A DNA stretch of 64,000 nucleotides from Bilabrum cf. latius (lineage: Eukaryota): positions 620,001 through 684,000 of the forward strand of contig OZ237761.1 of assembly GCA_965178125.1 (NCBI GenBank), written 5' to 3'. Numbering within the stretch: the first letter of the stretch is position 1; each line of letters starts with the position of its first letter. Shown here piece after piece: positions 1 to 64,000 of the stretch. Position numbers and translations under genes: made by a program. The notes beneath the pieces are model-generated. The model did no database searches, was not told the DNA's origin, and saw only the letters and a list, made by a program, of their open reading frames with translations.

Positions 1-510
1 TACATCTAATGATGGGTTCTCATCGTGTAATTCATCACTTGCTATACTCAACCTTAAACTCCATTCTTTGATATCTTCATCCTCTGGGCATTCGTGAATG
101 GTATAATGAAGATAATATTTCTTTGAATGATAATCGGTCAGGCTCTCAACTCTATATTTATCTTTTTCAATTATTTCGGCTTTATCGGTTAATTTAACAA
201 CCATAGATTTATGGCACCGCACAAATAAAGGTTTCATCCTCTAGACGGCTTTAAATGAACCATCTTTATATTCTAAACAAACCCTTTTAAAACTCTCTTT
301 TTTCCTACTTAGATAATAGACCTTTATATCGTCTTTCTCTCTAATCTCTATATCCATTTTTAAACCTGAAACAAGTTTATAAAGGTTCTTTGTAGTTATG
401 GGCTTACCGTTAAATACCTTTTCTAGATACTTTACGGATTGAATGGGGTTATCATACTTTTTACCAAAGCATATATTTAATTGATTTAACACATTTTCGT
501 AATTTATCAT
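1..510 (-). CDS. Virophage protein, N-terminal part; runs off the window
   Basis: ATG at 510. Frame stays open to position 1 when TAG at 241 is read through. Conserved upstream motif at 540-556. Product not recognisable. Confidence 0.6.
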
Positions 511-588
511 TTCCTATAGTATATTATATTTAATATATTTTTAAGCCATTTTAAACACATATTATAAAGTTTAAATTATAAAATGTAA

Positions 589-930
589 TTATTGTTTCGG
601 AGCAGTGAGGATTAATATAAATCTCTTCACTTGCTCATCACTTAAGAAGGTATAACGAGAAGAAGGACTGAATAGCATTACATCATCCTTTAGTTTAAAT
701 ACTGACGAAGTTCGCCAGCCTATGGGGTAGAGAGAACTAACATACGCATCATAATTTTTTAAATGGGGCTTTTGTTTTAATAATCTCTAGATATATTTTT
801 TTAATAAAGTCTTCATTTCTAAATCATTATATCCATCATCTGGACGAGGAGGAAACACAAAATTATATACGGGCTTATTGTTTTTAATAAGTTGAGTTCT
901 AACAATTTGAATATCACGTAATTTAACCAT
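589..930 (-). CDS. Virophage hypothetical protein (113 aa)
   Basis: ATG 930, one internal TAG, TAA 589. TCTA/TATATA upstream. Confidence 0.6.
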
Positions 931-1022
931 TTTTATATATATACTATAGATATTTTATTTTTAAGCCAAATAGACGCGTTTAAAATGACTTAAAGATTTT
1001 ATTTTATTATAATATATATAGA

Positions 1023-1568
1023 ATGTCAAAATTTGAGAGTTATGAACCGAGCGAATTAATGGAACTTTTAGAAGAAGGAGCCGTAAAGAAAGCCAAGAAA
1101 TATATTAATCAATTCTTCTTTAAAACTTTTAAAGGGATATTTTTTAATAATACCGTAGAAGATAAATTTGAACTAGTGGATGAAGACGAATTAAATGGTT
1201 TGTATCTAACCCCTGATATGAAGACCGACAGCGCCAAAAATCCATTTGTTCCATACATTTATATGTTTTCTAGTGAGCCCCCGATTTATTATACAGGAAA
1301 TTTTGAGAGTAAAGACCCCATAATGACAATTAAAAAGAAGGACAAACCCATCAAATATATTAATTTGTCATACGGTCAATTTATACCCGAGGAAGTAGAG
1401 GAACCAGAAGAAGAAGAAGAACCAATAAGACCCAAGAAAAAGACTAAGAAGAGGAATAAGAAGAAACAAAAACGTGATAATAATAGAAATGTTGATAAAC
1501 CAGATGATGAAGATGATGATGAAGAAACCTTTAGAGACCAACTAAACGAGGCATTAAAAGATTTCTAA
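1023..1568 (+). CDS. Virophage hypothetical protein with acidic/basic C-terminus (181 aa)
   Basis: Clean ATG-TAA ORF. Motif GTTTAAAATGACTTAAA ends 28 nt upstream. Confidence 0.75.
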   Translation: MSKFESYEPSELMELLEEGAVKKAKKYINQFFFKTFKGIFFNNTVEDKFELVDEDELNGLYLTPDMKTDSAKNPFVPYIYMFSSEPPIYYTGNFESKDPIMTIKKKDKPIKYINLSYGQFIPEEVEEPEEEEEPIRPKKKTKKRNKKKQKRDNNRNVDKPDDEDDDEETFRDQLNEALKDF

Positions 1569-1629
1569 ATAATTTAATATTTCTACTAATATTAAATATG
1601 ATATCTTTATTAAAAGTTGAACACCTTGA

Positions 1630-1825
1630 CCATCTAATAAAAGGGCTAGAATATTAAAATATATATGGTTATCTCTATATTAAAATCCATACGATGGCTA
1701 TATCCACAAATTGCGTATTAGTATATGTATTATTTAGCAAAACGTGGATGGATTAGCTTTATGAAGATGATTTGATTGATAACGTATTTCTAGCCCAAAA
1801 GTTCCATCACTTTAGAAGGTTGTAA
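1630..1825 (-). repeat. Dispersed ~190-bp non-coding virophage element, copy A
   Basis: Reverse complement matches 12620-12813 (e.g. ATACGCAATTTGTGGATATAGCCATCGTATGGATTTTA) and partly 22449-22585. Confidence 0.8.
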
Positions 1826-1890
1826 TATAGCCCCTTCTAACTCCCATCATCAATATGTTAAATATTAATTTTATCATTAATATCTAATTA

Positions 1891-1983
1891 TTATTTACCA
1901 ATATGACATTTATAACAAATTGAATATTTCATATCTTTAATTCTAGACACTCCGCATTTTTTACACGCCTTTTTTCCATTGAT
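1891..1983 (-). pseudogene. 3' fragment of the virophage multi-zinc-finger gene disrupted by Ngaro
   Basis: INGKKACKKCGVSRIKDMKYSICYKCHIGK-TAA. Joins in frame to 8629-9093 when the retrotransposon is removed. Confidence 0.85.
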
Positions 1984-2109
1984 GCCAGAGTGTACGCGCA
2001 ACCTAGTCTCGTTAACAATCAGACATGGCAAGACCTGACAAAGCTGTGCCTGTGCGCGACCCTTGACCGGACTGACCGGGGCTGGGAAGAGCACGTGCAC
2101 TACTCCGCC
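1981..2109 (-). repeat. Ngaro repeat B2
   Basis: 129 bp, identical by eye to 2313-2441. Confidence 0.95.
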
Positions 2110-2133
2110 GAGGAGGAGGGGGTTGGGAGGGTG

Positions 2134-2311
2134 GGCAAAAATTACCCAATCTCCGCCCCTCTCCTGAACACAGAGAGGGTATGCGCGTCATCGCAAGCAA
2201 TCCGTTGGCTTGGTCGCACCTTCCCGGTCGCAACCGCCATCGGAACCCAACGAGACGTTCACGCGCTCCCACTCTGGCATCAACACCGAACCCCATCCGG
2301 CGTTAGGATCA
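2134..2311 (-). repeat. Ngaro repeat A2
   Basis: 178 bp, identical by eye to 8453-8630. Confidence 0.95.
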
Positions 2312-2312
2312 T

Positions 2313-2441
2313 GATGCCAGAGTGTACGCGCAACCTAGTCTCGTTAACAATCAGACATGGCAAGACCTGACAAAGCTGTGCCTGTGCGCGACCCTTGACC
2401 GGACTGACCGGGGCTGGGAAGAGCACGTGCACTACTCCGCC
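2313..2441 (-). repeat. Ngaro repeat B1
   Basis: Direct copy of 1981-2109. Confidence 0.95.
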
Positions 2442-2481
2442 AAATCTTACCGCCATGTCTTGTACGCTGCGGCTGTGTGGC

Positions 2482-3819
2482 TCACTCCAAGTTCAGCCGC
2501 AGCGCGCTGGCCAGCACCCACACTGGCCTGTTCAAATCGAGGCTCCTGCCGCCGAGCTCCAGAGGAGGCAAGCCTTCCCTGACGCCCCGCAAGTACACCT
2601 CGCATGCAGATGCCGACTTCCATCTGCCAAATCGCCTAATGACCTCGAAGGCGACCCCAGCACGGTCCAAACACATCACTGCCGCGATGCGGATGGAATG
2701 TCCGTGCACCGCTCCTGCAACTTCTCGTGAGCAGAAGCTGCGGAGCGCCCGTACTACCTGCGCCTTGACGATCGGCTTCGTGTTCGCCACGAAGACTGGC
2801 CCTGACGTGGGGCAGCTGAGCGCCAGCTACCGGGCGTAGTCTTCGTCTGCGCCTGCAGTTGGGGCGTGGCTCGCTGCTGCCCACGCCACGAAGGCTCGCA
2901 CGCCGCAGAACCTGCTGCCTGTGACTGCCCATCGTCCGGCTCTGCAATGGACTGCGATGGGCTCTGCGGCTTGGATGGAGAACTTGGCTGGGCCGTCGGC
3001 TTTGTGGAGGCCCAGGCGGATGGCAACACCATGGATGCGTCCGTCTCGCGTGATGAACTGCACTTGCTGCCATTGGAGGCCGGCTTGTCGTCTGGACGCA
3101 CCGACGAGCTCTCCCAGCCGGAGGCCCCCACAGAAGCAGAGACAGACAGCTGCCCGAGCAGCCTACTCTGTTGTGCTGCAACCGGCTGTCGAGAAACACC
3201 GTCGGATTGCGCGGAGTGGGGCTGAAGATCGACGCAACGGGTGCGCCGATGGCGATGCTTTGTGGTAGTACCGGAGGATGCTGTCGAGCTAGCTTGACCG
3301 TGGGACGCCGCACGCTCCTGTGGACTCGATGACGACTCGCTAGGCATTTCTGGTGTATGTAGCGATGGTGCCGCCACTGAGAGGCGAACATTCCCCTAAG
3401 AAGACTGCGAATCTCGAGAGCGCTGCATTGAGCCTGAACGCGAAGAGTCTGCGAGCTGCTGGAAGATGCCCGTCCATGAAGCTGCGGTCGATGTCGTACC
3501 ACGTGAGGAAGTTGTCGAAGTGCCCCCACGCCGTGCGCAACCCACTGAGTCCAGAGTGGCCACCAGCGTGAAATGGTCGTGCTTGGACAAGGTGTTCCAG
3601 ATCGGCGTGGGACAGTTGACCGGATACACCGCGTCCAGGTGCGTGTATGCCTCCTGTGAGCCGCGGCTCAAAGCGTCCGCAACGACGTTGTCCTCGCCAG
3701 GAATGTGTTTCACGTGAATCTGCACATCTTGCGTTGTCTGCAGTACGAAGATAGGGCGAAGTAAGGCTGCCATGATGTGGCTCTTGGGTCTGCCGTAGCG
3801 TATCAGCTACACGGAAGCA
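2482..3819 (-). CDS. Tyrosine recombinase of Ngaro element (start uncertain)
   Basis: One frame open 3819-2482 with 4 TAG (3340, 3289, 3163, 2827). Motifs GGLRLGEL, HKAD, GHSIRIAA, GRWKS and EVY. Ends in TGA. Confidence 0.88.
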
Positions 3820-6800
3820 TCATTATCACACCACAAACGCACCACACGTCCACGCAGGTGCTGTCGCCAATGCGCCAGTGCCAACAAACATGTTGCAAGT
3901 TCTGCCGCCGCTACATCCTTCGCCTCTAGGCGATGCGGCCAAGTGCCCTGGATGCCGGTGTGCGAAGTGATGTTGCCGTCCTTGTCGTGGAGAAGCAGCT
4001 CGGCGCCGTAGCCTGTCACCGACGCATCAGTGCGAAGGATGGGACAGTCAATGGTGCCCCGCATCGGAAAACTGCGCCCGCCTTTGCGCTGGATAGCCAC
4101 CTGGAATCCCTCGAGGATTTCCCCAACTGTGAAGCCACCCTTGGACACAAAGGAGGTGGGGACCCACACCTCACCTGGTCGTGACCGGCTGGCCTACTTG
4201 TGAAGGGCCCAGCCCTTGGCGTCATACAGGGGACGTAGAGCACCGCGCATACCATAAAGTGCGCCCGACAGGAAGGACAACTTGCCGACCAAGGTCTCAA
4301 AGCTAGACAGCAGCATCCCCTTCGTCGTGAGTGCCTCGTGCAGTCTGCGCAGGACGTCGTTGGCCTTGTCCTTAGGGCACCGCACCTCGTGTTTGATCAA
4401 GTCGTAGGTGAGGCCCAAGTACTCGAATACCGGGGCTGGGGCCCCTTGCTTCAATGCTTTCGAGATGCTGACGGGGAAGTTTGTGGAGTCCAGCTGCCCC
4501 ATGGCTCGAATTGCCCATGCATCGACTTCGTGATCTCCGCCGAGGCAGGCAAAGTCATCTACAAACACCTCATTTTCGACCTACCAATGGCGGGACTAGT
4601 CTTGGGCCGTCTTGACATGTCCCGTTGTCGTGCTAGCGGCAGGCGGGGTGGACGTTGCTGACGAGTTCGCCTGGGGCGCCTGGTCCGTCGTGCTGGATTG
4701 GGCGTTGGCGTGCTGCTGCTTCCGGCGTCGTTGCTTCTGCTTGTGTCTCCGTCCGGGTCGCATGGCCCTGCCAATGGACTGTTCCTCGAGGGCTTGGGCC
4801 AAAGCCGAACTGATCGTAGTTGCGAATGCGGGAGATGATGAGCTGCCCATAGAGAGCCTGAAATCTTGCACGATGCGCCCGTCGGGCAGCTTGATCAGGT
4901 TGTATTGGAGATCCTCCACTGCCACCGGCAGGACCCGAAAGTACGAGGAAATGTCGACGACGTATCCGCTGGCACGCTTGGGGCAGGATCGAACTGCTGC
5001 GGCTGCCGAGCGCAGCACGTCCATGCTGCTCGTCTGCTGCACAGGCGTGGCTGCACTGTAGTCGATGGCCTTGTTCAGACCGGTACGCTGGCCGTTCACC
5101 TTGAGTGAGGAGTCCTGAAGGAACCGTAGCTTTGTCGAGTCCTTCTTGGGGATCACCAGCGGCCGGGCCCGGGCTGTGTCGAAATCTTTGGGTGACACGA
5201 AGTCACGCTCGCCAGCCCGCATGGAGCGCCCGATCTCGCAGGCGATCTCCCACTTTTCTTCCGGAGACAGCTTACGGTCCTTGTAGTCTAGATCGTGCTC
5301 TTTGGGCACCTCGTCCACGATGGCTAGGGGGCAACCATAGTTCAGTGCTGCCAGTACACGCTCGACTCGTGGGAGGGCTTTAAACTCGGCAAGGGACGGG
5401 GCCTTCCTCGGTGTGCGGCCGCCAAACAGAACCTCCCGCCGGGTCCGCAGTGTTGCAGTCTAGCGAGGCACCTTGTCGAAGTACTTGCGTGGCGTGAATG
5501 CCAGCGGGTCGTCGTGAACCTTCAGGTGGAGCCGCTCACGGTCCCACGTCGCAGCTGGAGCCTCCACGAATTCGCCGGGACATTCTCTGGTACGCTGGTG
5601 ATCGTCCTTTCGCTGTATGAAGTCCTCGACGGAGGGTGCTGTCGTCCCTGCCCACTCATGGCTTGGATCCGGAGCTGGATATGCCCAGTCAACGAATGCT
5701 GGAGAGATGTCCGTCCTACCTGGCAGCCTCGTGGATGACGCCGTGGGCGGCCGCTGCGGTCGCTTAGGGCGCGCTAGGGCCACCAGGACTGGGTGAAGCG
5801 CGGGCGTTGACGTGACAGGTGGTGTGGAAGCAGCACACGCGTCCGATGTGGTGGTAGTCTGCGTACGCCCCTGCGGCAGTGTTGGTGTTGGAGTGCTGGG
5901 CTGGCTCTGACGTGACGTACCTCGTGGGGGGGGGTCAGGTGAAGGCTCCTTGGACTTCCTGGTGGAGCCCCCGTCCTGCCGGTCCGCACGCTGGTGCTGG
6001 CCACCTTGCTGGCCTGCACCGCCACGTCCACGGCCTCGACGGTGTCGACCTCCGCCACGATCGGCACTGGGCTGGTCGCTGTCACCCCCGCTGTGCCTGG
6101 AGCCTCCACTGCCCCCGCCTCCACTGCCCCGGCCTCCACTGCCCCCGCGGGGGTCGAAGTGACGGGACAGTGCTGCTCGACGGGACGGCGCCTGCATGTC
6201 AGCCTGGACTCCCTGTAGCAGTCCGCGCACGAGGCCAGGTTCGCCTGATCTGCATGCCTCAGTGGCCCACGGATGCAGCAATTGTAGGAGACGCATGCAG
6301 TCGCCAGAAGAGCAAGATGGAATCTCATTCCCAACAAGGTCACGAATCTCAACGTCACAGCGTTCGCCTGTATGGCGCCAAGCATGGGATGAGAGCATCT
6401 CAAAAGCTGAACTTCCGCGTGGTATCACACACACAGCGGCAAACACCACCTCTAGTCTGGACGCCGATGCAGATGATGCCCCGGAAGCACTAACTAAACG
6501 AAGAAAATCATTGCGAACCTGCCCTAAGGTTTTCCAATCGGGCACTAGTGATGCTGGACACTACCACGAGCTGCTGCCCTGCGGCAACCAGGACGGCAAG
6601 GACGCCGTCGAATGCACGCAAGCAGCCCGCACAAGCACACAGCCTAAAGCAAAGGAAATAGCCGAGTAAATAGTGCATAGTAACTCGCTAGATGGTACCT
6701 ACTTGTCTCGTCCGCCTGCAGCAGACGACTCCGAGTTGGACGCATCAAACTTCCCAAAACTAGCATTGCTCATCGGCAGAGCTGCATGAAGCCGGCTCGT

Positions 6801-8435
6801 GAACGAGAAAATAGCCGATTCAATCTTGGCTCTCGTCACAGCCTGACCAAACAGGGCACGGGCCAGTTCGGCAGCGAAATCGCGGCCGCTAGCGTCCAAA
6901 TGAAGCGCGTCAGCCTAGCAAAACCGCGGCATGAACGCGGATTGGCGAAAGATCGAGGTCAACGTTGCCAAGAAATCATCAGAAAACCAATTCTGCATTC
7001 GAATTGCAGCGATTGAAGGTGCAGAGGCCTCACGCTACAAATTCTCCACTGGTTGCGAGCGACCGACCGCGGAGTCCACTGCCGTGCCTGCGCCCGGTGA
7101 AACTGGGTCAATTGAAGACGCAGGCTGCGGTGAGGCAGAAGATGAGACAGGAGGTTCACGGGGTGGCTGATGAGCGGGTAGAGCGTCGACCGGTGGCGGG
7201 GATGAGTGCATCGAAGCTGCCAGTCGGTGCTAGAAGTACCATTGTAATTCCACGTGGGCGGAGAGGTGCGACAGCAGCTCTTGCTGGCGCAGAGTCGGAA
7301 TGCTGTGCCACAGCGCAAACAGGCGTAGATGCAGAATTGTCGCTGGGTCGGCCTTTCCCCGCAGCGTCGTGGAGTGCAACACTGCCCGTTGGAGATCCCC
7401 AGGAAGGCGGCCCCAGACCGCATCAAGCTAGCGGCTGGTGCCCGGAGTCACGCCGGGGGAGTCATAAGCCGGAGACACACGAGGGAGAAGAAGCTGAGGG
7501 CCTGCCGGGCCCGTTGACCGTGATGCTGCACTGCTGAGCGCCTCCGCGAGCACTGTCGGATCGCCGAAGTCCCGAGTGCTTGGCCTACCGGGGAGCCTGC
7601 CCGAGGCAGGTGGAGGTTGGTGCCGCGGGGGTGAAGACGTTGAGAAGTTGGGCTGGCCGCTGCGCTGGGTAGCTGCTGCTGTCCCCGGGGGCCCTCGGTT
7701 CGGGGACTCGTGCAGGTGGGCCCGCCCGCCCCGCGCGAGCGGGGTCGGCCGCGTCGAAGAGCCTGGCCGCGCCCGCAAGGGCGAAATTCCGCGGCTTGTC
7801 CTGGTGGCACTCTACGCCGCTCGGTTGCGTCCAGGTGAAGCATGGATGGCGGCGCCGAAGTCGAGGTGTCCTGGTGGCCGATGCTGTCCGCGAAGAGAAG
7901 CTGTCCCCCGGCCCGTCGGTAGTGAACTCAGGGACCATGGAGACTCGATTGAAGAAGGAGCCTCTGGAGATTGCTGAGCATGATGAAGATGTACGTGTCC
8001 TGCGAGTCGCTCAGGCTGTTGCCGTCGAGGGGAGCTCGACGATGCCGGCAGAAGCAGCCGTGCACCGAGAGTCGTTAGCGTCCCATTTGACACGAACTTG
8101 GCGAGAGCGGTGCTCTTGACAGCATTAATGGACCGGGATGCCGTGAAGGACTGCTTTGATGAGTACCTGTCGAGCAAATAGCACAGGAACCCCGCATCGT
8201 GTGAACGTTGAAGATCAAGATCTCGAGGTGCCATGGTGTCGCGCTGCACGTTGAGACGAGCAATGAAATCCGAGAACACAGCATCATTCATACCATATCG
8301 AGTAGCTAAATCGGCCAACGTGACCGCAGGTTGGCCTACCGCGCGAGCGAACACTGCAGCTGCGGCGATCACCCTGTCGCTGCCAGATGCCCGGCGCGCC
8401 GCCGCTTCAATCCGATGGCTACCGGCGCTGTTCAT
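2676..8435 (-). CDS. Ngaro polyprotein: putative gag-like region + reverse transcriptase + RNase H (~1919 aa)
   Basis: ATG 8435 to TGA 2676 is open apart from 14 TAG. RT motifs KLRFLQD, VDISSYF, LSMGSSSSP, FVDDF and EYLGL. RNase H motifs TDAS, AELA, CDN and HIPGEDNVVADALSR. Confidence 0.8.
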
Positions 8436-8452
8436 GTTAAATGAACGGAGCA

Positions 8453-8630
8453 GGCAAAAATTACCCAATCTCCGCCCCTCTCCTGAACACAGAGAGGGTA
8501 TGCGCGTCATCGCAAGCAATCCGTTGGCTTGGTCGCACCTTCCCGGTCGCAACCGCCATCGGAACCCAACGAGACGTTCACGCGCTCCCACTCTGGCATC
8601 AACACCGAACCCCATCCGGCGTTAGGATCA
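8453..8630 (-). repeat. Ngaro repeat A1 (5' end)
   Basis: Direct copy of 2134-2311. Confidence 0.95.
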
Positions 8631-9093
8631 ATTTTGTAATCGTATAACAAGACTTACATGTTGTCCTCCAATCTTTTTTTAGCATTTTACAAAGACACAC
8701 CTCACATCTTTTTTCATTCCTCTTTTTTTCCTCTAACTTTTTCTATTTCTTTTCTAACTCAATATGTCTTATTCCTTCACAGTGCTTATTATATCGGTCT
8801 CTTGCGACATCCTTTTTACATATTCCACACCACTAATATAAACATTTTTTACGAATTTGATTTTCTTTATCCTTTATCATCTACTTTATACAACTAGAAC
8901 CCACTTTAAAAACATATCCACTAGGGGTATGCTCTATTTCGTGCTCGGTTCGTATCTCGTGCCCACAAATACAATTACCCAATTTATCACCTTGAATAAC
9001 GGTTGAGCCAATATGAATTAATTTCTTCTAAATGTCCATCCATTTTATATTACCGGTATGTTCCTATATTTGTTCAATACACTTTTTACACAT
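8629..9093 (-). pseudogene. 5' part of virophage multi-zinc-finger gene (reconstructed 185 aa)
   Basis: MCKKC...CICGHEI...VGSSCI...WCGICKK..KHCEGIRH...CEVC..CKSC with several TAG. Conserved motif ends 29 nt upstream. Interrupted by Ngaro. Confidence 0.85.
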
Positions 9094-9233
9094 TCTCTAT
9101 ATAATATCTATATAATATAATCTTTAAGTCATTTTAAACGCGTTATATTATAAATTAGGGGCTTAAAAATAGACACTATAGAAATAGATGATTATAATAA
9201 TTAATAATTTCATAATATTAATTAATAAAATGA

Positions 9234-9524
9234 TTATCTTGCCTTATATAATTGAATGGGTTTCTTTTCTAATAGACAAACAGCCAAATAATGAAGTACA
9301 ATGTCATCATCTCTATACTTATTCCTCGTCTATATAATACATTTATAGGTTGAATATTTGAGATATAATAGCTTCTCTCTACTGTCTTTTTTTAATTGAT
9401 TGGTGATTTCTTTTACCTAATCACTGTTTGTAAAAATTACGGTCAAAACTCCATCAATTTCTGTCTGGATATAGACATCGTGTGTAGGCGGTAGATTCTC
9501 AATAATTTTATTTAACTTTTCCAT
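9234..9524 (-). CDS. Virophage hypothetical protein (96 aa)
   Basis: ATG 9524, two TAG, TAA 9234. Conserved motif ends 28 nt upstream. Confidence 0.6.
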
Positions 9525-9571
9525 TTGATATATATTAGTTAGTTAATATATATTTAAGTCATTTTAAACGT

Positions 9572-11461
9572 TTAAGATGTGCTTAAAAGGGCCTCGAGAT
9601 CTTCCCCACGCATAGCCTAGCCACCACGCATCGTAAGTTTTCCACCAAGCTTATTCAATTCTCCTCCACTATTTCCATATCCATAATGTGCCGCCGCTTT
9701 GCCAATAGCGCTATTGTCTCCTGTTAGACTTTTGAGTGGTCCTATATTCCTAATGGTTTTCGCTAGGTTTTTAGCCTAATCACTTTTTGCCCAATCTTTA
9801 ACCTTGTTCCATCCGTGTTTAAAGGCTCGTCCAATCTTAGACCAGAAACGACCTTTTCCACCCATAACATTAGCATAATTATCTAAATCCTCAAATACAG
9901 GCTAGAAACCTTTAGAACCACTTTCAGCATCACCACGTTTAGCAAGTTCAGAAAGCACTTTAGAAGGCTCAATAAGGGCGCCAGCCTCAGTATAGACACC
10001 GTTATCATTCACAAGAACATTATCATAAAACATCCATACTTTTATCTCGTATTTATCCTCATACGCACCATCCGCATATTTATTATAAGGGTTGAAGCAC
10101 TAAAGATTAACTTTAAGATTAAATCCAGTATTTACATTAGATTGAACACCAGCAAGTGTAGCAACATCTGAAGGTTTTAAAATCATATAGCAACCAGTAC
10201 CGCGGTTTCCATCACTTCCATCAATTGATGAACCATAAAAGGATGAAGGAGGAAGAGCATATCCGTTCTTTCTACTAATTCTATATAATTCGTGTGGATT
10301 ATCTACAGCCCCTAATTCCTCAGCGCTTCCATTGAGTGAGAAACCTATTCTTCTAATTGGTAAAGTTCTATTAGCCCAGTTAGGGTTATCATCACAACCA
10401 ACAAGGCGGGCACATACCATAATAGCACTAGGGATACCATTCTCACGGGATAATTGATAATCAAAAGAAGTTAAAGAATTTTCAGTTGCGGATTTAGGTA
10501 CAGGGACAGGCGCCTAAGACTAAAATTTAATTGTAGGCATATTATACATACAACGAGTCGGGGGGGCGTATCCACTCTAAAATTCAACTTCATCAACAAG
10601 AAGGGTCGTATTTGTTTCTCCTATAATTGACTAACCCGTTATTTTGTTAATATCTCCGTTATCTTTTGTAAAACTAGCCTTACACAGTCTTTGAATGGCA
10701 TTTACGTGATAATCTAAATCAACCTGAAGGCTTCTCACACCGGTAAAATATTTAGCATTTACATCAACATCTGCTCCTTTTAGTGGTATAGCTTCTTGAA
10801 AATCAATAGTCCAATCAATTTGGTCTCTATTACCCGCAACGAAATCAGCACTTACAGTCGTAAAAGCATTCCCATATGCTCCACGATAACTAAAGCTATC
10901 ACCGGCACTATATCCAACATCCTAACCCCAAGCTAAAGGATTTTTAAGGGTATCACTTACTTCACGATAATCACCAACAGTGTCAGGGCGTCCAACGGGT
11001 GAGATTGTGGATAAGGTTTCTTCACTGTTCATAACTTCAGTAGGTTCAGCCCATTCATAAACTTTTACTGTAAAAGGCTATCCATTAATTGTTAAAACAC
11101 CACCTTGAAGCATTTTAAAGGTAGGTAATGAATTAGTTCCAAACCTAGATTTAAGATAAGATTGAGCGGTAATAGCATCACCTCCCGCAGTTTGAGCTGG
11201 TACTGCTTGCTCTAGTTGTAGCCTAACTGTCATACGATGACGAAGACGAATAAACCTTGATACGGTTTTACTAGTAGGATTAACGGGGAAAGAAAGGGGA
11301 AGAAGAGAATTAGATTGATTAGATGATGGTCTAATTTCTCGGCGGGTATATTTTTGAACACCTAGTTCTGTTCCTAAACTAGCATCTTCAGGGGTTATCA
11401 TTTGAAGGCTTTTAGGAGCCTTAATGCTTACTGGTAAATTCTGAACCATTTGTTGAGCCAT
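9572..11461 (-). CDS. Virophage major capsid protein (629 aa)
   Basis: ATG 11461 to TAA 9572 with 10 internal TAG and no internal TAA/TGA. Size and position after the penton fit a virophage MCP. C-terminal Gly-Gly motifs. Confidence 0.85.
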
Positions 11462-11532
11462 TTTTTTATATATACACTATAGATATAAATTTTTTAATAT
11501 CTAAACATATTTTATAATCTTCTATAATTTAT

Positions 11533-12486
11533 TTAAAAATCTAAACTTAAATTATCGGTTTGTTTTTTAAATACTTGTTTAATGTGAGCTTCACCCCCGT
11601 TAAAATTCATTACGGGATACTTTTCATTTTGTTTATCAACCCAGTAGAACGCCATTGACACGCTCTTAAAGCTTCTATCCTTCATCATTGAATACCAGCG
11701 GTAAGGATTAGAAACATATAATATATTTTCTATTGGTGAGCTGTCATTAGGATTATACGGGTAGCTGGTTAATATAGGGGATTTATTGACGGCTATAGAG
11801 CCACCAGTAGATGATTTTGTGGTCACCAATTCTTTATTCACTGGAATATCACTTTCTACGATAATAGATTTAACAGGGCACCAAGAATTTAAATTCGTCT
11901 ATCTAGCCATAAAAACATAATCACCACTAGCAGGGGAATTATTATATGAAAGTTTAGCAAATAAATCACTCGGTGTGGTTGTTATTCCTTCATATTCAAA
12001 TTTATCAAATAAAGCAAAAGCTTCAAAATTAACAAATAAATAATAATTATCTCTAAAATCTTCAGTTGTTGATAAACTCCATTTATTATTTTCAAATTTA
12101 AAGACTGGTTTATCACCACTTGGAAGGCTTACCAAATCACAAATTCGGCTTAACTCTTCATTAAATTCATTTACAATATCCTAATATGAATAATAAAATT
12201 TAGCTTTTTTACCTAGAACTATATAATCGCCTGCTCTGGCTCCTGATGTTTTATTCTCAAGAGTAAATTTTAAATAGGTTTTACCGCTGTCATCCTAATA
12301 TTCAGGTTTAAACACCGGTAGCATAAATTTATTTAAATCCATCTCTTCAACAGCCGTTAAATAATTTTCACTTTGTTTTAATATTAAGCCTTCACGGGTT
12401 TCATTCACTACCGCCTATCTCGTCTAATTGTGGGGGACAGATGAACTAACTAAATTCAATCTTACAAATTCATCGCTATAACTCAT
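11533..12486 (-). CDS. Virophage minor capsid (penton) protein (317 aa)
   Basis: 5 TAG, ends TAA. Motifs NETR..LILK..ENY, LPVFKP and WCPVKSIIVESDIPV resemble virophage pentons. Confidence 0.85.
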
Positions 12487-12619
12487 TTTATTTATATATT
12501 AAAGCTATACAAATAAATATTTATTAATAAACCTTATCTAATATTTCATCTTGATTTTTACCCTTCACTTTTACCAATATATTTAAAAGTTTGATTGAAT
12601 TTAGATGGATGAAAAATTG

Positions 12620-12813
12620 CCCTTCTAAAACGATGGAACTTTTCTAAATAAAAGGGCTTATATCTTCATTTCACCTTCACAAGAGGCCCTACATCCACGT
12701 TTTGCTAGAAAACACTATAATATATACGCAATTTGTGGATATAGCCATCGTATGGATTTTATTTTAGAGATAATCATATTTTATTATTTTATTCTAGCCC
12801 TTTTATTAGATGG
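12620..12813 (+). repeat. Dispersed non-coding virophage element, copy B
   Basis: Inverted homolog of 1630-1825, lying between the protease and penton genes. Confidence 0.8.
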
Positions 12814-12822
12814 TCGGAGTAT

Positions 12823-13398
12823 TCAATGTAGAAGCAACGCCACTAACTAATCAGGACTAAGAGCCATAATTTTGGATATTCTAAACATTTCATTTACAAA
12901 CTAATCATTTGATAAGAAAGAAAAAGCGTTTCTTAATAGAGCCCATCTTCCACACGTAGCGCTGTTGTTAGCATAACTCTAAATCGGTTTATGATTATAA
13001 TCAATTTTCCAACCTTCCATTTTCTAATCAATTAAATACTTTACCAGCGTATTTTCTTCTCCTTCTCCTTGATACAATTGGTCTCTATTAATAAATGGTT
13101 TCTATTGGTCGGGTTTTTCTCCATAGCTATCAAAGAAGTATATTATTTTGCTTGATGGTTTTCTGGTCAATGAAATGAAATGACCGTATGTGCTATTTAG
13201 TCCCGTCTTTTTATTAGGATAATAAATAATTACGCCGTCATAACCATCAAAAATATGTTCAATAGATGAGGTCTATTTAATAATATCATCGTAAATAACT
13301 ATTCTAGGTTTGTAATTCAAATGTGCTACACCTAATTTTTGAATTTCTAAAGGAGATAACGGTGTTTGGACTAGTCTATTTAAGTCGTTTATGTTCAT
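12823..13398 (-). CDS. Virophage maturation cysteine protease (adenain/Ulp1-like, 191 aa)
   Basis: GHF...YFFDSYGEKPD...YNHKPI[TAG]SYANNSATCGRW. 6 TAG, ends TGA. Confidence 0.93.
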
Positions 13399-13406
13399 TT
13401 ATATAT

Positions 13407-14477
13407 TCAATAGAGAAATATTTTTTTTGTGCTAACTACATAATTATTATCAACATTAATAGCAACATAACCAAAGAGAGGGAGAGAATGAAGGGTTTTT
13501 TTAATTCGTTTTCTAGTAGGAGCGTCAAAACTTAAGACTGTTTCTAAAATATATTTTAAACTTTTAGCTGTAATTGTTTTATAAATGATATGGGTTGTAA
13601 TTTCGTTCATAATGGTTCGTGTCTTCATACCGTCGCTTATTTTGTGGGTGATGTCTAAAACGCTACTTGCTGTGTGCCTTCCTGTAGTTGCTAGGATTTC
13701 CAATAAAAAATAAGCCTTTGCTTTCTGGTTCCTTTTTTTAAAGCCTTCGTAATCATCCAGAATAAATAAATTAGGTTCAGCGGTCAATTTTTTAAAAAAC
13801 TCAACATTTAATTTAAAACCTTTTTCTATTAAATCTTTCTCAGGTTTCAAATCCTCTATCTTTCTTTCAGCTTCAATAACAACATCTAAAGGTTTAGATT
13901 TCATCAAAGAAGATTTTTTATATTTAAATTCTAATTTCATTTTTTTATAATAAGCCATTTTTTCCTTATATAAAGTGTTTTCATTCTCTTTAACCAAATC
14001 ATCTATATCAATGAAGGTCGCGCCTTCTCTTTTATATTTAGGGTCTTGAATTGGTGATATAACATACATATTTTTATATTTTAATCCTCTATACATCCTT
14101 ATATAATGTAAAGCTAAATGACTTTTCCCGCTTCCACTCTTACCAAATAATCGCACATATTCACGCCCCTATGGAAAGAGCATAGGAAAAGGTAAATATT
14201 GACTATTATCTTTAATAGCAAATTCCTAAACTGACCGTATATATTCATCTTGTAATAATTTATGTAGTTGTTCCCTTTTCTTGTCCTTATCAACGTTATA
14301 TCTTACTCGGCTTTCTCCGTAATAAGATTTTAAAACATCATCTGTTATCTCTTCCGCTTTGACGTGTTGAATATCTTTAGCGTTCGGGTCGTAATAAATA
14401 AACCGGTTCTATTGTGTTTTTTTATATTTTTGAATAGCTACAATATGGCTATTTTCCGTATATTGTAAAGATAGCAT
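13407..14477 (-). CDS. FtsK/HerA-like (A32-type) DNA packaging ATPase (356 aa)
   Basis: Walker A GKSGSGKS, Walker B LFILDD, TGRH motif. N-terminal extension through 3 TAG to ATG 14477. Ends TGA. Confidence 0.92.
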
Positions 14478-14569
14478 TATATATAATAATAAAATAAGAT
14501 AAACCATTTATTCACACGGGTTTAAAATATTAAGTTGGTTCCTTCTTCTATCCTTCCTCACAAAAAAAG

Positions 14570-15385
14570 TTATAGAGACATAATTATATTTTTAATTTCC
14601 GCCCGTGTTTTCCTATTTATGTATTGGTCAATCCACGATATTATCTTATTAATATTTGCTTTAGAATACTTTGAAAATTGTTTTATTATTTCCACATTTC
14701 CTAATGCTTTTCTCATTAGTCCTTTTAGGCTTTGAAATGATTTTGACTTCTCGCTTTGATGTCCTTTTATTCTTAGCATACTTTCTAATCGCATTCTTAT
14801 GGAATATAAATATCCTAATGCTTCCCTATCAATTAAATCATTGACTCTTTTTTCATTCCTCTTCTCACCTCTTAATTTAAATAAATCCTTCAATCGTTTT
14901 AATACTTTAAAATTATTAGAACCAAAATATTTATCTACATCTCTTATTAATCCATCTTTTACCTCGTCCTAATCTATTTCATAATCACTTATATGATAAA
15001 TTATGCTTATTTCATCTATAAATTTTCCATCAAAAGCCCAAAAATCAATTTTTAAGTATGGTTTATCTCCGCTAAATATCTATTTATAAATGGTTTTAAC
15101 GGGTGTAGATATGAATGCTTTTATGGTCTTGTATTTTTTATTACCAGCTTTAACCTCAATAAAATTAACCTAACTTATAAAAACCTTTACAAATCTTATT
15201 AAACTATTTATAAATTCAGGCTCTACTCTCTAATATAAATCTATATCACTAGCAAACAAGGAATAATAAGGAATAGCATACGAACCATTTAAAAATAAAT
15301 TAGCCCCCTTCTTAAAATTCACCTCATCAATTATATCGTTCTCGTATTCATTAAAATAAGCTTGTGTCAATTCATTAATTTTCAT
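14570..15385 (-). CDS. Putative Pol-beta-superfamily nucleotidyltransferase-like protein (271 aa)
   Basis: NGSYAIPYYSLFASDIDL fits hGS-x(9-13)-DhD, with a later KID. 4 TAG, ends TAA. Confidence 0.6.
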
Positions 15386-15442
15386 TATATATTATAAGTA
15401 TGGATAAATAACAAATTATATATACCCAATATATACAATAAT

Positions 15443-15823
15443 ATGAGCGTTAAATAGAGCATAAATGATATGACAAATAAAAGCCTTCATCATCTTGGAA
15501 TAAACAGAAATGATTATAAAAAAGAAATTGATAAAATGGTTGAAGATACCGCAAACCAAATATTAAACGCAACCACAAAAGGAAAGACAAAAGGGGGAGC
15601 TTTGATTGCCGGCTCAGCTAATGTCCTTGCTGGTAGTGTTAATTATATTGGAGGAAAAAAGAAGGGTTCAAAGAAAGCCCCTAAAACAAAAAAGCCCCGT
15701 AGTGCTAAATAGTTAAAGAGGGATAAATTAATGAAATGGTGCCGTCAAAAGGGAATGACAATGAAAGCCAGCAATGCTTTTATAAAGAAACACGACCTTA
15801 TGAATAAGGATATTTCATTTTAA
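15443..15823 (+). CDS. Small basic, putative virion core/DNA-binding protein (126 aa)
   Basis: 2 TAG, ends TAA. TKGG and YIGG motifs followed by a Lys/Arg-rich tail. Confidence 0.65.
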
Positions 15824-15900
15824 AAGACAGCCTACCAATTGACATATTATCTCTTAAGTTTATAAATTATTAATTATATCATTAATAATATATATATACA

Positions 15901-17970
15901 ATGTCAAACAATACAATTAATGATTTACTGAAGGGTATTATGTAGAAACGGTCTAATCAACTTAGGATACAAAATGACCCACAAGTTAGATTAATGATAT
16001 AGCAAGAAGAAGATGAAGCAGAAGCCAGAAGAAAAACCCTAAAAGATGATGCTTTTCTTCGTGCTAATTATGTTCCTATTGATGTTAGAATTGAAAGACA
16101 ACAACAACAACAAGGAATTGAAAATATTATTAAAAATATTAAGACTATGAACGCTAAAAAAGAATTACCAATTTATCAAATAGAAAATTTACAATCATTT
16201 ATAAATAGAAATCCAGATTTACCGGATAAATTAAAAAGATAGGTTGTAGATACCATTAATAATATTAATGTAAGGTAGGTAGTAGGACCAGCAAGCGATA
16301 AGAAAAAGGTATTTGATGGAATTAAAAATATTAATATGAGATTATTCACAACCACCAAAGCACAACGGGACGCAGTATTAGAACAATTACCAAGCGATAT
16401 GAGAGGATTAAAAGCAGTTCAAATACGAAACGCTTTACGACAAGCTGGAATCACGAAAACCCCCCAAGGATAGAATGTTTCACAATTAACAAAAGTTGAT
16501 GACGCTGTTAATGCTTTATAGGATGTTTTAAATCCTCCTGAAGCCGTTCAACAATAGCAAAGAGATGACCCGCAACCTGATAGACCTGAACCAGATAACC
16601 CGCAACCGCCACCAGAACCAAGACCAAAACCCCCTCCAACACCACAAGAAGCATTAAGCCCAGAACTACAAGAACAAATTGAAGCACTTGAAAGAGTAGC
16701 AAACGCCAATCCTTCAAGTAGTAGAAAAGCACCAAAGAAAACCGAACTAGCATCAATACTTAGATAGTCAAATGTTAAAGGTGTAAAAGGACGGTCTAAA
16801 GTTGATTTTATAAAAAGTGCTTAGAAGAAATTATCAGAACTTAAACAAAAAGCACAAGAACAAGAGGCATCACAATCATCAGGACAAGAAGAAGAAGGGG
16901 AGAACGCCAGTAGAAATTTATCAGGCTAGTTTTCAAAAGTATCACCCGCACCAGTTCCACCTAGTGGATTCTTACAAGCATCACCAGCACCACAAGGACA
17001 ATCACCAGAACAAGAACAAGGACAATCACCAGAACAACAACAAAGCACATTTGGTTCTTTAGGACAATCGGTTATGGATGGTATCAGTTATTTAACAGGA
17101 AAAACAGGCTCACAACCACAAGCACCCCCCGCAGGTCAAGACAGAGGAAAAGGTGAAGCGATGGCAGTAGATGAAGATGGAGAACCTATTACAGATGAAT
17201 TTGGAAGACAACTTACAGAAGTTCAATTCAGACAAAGACAAGCACAGGCAGAACGAGATGAAGCACAAAGACAACAAGAAGAAAAAGAAAGACAAGCTAG
17301 AGAACGGAGGGGAGCCCCAGATGAAGAACCAAGAGATGGAGAAGCCGTAGAACAAGCACAACCAGCAGAACCAGCAGAACCACAAGAACCAGAAGAACCA
17401 CAGAAAACAGATGATGAAATAGCCAAATCAATAGGACAATCAATAAATGTAAAAACAGGTTCAACTAAGGAATAGATATTATCACAATTACAAAAAGCTG
17501 GAATAAATCCAGTAGAATCAAAAACCGCAACTACATTAAAATATATTGTACGAAGGCTTAAAGCCGGAGTATTACAACCTAATCTACCACCTGAGAGAAT
17601 CGCTGATTTAGTAGCCAGAGCAAATACAGAAGGAAGAGATACAAGAGCAGTTAGTAGACAAGCAAAAAGTATTCTTACTGATAACGGTTATCAAATGGAT
17701 GGAATACCTATATGGACATATTCACCACCAGCTCAAGGTTTCGGAAATAAAGACCCTTATAATATGTTAATGAAAGCTATTAATTTAATTATTGATTAGA
17801 AAATAAAAACATAGAACAGGGGCGGTAGTTGTGGATGTGGCAAGCATAAAGGAGGACAAATTGAACAAGAATATTTTAATGTAGCCGGTGGTAAAGGTAA
17901 TCATAATGTGAAGGACAAGGTAAAACAAATCTTATATCAACACTTTGAAAAACTAAGATTATTAAAATAA
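15901..17970 (+). CDS. Large Gln/Glu/Pro-rich virophage protein (689 aa)
   Basis: Open apart from 13 TAG, including CAA-CAA-TAG-CAA. Ends TAA. C-terminal NRGG, HKGG and VAGG motifs. Confidence 0.8.
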
Positions 17971-18015
17971 TTAGTCTATAGGATAATAATATTTTGTTTT
18001 GTATAGATATATATA

Positions 18016-18633
18016 ATGGCAGAGTTAGTAGCAACAGCAAGCACGGTTGGTGGGGTGTTGGTTCCTCTAGGATATGCGGGATGCTTCCTTTGGAACTTAT
18101 GTTCCTCACTTGCGAATCGTAAAAAATTGTGTTTAGTCCTTCCACGAAAAGGAGGTAAAAGTTCACTTAACAAAAGTTTAACGTCTATAGACCCGAATAT
18201 TCTATTAGTTGATTTAGATGAAGTCCTTAAAGTTAATGCTGACACCAAACAGGTCGTACATTTGAATGACGCCGAAGCTAGGGGCGACGTATCAACAGCC
18301 AAACTTTTAAAATTTGAGCTTATGAAAAAAAGCATTGAGAAAGTTAAATCAAATTGGTTATAGAAAGCAGAACATAGAGCCGTCTTTCTTACTTCAGATT
18401 TTGACCTAGCAAAAGAAATATTCAAGCCCTCCAGCGTGTGTGTAGCAATACCAAGCGATAAACTATACAGCAATATCTCTAAAGATTTAGACGAGAAGGA
18501 TAAAGCAGTAGCTAGACATTCACGAGCTGAATTTTTGAAGAGCTTTAACCCTAATGAATATAGCGTATATAATACCTTTGAAGGGCTTTCATAGATGGTG
18601 ATGAATGTCTATGGTCTTACATATAGGGTCTAA
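18016..18633 (+). CDS. P-loop NTPase/kinase-like protein with hydrophobic N-terminus (205 aa)
   Basis: LCLVLPRKGGKSSL...LLVDLDE. 2 TAG, ends TAA. Confidence 0.6.
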
Positions 18634-18669
18634 TTATTTGAATATTATTAAATAATAAATTAATAATAT

Positions 18670-19827
18670 TTATTTAGTCTTATTATTAAAATTATCCTTT
18701 AGGGTTTTTGATATATTTTTAGCCGGCTCCGTTGTTATCTTCCATTGAATTAAATATTCATCTTGTCCCTCTTTATTCTTTCTTCTCTTTATTATTTTAC
18801 CTATATCATTCTAATATTTTCTTTTAGTAGCCTCATCAACATATGAATCTTTCCATTTAACCCTGTATGTATTATTTTTATTCTTTCTTATCAATTTTTC
18901 AATTATAAATATATCTTGTGCTTTATTCTCGTATGGTTTAGATGCTAATAACAACTAATCTCTATTAAAGTATGTATAGGGTATGCCCTCAATTTTATAT
19001 AATGGGGGGTTATCTGGTTTTATTATTACTCTTTCAATTTTATAAGGCTTTACGCTATATTTAATATCTCCCGCCCTAAATGCTCCGGTTTCCTTTATCC
19101 CTTCTATACTTCTAGGATAATCTAATCCTATTCTTACCATTTCGCCCTCATTTAATACATCACATACTTCACCCTAACATCTAGGCGGTATATATGGTAG
19201 ATTCTCCCTTTTCTTATTCAACATTTCCTATCTTGTTTTATAACGCTCGTTTAATATCTCCCTCAACTTTGGTATTAAATGTCTCCAGTTCGTAATAGTT
19301 GTCCCCGTTCTTATCTCCTATGAATTCAAATAATAAAATATAGCTCTCCCTATTTCCTCATTCAATCTCTCCACCAAAGCCATCTACGATTTACGCTTCA
19401 CTCTTGAAAATATATGCTCTATCTTATTCTTCTTTAGATATTCTTTAAATGATTCATTATCAAATTCTCCCCCTTTATCTGTTCGTATCATTTTAGGTTT
19501 CATTAAATAATTTCTTTTATAGATTTTTTGAAAAGCTTTTATCACATCCTCCGCCCCTCTATCCTTTAACTCTTCAAAATCTAACGCTAATCCGCTAGTA
19601 TCTATCACAACTAATAAATATTTTGAATCGTTCTTGGTAGCGTAAGGGAGATACAATAAATCAGCCTATTGGATAAGCCCCTCTTTAGTAGGTTTATAAT
19701 ATTTAACATAATTCAATCCTTTCGGTTTCTTTATCGGCTTCATTAAATCGTTCGTGATAGACTTCGTATTAAATCCAAAACTTGATTCATTAATATCATT
19801 ATCTTTTTTCTTTCCTCTCTTACTCAT
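18670..19827 (-). CDS. Retroviral-type (rve) integrase with C-terminal chromodomain(s) (385 aa)
   Basis: Q[TAG]ADLLYL, YLLVVID, IRTDKGGEF, [TAG]MALVERLN, then YRVKWK and EYLIQWK..EP. 7 TAG, ends TAA. Confidence 0.93.
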
Positions 19828-19867
19828 TATATATATTAATTGATTTTAATATTTATAAATTAATTAT

Positions 19868-20239
19868 TCACGAATTAAAAAGCCTATTAATAGCTTCATT
19901 CGTTTTAATGTGCTCCTTGGTGTCTCTTATCTCCTAATGGATATCAACCAGCTTTAATTTTTCTTTCTTAGTGAGTCCGTTCATCCTTCCTTTTAATGCT
20001 TTTAAAGTTTTCATATAAGGGGCTATAGCTTCTGCTTTCTTTTTGCTCACCTCTTTATATTCCACATTAAGAGCGGTTAATTTACTATTCACTTTATTTT
20101 TTAATTCTGTCTCTTTTATTTTTAGTTGCTTTAACTTTTGTTCTAATTCACGATTGGTCTTCTTAAAGTCTTCTACAATATCAAGAAATTCATTCTTTAA
20201 CTTTGAGCGGGTATTAATCACTTTTTGTAATTTATCCAT
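19868..20239 (-). CDS. Coiled-coil hypothetical protein (123 aa)
   Basis: ORF extends through TAG 19934 to TGA 19868. Confidence 0.65.
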
Positions 20240-20340
20240 TTATATATAATTACTAGATATTTTTTTTATTTTTTTTAAACTATAGAATTTTATAAAACGG
20301 GTTTAATAAATTAAAATAAAATATTGGGCTACATTATAAT

Positions 20341-20757
20341 ATGTTCGTTAAGTTCCTGTTATCAAGTGTCAACGTTAAAAAGGTATTCCAGAATAAAAGC
20401 ATCTCCACTTTTATGTCAATCGTATATATTTATGTTGAGAAGCACAAACCATCAATGTTAAAGCATTTTCAACTTGATGACCTTCGTGTCCCTCCAGATT
20501 GTAATGAACGACTTAAAAAAAGAGTATTAAGTGAATTTGAAGAAATTGATTATATATCATATTTCGTTCAACCATTTAGAATAATACACAAGCTAAATGA
20601 AGAAAATGTTGAATGCCTAAGTGAAGACTTAAATGATACCGTAGCCATAGATTTATTGGTTAAAAAAGAGAAGGAAGCCATTGAGAAATCAATAAAGAAA
20701 TAGAAGGATGACATCATCAAAAAGGCTATAGATGACTTTATCTTACCCAAGGATTAA
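20341..20757 (+). CDS. Virophage hypothetical protein (138 aa)
   Basis: Extends through TAG 20701 to TAA 20755. Confidence 0.6.
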
Positions 20758-20804
20758 ACTATATATTAATAATAATAATAATAGTATTATTAAAATTCAA
20801 AAAT

Positions 20805-21152
20805 TTATTCTAAAAACTCAATATCAAACCATTCATTTGAATCATCATATTCTTCAGCATACATCAACGATAATTCTATATACTCTTCTAATTCACTATT
20901 AGTAAGGTTATCAATTTCTTCTTCTTTCAATAGTTTGAAATCGGTTCCGTTGTCATCATTAAAACTTTCAACTTGACCTTCTGCTTCCTTTTTATATTCT
21001 TCTTTCCAATTATCACTCCATACAACTCTCTTCGCTTGGTCTTTTAAAGTGTCAGTATAAAGCTTTTGTGCTTCTTCCTTATTATTAAACTTTTTAACCC
21101 AGTGTGTATGATAACATTCACTACCCCACGCTAATGATACAATATAAACCAT
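20805..21152 (-). CDS. Acidic hypothetical protein (115 aa)
   Basis: Clean ATG-TAA ORF. Confidence 0.7.
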   Translation of the reverse strand: MVYIVSLAWGSECYHTHWVKKFNNKEEAQKLYTDTLKDQAKRVVWSDNWKEEYKKEAEGQVESFNDDNGTDFKLLKEEEIDNLTNSELEEYIELSLMYAEEYDDSNEWFDIEFLE

Positions 21153-21193
21153 ATCTATAATAATTAAAAGTAAAATAATTATTATAATAAAAC

Positions 21194-22294
21194 TTAATTA
21201 AAATTATCCTCTATCTCTTCTCGCTCCTCGTTATCCAATACCCATTCTAATCTTGGAGGGTGCCACGCTCTAGCTATTAACTCCTCTTTATACTTCTTGG
21301 TTTGTTCTATTGTTTTATCTTTTCTTTTTTTATAATATGGTATCAGTGTTGTGGAATAATCAATTCTAATATCATTAATTCCATTTTCTAGATGGTTAAG
21401 CGAGGTACAATCGTAAAATATATAATAATCCATATCATCAACATTACTTAAATCCCAATTGTTCAATGGTTGATTGAATGATTTACAATTACTAAACATT
21501 TCACCCATACTGTTAACTTTAGAAACATTCCAATTATTCAGTGGTTGATTAAACTTTACACATTCTCTAAACATACCATACATATTGTTCACATTTGAAA
21601 CATTCCAATTATTCAGTGGCTAATTGAATGATTCACAGTTATGAAATAAAACACTCATATTTTTCACATATGAAACGTCCCAATCGTTCAGGGGTTGATT
21701 AAATGAATCACAATCAAAAAATAAACCTTCCATATCAAAAACACTAGACACATCCCAATCAGTCAATGGTTGATTAAATAGTTTACAGTATCTAAACATA
21801 AAATTATTTTTTTTTACATTTGAAACGTTCCAATTATTCAGTGGTTGATTGAATGATTTACAATATTCAAACATCCCAGACATACCCCAAACATTTGAAA
21901 CATTCCAAGTATTAAGTGGTTGATTAAATAGTTTACAATATTTAAACATACCACTCATAGTCTCAACATTTGAAACATCCCAATTATTAAGTGATTGATT
22001 AAATGACTTACACCCAAGGAACATAAAAGCCATATTTTCTACGTTTGAAACATCCCAAGTATTTAAAGGTTCATTAAATTTTTTCTTATATCTAAATAAA
22101 GCACTCATATCTGTAATAAATGTTGTTACTATTTCACAAGGCTTCTTATCTTTTAATAAATCTTTTAAATGGTCTTTACACCTTGCTATGTAATAGGTTT
22201 GACCTTCAAAATAGACGTTCCAGTTTATCCTTCTATAATAATCTTTCGGTTGTGTAGCTTTCAAGGTTCCATTTTCCCATTTTAATAATTCCAT
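21194..22294 (-). CDS. DUF285/BspA-like repeat protein (366 aa)
   Basis: Tandem 25-aa repeats FNQPLNNWNVSNVxxMxxMF. A single TAG (21620) sits at the repeat Gln. Ends TAA. Confidence 0.9.
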
Positions 22295-22322
22295 TCTGTA
22301 TATACCTATAATAAATATATTT

Positions 22323-22339
22323 TTTAAGTCAATTTAAAC
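22323..22339 (-). promoter_or_regulatory. Virophage promoter-like motif GTTTAAA(A/T)TG(A/G)CTTAAA; also at 540-556, 978-994, 9123-9139 and 9553-9569
   Basis: Five near-identical copies, each ending 28-29 nt before an ATG in gene orientation. Confidence 0.8.
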
Positions 22340-22792
22340 GCTCTATAACAATTTAAAAATAAAAGCGCGTTTGTTCCATTTGTGAAGGTATAAGCGAGGA
22401 TAAGGGGGTATAATGAAGGTAGTTTAGAAGGTTGAATAATGGAGTCCCATAAAGTGATGGAACTTTTGGCTAGAAAATGGCTAGAGTCCCATAACACCTT
22501 CACAAGAGGGCTACATCCACGTTTTGATTAGAACTTACTATAATATATACCCAAAGTATGGATATGGTCATCGTATAGAGTTTTATATATAATTGATTTT
22601 ATATAATTAGAAGGATAAAGCAGTTATATGAAGTAGCAGTATGAAGAGGATCACCTTGACTTTTGGAGCGACTAGCTCCAAAAGGAGTGGAACGGACTGA
22701 AGAGCTTTAGCTCTGATGGACTGGAACTATTGATGATGTTAATCATCCTTAACCGAAGGGAATAAATTTATTTATTACCGTAGCGGGGGGGG
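22340..22792. repeat. Probable right terminal (TIR) region of the virophage, containing copy C of the dispersed element (22449-22585)
   Basis: Non-coding AT-rich end before the host junction. The partner repeat is not in the window. Confidence 0.5.
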
Positions 22793-23217
22793 AGGCGGTC
22801 ATGAAGCCGCACCTCGCCGAGGAGGAGAGCGTCCTTCTCCCGCTAATGGAGAAGAACTTCAAGGCGGAGGAGTATGCCGAGATGGTAAGCAACCAGATCC
22901 TGCCTCGGATCCAGGACAAGAGCGCTTTCGAGCTGCCGTGGATGCTGACGAACCAGCCGCCCAAGTACACCAAGCCCTTTTTGGCCGAGCTCCCCGGGCC
23001 CGTGGGCTGCTTTCTGGGCTCCTGCTGGGCGCCATGGTATGCCAGACACGTGGAGCCGCTGCTGGTGTCTGTACTAGAGCAGGACGAGGGCCAGTCTCCT
23101 CACATGTTGGGCTGCGAGTGCTTGCCATGGCTCTGCTGCGGGATGCGCCGGCTGTGCTACTGCGCAACGCCAGAGGACATCGGGACCGGGCCGAAATGGT
23201 AGGAAAGAGTCATTTGA
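22792..23217 (+). pseudogene. 3' part of a host hemerythrin/HHE-domain gene, probably interrupted by the virophage
   Basis: EAVMKPHLAEEESVLLPLM (HxxEEE motif) begins right at the junction. Reads through TAG 23200 to TGA 23215. Confidence 0.65.
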
Positions 23218-23401
23218 GGGCGGGGTAGGGTATGCAGGCTACCTCAAGGCCGGCTTGCCATACAGTTCGTGTGTTGGGCTGAGTTGACCACGCACCGCAC
23301 AGCCAATTCGGAATTTCGGATAGGGCGTTCTCTGCATACTTCAAGTTATTGGGCTCGCAACACTTGGAAAATCGCAAGATTCTGAGAATTAATAATAAGC
23401 A

Positions 23402-26400
23402 ATGACTTTTCTGGTGCGGATACTTGAAGGTGATGCGAGGATTGCGAGTATTGTCTCCTCGTTCCTCGATTGGGTTTCTCACAACAGGCTTGAAAGCTGC
23501 AGCATGCGACTCTTTACCGTCTTGAACAGCGACAAATATGCATCGAATATGTTTAACTCTGCTAGCTAGCTCCTTCGGCCCATTGGAAGTGATGTGATGC
23601 CTGATTACCAACCAGCGCTACAAAATATTTGGGCTGGCCTTCAATACAAACTCGCGATCGGCACCATGGGGAGAAATGGAGATGCAGAAACACTCCTGCA
23701 TCAATTGTTTGCCTCAAACAACCCAGAACTATTGCGGACGGTCGTACCCATACTTTCATTGTGGCTCGTAGAGCTCCCCGAGACATACCAGGCAGCCGCG
23801 GACCGAGACGCCGGATATACTGTTACCCCTGCTATATACATAGCTGGGGCTATGCATGCCGTAGCAGGCTTCCATGCAGCGACAAGGGCGGATGGTGGCT
23901 GCCAGGATTGGATCGACTTGCAGTCCCATATCAGCGATCGGACGTCAGGAACGCGGCGCTTCGTGGCCGCGCAACTTGCTTCTGCAGCTTTTACTGACGA
24001 ATGCATTGGGAGAACGGCAGCCTAGCAGCCGGTTTCTGCGAGCAGCAGAAGCCCGGAGGACGGAGCCGTGGGTTGCGAGGCGCAAGGAGGGGCGCGACGA
24101 GTTGAACTTCTCGACAGCACTCCAGTAAGTAGCGGTGGGGCTGCGGCTGCAGCTGTGACTGGTGAACATGCTGGGTACTCCACGCCCACTGCTGGCTTGT
24201 CTTCTGCTTTGGATGTCGCCAGTGTACCCTGGAGGCCGCGTGTCACGGACACGCACGCAGTACGAGCCTTGCAGCAGAAGCTGAGATCCACAAACGAGAC
24301 TCCCGAATTCCACGTCGCGTGTCCCCCGGATCCGCACCGTTACCCGCTGTTGCGCGCACCTTCGCGTGGCCCCAGATGGGTCTCCCGAGCTAGCTGTGGC
24401 AAGCCTTCTCAGATTGCAGAGCCCACCGTCGCGGAGTCGCACCCATCTGTTGGGGCTGGGTGGCAATACCGGGCGGCGGTTGCGGTTGGTCCTGACCGGC
24501 CCTCGGCTCGTGCGAGCACCAAATGGTCAGGTCAGAAAGGCTCTCAAACTTGCACGATCCACGCCGGTGGACTTATAGTGCAGAGCTGGTGCAACTACTC
24601 GAGTACGTGTGCACCGGTGCCTCCACCGCAGTATGAACAGCTGCCGGTGCCTCCAGCGATGCCGCCGCTGGCGAAAGCAGCCGCAGTATGGACCATCCGC
24701 GCCACCTCCGCGCACGCAGTGAGCAATAACCTGCGCGAAGCGGTGCTTCTACATGAGAAAAGCAAGAAATGGGAACAGGAGGAGGAAGGCCGTGCATGGC
24801 TGGGGTGGCATCAGCGGTTCTGCAGCTTCGACGCTGGCCTCATTCTCACCGAGTGCTTCAGAGCCCTTGTGCCGTTCGGGCTGTGGATGTGGATAATCGT
24901 GAAGTTTTTCTTGACGGTAGCACCGGCTACCTGCGTTCAAGTGGTGGCTAGGTAGCACCTCAACAGCGCATAGAACGGGGTGCAGCACGGCGTGCTCAGT
25001 TTCCACGATGTGAACGGCACTACGGCCGCCAGAGCACTGCATGAAGGCGTCAGCACGTGCGACGTGACTCCTAGCATAATCGGGTGGGATGGGCACGTCA
25101 ACGATGCAATATAGGTACTGGACGTCATTCTCAGTCACAGGCTGGTCCCGTGCTTGGCTCCTTTGCTCGTAGTAGTTGCACTACAGTGCCTGGGCCCTTT
25201 GGCGTCGTCGTGCTTCATTCGGCGGTGCAACTGCCATCCTGATTACCGGCGCATCGAAGGGCTACAACGTATGGCGAAGCGATACCGAGACAACTGTTCA
25301 AGTCCTTATAGTGCAGTGCTGGTGCAACTCGAGAGAGAGCAGCAGGTTCTCGCAGCGGTGCAGATGTATCTCGGGCTGGCCTTCTGTACTCAATCAGTAA
25401 GCGAATCGTTCTCACATACCTACGATCGAAAGGTACCCAAAATAGGGGATTCTGAGGAGCTGTAGTATCGTTGCTTCCTTGGGCTCACCACTGCTGGCGG
25501 AATGACCATCGCCACGACTAGCATAGCGCTGGCTGCCGCTGGATTCGTCTGGGACGCATCGCAACACGCTCTAGGATCCTGGCAGCGTGCATTGGGAGTC
25601 TCGCTTGGCGTAGCTGGTCTATGCGCCTTCCTTGTCTGGGTATACTTGGTAGTTGGATAGACGCTTTACATGCACCACATTGCCTACAAGAAGACCAGAC
25701 CTGGAGCAGCTGCAAGTTAGGCGAGCTCAGGTCTGAGGAACGAACCGCTGCTGGACGTAGCTGACGGCACAAGCCCAATGTCGCCGGGAAACTGGACACC
25801 GTTCATACCTGCTAGGCATTGCGTGCTTCTTCCACCGCTGCTTGGCCCCGTGGTTGCACTGTGTGTGGCTGGCGGCTTGCTGCTTGCCGGGTCGTATGGC
25901 CTTGTCGAGCTGAGAGCTCTAACCGTGCTCGTCAATGCATCCATCGTGGCTGGGATGGTCGGACCATCTGCGTTTCTATTCGTCAGGGCAGTCATCATTT
26001 GGATGCTAGCTCATCACCCGGGCTGGTGGGCGTGGAAGTGCTGTCTCAACGAGGCAATGGCTGCTGTCGGCAGGGGCGACGTGAGACTGAGTAGTGACAT
26101 GAAAGATCCATGCTGCTGCTGCCGTTGCCGAAACAAGAGGTAGAAAGACTCAATTGGCAGTGGAACGTACGGTTCGCTAGCAAGTACGACTGCTGATCCA
26201 GCTTAGGACTATCATCGGTCGCTGCCTTTGCTCAGCCGAGATCCCGATGCTGATCTTTTTCTCAGGCCAGGAACCGGTGCTGAGGTAGGTGTAAATACGA
26301 TAAATCACATGTTTAATGCCTTACGTTTGCATGAATATGGCTGCCAGGAGCCCTACATTGAGATCTTCCTCGCTGCAGTGCTAGGAATCGGTGCTGCAGC

Positions 26401-27667
26401 CCTGTCAATTCCCTGGGTGGTTGAGATTGAACAGCCGATGACTGCAGCCCGACGGCTCGTCGGACTCTCAGCTCTTGTTTCACTACAGATCGTTTTATTT
26501 GCTGCGCAAGTAGCACCGTGTTGGACAACTGCGTTCTGCTATGGCCCGGAATGCAGTCTCTATGCTTGCTGTCTTCCGTGTAGCACACAATCGTGCCGGG
26601 CGAGGTGCTGCCCTCCGTATGGGCGTTCGGATACCGTGAAGGCTCGGTTCGATGCAGTCGCACTTGTGTTTCGCGGTCATTTAGGCGAACGATCAAAGCG
26701 TCATGAAGTTGACACGGGCGCCCTCCGCTGCGGCCCGAAGGATCGAGTGCAGGCCTAGCATCCGGTACTGTCAGTGTATTCTGCCCAGTCTTGCACACGA
26801 ATCGAACGGGTCATATGGGATGAGATCGAGCCGACAATATCGCTGCCTTACTATAGTCGTGGACTCCAACATTTGCGGAGTGTATTTGAGCCTCGGATGG
26901 AGGCAGGTCGGCACAGCCCATTGAGGCTGTACCCAGATGTTGCCAGGCGTTCAACGACGCAGCCCAGCATTGTGCTGGCTGGCCGTTCTCGGTCGCCATT
27001 GCCGGTACTGGAGCTGTAGCCCGGCTTGTCCAGTGCTGTGGCGCTTGCCTGTAAAGGCCTGTGGGCACATATTCGGTAGGCCGTAGAAGACGGTCCTCCA
27101 AGGCTGAAGGCCTAGGTGCTGCATGCAGCCGAGCTGTTGCACTGCAAGGCCGAGTACTTGCTATTTCGGCTACCTTTCCACAAATTTGAGCTTGAATCAT
27201 ACGCTTCAGACATGAATGGTCGGGATAAGGATCTAAAGCTTGCCGTTGCAACAGGCAGTGGCTGGAGCGACTCCGACTCCGACAGTAGCAGGTCAGATGA
27301 GGGGGAGCCAGGAGCTCGCCGGCTGCCGGAGCCATGGAAAACTCGTATGAGAGCAACTCGGCATGCGTTGCAGACGATTAGCTCTCTCGCACTGGTAGTC
27401 AGAAACTTATTCGAGGAGCGGAGAGATAGCCGTAGATCACAGGCTGCGATAGCCGTGGACAGGCCATTCCGTGGGATGGATCGATCGGACTTTGAGGAGG
27501 TGGATATAAAACTAACGCAAGCACAGTCAGTTGCAATAGCAATGCTATCTGGAGTAGCCTCTCCAGACGTTGAGCGTCGCCTAGGTGGCTTGGAGTAGGC
27601 GGGTGTGATCGATGCGCCGTATCGGTAGCTGTTCAGGAGCCGCCCGTAGCTGCCGTTATCATGTTGA
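23402..27667 (+). CDS. Host orphan multi-pass membrane protein (~1421 aa)
   Basis: Seven listed ORFs share one frame and all end in TAG. Gaps read open. ATG follows TAA-TAA-TAA; ends TGA. Several hydrophobic segments. Confidence 0.7.
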
Positions 27668-28028
27668 AGAGCAGAAAAGCAGAAAGCGAGCCTGCGCTTC
27701 TTGATCCTTGTGGATGTGTCATCCTGTGCCCCTAAATGCCAGGTGATTCGAAAAACCACCTGTGGGTGGCATAGGCTTCGAATGGTTCCGGGGATCGGAT
27801 CGGATCGGATCCAGATTTTAGATTTGAGGGTCTTGCTACCCCGAGTTGCGGCTTGCTTTATTAGAACGAGAGCAACCAGGCGACCGAACAAGTCACATGG
27901 AATCCGTATTACGGATTCGCAAGAGAATCGGTGCAGTGAATTAAGAGAGATCACAAATGCCCAATGCACTGCTCAACCACATCTGAAATCGGACGACCGC
28001 GCTACGTCACGCCGTGCCGTGAATTGCG

Positions 28029-31000
28029 TCACCCTTTAGTATCCATACCCGGCTTGATCTCAGAGCTGCTTTTCTGGTCAATGGTCTTGGCCTCCTCCCA
28101 TATGCGCCCCAGAGCAGCCAGCCGGTCTCCTGGAGGAAATGCCGGTACCCTTGAATTGTCTCCGTCGGAGCACCTGCAGGCCAGGTCAGCTTCAAGCGCA
28201 ATCCGTCTGATCAAGGCCCCCAGCCTCCTCCTCCGCACCAGCACCGATGGCTGACCCAGTAGCTGTCCCGCTGCTGCCAACCTACCAAGTCCAAGAGGCA
28301 CAGACTGCGGTCCGGGCGATTGCTGCGAGTGACTGCTACCATCCCCATTCAAAGCTACTCTCCCACCCAGCTGATGCATTCCCATTCTTGAGGCATCCAG
28401 ACAGTCTTCGGACGGCGTGTACCCTGGTGGTGCGGCGTGCATTGCTAGGCACTCGTGCATGGACCGCGGCATGCCTTCGAGTACCATCCGCTGCAAAGGC
28501 TGTGGCAGGCCAGAGCCGCTGCCGAAGGGCCCAAATGTGGGCAGGTCTGCAAGAGTCAGCACAGTGACTCGGAACACCTCAAAATTGGAGGCCCGAACAC
28601 CGCCTTGTCGCGCGGTACTCTTGGTGCCCTTATCACTACCTTCATGTCTGGATCCTGCCCGGACTGCTTCGTCCAAAATATCTCTGCCGTGCCCGTCTCC
28701 CTCTAAATCGCCGTGGGCTGAGTTGAGCCGGCCCAGCAGACCACGTATGGGCTGCACCAGGATGAGCACCCTCGTGACGGCAGAGGCCAGTGCGTGCGCC
28801 GGGAACGAGGCACCAGGCCCGTCTAGGAGCACCACGCACACGTTGTCATTGCCCACGTGCCGCTGCACGTCCTGCACAGCGGCACGAGCGGGATCGAGGG
28901 TGCTGCTGCGTCGCGAAAATCCCGAGCCACTTGCAGCAGCAGCAGCAGCAGGGGCGGCGGTAACACCCTGTGATCCATCGGCCTGCCCGCCTGGTTGCTT
29001 CTTGAGCTTGGCCCGGGCAATCCACGGGCCCACGTGCACCACCATGTGCGTAAGGCTACTGTTGGCTCCGCTGGCGGCCGCTTGTCTCGACGACCAGGAC
29101 AGCACATCAAAGCCGCACTCGGGTTGCAGCCCAGCGCTGAACCCCTCCTTGCTCGGCTTGGAGGCATGACCAAGCCCCCGCGGACCCACAATGGCGTCAA
29201 ACCAGCCCGGCAGCAGCGTGTTAGTCAGAATACGCTGTGCACCAAGCCCGGACCGCTTGGTGACCGGACTTGCCCCGCCGCTGCCATCTGCGACGTCTGA
29301 TGCCACCAGCAAGCCAACGGTAACGGTAGCTGCTGCTCTCGCACGATCCAGACCACGCAGAGCTCGTTTGATCGAGCCAGGAACGGGGTCTAGGCTCAAT
29401 AGATTGATCCCATTCAGCGTCTCCGAGTGCTGCCTCGATTTTCTCTCGGAAGACTGCTCAGTAGCGGGCGGCGTATCGATGGATCGCAGAGGGACGGTGA
29501 GGGGACTGCTGCCGGGGGACTGCAACAGTTTCAGCACGCGCGGCGTATCTAGGTCCCCGCCGGGTCTAGCGTGTCCATCTAGGGCAAGCTGAGCGCCGAT
29601 GCCGCCGTCTGCCTTGCCCGCAGTGGCCATGCTAGCATCGGACCCGCTGCTGGCCCGAGCGATCTGAGCGCCAGGTGACAGCGGCTCTCTGCTGTCTCTC
29701 GATGGCTGCTCATGCAGAGCAGCCCCAGATAGAGACTTGGAACCCGAGCTCGCTGTTGTCTCGGTCCACGAAGCCGCCGCTACTCCCACGGCTCCTGCTT
29801 CTCCCGACAGCAATGGCCCCGGGTGAGTGGCTTTGCGGGGTGAAGCAGTGACATCAATCTCAGGTTTCGAATCGATGGCTCCCTAGTATGCTGGAGCAGT
29901 CTTTGAGAGGATCGATCGGCCGGGGTGGGCGCCCTGCTGCACTGCATGCTGTTCGCGCCCAACCAATGAGCCACTGTCTTCGCCTTCCTGCTGGGGACGA
30001 GGCGAGACCTGTTGTGACCTCGGCGTGATGAACTACTAGCTTTCAGATTCAGATTCAGATTCGGAGTCAGAGTCAGAGGTCCCGTCGGTTCTCCGTCCCG
30101 GGTGATGCACTCTTCCAATGCGACCCGAATGGGTGGAGTTACCCTCGTGAAATGACACTGCATCACCGTGCGGATCCCTCATGCTGTCCGGCGAAAGCAG
30201 CTGACCCGAATGGACGGACCCAGCGCCAGGCCCATGCGACTCTGGCAAGCCATCGAAGGCCACACCCTCTGACAGGATGGATGGCAGGGCATCCCCCACT
30301 CGACTGCTGCTGAAAGATGGACCGCCCACCATGTCTGCCTCGAGGCGATCGTCAAACGCAAGCCCAGATGTTCCTGGTACACTAGATCGCACCTGAAAAA
30401 GCCTCGAATCGGTCGAATTGCCCCCCGTCTATCTCATCCCCGAATTTCGCAAGACGAAAGGGCTCTGGCCGAACTCCGTCATCCGGTCGCTGTCGTCTGT
30501 CATCGCAGTCGAGGTGGCCCGGCTGGGATACCTCACAAGCTGGCTGGCTTGGGTGGGGTCGCCAGCAGCACCAAGTGGGCGCACCTCCGCTTCTCTTGTA
30601 GGCTGCAGCAGGCCTGGAATGCCCTCGATGTCGCTCTTGTTTTTCTAGGAGGCATTAGCCTCTATCTACCAGGACAGGCCGAGCTGAGTCTCGCCAGCCG
30701 CGTTGCCATTGTTGCCCCTCATGCTCTTGCCCATGTCGAGGAGCTTGCCCATGCCTCCGCTGCTTGTGCGCACAACCCCAAACCCACCCGCTGCATCGTC
30801 CTCGTCCCCAGTTTCAGAACCAGAATCGCCAAACGCTTGGAGTTGGCTACCGCCATGAATGGCCGCGACGTGAGCGGGGCTGCCAGGCGCGGCAGTCGCG
30901 AAGTCTACTGCGTGCAGATCGCTGGTTGCTGCGTCTCGTGGCGACTCAACTGGTGCGGTAACATTCGCATCGACAAGAAGTCCGCTTGATAACCCTGCCA

Positions 31001-34000
31001 CAAGAGGGATGCGGATACTGCCCGGGACGGGCTAGATAGCGAGGTCACTGCTCGGACCGGAAGGAGGAGCAGGCCGATCAGCTCCTGCCGCGGTACCTGA
31101 CCACAACAGGTCGGCTGTCCCAGTGGCCCGTCGCACAACCACCTCTCCGGATCCAACTGCTCGTCTACTGCTTGCAGAGCTTTGCGCGGACCGCAGCCTG
31201 GGCGTGGGCAAGAGTGCGAGCAGATCTCCAAGACCCAGCAGCGTTGGCTGCGGCATCAGTGGTGACATCCCACTCACGTATGCAGCAGCTGCCTGCATGG
31301 CGGCCTGATGCAGAGCAGCGGCCTAATGCTGGCCAGTCAAGACCGCGCAGGCCTGGGAACCACGGTCGCATCGCAGACACGTCGCGCCGGACACATCCCA
31401 AAGGAAGGCCCCGACGAGACCCAGCGTGTCACACAATCCGCTCGCCACGCACACTACTGGCCCGCGCCTTGCAAGCACGAGCGACTTGGACGATGCAATA
31501 CGACCTGAATTTTCAGCTCCATTCCATGCGTCGAAACCGGCCCAAGGCGATGGGTGCACCAGTGCGTTCCAGGACGATGCCTGACCCCGGGAATTGAGAT
31601 CGGTAGACCTAGGCGTCGTTGATAGCGCTTGGTACACTGCCCCGATCGCATGCGCGATATCCTTCGCATCCGAGCACGTGGTGGTCAGGTCCCGCCCGAT
31701 TGCGTTGGCAGAGGAGGTCTAGCAGCGGACAGAGCCGTCCGCTCCCCCCACCTAGTCCAGTGGTACCAGGCAGCCCATCGGCCCGAGAATCTCCGAGGCC
31801 ATTGCCACAGTGGACGACATGCTCTGCATTATCGCTCGGAGCTCGGCATCGGATCCTCGATCGACGGCCGTGTCGCGGCCCAGCTCGAGCCCGATATGGA
31901 CATCGTCGCTGCCGGTAGTCTGATCGGGGGCGGGCGGGCCAACTGGCGGTGATCCAGCACTAGCATGCTCAGCGTCACACGCGAGGCCATGAAGGAATAA
32001 GACGCAGGCGCGCAGGATGCCAGCAGCTGTGCATACTGCCTGGTGCAGGCCGTTCATCGTGGTGGAATCACCAGCGGTCCATTCACCTCTCATGTAGCTA
32101 CGAGCATCTTCCGCGGCGTCCAACGCAGCACCTGCGCACTTGGCAACACTTCCGAACAGGAGTAGCGTCCATCGGCGCGGAAATTCGGCACGGTTCACGC
32201 AGTTCAACAAATGTAAAGCAGCACTTGCTACAGCGTCGAACCCCACGAGGCAGCTATGTCGCACGATCCACGCGTCATTCACCGACAGCGTCAGCGCACA
32301 CAAAGCTTCCGTTGCCTGGCGAGCCGCATGCAGAGCCCCCAGGCATGAGATCACGTGCTTTCGCTCTGGCATGTGCTTTTCCATGCCTCGGGATGCTGCG
32401 GCGAGGCGATGCAGCGCCAAGGTCACGGAACCAGTGACTGCACTGACGGCACGAGAGGCCTGTAGCGAAGTCCCGTAGACTGGGTTTGCACAGGCAAGTG
32501 ACACTGTCAGCTGCAGACCGACCACAAGGTGGTCAAAGCTGCCGCATGGTATGGTGGACGAAAGCTGAAACCTCCACCTGGACCGGCGGGCTACCAGAGG
32601 ATCTTGAACCGGGGCTTGATCGTCGTGAGCCTCGCCTCTGCTGCTGCCGCTGGACGACGAGAAGCCCTCGGTGAGGCGTGACCCAGATTTCTGGTGACGC
32701 CGCACCAGGCTAGCCGACTTGCCTCCGAGACGAAGCCTAGGCACATGCGGACGGGCGTACCCCGCGCTGGCCCCATCACCAAGGGAGCTGGAATCCGCCG
32801 AAACGACCCTGCCTCTGGGTGCCACCAGATCAGATGCGATGGGCGAGGTTATGGCATCCAACCCGCTGCCCGTCAGCACCGATCGCACCGATGTGCTGCC
32901 GGTACCCTCACTCCCCGCTCCCTACTCGCGGGAGCCAAGCGACTCGCCTGACAGAAGGGAAGAAAGCTGCATGTCGCGGTGGGAGGGCGACTTCCGCATG
33001 CGAAACCGCTGCGCCACTGCAGCTGCCGCCGCTCTACTTTTTTGTCCAGCCCCTGCTGAAAGAGCCCTCGCTCTCAGCGCATCGATCTGATCCGACGTCC
33101 GCACATCGTCTAACCTCCTGGCAGCGACACCCAGCTGAGGCGATAGGCTCTCTCGCTGCGCAGCATCGGCCTGCAGACCGGCCACCTTGGCCCGTGCTTG
33201 CTGCGCCTTGGCGGTGATCGGCCCAACCCGCCGCCTGCTGCGGGGCACAAGCGTCGATGACCTTGTTCTCTACGCAGACCGGGACTGCTCAAGGGAGCGC
33301 AGCGCCATGGCAATTTCAGCCCGCTGGCTCGACTCGCTTGCCTGCAGCTCCTACATGGTGTCAGCCACCAGCTCCGGGGACCGGCTGCCATGCGAAGCGA
33401 TGTTCCTTGCGCGATTCGGTTGCGCGGGCGACTCATCTCGGGTTGAAGATGCAGCTGAATGCGTGCCAATACCAGCACCAGTACCAGCGTCGGCACCGGC
33501 TGCGCTGCTCGCGGATGCAAGATCGCCAGACTGCTGCAGGGACGCGAAGGAGTCGTTGCCTTCGTCAACAGTTTGCCTCGTAGCTGACACCGTGAGCCTT
33601 CTTCGTGTAGTGCGTGGAGAAGGCGACTGCGCCAGTTCCGCGGGCGTGTCCTCATCGTCGCTACCTGCCGCTGTGGCCTGACCCTCTGACCCGCTTGCGC
33701 TCGCTGACATTTCCATGCTTTCTACGATTGGTGGAAGCTCGGGGGTGCGATGGACTGCGCTGGATTCGGTGGCAGCATCAGTGTCGGCAACGCCGTGCCA
33801 GAGGGAAGCCTACCGAGGAGCTGGGGGCTACCACGGCTGCAATACCTACCCTAGGCGCTGCACGCACCCGCAGATGCTCCCAGTCACCATCCCTGCCACA
33901 GCGAGCCTCACTGCATCGCTGAATTCGACATCGCCAAGCGCTGTCCCGGAAAGAGACAGTCCCCGCAGTGCGTGCACCGTTGCTGCCAGCACCCACGGGT

Positions 34001-37000
34001 TTGTCTCTCTCTGGACCAGCTAAAGGTAGCCCTCTACCACCTCCCACATGGGTGCAACGTCTAGGCTCGGGGCGGGCGCTCCAGATCGAGGATGCTTGAC
34101 CCCCCCTTGCCAATCGTGGGAGGCCGCCCGGTCCATCATGCTCCTAGCCGACGCGCGGATTCCCCCGGGGACTGGAAATACGTTAGACTCAACAGCCACT
34201 CGATCCGTCGCGGTAGTGTCCGATGCTCCACGCACTTGGCTGCCGTAGCTCTGGCTGCTGGATCTTCTCAGCGATGGGGAACCCCGGCTTCCCTGTCCCA
34301 ACGCGCCGAGGTCTGGCGTGTGCGGGCTATCACCAGACATGACTGAAGAACCCGAGGAGGTCCTCCGGACGTGTATAGAGATCTGCACATGGGCCGGAAT
34401 GGCCAGACCGGCCGACCGATGACTGCTTCGCCTCCTCTTCCGGTCGGGCTTGCTGGTCTTGGCTGCGGCAGAGGACGAGTCCTCGTTGTCTTCGTGCTCC
34501 CAACGTGAGGACTGGCTGTCGCCACCGAGACCACGAGGAGCCGACTGCTTAGATGACCCTGCTACCACGAGCGGTGCATCGTCATCCTGCGATTCGAACG
34601 ACTGGGTCTAGGGCTTGTGACCTCGCGCGGGTGCGCCAGATGGCTCCCCCGCCGAAGACTCCGCAGGGGTAAGTTGCCTCGTCCTCACAGCGGACACGAC
34701 CATAGTCCCGGTGGAGGGCGAGATCATCGTCAAGTATCCGTCTTCGTCCGCGCTCAGCCTCCTGAGCCCTCGCAGTGCCAGCACTCTCGCATGACCGTGG
34801 GTCTGCTGCCCCAGGACCGCGGCCATTGCCGACATGAGCCTGCAGGCAAGGGTCGCCGGGACTACCTGAGTGGCACGGCCAGCGATCCAGCCGAGGCACA
34901 TGGAAGCCACAAGTCCGCAATGGTCCTCACTGGATGGACCCCCGCAGGCACTCCGGAGACTCGATACTGCCGTCTCAACAAGCGCGCTGAGCTTGTCAGA
35001 GCCGGCCTGCGCGCTGTGGGCCCCGCAAACCAGGCGCCCAACCTCGGACGAGAATAGCAGCTTTGGGACCCTGCGAGAGTACCGGCTACCCTGGGCCCAC
35101 CGGTCAGACTGCCGGCCAGCCTGCCTGCTGGGCCTTCTCTGCTCGCCGTGCTCCATGAGAGCAAGGTACACGACCACGTCCAGCGTCTCGGACGCGGCCG
35201 TGCCCGGCATTGTGGCGCAGTGAGAGGCCACTTTGGCCAGGAGGCAGAGGCCCTCTGCACGGGTGCTGGCGGAGCGATCGAATGGGACGTGCGCTAGGAC
35301 AGGCAGCAGGATCGCATCGGCTGCCTCGATGGCGTGCAGCGCCTTCCAGGCGTCCCACAGCCCGCTGAGCTGCCGCAACGTCTCGATCCTCACAGCCGCT
35401 CGCTGTTCCCTGACGTAGTACCGGCTTGCTAGCAGCTGTGCCCTGTCCACCCAGCCCGTCTTCCAAGGCAAGGCAGACTTGCTGCAGAGCCGCACAAGCA
35501 GCAGCACCACTTCGGCTGGGCAGGCATCCCGGTACAGGTCGAGCACGGCCTCGAGCTCCTGCTCCGATCCTGAGAACCTGCCTGAAGAGGCCACCGACGC
35601 CACGGTACCCACGAGTCGCACAACTGACAGAGCCAGTTCATGTCGGCTGGAGTCGGCACGGCTCGCGGCTTTGCCGCTCGTAGCCTCGACGTCTCTTCGC
35701 CCGGCCCGGCCTCGCAGGCCCCCCCCCGCGGCCTCATCATGCTTACGGGACTGCTTCTTATACACAGCCTTCCCTCCCCGTACGCCCAGGCACCATCGAC
35801 GAAGGCCACGAAGTAGACCGAGGATACCGACCCAGTGCACGGGGTCCAGCCGCTCGCCCCTCGCTCGCACCAGCATAGACAGGGCCCGCGACACTTCGAG
35901 TGCAACGGCAGGCTAGTGGCGATTGAGGGCTGCATGCAGCACCTGAAGCGCGCCCACAACGCCGATGGGCTCGACAAAAGCGGTGTGCGAGCTGTGGTGC
36001 AGCACGCCCGGTCCATACGCATCGCGAGGGGATTCCTGCTCTGCCCATGCCGCCGTGACCATCAAATACACGGCCCCGCACTGAGCGGTGACGCTTGGTT
36101 TGACCTGCTTGGCGGAGATGAGGCCGCCCATGGCAGCCTCATCACCAGGCTGTTCGGCGGGCAGCTTGCCCTGCGCAATGCTGGCGCAAGCCGCCCCCGC
36201 TGTCGCCGCCCCCGCCCCCGCGCCCGCGCCTCGCCCAAGTCCCGGCCCACTGCTCAGCATCGCTGCATAGGCGTCCCACGCAGGAGCCGATGCGCGCCGG
36301 GCGGCCAAGGCCAGGGCCTCTACCGCCACTCCGACGCAGCAGTGCCGCATCGCGATGGGCCCGGTGTCGGCTGCGGCCGCGACCAGCCGGCACACAGCCG
36401 AGCACGTGTCGCGCTCGCCTTGCGACGCCGCACGGCGTGCGATCTGCCGCACGGAGCCAAAGATGCACCGCATGACCCAGTCAGGGAATGAAGCGCTGGA
36501 ATGACGTAGAAAGACCAACGCGGTATCTAGAAACGCCCGGGGTGCCCATGCCACCCCGCAGGACTCGTGGCCAAGCTAGGCGAGGGCTGGGCCAACCTAA
36601 CTGGCGTGTGGATCTAGGCGGGTTCCATCTCTCGTGACGGCACGAAGGGCCCATAGCCGCAGGCTGATAGTAGATTTACGGAAAGAAACTAGCTCGCGCG
36701 ATGGATTATTCTGTTCAAAATCCAGCAGAGCAGCACGCTGCGGGGTTGACAACGACGACACTTGCCCCAGTAGCTCTGCGGCTCCTTGCTCTCCAAACTA
36801 GAGAACGTGCATAAACTGCATCCTCAGGCCAAATAATCTTTCAAAATGGTGCGTCAAGAGACCAAGACAACGAAATGCAAGCCTTCGATCCGATTCCCTG
36901 CGCATGAAAAGCATATTCCGCTCCAGTATGGCACCCCACAGCAGTTGAATTCGGAGATGACCAAAACTATACTTAGAAAGGGCCTCAGACTGCCTCTACA

Positions 37001-37268
37001 GCTCAACTATACGCCGCGCCGGTCTAGACGACAGTCCTAAATGCATCTGGAATACCAGCCGAGGTAGGGTCCTTCGATTTGCTGCATGCATCGACCCATC
37101 TTCCTCAAACGACCCTCGACTAGACCGTTCGTCGCCATTCGAACTAGCCCTAGAAGATTTGCTTTGCGACGACGCTGACACAGACGATGCCGACGTATTT
37201 CTCTGTCGCCTCTTAATCGTGCTTTTCTAGGCTCCATGCAAAACTGGTGGTCGATCAGTGCACTCCAT
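28029..37268 (-). CDS. Tuberin (TSC2)/RalGAP-alpha-like protein with C-terminal Rap-GAP domain (~3000 aa)
   Basis: RHVGNDNVCVV Rap-GAP motif. Tuberin-like N-terminal segments (LRLWALRAVTRDG, YYVREQRAAVRIETL). More than 10 same-frame ORFs joined by TAG; ends TGA. Not every gap was read. Confidence 0.72.
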
Positions 37269-37440
37269 GACGAATTTATTTCAACTGAGCATGTACCAAG
37301 CAGCAGAAATTTGGATTTGTTGCAGAGTGTCGCCAAGAAATGTGCCGCGACCACAATGCAAGACTGGGAGAACCAATCCGTTGTGATCTTGCTGACGACG
37401 GCAGGCAGCAATTGTCGGTCGGTACACACGACTGCAGGCG

Positions 37441-38757
37441 TCACTCCTGGCCCTCCAGCTCTTTTGCCTCATTGCTATCCTGGTCCATCACGCCACCACT
37501 TGCATCCCCCGCAGCCACGCCGCCCCACTCTGCCCCGTTGAACCCCCAGGCAGGCTCCGTCGCGTGAAAGCACGTCGCGGCCTCGGAGCCCGCGCCACTC
37601 CACTGCGAATTCTCTCCAGTCCCCAACTGCGTCCCCTCTCCCTTCCCCGCCTTCGCGCAGCAGCCCATACACACGCAGGCACGCTCCTTGAAGGCCTTCT
37701 TGATGCTGCTGAACGCCCCCTTGGCCTGCTCCACCATCGCCAGGCAGCGCTCCCTCGAGCTCTTGTGCGCCGGTGTGGCGTCCTAGCAGGACGCCCCCGA
37801 ATTCGAGAAGGCTTTGCACTCGTCATTCGTCGGAATCTGGTCCTGCCCCGCCTTTGAGCGAGAGGGGTCCGTCGGGGGGGGACACACAGTCTCGGTTGCA
37901 ACCAGCTCGACATCGATGATGTCTCTGCAGAGCGCGCAGCGAGCATCTGCCTGCTCCTTGTCGAGGGGCTGCAGCGATGGCACCGTCGGGACATGCACCT
38001 CATCGGCACCGCCGCCTCCACCTTTCTTCTCCTGGCTCTTGTCGCCCTCCCCTGACTCTTCCCCCCCACCTTCATCCAATCCGAGCTACTCCCCGTGTTC
38101 CTTTGCACTAAGGCCCGAGCCGAGGAGAGTGCACACGGGAATCGGAAGCACCGGTCTCGGCCACAGGCCCAGGTCGCTGAGAGCGGTCAGGGCACCGGCA
38201 GCCCCAGAGGCGCCCGACAGATCATCTAAATTGCGCGCAAGAGCTGCCTCCGCTGCTGTCATTCCGCGGGCAAATACCCCCGCTGCATCGCCGTCAAGAG
38301 GTGCATAGTCCGCATCTTCCATAATTGGTCCCACGCTGGCTTCCATCACCCAGTCTCGTGCGCGAGCGTACGTTGAGAAAGAACCCTTCGTGTCGCAACA
38401 GCCCAAGGCACCCTCCGAAGAACACGCAAATGCCTTTATTTGGCGGCACAATGCCTTGGATACCGCTGGGCTTTGTGCTTGGGCCACCAGCGTCTGGCAA
38501 CCAGCTTTCGACCAACCCGCTCCATCGTCGGAACACTTGCTCGCATCCGCAGTAACCTTGCACGACCATGCGCTATCTAAGCACCAATGGAAACAAACAG
38601 ATTCTTCGCACGTGCTTTGTGCGATCTGGCAGATACGTTTGTCTGGGACTGCAGCACAAGCATTGCATGCGCTCTTCGCCTTGCATGATGCGCCATCACA
38701 TGCCGCGAGGAGCACAATCGTAGTCAACACAATTATGTGCAACGTATGCCTACCCAT
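37441..38757 (-). CDS. Secreted Cys-rich protein (~438 aa)
   Basis: Signal-peptide-like N-terminus and many Cys. Three same-frame ORFs joined at TAG 38086 and 37783. Ends TGA. Confidence 0.65.
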
Positions 38758-39000
38758 ATCATTGTCAAGGGAGTGAGACCGGCAGAAAGCCGTAGTTACG
38801 TTTTATGCTTCATCTTCGCTCTCGGCTGCGGCAAGCAAATGTAGTTTCCAGGCATCCTACAGCTTAGTTATGACATCTGTCTGGAATGACATTGCCAGTA
38901 GAATTCTTCATGTAAGAATGATTGAGTTATTCACTCAAAATTCTCGTGTATCCTCTATTTCAGTCGTATTGACTGGTGTTTCCTTTGGTGCACTTTCTAC

Positions 39001-42000
39001 GTGCAGTCTGGTGAGGCGGAAGCCGCTTCTATTCAACCGCTTGCTACAGCCATGTCAGAGCGATTAATTTCATTGGACGCATCTCGTCGTCACGATATGG
39101 TAAGCATGCCTTGGCGACTTGCTATTTTCCGAGAACGTGCACAAGCCTCAGAAATGTGCATTGGTCATTCCGCATTGCCCTTGCCGCAGTATAAAGTTAT
39201 AATCATGACAGTATCATCAAAATTAGCATACACTGGAGCTACCAAAGTGGTCGCAGAGTCCGCGCAAGAGGCGGACACTGCTACTGGTAATGCAAGGGAG
39301 CAAGCTGCTGCGACGGTTCTGTGGGCAGTGCAGAGTGGGACGTTCGCAGGAATACGATCGCTCCAAAGCTTAGCCCTGGAATGCTGGAAGCAAGAGCTAC
39401 TATTGGGCCATACTGGCTTGCATCAGTCCCTAAAAGGCGTAAAGCCGGCCGAAGATCGTTTGCCTGCGGCTGAGGCTCTGGTGGGCTTGGTCCGGCCACA
39501 GGTGCTCGCGTGTGTCCTTGAGCCCATCGCCGGAGATGAGGAAGCAGAGACGGTGTCATCATCGGTGCGGGACCCAGCGGCCGCTATTTCGCTGCACGCT
39601 GCAGAGGAGGAGGCCGCTGCAGGCAGCAGCAGTACCGCGGCTGGGGAGAGCAAGCAGGCGGCAGGCGATCCCGGTGTGATGAGTGCGCCGGTGGCCCCGG
39701 CTCTCACTCGAATCCATCTGGAGCAGGCTCAGGCGATCGTGGATGGGGTGCTGAGGGACGTTCTTGCCGCCAGGGGTCGATCTCGAGGCGAGCTGGAGGG
39801 CATCCACAAGGCCAGTGCTGGTGCTGGTGCTGGTGCTGGTGCTGGTGCTGGTGCTGGTGCTGGTGCTGGTGCTGGTGCTGGTGCTGGTGCTGGTGCTGGT
39901 GCTGGTGCTGGTGCTGGTGCTGGTGCTGGTGCTGGTGCTAGTGCTGGGTTGCAACTTGAGAGCACGGTGCAGAGCCACCTCACCACGATGGGGAGCTCAG
40001 GAGCAGTCCCATTTGCACCGCTGCCTACGGCAGCTGCGGGAGACTGCGGGGGGCCACAGGCACCTGCAGCAGCTTCAAGTGACGGGGGGTTTCTCTCGTG
40101 GCTGGTGGGTGGCGGCGGTGCCCCTCGCCCGCCCAGCTCGTCTTCCTCCAGATCACCATCGCCAAGCACGTCCAACATAGGTGGAGCGCGCGCACAGTCC
40201 CCGATGGTTGTGAGCGCATCTGCAAAGCCACCGGTGTCATCATCCCGCGCCATGCCACCGTCGGGCGAGTGGCCTGCTGGCAGCAAGACACAGAATGGCC
40301 TCCCACAGCCACCAGGTGCCCCACCTCCCGCTGCTGCCGGCGCTCCTAGGGACTTTCCTCTGGCCATAGGCGCGCGCATGGTATCCACTGCTGTCAGAAC
40401 CCGACCGAGGCTGCCGGTCCGTCTGCAGGCACGAGCCGCGCGATCCTACCTGGCTGGGTGCGGGCTGCTGCGTGGTGAGGTGCTCCTGGGCCTGTTCTCT
40501 GACGCGATCGATGCGCGAGTGGGGGTGAGAGGCTCCTTGGTGGTGACCTCGTACCGGATGCGGTTCGTTCCCGACCCACCGATGGATTGGCGCGACGCCG
40601 CCGAGGATGCACTTGAGGACAGGGGGTCTGAGGACCCCGCCAGGGACGCAGTACTGGCATGGCTCCGGCCGTGGATCGTGCCCGGGCGGAGATGGCGAGG
40701 TGGCGCCGCGATAGCGCCTGGTGCGCTCGGTGCCGCGAGCACCGAAGGTGGTCCCACCCTCAGCGGTGGTTAGCGAGCGCCGTATGATGTGCTGGTGCCG
40801 CCCGGCTATCTACCCCGTGATACCGTGACGACGGCAGCGAGCAGCCCCACCGGCGGATCGTAGCCTGGTAGCGGAACGAGGGTAAGGCAACGGGCTACGT
40901 CTGCTGCAGCGAGGGGCACCGGGGCCGCGCCACTGAGTTCCAAAGAGAGGGCCATCAGCAGCATCGAGGAGGCCAGGAGAGCCACGCAGGATCACCCGAG
41001 GGACAAAGAGGCAGCTAGATTCCGGCGCATCCAGAACCGAGGGGGGATAGTTGGCTCTGTGACGAGGTCTTCGGGCGCCGCGTTCACTGCGGCCAAGTCT
41101 CTCGCCAAGCAAGGCGTCGGGCTGCTGGCTGACCGGCTGGGCCTGGGCCTGCCCCCACCTCCTCCAGCTGCCTTGGCGGCGTAGTCTACATCGGCTGGCC
41201 TTGACTCCAGCGCGCTCCGCGCGATGGGCGCGGAGGATGGTGCGGGCAGTGCCATTGTTCCCGGGTCGGCAGCAGGAAAGCCTCCCCCCATTCCGAGTGC
41301 TGCTCGTCGCATCCAGCCCGTGGCTGCAGCAGGCCTTGGGCAGACTGCTCCATCCGTTGCTGCTGGCACTGATGGTGACCCGGGAGACGCCCCCCCAGCT
41401 TCACTACAAGTGTCAACCGATTCAGTCTCCTCCACCCGAACAAGGTCAGCTTCGACATCGGACGCAGAAAGCAGCCGATGTGCGCTGGAGGGCGGCGGTG
41501 CCAGGCGGGTGGCTGTGGGCGTAGCTGCGCAGCACCCAGCTCTTGTAGGGCTGCCCTTCGTGGCTTTGGACACCGACTGGGCCTACAGAGCCCGGGCACA
41601 CGAGTCCGCGCCACTGACCGTTCCAGAGACGAGCGAGATGATGGGCGAGTACGACAGCGGCTCGGGGAGCCTGCGACACGCCGTGCCAGACGGTAGAGGC
41701 GACACTCAGGGGGGCCAAGGCGTTGCCCTTCGAGACGCTGCCGGCCGTCTGCAGACGCCCTGGGCCCGTCCTGTGGGGGCCGGCATGCCAGCACTCAGCC
41801 GCATCGGGAGGCATCCTGCCGGTGTGATGGAGCTGCCGATCCGATCCATCAGCGAGGTATACAGAGAGAATGACATCCGGTCCAGGCGGGACTACACGCC
41901 GCCAAGTCCGCTGGACACCGCGTCAGAAGCCGGGCATTGCGAATCGCCAGCGGTGTCACAGGTGAGCGGCAGCGTGGGCCGAGACGGCAGCTGCAGCGTG

Positions 42001-45000
42001 GCCAGCACGAGCGACTGCAGCGATGCGTCAGTCTCCCGATCCGTTTCTTCTCCCGGGCAGCTGCGAGGAGGCGGCGTGTCGCCAGCGCTGGCTGTGCACC
42101 CCCACAGGGCCAGGCTATAGGGTGCTGCGGGGACCGCACGGGCCTCCTCACCCCTGGCCCGGGGCCGAGACAGCGGTCCGGTTGCGGGCCGAGTGGGTTC
42201 AAGGGCCGGCCCGGCTCGTGTGTCATCCGCGGCTCGATCGCGCAGCATCGACTCGCGCAGCTCCGCCGGCAGCGACGGCCCAGAGCCTCGCGCCGATACG
42301 GTATCTGTTAGGCGGGCCAGGAGCAACCGCAGGCGCATGGCTGGTGGCGGTTCCCGCATCCAGCTAGGTCGGCCAGTGGTGCCGAGGCCGATGATTCCTG
42401 CAGCAGGAAACGGCCCGCCTGCCCGCATCGATGCGGCCGGTGCTGCCTCAGCGGCAAGGCACCGTCGGCTGGCCCAGGTGGGCGGGAGGCATCGGAAGCA
42501 CGACTCACCCGTGGAGTCAGAGTCCAAGGGGATCGTGGTACGTTGCCTCACGGGTCAGCACGCCTTGCTGGACCTCACGGAGGCAGAGCCGCTGGTGCTG
42601 CTGTTCCCCGCAGACTTGGAGCAGCCGGGGTCACTCCCTCCCGCAGGAGAGGATAACCGGTGCAGCACACGCGCCGCGGACGTTGCCAAGCGAAGCGTGG
42701 CCCGCCAGGCGGCGGAGCTTGTCGCGGCTGTGGCGTTCACGAGGCTGCCCGCGTTCGCGGAGCAAGCGGGACACGCGGCTGCGAGAGCGAGGAGAAAGGC
42801 CTTAGCAAGGGCGCGCGAGATTGATCCGGAGTCGGGAGCTGCCAAATCGGATGCGGTGTCTGTTCCTAGCGTGATCTAGATGAAGTGCGGTCCCGAGAGC
42901 CCGCTGTGGGTGGATCCGCTCGGATGGAGCAGCGAGGACCTGCTCGAGGCAGAGTTCCGGCGCATGCAAGGGGCGAGGTACGGCGCGCTGCCTCGGCCTA
43001 ACATTGGGAGGCAGAGGCACCCGGAGCACGACGCGTCGGGAGCAGCCGCGGCGCAGGCAGCTGCGGATCTGTGGCGCGTCTCACGGGTGAATATCGCGTA
43101 CGACGTGTCGGAATCGTACCCCAGGTGCTGCATTGTCCCCGCCGTGTCCACCGATGATCAGATCCGCTCTGCTGCGCGATACCGCGAGTCGTACCGGCAC
43201 CCAGCAGTGACGTGGTTCCGCGGCGGAGTGGCTCTCCTCCGCAGCGCCCAGCCGCTCAGGGGTCTGCTGCGGCGGGAATCTCCTGCCGATGAGATTTTCA
43301 TCGAGGGCGTGGTGCGTGCTGCCGAGGCGCACGCTGCCATCCTTGGAGGCACACCTCACGAAGCCATGGAGGAGTATTACCGGGAGAGGATCAGGGACCT
43401 CGACGCGCAGAGGACCTCTCCTGTGATCGTCGTGTTCGACCTGAGGTCCGAGATGAACGCTATGGGCAACTTCGTGATCGGAGGGGGCACAGAGAACACC
43501 GCGAGGTATCGCAGGGCCTGCGGAGACATGCTGTCCATCCCTAACATGCACGCAGTGCGGAACGAGCTGAAGGCGTTTGCGGAGAGCATCACACAGACGA
43601 GTGAGTTCCTTCGTGGACTCAGGAGGAGACAGCAGGAGACGGTGGGTGACAGGTGGCAGGATGGGACCCGCGCCTTCACTGGGGCCATGCGGGAAGGCAT
43701 GTCGAGCGTGGTGGGTGGCTTTAGCGCGGTGACGTCGATGTTTGGGCTGGGAAGGGGCAAGCACCCAGACAAGGAGATGGACGGTGGCTTGGACGGAACC
43801 TCCGGTGCAGCAGGGCGGTCGGGCTCCTCCGCCAGGGGCGTGCGCTCCGTGGCCTCGAGCGCTTTGTACGGCCGAGCCAACCGCGGGGCTGCTACGCGGT
43901 ACTCGAGCCTGTCGCGCTCTGTGGCCGGGAGGACCGTTTCAACTCCTTCCCATTTTGGCAAGCGCGCCTAGATCGAGGACCGTCGGCAGAGCACGCGAGC
44001 GAACGGCAACGGCGGCTCGCGGCCGAGTTCGGGCGCGAGGGATGGGATTCTGGAGGAGGACGAATCCGACGAGGACGAGGACGAGGACGAGGAGGGGGGC
44101 GAGGAGGAGGGCAGCAGCCACGACGGCTCGGACGCTGTACACGATTCGCGCTCGGTGGGCGATCGAAGCCCAGGTGGGAGGGGCAGACGCAGAGGATCCG
44201 GAGCCTTGGACCGTCGCAGGTCTCGCTCGGCATGCCCGCACACTTCGGGCGGGGTGGATCGGGCTGCGGATGCGGCGACAGGTGCAACAGAGGCTCCCAC
44301 GGCGGTGTCGGAAGGCGATGTGGACGGCGACGCCGTCGGGATAGCTGAGGATGCAGCCATGGAAGCCATGAGCGATTCAAGCGCGGGCGGTGCGTCTCAC
44401 GGGTAGAGAACTAGACGAGCAAGCGACGCATTGAGTGATGCGGTGAGCGAGGCCACTGAGGCGGCACTGGAGGCAACCGGGTCCATCGCTGGTGCTGCAC
44501 CTCGGCTCGGCGCTGAGGATGCCACCCCCGAGTCGGGCGCCGCAGACGGGATTGCCGACCTGCTGGATGACCTGGCAGGCAGTCCGTCCATGCTGGGCAT
44601 GTAGAGGCACGATCCAGGCGTATTAAGGAGATCGAGGCGAGACAGCCGCGGCAGTCGGAGCCGAACCAGCAGCGACAGCAACAGTGATAGCGAAGTCTCT
44701 GACGTTGTGCTCGAGGGTGGTGGCAGCGACAGCGACGCGGAAGTGGGGGGATGGGGCGCCGAAGGATCCAATGAAGGCGATGACAGGGACCTGGGTCCGC
44801 TGGAGCCGCAACCACCCGTTCCATCCGACCGACTGACATCCTCTCGACCCGTCCTACCGCTGGAGGCAGAAGCGGAGGCGGTGGCACAGGCGGGCCGCGA
44901 GTCCACGTGGCTCGGACTTTTGGCACAGCTGCTGCGCTCCGCGGTGCGAGTGCGGGAAAACATCACCAACGGACGGAGCGTGCTCCTGCACTGCTCCTCG

Positions 45001-45723
45001 GGCTGGGACCGCACGCCCCAGGTGTGCGCGCTCGCCAAGATCCTGCTGGACCCCTACTACCGCAGCGTGCTCGGGTTCCGCACGCTCCTGGCGCAGGAGT
45101 GGCAGCAATTCGGGCACAAGCTGTCGGAGCGGTGCGGGCAGGGAACAGATAAGCCGCGGAAGGGCGTCTCGACGGACAGGGAAGTCTCGCCCATCCTGCT
45201 TCAGTTCCTTGATGCAGTGTACCAGCTGCAGTGCCTGTACCCCGACCGCTTCGAGTTCAACGATCTGCTGCTCGCAGCAGTGGCCGTGCACGCGTACTCT
45301 GGCAGGTTTGGTGACACGCTAGATCGCACGGAGGCCCTTCGAAGGAACAAGAGAGCGCACGATCGGGGAGCGGAGGCGTGCAGGTCAGGGGGCAGGGGAG
45401 CGTCATCTTCGTCCAGTGGCAGCAGGACCGACCGCGTGCCGAGCATGTGGCAGGCGGTGCTGGAGGATCCGGAACCGTTTTTAAACCCGAGATACGAGTT
45501 CAGGGTGCTGGCGGGCGCGGGCGATGCCCCTACTGGCGGGGGCAGTGCAGGCGCGCCGGCGGCGGTGAGTGCCCGAGTGGGCGTGCGGTACTTGGAGCAG
45601 TCAGCGATGCTAGCCGCGGAATTCGCTAGGCAGTCCACTCTGCAGGCCGCCGAGCTATCGCTTGACCGCAGCAAGGCCGTATCGCTGCGCGTCTGGCCGC
45701 TGTGGCTGGCGCTGTGGACTTGA
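39001..45723 (+). CDS. Myotubularin-family phosphoinositide phosphatase (start uncertain)
   Basis: WRVSRVN..Y.VSESYP, LLRSAQP, DLR...NA, GGGTE, NMHAVR, HCSSGWDRTPQV and LLDPYYRS..GF. Same-frame ORFs joined by TAG; ends TGA. Confidence 0.85.
39817..39936 (+). repeat. (GCTGGT)20 coding microsatellite, poly(Ala-Gly)
   Basis: Perfect hexamer array inside the myotubularin ORF. Confidence 0.95.
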
Positions 45724-46016
45724 GCATGCATAGGCAATGCAGTGTGCTGCAATTGCTTTTGCCATGGACATTTGATTTTAGATATCACAGCAAGTACGTT
45801 TGAGCGTAAACACCGCTCTCAGTCGAAGAGATGTTACCTTTATGATTGAGGCCCTCGATGATGGGCGCAACCCAAATGGGCCGGGCATTGTTGTGAGCTT
45901 GGCGAAGTTGAGACTACCTATTCGTCTCTCGATCCGGATTCCGGATCGAAGCAGTGTGCAGCAACACCCAGTCGGGCACTATCTAACACAGGATGTCTAA
46001 AAGCGTGCTGGGCTTA

Positions 46017-47834
46017 TCAAGGCACGTAATCGTCATCGTCTTCCTCTTCGGCGTCCTCCGCGGCAGCTCGTCGCTTTGCCTTACCTTTCTATCTGCTCCC
46101 CGCATGCGCTTGCCCTCGCTTGCGGGGACTGCTGCTGGGCGAACGCCGCTAGCCCGTCCCGCTAGTGCCCGTCCCGGCCCCATGCATGCCCAGCAGCATC
46201 AGCGAAGGGCTTCCGCTTCTCCTGCCTTTGCCTCCCCGCGGAGACTTCCTGACTGGGCTGCGCGCAACTGCACCTGCACCTGCACCAGCTGCACCAGCCC
46301 GCCCTCTCCTTGCAGGGCTATTGCCACTGACCTCCCCACCAGCAGCTGCCCCCACCCCACTGCCCCTACCAGCCCCCCGCGTGTCCTCCCCACCGACTCC
46401 GAGCGCTCCAGCCCTCACCCCTGCCTCCCTCGCTGCCCTGCTCAGGAGCCCCTGCTCCCACCCGGCGCTGCCCATGGGCACCCTGCCACCGGACCCTTTC
46501 GCGCTCCTTGTTGTCTCCGCGAAGACCCGCTGGGGTCGCGCGTCTGGTGACCCGCTGGGCACCGCCTGCGGCGTAACCCGCCTGCGTTTGACCCCACGCC
46601 CCCCCGACCCCTGTGTTCCCTGACCCCTCCGCAGCTCGAGGGGGCCCGATGCCCTGCCTAGCGAGGGGGACCCCTGCAGCACCGGCATGGTCAGCCGTGT
46701 CGCCACCGCCGGCATGGCAGACACCGACTGCATGCCCAGCCCGCCTAACCCCGCTCCCTGGGTCATCCCGCGCAGGCCAGTCAATGCATCCTGGCCTTGC
46801 CACCCCTGGGGTGCACCACCGTTCGCTGCACCCGCGGCAGCCTCCACCAGCTGCGCCTGCACCGCCACTAGCTGCCTAACTTGCTCGTGCAGCTTGCCGA
46901 TCTGCTCCCTGAGCTTGGCTCGGGCCCCCGCGGCGCTCTCCAGCCCCGCCTCCAGTCGCACGTGCAGACCCCGAGAGGCCAAGCCGACCGGGGAGGACGC
47001 AGCACCCTGGCCTGGTGCGTCACCACCACCACCACTACTACTACTGCTGCTGCTGCTGCTGCCTCTTTTTGCCCCGTGGACGAGGTCTAGCACCGCCTCA
47101 GTGCTCCCGGCCCCATACGCCTGCACCTCACCGCCGTCGAAGCAGGCCATGCCCACAAACGGAGCGAAGGTCGAGTCGCCCTGCCGAGGCACACGACCCA
47201 CTAGGCGGTCGCAGCCGCTGCAGTGCAATGCATGCCCAGTGCAGCCGTCGTACCGACCGGTGCATATTCGCACGGCCGTGTCTGCCCTGACGTTGGCGAC
47301 TTCTGCGAAAGTGTGACGATTACAGGGTGGGGCAGGGAGAGCGGTTCCTGGGGGCAGTAATCAAGCCAAGCACAGACGCAGCGACGACTTTTCCTTTTTA
47401 ACCGCAGCTGCATGCCCATTAGAACCACACTCACTGGAAAAGCAAATCATGTTTCGCTCCGGGATGGTGCCTTCCAGTGCGAGGTCGTCGCCCAGCACGC
47501 GGCCGCAGCCGCCGCACTGCAGGATGGTGCTGCACGACGGCACGTCGCCCTCTGAGTCACCATTCCCAGTAGCGGCTGCGAGATCCGCTTCCTGGGTAAA
47601 GTCATCGGACTGGGCGGCAACCCCGCTGCCAATATGCCCCACGTCGTCCTCATCTGCCCCACTGGCCAGGCCAATGCGTGCAAATGGATCGCTCCCCTCC
47701 ACACCATCCGTAGCCACAGGTCGCGCGATTGTATGCGAGCTAGATGCACTTAATAAGCGTGAACTACTGGAAGATGGGGCATTCCCATCCTTATTCTTTG
47801 CCAGACTCCTGCTCATAAATCCATTGGATTGCAT
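46017..47834 (-). CDS. Mis18/Yippee-domain protein; predicted intron 47303-47434
   Basis: LQCGGCGRVLGD ... LHCSGCDRLVG joined by a GTGAGT..GCAG intron, followed by a coiled coil. Reads through TAG to TGA 46017. Confidence 0.7.
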
Positions 47835-48072
47835 CGTCGCAACGCCGGTACAAACAACTTGCTGACTACTTCAAACAAAATCCACCGAGGCCTTTCGCAA
47901 AAGTCTATATGTAAAGCACAACCACTGTGAATACTCGCACTAGTAAACTGCAAAGTCGTTAAATAGCTGCGTTTTCAGTACTGTTGCATCTGGCCCTTGT
48001 AACGTATAGTTATCAGAACTGGATAATGCAGACTTTTTGGCCGATCTGCAACAGCAACAAATCCCGTCTGCC

Positions 48073-51000
48073 ATGCCGTCCAAAGCGCAGAGGGAGGCAA
48101 TTCAGCGCATGAAAGATGCCAAAAGTGGTAAAGTCAACTAGCTGGATATGCTCGATGTGAGTTAACCGCGATTCGATTCGTGGAAGAGATCTGGTGCTGT
48201 TGAATTTGAATTCTGAAACATATTGACCTGATGCCATTTACGCAGGATGATGACGAAGCACAGGAGGAAGTATATGAAATGATGACAGAGAAGGAATATG
48301 ATGCTCACCGGAGGAGAAACCAGACGTCTGGATTCGTCGTAGATGATGGTGAGTTTGAATTCATATTGGGCTGTCGGCGCATGTTGAGTGTGGCTTGAGC
48401 TGCACTCACGGCAACGCAAACAAACCAGGTAGCATAAAACGGAATATTCATGCCATACATATGTTGCGCAGATGGATTGGGATACGCGGATGACGGTCAG
48501 GACTTGGAAGATGATGAGGACGAGGATGAGGAGGACGAAAGGGCAGGCCGCGGCGGAGCCGAGGACGAGGCTCGAAGGCGCCGGCGCATGCTCCAACGGA
48601 TGAGCGGTGCTGGATCCCTCCAATCGTTTTTTGGTGCCGCGACTGGCTCCCACGGCCCATCGAGCGGCTCGAGCCGGTTCGCCGCTGCCACCGCAGTGGT
48701 TCAGAGCGCCGCAGGAGTCGTCAAAGCTGCCTCCTCGGGCGCCGGGTCGTCGTCGTCCGGCCGTGTGGGTGGGACCAAGGACCTCTCGGACATGCTGGGT
48801 GAGCTGGACGATGACGCCGGGATGGGACTGGGCGGGGCAGCGGCGATGGAGGACGAGGACGAGGACGAGGAGGAGCTAGGGCTGGCAGACGAGGCCGGGT
48901 CACGGGGCGATGCTCAGACAGGCGCGGCAGGGCAAAAGGGAGAGGCAGAGGCCGGGGACGAGCAGCCAGACCGCAAGAAGGCGCGCGTGGAAGGGGCAGC
49001 CGCGGGGGGCCGCAGCAGAGCCTCCTTGCGAGCCTCTCTCAAGACGGGCCTCCTGGCCAAGAAGAAGGGAGCCGCCCCAAGCGCGCTCCGCAAGCAGCGC
49101 GAGGCCGAGATCGCGGCGTCTGCATCTGACAAGAGGAGCGTTGCGGCGGTGACGGCTGCCTCTGCCAAGAGAGGCTGGCTGGGTGGTGGCGCCGGTGCTG
49201 CGTCGGGCGGCGCGGCGGCTGGTGGTGCTGCCGCGGATGCCAAGGCAGCCGAGGGTCTGCCACTGGTGCGGGGGTCCTTCCCCCGGCCCATCGGGGCCAA
49301 GAAGAGCAGCGAGCCGTTCTACCAGGACGAGATGGCCATGCCTTTCTTCCTCGTCGACGCCTACGAGGAGAAGGCGGACCCTGGGTCCGTGTACCTCTTC
49401 GGGAAATGCCCCAACCCCGCCAACCCATCGGCCGGACAGGGGCCCGCAGTCAACGGTCCGGTGCGGCCGTGCCCCCCTCTGGTGTCCTGCTGCGTGATCG
49501 TGCGCGGCATGCGGCGGACCATGTTCGTGCAGCCCCGGGGCACTCACGCGGACACCGGCGATGCGGTTGGCTTCATGGACGTCTACCAGGAAGTGTCCCG
49601 CCGGCTGAAGCAGTCCCTCTCCAGAGATGCCGAGTTCAAAGTCAAGAAGGTGCAGCGCTCGTACGCCTTCGAGCTCCCCGACATCCCCAGGGGCAAGTCG
49701 GACTTCTTGAAGCTGGTATACCCGGCCACGGAGCGGGCGCTGGAGCCCACCATGCAGGGCAAGACCTTCCGCAGGGTCTTCGGGACAAACACAACCTCGC
49801 TGGAGCACTTCCTTATCAAGCGCAAGATCAAGGGCCCCTGCTGGCTGGCCATCCGCAAGCCCAAGGCAGTGACCGCTCGCAAGTCTTGGTGCGTGTGCGA
49901 GGCAGTCGTCGACACGCCCAAGGCCATCGACGTGCTGGAGGGCGACTGCCCCGCCCTGCTCCCGGCGCACGCTCTCATGCGGACATGGGCACCGCCCGCA
50001 AGCGCTGGAAACGATGCGCCGGCCTCGGCCTCGGCCCCTTCGCCTGCTGCCGCCGCGGTGCATGCGCCAACCCTGCCCACACCCGCGCTGGTGGTGCTTG
50101 CTCTCTCGATCAAGACCGTGGTGAACCCCCGCACGCACACGCACGAGCTGGTGGCAGTCAGCGGCATCCTGCACCGCAGCGTGCCCATCACGGGGCCCAT
50201 GGAGGAGGACACCAAGGTGCTCGAGCCGTTCTGCGTGGTGTGCCCCCCAGCCACGGGCGGCAAGCTGCCCGCTGACCTGGTGGAAGCCCTGAAGAAGACC
50301 CCGCCGCACGTGCAGCAGGCTGTGCGGCGCACCCCCAACGAGCGCGCGCTCCTCAACTTCACCCTCAGCAGGCTCGCGGCCATGGACCCCGATGTGCTCA
50401 TGGGGCACGGGCTGCAGGGCTTCGCGCTCGACGTGCTGCTGCACCGCATGCAGGCGCACAAGCTGCGCACATGGTCCAGGATCGGGCGCATCAACCGCAG
50501 CCGCATGCCGCAGACGTCCAAGGGCGCAGACGGGCGCGAAACCTTCACGGGTACACTCGCGGCGGGCCGGCTGGTGTGCGACACCTCGGTGATCGGGCGC
50601 GAGCTGATGCAGAAGGAGACCTCGTACGCCCTGACCCCGCTGGTGCGGTCTCAGCTGGGCGAGGAGAGGCAAGACATCGAGCCGTTGCAGGTGCCTTTCT
50701 TTTTCAGCTCCGGGGAGTCTCTGGTGGGGTTGCTGCAGCACTCCTTGCAGGACTCTTGGCTGGCCTTCAGGCTGGCCAACCGAATGCAGGCGCTGCCCCT
50801 CACTCGCCAGATCTCCAACCTGGCTGGCAACCTGTGGTCCCAGACTCTGCTGAGCAAGCGCTCCCAGCGCGTGGAGTTTTTGCTGCTGCACGAGTTCCAC
50901 CGACTCAAGTTTGTGGTGCCGGACCGCTGGGGTCCCAACTCCTCGGCCATCGGCAAGGGTGGCAAGGGCAAGGGCGGAAAGGGCGGCGGCAAGTCCACCT

Positions 51001-53528
51001 CGAAGCGAAAGAAGCCCCAGTACGCTGGCGGCCTAGTGCTCGAGCCCAAGAAGGGCCTGTACGACAAGTTCGTGCTGCTGCTCGATTTCAACTCGCTGTA
51101 CCCCAGCATCATCCAGGAGTACAACATCTGCTACACCACCATCCTCAGGGAGCACGAGGCGGCCGAGCAGGGTGGCGGGGCCTCTGCGATGGCTGGAGCT
51201 GGCGGTACAGTGGAGGACGACATGGAGGCCATTGCGGCTGCGGCGGCGGGGGAGCTGGGCTCGGGTGCCGCAGCTGCCTCGGGTGCCGGGTCCTCCAGCG
51301 GCTCCAAGGCGGGCGACGGCGTGTACATGCCGCCAATCCCCGACTCCACGGAACACCCCGAGCCGGGAGTGCTGCCTAGGATGATTAGCGGCCTGGTGAA
51401 CCGCCGGCGGGCCGTGAAGAAGGAGCTCAAGAAGGCGAAGGACCCCGTGTCCAAGCAGCAGCTGGACATCCAGCAGTTCGCTCTCAAGATCCTTGCAAAC
51501 TCCATGTACGGCTGCCTCGGGTTCAGCAACTCGAGGTTCTTTGCCCAGCCCATCGCGGCCCTCGTGACCTCATAGGGCCGTGAGATTCTGCAGTCCACCA
51601 AGGAGCTGGCCGAGGGAAAGCTGGGCATGAAGGTCATCTACGGTGACACGGATTCCATCATGGTTCTGACCAACTCAACGGACATTAAGGAGGTCAGGGG
51701 GCTCGGCAAGGACGTCATCCGGGCCGTGAATAAGCAGTACAGGCAGGTCGAGCTGGACATCGACGGGATCTACGCCCGCATGCTGCTCCTCAAGAAGAAG
51801 AAGTACGCGGCCCTCACTGTCGAAGGGACCGAGACGGGGCAGGACGGGCAGGTAAAGCTCAAGCTCAAGCGCGAGATCAAGGGACTGGACATGGTGAGGC
51901 GCGACTGGTGCGTGCTCAGCAAGCGGATCGGCGAGCAGGTGCTGGACATGCTGCTGGAGGCGGGCACCGACACGGAGGGGGCAGTGGATCAGCTGCATGA
52001 ACTGATGACCACTTTGGCCAAGGACATGCGGGAGGGCAACATCCCCCTGGAGAAGTACGTGATCACGAAGGGGCTCAACAAGAGGGCCACAGAGTACCCC
52101 GACCCGACGAGCATGCCGCACGTGATGGTGGCAATGGCCATGATGAGGAGGGGCAGGCACGTCAGCGTGGGCGACCACATCCCGTACGTGATTGCCATGG
52201 ACAATCCCGATGCCCCGGCAGCTCCTGCCTCGGGGTCGGGCGCTGCTTCTGACGGATAGGCTCCCATGCAGGGCGGTGCCAAGGCAGCCTCCTCGTCCTC
52301 GTCCTCGTCCTCTGCTGCTGCGGGTGGGAGCCCCGTTCCGTCTTCCTCGAGCAGCGGTGTACCAGTGAGCACCCCGCCAAAACAGCCGGCTAACAGTGCC
52401 ACCGCAGCTGCACAGGTGGTGGCCGATGCTACGCAGGCAGCCGCGGGCCAGAAGAGCGCAGCCGCAGCGTCGTCTGCGGGCAAGAAGAAGGGCGCGGCGC
52501 TGCGTGCGCACCACCCCGACGACGTGACAGAGAGCGAGGGGCGCCTGGTGCCCGACGTGGAGTGGTACCTCGTGTCCCAGATCCTGCCCGTGATCTCCCG
52601 TCTGGTGGAGCCCATCGAGGGCGTCTCGCAGCAGAGCCTTGCCGCCGCCCTCGGCATCGAGCACGCCGTCAAGAGCCACGGGCAGTCGGGCGGGTATGGC
52701 GGGGACTATGACCAGGACGGCTACGTCCCATCCGCCGTGCTGGACGACGAAACTAGGTTCTCGGGGGCCGACAGGCTGCCCGTGTGCTGCATGCGGTGCA
52801 AGTACGCGTGTGACTTTGCTGGGGTGCGGTACTCGGCAGATGCACTCGAGGCGGCGGGCAAGGCGGCGGGTCGATAGCCCCTGCCCGTGCACGCCGTGTG
52901 CGGCTTGCAGTGCCCAGTGCCCGGCTGCGGCGGGCTGGTGGTCTCGGCGCAGACTGCCTCTGCCTCGGACGAGTCCTTCGGGGTTCCCGCGTTCCTGGGT
53001 GTGCAGACGCCCGGGAGTGAGCTGACCGGGGAGGAGATCGATGAGTGCAGGGCATCCATCGGGAACGCCCTCGCCCTGTCGGCGCGAGACTGCGTGCGGT
53101 CTCACATGGCGGGATGGCAGTCCTGCGACGAGCCTTCCTGCGGGGCCAGGACGAGGCAGATGGCCGTTCGGAAGGGAGGGTGCGAGTGCCTGAGAGAGGG
53201 GTGCAGGGGGAGGCTCTGGCCGGAGATGCCGTTTGCCAAGCTGCACAACCAGCTCGAGTACTTCGAGTCGCTGGCCAACGTGGACGCCAGCGCGCATCGT
53301 GCCAGGGTGGCCGAGGTTGCATTCCCCCGGATCCATCCGGAGCTGGCCGACGTGTACGCGTCCGCTTTGGCCATGGTGCGGAGGAGGCTGCAGCAGTCCG
53401 CGTACCACTTCGTAAACCCGTCGATCTTCTCGTACGTGGGAACGCTCAAGCTGGGCGACGATGTGGAGAGGAAGAGATAGGTGGCCGGGCTGGAGGGAGA
53501 CATGGACGGGCCGGTGGTTGCGTATTGA
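48073..53528 (+). CDS. POLA1: DNA polymerase alpha catalytic subunit; introns 48157-48245 and 48349-48471
   Basis: FVVDDDGLGYADDG, LDFNSLYPSIIQEYNICYTT, KILANSMYGCLG, YGDTDS, KGLDMVRRDWC and C-terminal Zn fingers. In-frame TAG at 48139, 51573, 52257, 52875 and 53478; TGA at 53526. Confidence 0.95.
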
Positions 53529-53766
53529 TTGACGGAGATTCGATTGATGAACGAACTCTGCTTGCGGAACCGGAACCATATCCCGAGCGGCGCCACGAGA
53601 TCCCGGACATTTGCACAAGGTTAGGCCAATACTAGCCTAGTGCGCCGCAAAAATCTTCGCAAAACAGTTGTTTAATAGATATCACCAAAGCATAGCAAGA
53701 AAATGGTTGCAATTGACCGGTGAAGATGACCGGCCCATGGCACCAGGAAGCCAAGATACTTACCCG

Positions 53767-54801
53767 TCACAGAAGCAATTCATCTTCTTCATTGGAATCC
53801 TCTGAAGGAAGGCCCATACCGTGTGGATGACGCCGAGGACCGTGTATTCCGGGGATTAGGTCACTCGTCGGGGGTGGCTAGCCGAACGAGCCTGGTTCGC
53901 CTGCATCGTCAGGTCCAGTATCTTGACTGTGCGATTGCCGACTTGGAGGCATGCCTTGTTCGCTCTGTCGACGAGCTGCACCACTTTCCTCTGCGGTCTA
54001 GTCACTGCCTGCAGCCCCGGACCCCGGATGCATGGCTGGTGGAGGTGCCGGAGCGCTCGCGTGCGTGGTCTAGGTGGCCTCCTACTCATCGGAGGTGTGC
54101 CCTCTCGCGGCGATGATGCCACCTCGTAGACCACGAGCTGGCCCGGCTACGCCTCCGGCGGTCGCCGCTCTCAGTTGACGCACGAGTGGGTTGTCCCGAC
54201 CAAAATGGACCGGCCGCATACCGGGAGTCCAAGAGAGCGCTGGCAGCAGCACCGCATGGATTCGCTGAAGGTCGACCGTCGCCTGGAGAGCGAGCACAGT
54301 CAGGTGGCGACCAGCAGCACCGTTGAACTGGGCGACCTCGAGGGCAGCCCCGGTGAGCCCTGCCGTCCGGGGCAGACGGGGAGGCTTCGCAAGACGCTCT
54401 TGGAAGCCGAGCACGAACTTGGGGATGCCCTTCATTAGGGCGTTGAAGTCTGGTGCGGTACCGCCAGGCAAGAGATGTATGAGGTCAGCCATGCCCAGCG
54501 AGCGGAGAAGTGGGGTGTAGACGCCTGCGCCGTCCCATCCGGCGACTCGTCGGACCCTGCGAAGCCCTGCACCCCGAATCACTGCCGAGATCCGCTGTTC
54601 AATGTTTTGTGCCATAGCGACAGGTTCGGCCGCGCTACTCGACCATTCCCGAGGCCAGCTCGGAAGTGCTGCTGCCACTTTTTCCACCGCAAACAGCATA
54701 TGAGTAGCGATTGGTAGCTTGTCCAACGATAGCGCTTCGAACGACGACAGCATCTTCCGGGCAGACTGCACGCCAAAGCATGCTGCAGCCACCGCATCCA
54801 C
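53767..54801 (-). CDS. Host hypothetical protein (probable last exon)
   Basis: 239-aa ORF extends through TAGs to TGA 53767. No recognisable domain. Confidence 0.4.
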
Positions 54802-56177
54802 TGCGATAATTAAAGGTAATACATAGAAAGCTAACGGTTGCCAACCCCTCTCAAGATAGGTACCCTACGGGGACACGGTCTCACTGAGTGGAGGTTGGTC
54901 CGCCGATCGCACAGCTAGGATGCTGGCATCGAACTCTGAGGCTGTCCAGCGCTACTCCTCGCCATTGTGGTACTCTAAAAAGAATTCATTTGAAACAAAT
55001 TCTAGTTTTGCTAATGCCGTAGTCGAATGCGCAGCCACTGCGGCGTGATCAGGCATTGTGGAGAGTTGGGAGCCACTGTCCTAGGCCTACAGTTCAAGTG
55101 GGCCTTGAGGGGCCCCAGACCCAGATGCAGGGCCAACTCCGCCTTCTTCCTAAGCTTCTGCGCGCACATTGATTGAATTTGGCAGTTTCCCGTGAAATTA
55201 ATCGCTGTCTGCACGGAAAGTGATAGCATACCGCATGGTAGTTTCCTAAAAGCTGCAAGCCGCAATTCTTACTTGCTGTACCATCTTCTGGCAAAATTAT
55301 GGAGCCATGGTGATCAGTACTAGAGTTCTGATCATGAGTTCCATCCTAGGGCCCCTCTTGACTTCCCCGTTCCTTAGGATCAGGCCTAGCGACCGCACCT
55401 TCGCCAGAGTGTCGATTTTGTCGGACGTCTTTGGCCTAAATTGCAGCAACCCAACAGCAAGCTGCCGCGATTGCAGTAAGTTTAAAGGTCTGCATGAGTT
55501 GAGGTATACTTGGTTTGTGATTTGCTTTGTTTCGTGCTATCCCTGGCTTGAGAAAACTCGGTGGATCCTTGCCGAATAGCGCGGCGCCAAGCGGCGGCAC
55601 CGTGGTCGCATTTCTCGGATCAAACACCACGGTCCTAAATCATGGCAGCAATGCCCCTTCTGGATTGGACCCGCCATTGATCCAGGTGGAGCGTGATTCT
55701 TCGCAAGGAGTCTGGATGGAGGCGCCTTCAAGCTACGAAGAAGTCATTGATCCCAGCAAATCCCGGTGGTCGTCTTGTTTGGTTCGCATTGCGACTCAAA
55801 GCATGCGAGTGAAGTCCCCGATCCCGCTTGGCTTGTTGTAGCCCGGCAACGAAGAACTGCTGGCAGAAGCAGCCGTGGCTGGAGCCGAACTGGACCGAAA
55901 GCTGTGCGATCCGAAATCGGTAAGTCGGACCTCCCATGTTGTAGAAGGCGGCAGTATCGCCATGCGATGGTTTCTCTACTGGTGTTTTTCCATTGGTGTT
56001 GATCGCAGTCAGATGGAGTCTGTGCATCGCTGCTAGGCGTGTGCTTGCTTACCCGTGGGAGTCCAGCAGCGTTCGAAACGTTGCTGTTCTACAAGAGCGT
56101 CCACGCCAATCCAGCATTTGCAGACGTAAGGGCGGATAGAATGCCTTGCGGAGCTTGTAGTATGGTTTTGCCCATGA

Positions 56178-57254
56178 TTGTACTTCCTGAATTGTTGCAC
56201 CACCCGTTCCCGTGTGCAGCCAGACGTAATCGAAAGGATCATGTACTTCATTGGATTTATGCAGATGGAACTGCCGCAAGTTTGGCTTCCCATATGGAGA
56301 TACGTCGTCCCACTGCTGCATGCAGGCCCATCGCTGCAAAAAGTGAGATACTTCGATTGTCGGCATCGCGGCAACCTGTCCACCGCTCCACAACGCTGGC
56401 CACATCCAGCGTTCTTGCACCCGAGCGAAATAGGGCCGTGGATCACCATGCTGAGGTACACGGCGAGCCCAGCAGAGTGGGTCCGCACATTCTTCGATTG
56501 CGTGCCGCCAGCAGCCATGCGAGGCGTGCAGTACTACAACCCACACCGCAACCGCATGCGCCACCTCGTCCACTTCCGCCGAGCCGCCGATGCACACCGG
56601 GACGCGTGGCTGGTGCTGCAGGCCGCTGCCGAGGGCAGGCCCCTGGAGCTGGGCAAGCGTCTGAGGCTGGGCAGGCTGGCGGGGGGGCACACGACGGGGA
56701 CATGGGTCACGGTGCAGCGCCGTGTGGGTGGTACGGCGGGGCTCGGCCCTGCGGCACCATCGCCATCGATGGCTGCAGAGCATGCGGCAAGGTCAGGGGC
56801 GGGGTGTGGCGGTGATGGGGGTGGGACCGGAGGAGGCGGGGACTATGCGAGGTGGGAGGTGCTGGGGGGCTGCAATGCGCTGACGGCTGCGTGCGCTGGC
56901 GGTCACGGGGAGTGTGTGCGTGTGCTGGCGCGAGGGGTGCGGGGTGCGGGCTCGTACGTGAAGCGTCGGGACCCCGGGGGCAGGGGCTGCTGGGAGGTGG
57001 CTGTGGGGGACGCTATGGATGCGCTGGAGGAGCTGCGGCGGGACCCTGCGATGCAGTGCGGTGATCTGCCGGCGTGTGACGAGCGCGGGTGGCATCGGGG
57101 GGTTGCACCATGGCAGGAGGTCGGGACAGGGTCAGCAGAGTACGGTCGATTGGGGGATGACCTGGCGTTGGGCCTGCCGGCTTCCTACGCTGCCACGGGC
57201 GATCCTGTTCTGAGCAGCTTGCATGGGACGGGGCTTGGCTCTAGCCTGTATTGA
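56178..57254 (+). CDS. Host hypothetical protein with ankyrin-like motif (5' end uncertain)
   Basis: NALTAACAGGHGECVRVLA. Ends TGA. Confidence 0.45.
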   Translation: MYFLNCCTTRSRVQPDVIERIMYFIGFMQMELPQVWLPIWRYVVPLLHAGPSLQKVRYFDCRHRGNLSTAPQRWPHPAFLHPSEIGPWITMLRYTASPAEWVRTFFDCVPPAAMRGVQYYNPHRNRMRHLVHFRRAADAHRDAWLVLQAAAEGRPLELGKRLRLGRLAGGHTTGTWVTVQRRVGGTAGLGPAAPSPSMAAEHAARSGAGCGGDGGGTGGGGDYARWEVLGGCNALTAACAGGHGECVRVLARGVRGAGSYVKRRDPGGRGCWEVAVGDAMDALEELRRDPAMQCGDLPACDERGWHRGVAPWQEVGTGSAEYGRLGDDLALGLPASYAATGDPVLSSLHGTGLGSSLY

Positions 57255-57490
57255 ATGTATTCTAATTGCATTAGTAGAATACTCAATTTAGTTGCTGTCA
57301 CGTTCTGTCCGGCAGTGTAGTTGTCAAAGATCTTCAAGTGCAACTGCATTGCATAGTAGCATTAATGCGCGGCTCTGCGCAATAGAGATGTCTGGAGTCT
57401 ACATTCAAAGTGTGCACGGCATCTGGTCGCAAGAGCAACACACATCTTCAAGGCGTCTCGCTCACCAGCCTTTGCAGTCACAACACGCTC

Positions 57491-57733
57491 ACGATCACGA
57501 ACTGAACAGCCTTCGCAACAGCCTCATGATCACGAACTGAACAGCCTTCGCAACAGCCTCATGATCACGAACTGAACAGCCTTCGCAACAGCCTCATGAT
57601 CACGAACTGAACAGCCTTCGCAACAGCCTCATGATCACGAACTGAACAGCCTTCGCAACAGCCTCATGATCACGAACTGAACAGCCTTCGCAACAGCCTC
57701 ATGATCACGAACTGAACAGCCTTCGCAACAGCC
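57491..57733. repeat. 35-bp minisatellite, ~7 copies (ATGATCACGAACTGAACAGCCTTCGCAACAGCCTC)
   Basis: Head-to-tail near-identical units with no spacers. Confidence 0.95.
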
Positions 57734-60700
57734 CAACGCCGCGGGCTGCATCGCGCGACTGGGCGTCCGACTGCCCACCGCTTGCTGCTCCACCCCCCGT
57801 CTCCTACCCCTGCGCCTATTCGCCGCTCTGCACAGCAAGTGGACCGCTCGTCAAGCCGCTCACACCACTGCCGCCGCCCATGCGAGGCATGGCCGATGCT
57901 CTTCGCCGCGGCCTGCGGTGGGGCCCTGCCCCACCCTGACCCTTTCGGGCAGCAGCAGCGGATGCAGGAACAGCGGCAGCAGCCTGCGAGGCCCCAGCTG
58001 AGGGCCCCGACACATGGGCGGGGGGGGAGGGCCCAGCAGTAGCAGATCGCAGAAGCAGCATGCGCCCGATTTCGCCCACGTCCGTTAGCTGCGGGTGGGG
58101 ACCGGCACCGTCGTCGTCAACCTGCGGGCTCCCCCCTGCTTTGCTGCGGCCATGCTCAGGCTTGGGCCCTGGCTCCCCGACGCGACGACTGCTGCTCCAG
58201 CTGCTATCTGTTCGAAATACCACGGGCGGTGGCCTCTCCTTCCCATCCATGCTCGTGCTTGTGCCTGGGGCATCACCGACACCATGCCCAGGCTTGGGTC
58301 GAGTTCCACAGGAAGCTGAACCTGCATCGGCAGGAGCCTCGCTGCTGGCGAGCCACCTACTCGTTACACCATCTGAACCCGCATCAGCCGATCCGCCTGC
58401 GCTTGTTCCCCCGGCCTTGCTCGCCAGGCTGTCCCTCCCCATCAGCTGTCGACTATGGAGCTGCTCCTCCTTCTCCTGCCCTGTCGCCCCCCCCGCCGCG
58501 CCCTTCCTCACCCCGCTTGTCCCCGTCGGTTCCTTCACCTCCGCCCTCGCAATCGACTCGCTACCCGCCTGCAAGCGGCTCAGGGGGTAGCCCGACCGAA
58601 AATCCCGAGAATTACCCCCGACTCCGCCTCCGTCCGGCTTTCTGTCCCTCACCCCCGGCACGTCTCCACCAGCTCCTGCGCCGGCATCCAGCCCCCCGCC
58701 GGACCTGGATCGCTTAAACTTCTTTACGAGCAGCACCTTCGCGATCGCCACGCTCCAGATGTCCTTCCGGGCCGTATAGGCAGAGGCCACGTCCCGCGTG
58801 GAAGTGGACAGCCGCCGCAGGTCGTTCAAGTCAGGCATGTCTCCGGAACTGCCCGCCCCCGAGAACACGCTCCTCCTGCTCGATGCAAGCCGAAGCTCCC
58901 GCTCGGACTGCTTGGATGAGTGCAGCAGGTACCGACCGCTGTTGCTGAAGAATCCCCTCTGACCCGCGCGAGGGAGGGCCACGCTGCGGCCTCTTCGGCG
59001 ACCAGCGGCCGCCGTCCCAGGGCTGCGATGAGCAGCAGGAGACCGCATGGGAGTCCCTGATCCAGCTCCTGCTCCTGCGCCTTCTCCTTCCCACACACCA
59101 GGACCCTGCGAGCCGTCGCTGCTAGTGCGTGACATCGACCCCCCACCACCACTGTTGAGGCGGGCGGAAGGCCGTACCATGCCCGCGGGATCGGTCATGC
59201 GCCGGCCGTACGCTGCCAAGAACGAGGGAGGGAGGTCGCTGCTGTCCACTGCTGGTCTGGAGGGACCGAGCGACGGAGAGTGTGACGAGTGCATCGAGCC
59301 CCCTTGCGTCGGTGGCAGCCCGTCCCGCGTTGACCCCTGGTTGCGCACGGCCTTGTGATTACGGATCATGCCCGCGCGCGCCTTCGCCGCGAAACTGATG
59401 GCTTGCGCCCCGTCGCCTGCCGCAGGCGCTCTGGACACTCCTTCTCCTGTCTTCTCTCCTGTCTTTTCTCCTGCATCGCCACTCGGACCGGCATTGGCAC
59501 TGCTAGCAGGAGTCCCACCAGCACCCTTGCTGCTGCTGCTGCTGCTGCTGCTATTGCTGCCGGCCGGTACGAGCCCGCGCCTGGAGCTGGCGGCGAGCAG
59601 GGCTTGTTCTGCCTCGCTCTCGGCCTGTCTCGCCCGACGCAGCTCCTCCGCGTCCTCCTTCTCTTGCCTCGCCTGCTGCAGCATCGCCTCGCTGACGCCC
59701 TCGTCCTCCTCCCCGGCGACCTTCTCGTTCTCGTCTTCGTCTTCGTCCAGCCCTTCATCGATCGTGTCGCCCACACGCACCGCGTCTGCGTCCTCATCTT
59801 CGCCGCCGTCTTCACCATTGCCCACCTGGTCCAGATACAGCCAGGCGTGCTCGTGCAGCTGATCTGCAGTCATCCTCTTGTCCGGGTCCACCTCAAGGAG
59901 GCCCCGAAGCAGCTCGAGAAACTCGTCGGACAGGCCCTTAGCCGGCAGCCTGCCCCAGTCGATCTTCCCCGTCGCGACCGCGTCTCCCAGCGCAGTGGGA
60001 TCTCCTTTCTTCGGCTCGGATCCGGGGATGGGCAGCTGCCCGCGTCTTGAGGCCAGCAGGAACAGCACCACACCAAGCGACCACATGTCGGCGGCTCGCA
60101 ACGAGTAGCCCGGTGGGGGTCCCGTTCGGACGGGTGCGATGCTGGGCGCTAGACTTGGCGAGGGGGTCGCTGCCAGGCCTGGCTCTAGCACGCTTGATGC
60201 GCCGGCCTTGCTTCGCCTCTGGAGAAATGGAGGAGGGACTTGGGGCGGATCGGCAGTCGCTGGTGCCGGTGCTGGCTGAGCCGGCCTCTGTGCTCGTTTT
60301 GTGAGAAACGGCGGGCGCGGGGCCGGAGCAGTCGCAGACACCGGCGAAGCTGCACTCGGGCTTATAGCCGAGGGGGGCTGCTTTCCTCCTTTGCGGGAGA
60401 GGAATGGAGGCCTCCCTCCCATGAATGGCGGGGGGTTCGGGGAGGGACCGGAACTGCTGCTGCTGCCGCTGGAGGCCGATGCTGCCGCGTCAGTCGCTTT
60501 TCCGGCCGCCCCTGGGCCTATTCCTCCTCCTCCTCCTTTTCTTCTCATGGCCCCCAGCATCGGCGGGATGCCCGGCGGGGCTGATCCCTCCGATGGCAGC
60601 TCGGGCTGCGGCCGCCCGTAGTTCGGCCGGTAGCATTCCGGGGGCAAAAAAGCCGGCGTACCCTCCGTGCTCTTGGTGAAGTCGGCCCACTTCTCGTCGG

Positions 60701-61946
60701 ACAAGAGGACTTTAGCCACCCCCAGGTCGATCACCTTGGCCCAGGGTTCGCCCTGGGGCACCTGCTCCGAGAGGGGGGCAGACAGGAGGATGTTCTCCGG
60801 CTTGATATCCCTTGAGCAAATGCCCACCGAGTGTAGGTACCACAGGGCGTCGCCAACGTCGTGGGCCACGCGCCTGATTTCTGGCTCCGAGTAGAGGCCC
60901 TGCTCTGCCGGATCTTCTTCTTCGTCATTATCGGTCCTGCCGCTCGTCCCTGCCGCCCTTGCGCCCGCGCCTGCTTCCTCCCCCTGCAGCTGTGCAGGGC
61001 TCGGTGACCTGCTTCCCCTGTGGGCGCCGCGGCTGCTCGCGCCGGATCCAGCCGACTAGGCAACGCTGCCGGGCTCAGTGGCAGTGCGCATGGGGCTTTC
61101 ATTCGATGTCCACATGCCCGTGGTCATCTGGCCAGCGGTCGGTGAGCGCAGCCCTGCCCTCCTTCGGTATCGCTTGCGCCTGTCGTCCCAGACCAGCAGA
61201 GGCCCGCCCTTGAGGAGCTCCATGACGGCGTGGATCTTATCGCCTTTCTCCTTGTCGATCAGCTCGTAGCAAAGGCAGATCGCCGGGTGCTGGGTGACCC
61301 CTTTGAGGACTGCCAGCTCGACCCTGAGCTTGTCCAGGCCAGAGACTACCTTGAGACCCCCGCCGCCAGGAGACCCGTCGTCCTCTCTCTGGTACTGCTT
61401 GCGCTTCGCCAGCTTCGTCTTGGAGAACTGCTTAACGGCTACTTCCATGCCATTTCGCACGTGTACTGCGCGGAAAACCTTCGCGTAGCCTCCCTCTCCA
61501 ATCTGTTCAATCAATTGCCACTCGTTGACCTTGGGCATCCTGACTCGATCCAAGCGGGAAACGCCCTTTAGCGCCGATGCAACTTGCTGAGAGCTTGTAG
61601 ACTCGTGTTGTCGGCTGGATTCTTCTTCATCGTGCTCTTCTCCTTGACTTGCCATGCGGACGAGCTGCTGCTTGCGAGGCTTGAAGTTGGTTTTGTCCAG
61701 AAGCGCAGAGTGCGCTTCTCCATCAAGCAGCAGAGACGCCTTTTTAGTGAGAACCAATGAGTTACGTCCCGGTTTTAGGATTCGTTTCGATTGGAATGTT
61801 GCAGCGGTCTGCTTGGAGTCTAGCTGGGGTCGTTGCGCTTCGTTAGCTTCGCCCGAGCTGCTCCCTGGTCCATCTGGCCGCGTCTCATCCGCAGTCTCAT
61901 CTCTCGCGGCATCATTCTGCTGCTCGTCTTGGTCTTCTCTCTCCAT
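57705..61946 (-). CDS. CaMKK-like Ser/Thr protein kinase with large low-complexity inserts
   Basis: IGEGGYAKV, VAVK, SRDIKPEN, DLG, GTPAFLPPE and DMWSLGV. The two halves join via TAG 61056. Ends TGA 57705. Confidence 0.85.
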
Positions 61947-62088
61947 AGAAATAATCCAAAGAACCACTGCGTTTAAGGCGATTGATACGTGGTCTGAAGG
62001 AGCGCCTGCCACTGCCATGATGACGATCAGACCCAAAGATTCGATCCGCTGACCAAAGTTTCGCTCAATAGCGAGAACGCTTTGTACT

Positions 62089-63561
62089 ATGAATAATCTT
62101 GGCTGTGGACTTGTGCCATCGATCGCGCTGTGCGTGGTTTTGGCTCTTTGTTAGACAGGGAGGTGCAAGTACGCTACAACTGCAACAGAGCCTCCGCTGC
62201 TGGTCGACAACAACACCAAGGCGATTATAGCACCCAATGTTCCACCGATACCTATCGGACTGTGGGCGATGACGCACGTGTCCCTTCCTGCAGAGGATAA
62301 GCACGGCAAGAACTTGCCGCTGCTCAACCTCACAGAGGCTCGCAAGATGATTCGCAACGACTACATCGTTGGCGTGTCCGTAGAATTCAGCCTGTATGAC
62401 GTGTGGCCAGACCAAAATAAACCCCCGAGCATGGATCGCGTGGCACAGCACATGCAGGTAATCGACGAGGCCTGCGAGGCCGAGGGCAAGGCTCGCGGCT
62501 GCCTGCCTTTCTTCCTCAAGCCCTTCCTGTCCAACCTCCCCACGTGGATGGGCACCGTGCCCCCTCTCTCCATGGGCCGCAACCAGGTGGGCATGCGGGT
62601 GCTCGGCGCTCCCACGTCGTGGCAAGGTGTCATGACGAACGCGACGGTTCCACTGTCCTGCGACCCCGCCTGGCACTCCATCCTGGATCGGGTGCTGGAC
62701 GCGATCGACGCGTGGCTCGGGGAACAAGACGCGCGAGTCACCCGCGTGCCCATTGTGCATTTCCTGGGCCCACTCATGACCTCGCTGCAGATGAGGCCAG
62801 GCCCACAGCCCCTGTTCGACTACCTCAGCGCCGCACCGGGCGTCAACGATACGCTGGGCTGGGGCTGGAACAAGGAGTGCCACATCGACGCGTGGGTGCA
62901 GAGGGCCCGCCGGTTCGGGGACGCGAGCCGCTGGCCGCACGTGGGCAAGCGGGCCTGGGCCTTCGACTTCACCGTGCTGCCGGCCAAGTCCAACAACGCG
63001 TCGTTCGTGTTCTTCGACACGGCAGACCAGACCAGGCCCCTGGATGCGCTCGAATAGTCGCACCCGCTTGGACCCGGGGCAGTGCTCGCAAAGACAGAGT
63101 CGCTTCACGTGAACCTGGACTTCAACCACACCCACAGCACGTGCAGCGCCATCCCGCCCGCCAACGATTCCGGATCCCACGCCAGCTTCCAGGAGGCCTA
63201 CATGGACGAGCCCCTGGGCGTGCCCTACCAGTTCATTGGCAACCGCACGTGGAGGCACGGCTGGGAGGATTTCTCCCCCATCGCCATGCCAGCCCTGCCC
63301 GGCAACCGCACGGCGGTGCCCTCCATGTACCCCCTCGCGGTTCTAGGGAACAACTCGCTCTACCGGGACATCGGGCCGGGGCTCATCGACCCGGTTGTTC
63401 CCCAGGGAACACTGTGGGCGGAGGTATGGCAGTGGGAGGCAGCCGACCCGTGGGGGGCCCCTGCCTGCGTGAGCGGGGACGCCCTTGCAGCCGGCATGCG
63501 GGAGTGGAACCGGCGGCTGAGAGAGGAGTACGTTGCATCTGTGCGAGCCGCCGCGCTTTGA
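62089..63561 (+). CDS. Secreted protein (490 aa), possibly glycoside-hydrolase-like
   Basis: Signal-peptide-like N-terminus appears only with TAG readthrough. Two listed ORFs join at TAG 63055. Ends TGA. Function is a guess. Confidence 0.6.
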
Positions 63562-64000
63562 GGTTTTCATCTCGCACCGGAGCGCGATGGCGCTGGGGCA
63601 TCATGCCGCTGCAGGCCGGCCGCTGGCATGCTGTCCACGTGCCTCGGTACACAGGTGGGGGTCGATTCAAGTCAGGGTCTTGGCGAGCTTCGCGCTGGGA
63701 GGGGCGAGCACGGTCTTCCATGCCTTGCGGCTGGCTTCGATGGCGCGATCGTGGTCGCCCTCCGCGCTCGCCAGCATGGCGAGCGCCTGCTCGGCCCACC
63801 CGTGCGCTCCTCGCCGCATGGCCCGGTCCATGCCGTAGGACTACAGGCAGTGCAGGCTGCAATCGAGCTTGCCAACTCTTGTCACCAGTGCGGAGGCTCC
63901 GCGAACCAAGGGTGCCCCAGTGGCCTCGCAACGGACCAGCGCAATCTGCGTGATGGGGCAGTAGTGCATAATGGCAAGCAAGCGGCAGGCGGCCGCTGCA

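What the first reader, a model, noticed from the sequence alone, without database searches (positions are those of the whole stretch)
1..22792. An endogenous virophage recoded to the host's UAG=Gln code
Seen: MCP (10 TAG), penton (5), protease (6), ATPase (3), integrase (7) and a 689-aa protein (13) become full-length with no internal TAA/TGA, despite AT-rich DNA. TAG sits at the protease oxyanion-hole Gln (PI[TAG]SYANNSATCG), the integrase [TAG]ADL and the DUF285 repeat FN[TAG]PLNNW (other units FNQPLNNW). Standard ORF calling shreds this element. Inference: long co-evolution with a recoded host. The code could restrict host range, and it implies a helper giant virus that must also cope with UAG=Gln.
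Basis: partly seen in the sequence, partly recalled or inferred. Interest (0 to 1): 0.92.

Follow-up and report, generated by a model that had tools for sequence, protein, structure and literature searches.

The report
Integrated virophage reading TAG as glutamine
A small virus of the kind that parasitises giant viruses sits inside the chromosome of a GC-rich single-celled eukaryote, and both write glutamine with the stop codon TAG, which gives a host for the TAG-recoded giant viruses known so far only from metagenomes.

Summary
Read with TAG as a sense codon, the AT-rich DNA at 1-1979 and 8631-22792 gives 18 open reading frames. They include a mavirus-type major capsid protein, a penton, an adenain-fold protease, a packaging ATPase, an rve integrase and a DUF285 repeat protein. 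They hold 64 in-frame TAG and no in-frame TAA or TGA.

TAG means glutamine. Three integrase TAGs fall on the most conserved glutamine columns, which standard-code relatives write as CAA or CAG. One TAG replaces CAA in a 9-unit repeat.

The flanking host genes (DNA polymerase alpha, tuberin-like, myotubularin, a kinase) also carry in-frame TAG, never TAA, and all end in TGA.

Codon usage looks equilibrated under this code. One distant metagenomic virophage contig (L001) also has in-frame TAG; 11 other related contigs do not.

Three caveats apply:
- The element runs off the window start, and no polymerase or helicase was seen.
- A 6.65-kb DIRS-like host retrotransposon (1980-8630) splits one of its genes.
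- Dependence on a giant virus is inferred, not shown.

A precedent exists: endogenous viruses of Streblomastix use their host's TAA/TAG=Gln code. I rate this a new variant of a known kind, of good interest.

The parts
1..1979 (-). Left part of the virophage element (29% GC), cut by the window start. It holds ORFs 1-510(-, open at the window edge), 589-930(-) and 1023-1568(+), one copy of the ~200-nt repeat (1617-1840), and the 3' end of the split Cys-rich ORF (1891-1979, -).
   Evidence: GC 0.29. ORFs. It carries the same 17-mer promoter-like motif as the right part. Removing 1980-8630 in silico restores one 183-aa frame across the junction.
1980..8630 (-). DIRS-like host retrotransposon inserted into the virophage; not part of the virophage. 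It has an RT/RNase H ORF at 2676-8615(-) with 14 TAG and a tyrosine-recombinase ORF at 2482-3540(-) with 4 TAG. Both end in TGA.
   Evidence: GC 0.61. Repeats 2134-2311 = 8453-8630 and 1980-2109 = 2312-2441 are 100% identical. Pfam RVT_3 at 8.1e-6 and Phage_integrase at 7.4e-5, below cut-off. Codons.
8631..9093 (-). 5' part of a Cys-rich (CxxC repeats) 183-aa virophage ORF split by the retrotransposon.
9234..9524 (-). 96-aa ORF of no known family (2 TAG).
9572..11461 (-). Major capsid protein, 629 aa, 10 TAG.
   Evidence: PDB 6g45 at E 4.6e-8 over residues 92-620. 55 library proteins at E<=0.001. Pfam MCP_V20_C at 17.2 bits, below cut-off.
11533..12486 (-). Penton (minor capsid) protein, 317 aa, 5 TAG.
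   Evidence: PDB 6g41 at E 6.5e-24. Pfam V18-19 at 29.2 bits, cut-off 27.
12626..12826 (+). Second copy of the ~200-nt non-coding repeat. The other copies are at 1617-1840 (inverted) and 22424-22609.
   Evidence: No convincing conserved fold. No Rfam or tRNA match.
12823..13398 (-). Cysteine protease of the adenain/Ulp1 (CE clan) fold, 191 aa, 6 TAG. His73, Asp90, Gln140 (TAG) and Cys149 are invariant in the 3-sequence alignment.
   Evidence: Alignment A5. Model pLDDT 76.8. Foldseek best hits are the adenovirus protease 1nln at E 1.9e-4, then SENP/Ulp1.
13407..14507 (-). Packaging ATPase, 366 aa, 3 TAG, with Walker A GKSGSGKS.
   Evidence: PHROG 2666, terminase large subunit, at 1.1e-6. The L001 homologue sits next to its protease, E 1e-46.
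14570..15385 (-). 271-aa ORF of no known family, 4 TAG.
15443..15823 (+). 126-aa basic ORF, 2 TAG.
15901..17970 (+). 689-aa low-complexity Gln/Glu/Pro-rich ORF, 13 TAG.
18016..18633 (+). 205-aa ORF, 2 TAG. It is the best conserved gene shared with L001 (44% identity). Function unknown.
18670..19827 (-). rve-type integrase with a weak C-terminal chromodomain match, 385 aa, 7 TAG.
   Evidence: Pfam rve at 8.8e-12 and Chromo at 6.5e-5, below cut-off. 16 homologues.
19868..21152 (.). Three small ORFs of no known family: 19868-20239(-), 20341-20757(+), 20805-21152(-).
21194..22294 (-). DUF285 repeat protein, 366 aa, nine 25-residue units, 1 TAG at the repeat's Gln.
   Evidence: Pfam DUF285 at 2e-128. 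Repeat table.
22295..22792 (.). Non-coding right end of the element, with the third repeat copy (22424-22609). The junction with host DNA is at about 22792.
   Evidence: The sequence turns GC-rich at 22793. In run X3 a 17-kb host contig of depth 40.7 starts at 22763, while the summed depth on the element is about 700-900.
540..556 (-). One of five copies of the 17-mer GTTTAAAATGACTTAAA, 25-45 nt upstream of ORF starts. The others are at 978-994(+), 9123-9139(-), 9553-9569(-) and 22323-22339(-). Promoter-like.
   Evidence: 5 matches with up to 3 mismatches against 0.07 expected; 0 of 100 shuffles reached 5. Positions relative to ATG.

Best explanation
This is one integrated copy of a mavirus-type virophage (a provirophage) in the nuclear genome of a GC-rich, intron-poor eukaryote that reads UAG as glutamine and keeps UAA and UGA as stops.

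Shown here:
- The element encodes the virophage morphogenesis set (double-jelly-roll MCP, penton, adenain-fold protease, packaging ATPase) and an rve integrase.
- Its genes are open only if TAG is read as a sense codon.
- TAG stands for Gln.
- The neighbouring host genes and a host retrotransposon use TAG in the same way.
- Gln codon usage in both element and host follows each one's own base composition. This is what long residence under the code predicts.
- At least one distant free or metagenomic relative also carries in-frame TAG.

Inferred, not shown:
- The integrase put the element into the chromosome.
- Its genes are silent until a giant virus infects the cell, whose transcription machinery then recognises the short AT-rich promoter-like motifs in front of the ORFs.
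- Host ribosomes with a tRNA-Gln that reads UAG translate the messages.
- Particles then form at the expense of the giant virus.
- Any virus that multiplies in this host, the helper included, must be free of TAG stops. A TAG-rich virophage could not express its capsid in a standard-code host, so the code acts as a two-way barrier.

This particular copy has one gene split by a DIRS-like retrotransposon, and it is incomplete in the window.
For: Virophage genes:
- Penton: PDB 6g41 at E 6.5e-24 and Pfam Sputnik V18-19 at 29.2 bits against a cut-off of 27.
- MCP: PDB 6g45 at E 4.6e-8 over the full length, and 55 library hits.
- Protease: model best matches the adenovirus protease 1nln and SENP/Ulp1.
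- ATPase: PHROG terminase at 1.1e-6.
- Integrase: Pfam rve at 8.8e-12.
- The IMG/VR virophage contig L001 has the same penton, MCP, protease and ATPase genes plus a protein-primed PolB.

TAG is a sense codon. There are 62 in-frame TAG and 0 TAA or TGA in 15 ORFs. The longest frame is 693 codons against 253 under the standard code, and the shuffle maximum is 205.

TAG means Gln:
- Integrase TAG54, TAG148 and TAG291 lie in columns with Gln in 12, 11 and 13 of 13 distant homologues. Only 4 columns of the whole alignment are that Gln-rich, and 3 of them are TAG in the element.
- At DNA level these sites are CAA or CAG in 8 of 9, 8 of 10 and 6 of 7 aligned standard-code loci.
- In the DUF285 repeat, TAG stands where 7 of the 9 units have CAA.
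- BLOSUM log-likelihood over the integrase sites is Gln 5.04 against Glu 1.69 as the next best.

Host code. The 8 host ORFs (11,197 codons) hold 69 in-frame TAG and 0 in-frame TAA, and all end in TGA. With the two retrotransposon ORFs added (10 ORFs), TAA occurs 82 times in the two off-frames and never in frame.

Codon equilibrium:
- Host TAG/CAG is 0.22, against TTG/CTG 0.28.
- Element (TAG+CAG)/CAA is 0.50, against AAG/AAA 0.39 and GAG/GAA 0.35.

Selection between copies. Of the 9 listed differences between copies in MCP, ATPase and the 271- and 126-aa ORFs, 8 are synonymous. One is TAG to GAG.

Integration:
- The host junction lies at about 22792.
- The host-type retrotransposon has 100% identical repeats, and removing it restores a 183-aa ORF.

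Relatives with TAG:
- L001 has 5 TAG and 0 TAA or TGA inside its alignments to the element's proteins.
- A 70%-identical protease fragment from another assembly ends exactly before the element's TAG99.
Against: - No DNA polymerase, primase or helicase and no terminal inverted repeats were found in the window. The element runs off position 1, so its completeness is unknown.
- No tRNA gene lies in the window, so the decoding tRNA was not seen.
- Dependence on a giant virus is not shown.
- The TCTA late-promoter motif that I recall from mavirus/CroV precedes only 4 of 18 ORFs.
- At the 31 capsid, protease, ATPase and 205-aa ORF sites, Gln (0.40) beats Ser (-1.07) only narrowly. The case for Gln rests on the integrase, protease and DUF285 sites.
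- No run on record as RNA holds the element. That blank is not evidence either way.
- Contigs of the public runs do not bridge the host junction by 31 nt on both sides. Integration therefore rests on the window itself, on the contig that starts at the junction, and on the retrotransposon insertion.
- That 6g45 and 6g41 are the mavirus capsid proteins is my recollection. The tool gives only 'major/minor capsid protein'.
Confidence: 0.85

Rival explanations
1. It is a polinton-like or Maverick-type integrating virus with virophage-like capsid genes. It replicates on its own or as a transposon and needs no giant virus.
For: No giant-virus dependence was shown. An rve integrase with a chromodomain is shared with Mavericks/Polintons. 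The related contig L001 has a protein-primed PolB. The summed depth on the element is about 18 times that of the neighbouring host contig, as expected of an expanding mobile element.
Against: The penton passes the Pfam cut-off of the Sputnik V18/19 family. The only solved structures hit by MCP and penton are 6g45 and 6g41, which I recall to be mavirus. Short AT-rich promoter-like motifs sit directly upstream of ORFs, as is usual for virophage genes expressed by a giant virus's transcription machinery (recalled).
Confidence: 0.1
2. TAG is a sense codon but stands for another amino acid (Ser, Glu, Leu or Tyr), as in other UAG-only codes.
For: UAG=Ser (Scotinosphaera) and UAG=Leu (a rhizarian) exist (PMC11687900, passages). 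At the 31 capsid and other variable sites Ser scores close to Gln. Single TAG sites face Glu in relatives.
Against: Three TAGs lie on near-invariant Gln columns of the integrase, written CAA or CAG in standard-code loci. The DUF285 repeat gives the same answer. Log-likelihood is Gln 5.04 against Glu 1.69 and Ser -0.27 at the integrase sites. Host TAG/CAG tracks TTG/CTG.
Confidence: 0.03
3. It is a dead, decaying viral fossil, and the TAGs are nonsense mutations.
For: One gene is split by a retrotransposon. No replication genes were seen.
Against: There are 62 TAG against 0 TAA or TGA in AT-rich frames. Host housekeeping genes carry TAG too. Differences between copies in core genes are synonymous in 8 of 9 cases. 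Coding density is 0.92.
Confidence: 0.01
4. The virophage is free (virion or episome DNA in the culture), and its junction with host DNA is an assembly chimera.
For: Summed depth on the element is about 700-900 against 40.7 on the host flank in X3. No public contig bridges the junction by 31 nt on each side.
Against: A host-type, GC-rich, TAG-using retrotransposon is inserted precisely within a virophage ORF. That requires residence in the nucleus. The host contig begins 30 nt inside the element's end, as expected at a repeat boundary in a de Bruijn graph. The element has an integrase.
Confidence: 0.05

Closest known systems
Mavirus and the endogenous mavirus-like elements (EMALEs) of Cafeteria (gene content and biology recalled; PDB 6g45/6g41 hits)
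   Same: MCP, penton, cysteine protease, packaging ATPase in the same order, an rve integrase, integration into the host chromosome, AT-rich DNA in a GC-rich host, many related copies.
   Different: It is written in a UAG=Gln code. MCP identity is only distant (E 4.6e-8). No PolB or helicase was seen in the window. The host is probably a freshwater organism: a lake-water metagenome run (X8) holds ~88%-identical contigs. The TCTA motif precedes only 4 of 18 ORFs, and a different 17-mer is present.
Endogenous polinton-like/Maverick-type viruses of Streblomastix strix that use the host's TAA/TAG=Gln code (Bellas et al. 2023, PMC10120064; passages read)
   Same: Integrated small DNA viruses that share the host's non-standard stop-codon code, read there as a sign of long virus-host association.
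   Different: There both TAA and TAG are Gln (code 6), the host is an oxymonad, and the MCPs fall in a 'Metamonada' polinton-like group. Here only TAG is reassigned, the capsid genes are of virophage type, and a metagenomic relative shares the trait.
UAG-only = Gln nuclear codes: Iotanema spirale, Protocruzia tuzeti, some phyllopharyngean ciliates (PMC11687900, passages; PMC5304391, listing and start of abstract only)
   Same: UAG is Gln while UAA stays a stop.
   Different: The host here has 62% GC and long intron-free genes, unlike what I recall of ciliate genomes. Its identity is unknown to me, so I cannot say whether its code is already described.
Giant-virus MAGs better annotated with alternative codes (GVMAGs V2, PMC13524828; GVClass, PMC11721457; passages read)
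   Same: Large DNA viruses of eukaryotes with single stop-codon reassignments, including code 15, and no known host.
   Different: Those are giant viruses known from metagenomes alone. The word 'virophage' does not occur in PMC13524828. Here the recoded virus is a virophage physically joined to its host's genes.
Code-15 (TAG=Gln) bacteriophages (PMC9523058, listing and start of abstract only)
   Same: TAG is read as Gln in a virus.
   Different: The phage code differs from that of the host (start of the PMC9523058 abstract). That it is confined to some genes and supported by phage tRNAs is recalled. Here the code is the host's own, TAG occurs in 17 of 18 ORFs, and no tRNA is encoded.

Membership tests
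Virophages (Maveriviricetes, mavirus type) | Double-jelly-roll major capsid protein related to virophage MCPs | tested here: met
   PDB 6g45 at E 4.6e-8, residues 92-620. 55 library proteins at E<=0.001, 31 at <=1e-10. Pfam MCP_V20_C only 17.2 bits, below the cut-off of 27.
Virophages (Maveriviricetes, mavirus type) | Penton (minor capsid) protein | tested here: met
   PDB 6g41 at E 6.5e-24. Pfam V18-19 at 29.2 bits against a cut-off of 27.
Virophages (Maveriviricetes, mavirus type) | Adenain-like cysteine protease | tested here: met
   The model (pLDDT 76.8) best matches the adenovirus protease 1nln at E 1.9e-4, then SENP/Ulp1. His, Asp, Gln and Cys are conserved with L001.
Virophages (Maveriviricetes, mavirus type) | FtsK/HerA-type packaging ATPase | tested here: met
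   PHROG 2666 at 1.1e-6. Walker A motif present. The L001 orthologue lies next to its protease. No Pfam hit.
Virophages (Maveriviricetes, mavirus type) | Own replication module (protein-primed PolB or primase-helicase) | tested here: inconclusive
   None among the 18 ORFs in the window. The element runs off the window start. The relative L001 has DNA_pol_B_2 at 1.3e-8.
Virophages (Maveriviricetes, mavirus type) | Replication depends on a co-infecting giant virus | not testable with these tools
   The only hints are promoter-like motifs upstream of ORFs.
Integrated provirophage (EMALE-like) | rve integrase and physical junction with host chromosome | tested here: met
   Pfam rve at 8.8e-12. Junction at about 22792 next to host ORFs. 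Retrotransposon insertion. Public contigs do not bridge the junction.
Integrated provirophage (EMALE-like) | Terminal inverted repeats and target-site duplication | tested here: inconclusive
   The left end lies outside the window. The ~200-nt repeats found are internal, not terminal.
UAG=Gln, UAA/UGA=stop genetic code (NCBI table 15 type) | In-frame TAG in conserved genes, aligned with Gln in standard-code homologues | tested here: met
UAG=Gln, UAA/UGA=stop genetic code (NCBI table 15 type) | TAA and TGA never in frame; genes end in TAA or TGA, never TAG | tested here: met
   Element: 0 internal TAA or TGA; stops TAA 11 and TGA 4. Host genes and retrotransposon ORFs together: 0 in-frame TAA, 10 of 10 stops TGA.
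UAG=Gln, UAA/UGA=stop genetic code (NCBI table 15 type) | tRNA-Gln with CUA anticodon and an altered eRF1 in the host | not testable with these tools
   No tRNA in the window. No whole genome is held.

The most novel reading that the evidence does not exclude
Host, virophage and a still unseen helper giant virus form a closed three-partner system written in a UAG=Gln code. On this reading, the TAG=Gln giant-virus genomes that metagenomic catalogues and earlier windows of this scan report without a host infect this eukaryote's lineage. The TAG-using virophages (this element and L001) are their parasites, and the code fences the whole virus community off from standard-code hosts.
Probability: 0.4. 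Interest if true: 0.85.

Novelty: new variant of a known kind. Interest (0 to 1): 0.66.

Why it matters
- Annotation. Standard gene callers shred this element, and pipelines that assume the standard code will read such elements as decayed. The same TAG in-frame pattern in an IMG/VR contig shows that public virus catalogues contain recoded virophages.
- A host for recoded giant viruses. The catalogue paper PMC13524828 says all isolated giant viruses come from standard-code hosts, while some metagenomic genomes fit alternative codes (passages). A cultured or sequenced eukaryote whose genome holds many virophage copies written in UAG=Gln is the natural place to look for such a giant virus.
- A test of the code as a barrier to virus host range. 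Integrated virophages in other protists are thought to defend the host population against giant viruses (recalled), so the reactivation experiment is clear and feasible.
- The host itself. A GC-rich, intron-poor eukaryote with UAG=Gln only and TGA at all 8 host gene ends seen (plus both ORFs of the inserted retrotransposon) may be a further independent case of a rare code.

Tried and rejected
- Close relatives of the MCP were sought by word index and by peptide patterns in viral contigs, metagenome contigs and genome contigs. All found nothing. Only a looser alignment gave L001. One search failed because the alignment was too diverse.
- The 'phages' collection holds no match to the penton.
- The MCP TAG columns are too variable to name the amino acid.
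- PDB alignments of the integrase and of DNA polymerase alpha (TAG faces Lys in the human enzyme) were not decisive.
- P0006, P0061 and P0063 are 85-99% identical proteins with Gln at the TAG sites. I did not use them as evidence, because their gene caller may itself have read TAG as Gln.
- No tRNA or Rfam family lies in the window.
- The ~200-nt repeat gave no convincing conserved fold.
- The TCTA motif precedes only 4 of 18 ORFs.
- No RNA holder is listed among the sequencing runs.
- Parts of the laid stretch have no cover in some runs, for example the host flank in X5. These are not interpreted.
- The whole genome is not held.
- The host's lineage could not be placed with the tools at hand.
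- Literature searches for a recoded virophage found no such report: 'virophage'+'UAG'+'glutamine' gave 1 paper, not relevant by its title; 'endogenous virophage'+'alternative genetic code' gave 1; 'virophage'+'recoded'+'TAG' gave 4; 'mavirus'+'genetic code' gave 11. Supplements were not seen and could hold such cases.

Full report
**Layout of the window.** It has two kinds of DNA. Positions 1-2000 and about 8600-22800 have 28-41% GC. Most of the rest has about 55-67% GC. The finding covers the AT-rich part plus a GC-rich block at 1980-8630.

**Check of the observation.** With TAG read as a sense codon, the AT-rich DNA resolves into tightly packed ORFs.
- In 15 ORFs there are 62 TAG, 8 CAG and 132 CAA and no internal TAA or TGA. 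The stops are TAA (11) and TGA (4).
- The longest open frame in 8631-22760 is 693 codons with TAG as sense. It is 253 under the standard code, 253 with TAA as sense and 259 with TGA as sense. 100 dinucleotide shuffles gave a mean of 140 and a maximum of 205. Coding density is 0.92.
- Under table 11 only 7 ORFs of 120 aa or more remain in 8.6-22.8 kb, the longest 249 aa.

**What the genes are.**
- Penton: matches PDB 6g41 at E 6.5e-24 and the Pfam family of the Sputnik V18/19 minor capsid protein above its cut-off (29.2 against 27 bits).
- MCP: matches PDB 6g45 over nearly its whole length at E 4.6e-8. A full HMMER pass over 1.84 billion representatives found 55 proteins at E<=0.001, most of them about 550-620 aa. 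I recall 6g45 and 6g41 as the mavirus capsid proteins; the tool names only the molecules.
- Protease: the model (pLDDT 76.8) best matches the adenovirus protease and then the SENP/Ulp1 proteases. His73, Asp90, Gln140 and Cys149 are conserved with a distant relative.
- ATPase: has a Walker A motif and a weak PHROG terminase match.
- Integrase: matches Pfam rve at 8.8e-12 and has a sub-threshold chromodomain.
- DUF285 protein: a clear DUF285 repeat protein at 2e-128.
- Gene order on the minus strand is ATPase, protease, penton, MCP. I recall this as the mavirus order.
- No polymerase, primase or helicase was found. The element runs off the window at position 1.

**A host retrotransposon splits the element.**
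- Positions 1980-8630 are GC-rich and bounded by two pairs of 100% identical repeats.
- The block encodes a 1979-aa RT/RNase H ORF and a 352-aa tyrosine-recombinase-like ORF. That is the make-up of a DIRS-like element.
- Removing exactly 1980-8630 in silico joins 8631-9093 and 1891-1979 into one 183-aa Cys-rich ORF.
- So 1-1979 belongs to the same virophage, the insertion is recent, and this copy has one broken gene.
- The same 17-mer, GTTTAAAATGACTTAAA, lies 25-45 nt upstream of five ORFs on both sides of the insertion. There are 5 matches against 0.07 expected.

**Which amino acid TAG stands for.** Other UAG-only codes use Ser or Leu (PMC11687900, passages), so I tested this.
- Capsid sites are too variable. 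Over 31 sites Gln scores 0.40, Ser -1.07 and Leu -19.
- The integrase is decisive. In an alignment with 13 distant homologues (29-39% identity), TAG54, TAG148 and TAG291 fall in columns with Gln in 12, 11 and 13 of 13. The whole alignment has only four columns that Gln-rich, and three of them are TAG in the element.
- To avoid circularity (a gene caller may have read TAG as Gln) I fetched DNA. In 11 IMG/VR loci with related integrases and no in-frame stops, these sites are CAA or CAG in 8 of 9, 8 of 10 and 6 of 7 aligned loci.
- Protease TAG140, nine residues before the catalytic Cys, faces CAA Gln in 2 of 4 loci, and in a third with a one-residue gap. TAG99 faces CAG or CAA in 2 of 4.
- In the DUF285 protein the single TAG sits where 7 of the 9 units have CAA.
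- Between copies, one TAG differs to GAG.

TAG = Gln is well supported.

**The host's code.**
- The GC-rich flank holds long intron-free ORFs: DNA polymerase alpha (1692 aa, Pfam 2.2e-119), a tuberin-like protein (3079 aa), a myotubularin-related phosphatase (2240 aa), a protein kinase and others.
- In 11,197 host codons there are 69 in-frame TAG and no in-frame TAA.
- Across the 8 host ORFs and the 2 retrotransposon ORFs, TAA occurs 82 times in the two off-frames and never in frame.
- All 8 host ORFs and both retrotransposon ORFs end in TGA.

The host therefore uses TAG as sense and not TAA. The virophage's own use of TAA as a stop (11 of 15 ORFs) agrees with that.

**How long the element has lived under this code.**
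- If TAG and CAG are synonyms, their ratio should follow the first-position T/C bias seen in Leu codons.
- Host: TAG/CAG is 0.22, against TTG/CTG 0.28 and TTA/CTA 0.36.
- Element: TAG/CAG is 8.0, against 3.6 and 4.0. The G-ending to A-ending Gln ratio, (TAG+CAG)/CAA, is 0.50, close to AAG/AAA 0.39 and GAG/GAA 0.35.
- Both genomes thus look equilibrated, each to its own base composition.
- L001 is an IMG/VR virophage contig with only 28% MCP identity and a protein-primed PolB. It has 5 TAG and no TAA or TGA inside its matches to the element's MCP, penton and ATPase, and none of its 13 ORFs ends in TAG.
- The other 11 related loci show no in-frame TAG. TAG use is therefore a trait of a subset, not of all relatives.

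**Copies elsewhere.**
- Six public runs under two coded organism labels hold 93-96% of the sampled words of the 4.9-kb core.
- In run X3 the summed contig depth over the element is about 700-900, against 40.7 for a 17-kb host contig that begins at 22763. This is the pattern of a repeat boundary at about 22792.
- Laid contigs range from over 99% to under 90% identity, so there is a family of related copies. Depth sums all contigs and is not a copy number.
- Of the 25 best-supported differences listed that fall in the element's ORFs, the 9 in MCP, ATPase and the 271- and 126-aa ORFs include 8 synonymous ones. 929 further differences were not shown.
- A lake-water metagenome run holds contigs about 88% identical.

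**How it most likely works.**
- Shown: gene content, code, junction with host DNA, and multiple diverged copies.
- Inferred from what is known of mavirus and its endogenous relatives (recalled): integrase-mediated insertion, silence until a giant virus supplies transcription from the short upstream motifs, translation by host ribosomes that read UAG as Gln, and assembly at the helper's expense.
- Any virus that grows in this host cannot use TAG as a stop.
- The capsid gene, with 10 TAGs, could not be made in a standard-code cell.

**Comparison with what is known.**
- Bellas et al. 2023 report that endogenous viruses of Streblomastix strix use the host's TAA/TAG=Gln table and read this as long association (PMC10120064, passages). 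The principle is therefore in print.
- UAG-only=Gln is known in Iotanema, Protocruzia and some phyllopharyngean ciliates.
- A 2026 catalogue finds giant-virus MAGs that annotate better with alternative codes, including code 15, and states that all isolates come from standard-code hosts. It does not mention virophages (PMC13524828, passages).
- Two earlier notes of this scan describe soil giant viruses that read TAG as Gln. I did not check them.
- My searches found no report of a TAG-recoded virophage. Supplements were closed.

**Verdict.** It is a new variant of a known kind: a virophage-type provirus in a UAG-only code, joined to its host's genes, with a metagenomic relative sharing the trait. 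The helper virus, the host's identity, the element's completeness and its activity remain open.

Noticed in passing
window 1980-8630: DIRS-like retrotransposon (RT/RNase H ORF of 1979 aa, tyrosine recombinase-like ORF of 352 aa, two pairs of 100% identical repeats). It is inserted without visible target duplication into a virophage ORF. It uses in-frame TAG (14 and 4), and both ORFs end in TGA. Summed depth at its repeat is about 4450 in run X3, so it is highly repeated.
   Followed up: partly
window 540-556, 978-994, 9123-9139, 9553-9569, 22323-22339: A 17-mer, GTTTAAAATGACTTAAA, lies 25-45 nt upstream of five ORF starts (5 matches against 0.07 expected). Its AAAATGA/AAATTGA core recalls the early promoter motif of mimivirus-like giant viruses (recalled, not tested). 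Nearly all ORFs are also preceded by ATATATA directly before the ATG.
   Followed up: partly
window 1617-1840 (inverted), 12626-12826, 22424-22609: A ~200-nt non-coding module is present three times in the element (73-85% identity), one copy between the penton and protease genes. It has no tRNA or Rfam match and no convincing conserved fold. Its role is unknown.
   Followed up: partly
window 23402-62036 (host ORFs): All 8 long host ORFs end in TGA, and TAA never occurs in frame. TAA may be a rarely used stop in this GC-rich genome. Two ORFs (23402-27667 and 53767-55167) have an unusually high TAG share and lower GC3.
   Followed up: partly
L001 (IMG/VR contig, 12,928 nt held): A metagenomic virophage contig (penton, MCP, protease, ATPase, protein-primed PolB) whose MCP, penton, ATPase and a 592-aa ORF need TAG read-through. 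It has 10 in-frame TAG in 13 ORFs, and no ORF ends in TAG. It is probably mis-annotated under the standard code.
   Followed up: yes
protein P0062 (121 aa, from another assembly): A 70%-identical protease fragment ends exactly before the element's TAG99. Its N-terminus carries the C-terminal motif of a cis-prenyltransferase (precomputed PF01255), read in frame with the protease. This suggests a different upstream neighbour in that relative.
   Followed up: no
window 22801-23217: A host ORF begins 9 nt after the virophage end with a sequence that looks like the middle of a protein. The insertion may have cut a host gene.
   Followed up: no
runs X3, X5, X7: Near-identical virophage contigs occur in runs filed under three different coded organism labels. 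In X5 the adjacent host flank has no cover. This could mean different insertion sites, mixed cultures or carry-over.
   Followed up: no
window 18016-18633 and L001 7765-8391: The 205-aa ORF is the best conserved protein between the two TAG-using virophages (44% identity, against 28-32% for the capsid genes). It has no family assignment.
   Followed up: partly

What the first reader, a model, noticed from the sequence alone, without database searches (positions are those of the whole stretch)
22792..64000. Host nuclear genetic code with UAG=Gln while UAA and UGA remain stops
Seen: nearly every host gene is split into same-frame ORFs separated only by TAG and ends at TGA. This includes essential Pol alpha, where AALVTS[TAG]GREILQST lies between catalytic motifs B and C. 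Gln is assigned from the virophage genes and is compatible with the Pol alpha site. Known: eukaryotic reassignments usually move UAA and UAG together; uncoupled UAG=Gln is rare (e.g. the fornicate Iotanema spirale). Inference: an independent, possibly undescribed code change in a Cafeteria-like protist, predicting a tRNA-Gln(CUA) and an altered eRF1 elsewhere in the genome.
Basis: partly seen in the sequence, partly recalled or inferred. Interest (0 to 1): 0.95.

Follow-up and report, generated by a model that had tools for sequence, protein, structure and literature searches.

The report
Protist that reads TAG as glutamine
A Cafeteria-related single-celled eukaryote, together with the virophage and retrotransposon lodged in its genome, appears to read the stop codon TAG as glutamine while keeping TAA and TGA as stops, a rare code variant that the literature searched here does not report for this branch of life.

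Summary
Across eight host reading frames plus a retrotransposon frame (13,188 codons), the coding frame holds 80 TAG, 0 TAA and 0 TGA. The two other frames hold 177 TAG, 85 TAA and 403 TGA. Reading TAG as sense raises the longest open frames from about 1,000 to 3,083, 2,265, 1,981 and 1,696 codons. Reading TAA or TGA as sense does not.

Spliced transcript contigs from another study carry the TAGs of DNA polymerase alpha, a myotubularin gene and a third gene unchanged. This argues against editing, introns, pseudogenes and assembly error.

The evidence for glutamine comes from the integrated virophage:
- Three integrase TAGs fall in columns that are Q in 11-13 of 14 distant homologues.
- The only TAG of a repeat protein sits at the Q of FNQPL, where seven of the eight other repeats use CAA.
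- A column-likelihood test recovered 61 of 61 sense codons and assigns TAG to Q.

TAA ends 12 of 16 virophage genes. Host-side evidence for Gln is thin: one informative site, K/Q/M. The tRNA-Gln(CUA) and eRF1 could not be examined because no genome is held. This code variant is known in a fornicate and in ciliates. My searches found no stramenopile case.

The parts
48073..53528 (+). DNA polymerase alpha catalytic subunit. Exons 48073-48156, 48246-48347 and 48471-53528. In-frame TAG at 48139, 51573, 52257, 52875 and 53478; stop TGA at 53526-53528.
   Evidence: Pfam PF00136 2.2e-119, PF08996, PF03104. PDB Pol alpha 4.4e-202. A spliced contig of run X5 covers 48246-48347 plus 48471-53506 with 0 other letters. 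Splicing restores the conserved FVVDDDGLGY N-terminal motif.
51573..51575 (+). TAG codon, aa 1042 of the 48450 frame, between polymerase motifs B and C.
   Evidence: Sequence read directly. The column in 120 homologues is K 37, Q 37, M 36, T 5, L 5.
39052..45723 (+). Myotubularin-related phosphatase gene, 2223 codons, 8 in-frame TAG, stop TGA.
   Evidence: PF06602 3.9e-81. MTMR2 structures 1.3e-43. X5 contig covers 40000-44058 plus 44126-45787 with 0 other letters. X5 and X6 contigs both end at 45787, 64 nt past the TGA.
28029..37268 (-). Tuberin (TSC2)-like gene, 3079 codons, 24 in-frame TAG, stop TGA.
   Evidence: PF11864 4.1e-07; Rap_GAP at 22 bits is below its cut-off of 27. Human tuberin 2e-09 over aa 544-697.
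57705..62018 (-). Protein kinase gene, 1437 codons, 3 in-frame TAG, stop TGA.
   Evidence: PF00069 4e-36; TAG positions.
23402..27667 (+). Long open frame without a family match, 1421 codons, 17 in-frame TAG, stop TGA.
53661..55700 (-). Spliced host gene with introns at 54801-54884 and 55158-55272. The last exon carries TAG at aa 325, 329, 353 and 393 of frame 53767-55056; stop TGA at 53767-53769.
   Evidence: CT..AC joints in X5 and X6. Contigs of both runs end at 53661/53663, about 105 nt past the TGA, with 0 other letters. The frame stays open across the joints.
8631..22780 (.). Integrated AT-rich virophage; the main body continues at 1-1979 beyond the retroelement. 16 ORFs, 62 in-frame TAG, stops TAA x12 and TGA x4.
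   Evidence: GC 0.28-0.41. Penton PF21507 5.3e-07, weak MCP PF22031 match, integrase PF00665 8.8e-12. 55 MCP relatives. Codon counts.
18670..19827 (-). Virophage rve-type integrase with chromodomain, 7 in-frame TAG. Those at 19666-19668, 19384-19386 and 18955-18957 lie in conserved Q columns.
   Evidence: Alignment A1. In 14 distant homologues: aa 54 Q 12, aa 148 Q 11, aa 291 Q 13. Coordinates.
21194..22294 (-). Virophage DUF285 repeat protein. Its only TAG (21620-21622) sits at the Q of the FNQPL repeat motif.
   Evidence: PF03382 2e-128. The other 8 repeats use CAA x7 and GAA x1 at that position.
9572..11461 (-). Virophage major capsid protein, 629 codons, 10 in-frame TAG, stop TAA.
1980..8630 (-). 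Ngaro-like (DIRS-order) retrotransposon inserted in the virophage. One 1979-codon frame (2676-8615) with 14 in-frame TAG; split direct repeats.
   Evidence: GC 0.61. RVT_3 8.1e-06. Repeats 8453-8630 = 2134-2311 and 2312-2441 = 1980-2109, both 100% identical.

Best explanation
The host is a bicosoecid-related stramenopile whose nuclear code reads UAG as glutamine and keeps UAA and UGA as terminators (formally NCBI table 15). Its resident mobile elements, an integrated virophage and an Ngaro-like retrotransposon, are written in the same code.

Shown:
- TAG is an ordinary in-frame codon in host, retroelement and virophage genes.
- The TAGs are present in spliced mRNA.
- TAA and TGA are excluded from coding frames and end the genes.
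- In virophage genes, TAG falls where homologues and internal repeats have Gln.

Inferred:
- Host genes also receive Gln at TAG. This follows because the virophage has no ribosomes of its own and must use the cell's translation system.
- Decoding is by a tRNA-Gln with anticodon CUA. This is the only anticodon that reads UAG but not UAA (argument in PMC5304391).
- The eRF1 has lost or weakened recognition of UAG.
For: 1. Frame-specific stop counts over 13,188 codons: frame 0 TAG 80 / TAA 0 / TGA 0, against 177 / 85 / 403 in the two other frames.
2. Only TAG-as-sense lengthens the open frames, from 1079 to 3083 codons. The lengthened frames are real genes: Pol alpha, myotubularin, kinase and tuberin-like.
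3. Contigs of runs X5 and X6 (a study other than the probable source sample) carry GT..AG or CT..AC joints of 84-132 nt that are absent from run X1. Depth in X5 ranges from about 8 to 239 across bins, against an almost flat 16-32 in 29 of 30 bins of X1. These contigs cover the Pol alpha, myotubularin and 53661-54800 TAGs with 0 other letters. Splicing restores the conserved Pol alpha N-terminus.
4. Gln: integrase TAG 54, 148 and 291 align to Q in 12, 11 and 13 of 14 distant homologues. The DUF285 TAG sits at the Q of FNQPL, with 7 of the 8 other repeats using CAA.
5. A column log-likelihood over MCP, integrase and Pol alpha alignments recovered the true residue for 61 of 61 sense codons. It gives TAG (16 sites) Q = 9.2 against K = -4.9 next. 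CAA scored 10.2 on 19 sites. Subsamples of 16 sites recovered the right residue in 170-200 of 200 draws.
6. In the AT-rich virophage TAG (62) far outnumbers CAG (8) beside CAA (136), as expected if TAG is a Gln codon favoured by AT pressure.
7. TAA is a stop: it ends 12 of 16 virophage ORFs. The MCP and integrase ends coincide with the ends of P0121, P0176 and P0177. If TAA:TAG followed CAA:CAG, about 24 in-frame TAA would be expected in host frames; 0 are seen.
8. Sequence after late TAGs is conserved: the MCP tail after aa 615 in P0121, and the integrase after aa 339 in P0177 at 74% identity.
Against: - Host-side residue evidence is one site (Pol alpha 1042: K/Q/M equally). The other Pol alpha TAGs (aa 1270, 1476, 1677, and the exon-1 TAG) lie in inserts or variable columns. 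No myotubularin or tuberin-like TAG lies in a segment aligned to solved structures.
- MCP sites alone do not discriminate (T 1.6, Q 0.5), so the Gln call rests on four strongly conserved sites.
- The near-identical database proteins with Q at TAG positions (P0121 at 5 of 6 sites, P0176 at 7 of 7, P0177 at 6 of 7) may have been translated by a caller that reads TAG as Q. Their DNA could not be seen, so I do not count them as independent.
- The absence of in-frame TAA/TGA is partly by construction, because the frames were delimited by those codons.
- In 3 of 9 frames the last TAG lies within 5-32 codons of the TGA (P = 0.035-0.065 each; Fisher combined 0.076), so occasional use of TAG as a stop is not excluded.
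- No tRNA gene lies in the window, and neither eRF1 nor the rest of the genome is available.
- Giant viruses may carry tRNA genes (recalled, not from any call). If so, the virophage could in principle be tuned to a virus-supplied suppressor rather than to the host.
Confidence: 0.85

Rival explanations
1. TAG is a sense codon but encodes another amino acid in the host (Lys, Glu, Leu, Ser or Tyr, as in other UAG reassignments), or is decoded differently for host and virophage genes.
For: The one informative host site is K 37 / Q 37 / M 36. MCP sites alone slightly favour T (1.6 against Q 0.5). UAG-only reassignments to Leu, Ser and Glu exist (PMC11687900, passages).
Against: The combined score is Q 9.2 against K -4.9, T -6.9 and L -18.5. 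Three integrase columns and the FNQPL repeat are nearly invariant Q. One cell has one cytoplasmic translation system. TAG replaces CAG in the AT-rich element (62 against 8).
Confidence: 0.05
2. Ambiguous code: TAG is Gln inside genes but also terminates some genes near the 3' end, as the reassigned stop codons do in Condylostoma, karyorelict ciliates and Blastocrithidia.
For: In Pol alpha, the kinase and frame 23402-27667 the last TAG lies 15, 32 and 5 codons before the TGA (P = 0.035, 0.065, 0.058). The distances fit a chance downstream TGA.
Against: The combined P over 9 frames is 0.076. The Pol alpha tail beyond TAG 1677 ends in an acidic stretch, VV and an aromatic residue, like the tails of its three closest relatives (by eye, not aligned by MAFFT). 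Virophage MCP and integrase sequence is conserved past late TAGs. None of the 16 virophage ORFs needs TAG as a stop.
Confidence: 0.07
3. The TAGs are not translated. They would be pseudogene lesions, assembly errors, unrecognised introns, or sites edited to CAG in RNA.
For: Endogenous viral elements often show spurious stop codons from assembly (PMC10120064 and PMC8547959, passages). Logan contigs can hide minority edited forms.
Against: Only TAG interrupts the frames, never TAA or TGA. An essential single-copy-type gene (Pol alpha) is affected. Contigs from four runs of three studies agree at the TAG codons; over the 19.9 kb laid only one substitution and one 1-base gap were listed, neither at a TAG. 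Spliced transcript contigs keep TAG with 0 other letters and show no joint around the TAGs.
Confidence: 0.02
4. Both UAA and UAG are glutamine (NCBI table 6), as in most UAR reassignments.
For: Coupled reassignment is by far the commoner pattern (PMC5304391 and PMC11687900, passages). TAA is rare in GC-rich DNA, so its absence could be overlooked.
Against: TAA ends 12 of 16 virophage ORFs in DNA where TAA is the commonest stop triplet, yet none lies in frame. There are 0 in-frame TAA in 13,188 host codons against about 24 expected and 85 in the other frames. Reading TAA as sense lengthens nothing.
Confidence: 0.01

Closest known systems
UAG-only reassignment to glutamine (NCBI table 15 pattern) in the fornicate Iotanema spirale, the ciliate Protocruzia tuzeti and two phyllopharyngean ciliate lineages (PMC5304391; PMC11687900, passages read)
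   Same: UAG is sense and aligns with Gln, while UAA and UGA are kept as terminators. The predicted mechanism is the same: a tRNA-Gln(CUA) plus an eRF1 with weakened UAG recognition.
   Different: The host here is a stramenopile close to Cafeteria, a supergroup lineage for which my searches found no nuclear stop-codon reassignment. The evidence comes from genomic DNA with resident mobile elements, not from a whole transcriptome. The tRNA and eRF1 have not been seen.
Endogenous mavirus-like virophages with Ngaro retrotransposon insertions in Cafeteria burkhardae (PMC8547959, passages read)
   Same: An AT-rich virophage sits in a GC-rich bicosoecid-type genome and is interrupted by a GC-rich element of about 6.6 kb with the split direct repeats A1-[ORFs]-B1A2B2.
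   Different: Cafeteria's Pol alpha (P0008) is on record as one uninterrupted 1,683-residue protein; that Cafeteria uses the standard code is my recollection. Here both the virophage (62 TAG) and the retroelement (14 TAG) use TAG as sense. The MCP is only about 30% identical to its best full-length relatives. Host GC is 0.62. Host GC of about 0.70 in C. burkhardae is my recollection, not from a call.
Endogenous viral elements of Streblomastix strix that share the host's non-standard code (PMC10120064, passage read)
   Same: Integrated polinton-like or virophage-type elements are written in the host's deviant code, which suggests a long association between virus and host.
   Different: In Streblomastix both TAA and TAG encode Gln. 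Here only TAG does.

Membership tests
Nuclear code with UAG = Gln and UAA/UGA = stop (NCBI table 15 pattern) | In-frame UAG in conserved, expressed protein-coding genes | tested here: met
   80 in-frame TAG in 13,188 codons. Pol alpha, myotubularin, kinase and tuberin-like genes are identified. The TAGs are present in spliced transcript contigs.
Nuclear code with UAG = Gln and UAA/UGA = stop (NCBI table 15 pattern) | UAG positions correspond to glutamine in homologues | tested here: met
   Met for virophage genes: Q in 11-13 of 14 homologues at three integrase sites; the FNQPL repeat; likelihood Q 9.2 against K -4.9 with 61 of 61 control codons correct. For host genes alone it is inconclusive: one site, K/Q/M.
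Nuclear code with UAG = Gln and UAA/UGA = stop (NCBI table 15 pattern) | UAA retained as a terminator | tested here: met
   12 of 16 virophage ORFs end in TAA at homologous C-termini. 0 in-frame TAA in host frames against about 24 expected. No host gene in the window ends in TAA, so direct host evidence is negative only.
Nuclear code with UAG = Gln and UAA/UGA = stop (NCBI table 15 pattern) | UGA retained as a terminator | tested here: met
   9 of 9 long frames end in TGA. 0 in-frame TGA against 403 in the other frames. Transcript contigs of two runs from one study end 64 nt and about 105 nt past the TGA of two genes, which is only a weak hint.
Nuclear code with UAG = Gln and UAA/UGA = stop (NCBI table 15 pattern) | A tRNA-Gln with anticodon CUA | not testable with these tools
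   No tRNA gene in the window, no Rfam match, and no genome held.
Nuclear code with UAG = Gln and UAA/UGA = stop (NCBI table 15 pattern) | eRF1 N-domain altered at the stop-codon recognition motifs (GTS, NIKS, YxCxxxF) | not testable with these tools
   eRF1 is not in the window and no genome is held.
UAR = Gln code (NCBI table 6) | UAA also used as a sense (Gln) codon | tested here: not met
   no in-frame TAA, and TAA is the main virophage terminator.
Ambiguous stop/sense codes (Condylostoma, karyorelicts, Blastocrithidia) | The reassigned codon also terminates genes, depending on position | tested here: inconclusive
   Late TAGs in 3 of 9 frames; combined P = 0.076. Conservation past late TAGs argues against this.
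Virophage (integrated, mavirus-like lifestyle) | Double jelly-roll MCP, penton, packaging ATPase and cysteine protease module plus an integrase | tested here: inconclusive
   Penton PF21507 5.3e-07 is above its cut-off. MCP PF22031 at 17 bits is below its cut-off, but 55 MCP-length relatives were found. rve integrase 8.8e-12. The ORFs I call ATPase and protease had no family match; those names rest on gene order and a Walker-A-like motif read by eye.
Ngaro (DIRS-order) retrotransposon | Split direct repeats A1-[ORFs]-B1A2B2; RT/RNase H; tyrosine recombinase | tested here: inconclusive
   The repeat architecture is met exactly. Only the RNase H-like RVT_3 domain was detected, at 8.1e-06. The tyrosine recombinase was not looked for specifically.

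The most novel reading that the evidence does not exclude
This is an independent, so far undescribed origin of the UAG-only-to-Gln code in stramenopiles, arising after the split from Cafeteria. A whole nested parasite community (virophage, its retrotransposon and, by implication, the giant virus the virophage depends on) has followed the host into the new code. The code change would then act as a host-range barrier: a virophage with 62 in-frame TAGs cannot express its capsid in a standard-code cell, and incoming standard-code viruses whose genes end in TAG would be read through. The system could also be a tractable free-living model for how UAG and UAA become uncoupled.
Probability: 0.5. Interest if true: 0.8.

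Novelty: new member of a known kind. Interest (0 to 1): 0.72.

Why it matters
UAA and UAG almost always change meaning together. The few lineages that uncouple them are the natural experiments for how eRF1 can tell the two codons apart and how a tRNA(CUA) becomes fixed.

A case in a bicosoecid-type stramenopile would add an independent origin in a new supergroup lineage. Its closest named relative in the Pol alpha search is Cafeteria, which I recall uses the standard code and is culturable. That would allow a close comparison of eRF1, tRNA-Gln and glutaminyl-tRNA synthetase.

There is also a practical side. Standard-code gene callers will shatter this organism's genes. Under the standard code the window's Pol alpha falls into separate open frames, and no near-identical full-length copy was listed among its homologues.

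Finally, the virophage and retrotransposon share the host's code. This links genetic-code change to virus-host specificity in the giant virus, virophage and protist system.

Tried and rejected
- No whole genome is held for the window. Genome-wide codon inference and searches for tRNA, eRF1 and 18S were therefore impossible.
- ARAGORN found 0 tRNA genes and Rfam gave 0 matches in the window.
- Exact window words were absent from metagenome contigs and viral contigs.
- MCP relatives were not found in viral contigs, in the phage collection by tblastn, or via P0123. The integrase alignment A1 matched patterns, but none was confirmed. The MCP alignment A2 was too poorly conserved to search with.
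So I cannot say whether their Q residues are CAA/CAG codons or TAG translated as Q. I left them out of the likelihood test.
- The look-up of sequencing runs: no RNA holder is listed. Whether X5 and X6 are RNA rests only on the spliced joints and uneven depth seen.
I laid the part beside it, as the tool suggested.
- Structures of myotubularin and tuberin gave no aligned TAG site. The Pol alpha exon-1 TAG lies in a variable column: R 14, A 4, Q 3 of 42.
- My attempt to model the spliced gene at 55,700-57,400 gave an open frame but no identification.
- The search of earlier findings returned nothing in three look-ups.
- Literature searches found no report of a nuclear UAG reassignment in a stramenopile or bicosoecid. 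The library lacks most subscription journals and supplements were closed, so a published description may exist.
- A Halocafeteria virophage preprint describes a host of 47% GC and does not mention the genetic code (passages). It is not this organism.
Full report
**Layout of the window.** Base composition splits the window into four parts:
- AT-rich DNA (GC 0.28-0.41) at 1-1,979.
- A GC-rich block (0.61) at 1,980-8,630.
- AT-rich DNA again at 8,631 to about 22,780.
- GC-rich DNA (about 0.62) from about 22,800 to 64,000.

The AT-rich parts are an integrated virophage. The evidence is a penton protein (PF21507, 5.3e-07), a capsid protein with a weak PF22031 match but 55 capsid-length relatives in a 1.8-billion-protein library, and an rve integrase with a chromodomain. 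The GC-rich block inside it has the split direct repeats of an Ngaro/DIRS element. On the minus strand it reads A1 (8453-8630), one 1,979-codon frame, B1 (2312-2441), A2 (2134-2311), B2 (1980-2109), with both repeat pairs 100% identical. It also has an RNase H-like domain. This nested arrangement mirrors the one described for Cafeteria burkhardae (PMC8547959, passages read). The rest of the window is host DNA.

Under the standard code the host region shows no frame longer than 1,079 codons. Reading TAG as sense gives stop-to-stop frames of 3083, 2265, 1981, 1696, 1481 and 1422 codons. Reading TAA or TGA as sense gives essentially no gain.

The lengthened frames are recognisable genes:
- DNA polymerase alpha (PF00136 2.2e-119; solved Pol alpha chains 4.4e-202).
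- A myotubularin-related phosphatase (3.9e-81).
- A protein kinase (4e-36).
- A tuberin-like protein (PF11864 4.1e-07; human tuberin 2e-09).

Four of the nine long frames have no family match.

The cleanest statistic is frame-specific. Over nine frames and 13,188 codons, the reading frame has 80 TAG, 0 TAA and 0 TGA. The +1 and +2 frames have 98/36/182 and 79/49/221. TAG is therefore no rarer in frame than out of frame, whereas the other two stop triplets are excluded from the coding frame only. Chance, pseudogenes or sequencing error would not spare TAA and TGA.

All nine frames end in TGA. I give this little weight, because TGA outnumbers TAA by 934 to 227 in this DNA.

**The TAGs are in mature mRNA.** Of 12 public runs listed as holding part of the Pol alpha region, five hold half or more of its sampled words. 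Four of the 12 were laid on 40,000-59,900.

Run X1 probably comes from the source sample. It gives collinear contigs at a nearly flat depth of about 21.

Runs X5 and X6 come from another study. Their depth varies: X5 ranges from about 8 to 239 across bins. Their contigs skip 84-132 nt segments bounded by GT..AG on the strand of the gene: 47302>47435, 48156>48246, 48347>48471, 54800>54885, 55157>55273, 55918>56008 and 56125>56220. X1 shows none of these joints. These contigs are therefore transcript-derived, although neither run is on record as RNA.

- One X5 contig of 5,227 nt covers 48246-48347 plus 48471-53506 with no differing letter. It includes all four TAGs of the main Pol alpha exon.
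- The exon joins place the real start at ATG 48073 and restore the conserved N-terminal domain. The ...FVVDD|DGLGY... motif spans the second joint. They also add a fifth in-frame TAG at 48139.
- Another X5 contig covers all eight myotubularin TAGs without a difference.
- Contigs of both runs cover four TAGs in the last exon of the minus-strand gene at 53661-54800.
- Contigs of both runs stop 64 nt and about 105 nt beyond the TGA of two genes, where the DNA run continues. This is only a weak hint, since both runs belong to one study.

Editing to CAG, hidden introns and assembly error are thus very unlikely, although contigs cannot exclude a minority edited form.

**Which amino acid.** Host genes say little. 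Of five Pol alpha TAGs, only aa 1042 lies in a conserved column, and that column is K 37, Q 37, M 36 of 120. The others sit in inserts or variable columns. No myotubularin or tuberin-like TAG falls in a segment aligned to solved structures.

The virophage is more informative: 62 in-frame TAGs in 16 ORFs.
- **Integrase.** In an alignment with 14 homologues of about 31-45% identity in their best local alignments, from several sources, TAG 54 aligns with Q in 12, TAG 148 with Q in 11 and TAG 291 with Q in 13. The other four sites are variable.
- **DUF285 repeat protein.** Its only TAG sits at the Q of the FNQPL motif. Seven of the eight other repeats use CAA there and one uses GAA. This test needs nothing outside the window.
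- **Likelihood test.** I ran a small Codetta-style test on the MCP, integrase and Pol alpha alignments. For every codon I summed log-odds of each residue over the aligned columns. It recovered the correct residue for 61 of 61 sense codons. For TAG (16 sites with at least half of the homologue rows holding a residue) it gave Q 9.2, K -4.9, T -6.9. This is close to the score of the bona fide Gln codon CAA (10.2 on 19 sites). Random subsamples of 16 sites of twelve control codons gave the right residue in 170-200 of 200 draws.
- **Codon usage.** Usage agrees with Gln. In the AT-rich element CAA 136, TAG 62 and CAG 8. In host frames CAG 377, CAA 112 and TAG 80.

Three database proteins nearly identical to the window's have Q at most TAG positions. 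P0121 (97%) has Q at 5 of 6 positions, P0176 (98% by alignment A1; 99% by BLASTP) at 7 of 7, and P0177 (74% by A1; 75% by BLASTP) at 6 of 7. I could not see their DNA, and a code-aware gene caller could have written those Qs. I therefore excluded them from the test and do not count them as independent evidence.

**TAA and TGA remain stops.** TAA ends 12 and TGA 4 of the 16 virophage ORFs. The MCP and integrase termini coincide with those of their homologues. In host frames no TAA occurs in frame, whereas about 24 would be expected if TAA:TAG followed CAA:CAG. This rules out the common UAR = Gln code.

**A residual doubt: does TAG also terminate some genes?** In Pol alpha, the kinase and frame 23402-27667 the last TAG lies 15, 32 and 5 codons before the TGA. 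Each is individually unlikely (0.035-0.065), but the combined P over nine frames is 0.076. Three points argue against dual use:
- The Pol alpha tail beyond TAG 1677 resembles the tails of its three closest relatives: an acidic stretch, then VV, then a terminal aromatic residue. I judged this by eye.
- The MCP tail after TAG 615 is conserved in P0121.
- The integrase is conserved for 46 residues after TAG 339 in P0177.

**Who is the host.** The Pol alpha catalytic region finds stramenopile proteins. The best named hit is Cafeteria roenbergensis. In a FastTree of 121 sequences on 903 trimmed columns, the query groups with that protein and two unnamed metagenome proteins (support 0.988). This group sits inside a clade of 17 otherwise unnamed or transcriptome-only sequences (0.999). 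Identity to all of them is only about 53%. 'Cafeteria-like' is therefore fair at the level of order or class, not genus. The Cafeteria protein was predicted as one uninterrupted 1,683-residue product, so the code change would post-date that split. This is inference.

**Mechanism.** Shown: TAG is translated; in virophage genes it stands where Gln is expected; TAA and TGA terminate. Inferred from the established logic of decoding (laid out in PMC5304391, passages read):
- Only an anticodon CUA reads UAG without reading UAA, so a tRNA-Gln(CUA) is predicted, most simply derived from tRNA-Gln(CUG).
- eRF1 should have lost affinity for a G at the third stop-codon position.
- The glutaminyl-tRNA synthetase must accept the changed anticodon.

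None of these could be examined, because the window holds no tRNA gene and no genome is available. The virophage depends on the cell's ribosomes, so its 62 TAGs imply that it replicates in this code. The same is expected of its helper giant virus, which is also inference.

**Comparison with what is known, and novelty.** UAG-only reassignment to Gln has been reported in Iotanema spirale, Protocruzia tuzeti and twice in phyllopharyngean ciliates. UAG-only changes to Leu, Ser and Glu are also known (PMC11687900 Discussion and PMC5304391, passages read). Integrated viral elements that share a host's deviant code are known from Streblomastix (PMC10120064, passage read).

The kind is therefore known. 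What appears new is the lineage, plus the three-layer nesting of host, virophage and retrotransposon all using the code. Eight full-text searches found no nuclear stop-codon reassignment in a stramenopile or bicosoecid. The library is incomplete, supplements were closed, and the public runs date from 2025. A description may therefore exist or be in preparation.

**Verdict.** I put about 0.97 on TAG being a sense codon in this organism, about 0.85 on the full statement (Gln, with TAA and TGA as stops), and about 0.5 on it being undescribed. It is a new member of a known kind, of clear interest to people who study genetic-code evolution and protist viruses.

Noticed in passing
window 1980-8630: A GC-rich Ngaro-like retrotransposon is inserted in the virophage. 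Its split direct repeats are 100% identical (178 nt: 8453-8630 = 2134-2311; 130 nt: 2312-2441 = 1980-2109), which suggests a recent insertion. With TAG as sense, its Gag-like, RT/RNase H and C-terminal parts form one 1,979-codon frame. No tyrosine recombinase domain was looked for.
   Followed up: partly
window 47303-47434, 48157-48245, 48348-48470, 54801-54884, 55158-55272, 55919-56007, 56126-56219: The host has short spliceosomal introns of 84-132 nt with GT..AG ends, seen as joints in contigs of runs X5 and X6. Long intron-free stretches of more than 5 kb also occur, in Pol alpha exon 3 and in the myotubularin gene.
   Followed up: partly
window 48073-48470: The apparent Pol alpha start at 48450 lies in an intron. 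The real start is ATG 48073, with two 5' introns, and exon 1 carries a further in-frame TAG at 48139. Run X5 reads G instead of C at 48098, 31 nt from a contig end.
   Followed up: yes
window 53478, 57804-57818, 27601-27652: In-frame TAGs cluster within 5-32 codons of the terminal TGA in Pol alpha, the kinase and frame 23402-27667 (combined P over nine frames 0.076). This could reflect relaxed constraint at C-termini, or occasional use of TAG as a stop.
   Followed up: partly
window 8631-22780 and 1-1979: In the virophage CAG is almost absent (8) while TAG (62) and CAA (136) carry the presumed Gln load. TAG never ends an ORF.
   Followed up: yes
window 1617-1750 / 12692-12826; 12706-12786 / 22529-22609; 1795-1840 / 22424-22469: AT-rich segments of 45-88 nt recur in the virophage in inverted or direct orientation at 73-85% identity. 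They may be shared intergenic promoter or terminator elements, or remnants of terminal repeats. The left end of the virophage lies outside the window.
   Followed up: no
proteins P0121 (ENA contig 12,842 bp) and P0176 (ENA contig 8,405 bp): Public metagenome assemblies hold virophage capsid and integrase proteins 97-99% identical to the window's. P0121 starts at the first Met after the position of the window's TAG 295. The same virophage lineage therefore occurs in environmental data.
   Followed up: partly
window 56600-57263: In the DNA run X1, depth rises from about 21 to 97, and many contigs with loose ends meet at 56630-56690. This is a short sequence repeated elsewhere in the host genome, inside or next to a well-expressed spliced gene (56241-57254, ends in TGA).
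   Followed up: no
window 39815-39939: A perfect (GCN GGN)-type simple repeat encodes about 40 Ala-Gly dipeptides inside the myotubularin gene. It blocked read laying.
   Followed up: no
window 21363-22171: There are eight or nine tandem 75-nt (25-residue) DUF285 repeats in a virophage gene (PF03382, 2e-128). This family is named after Mycoplasma proteins and is an unusual cargo for a virophage.
   Followed up: partly
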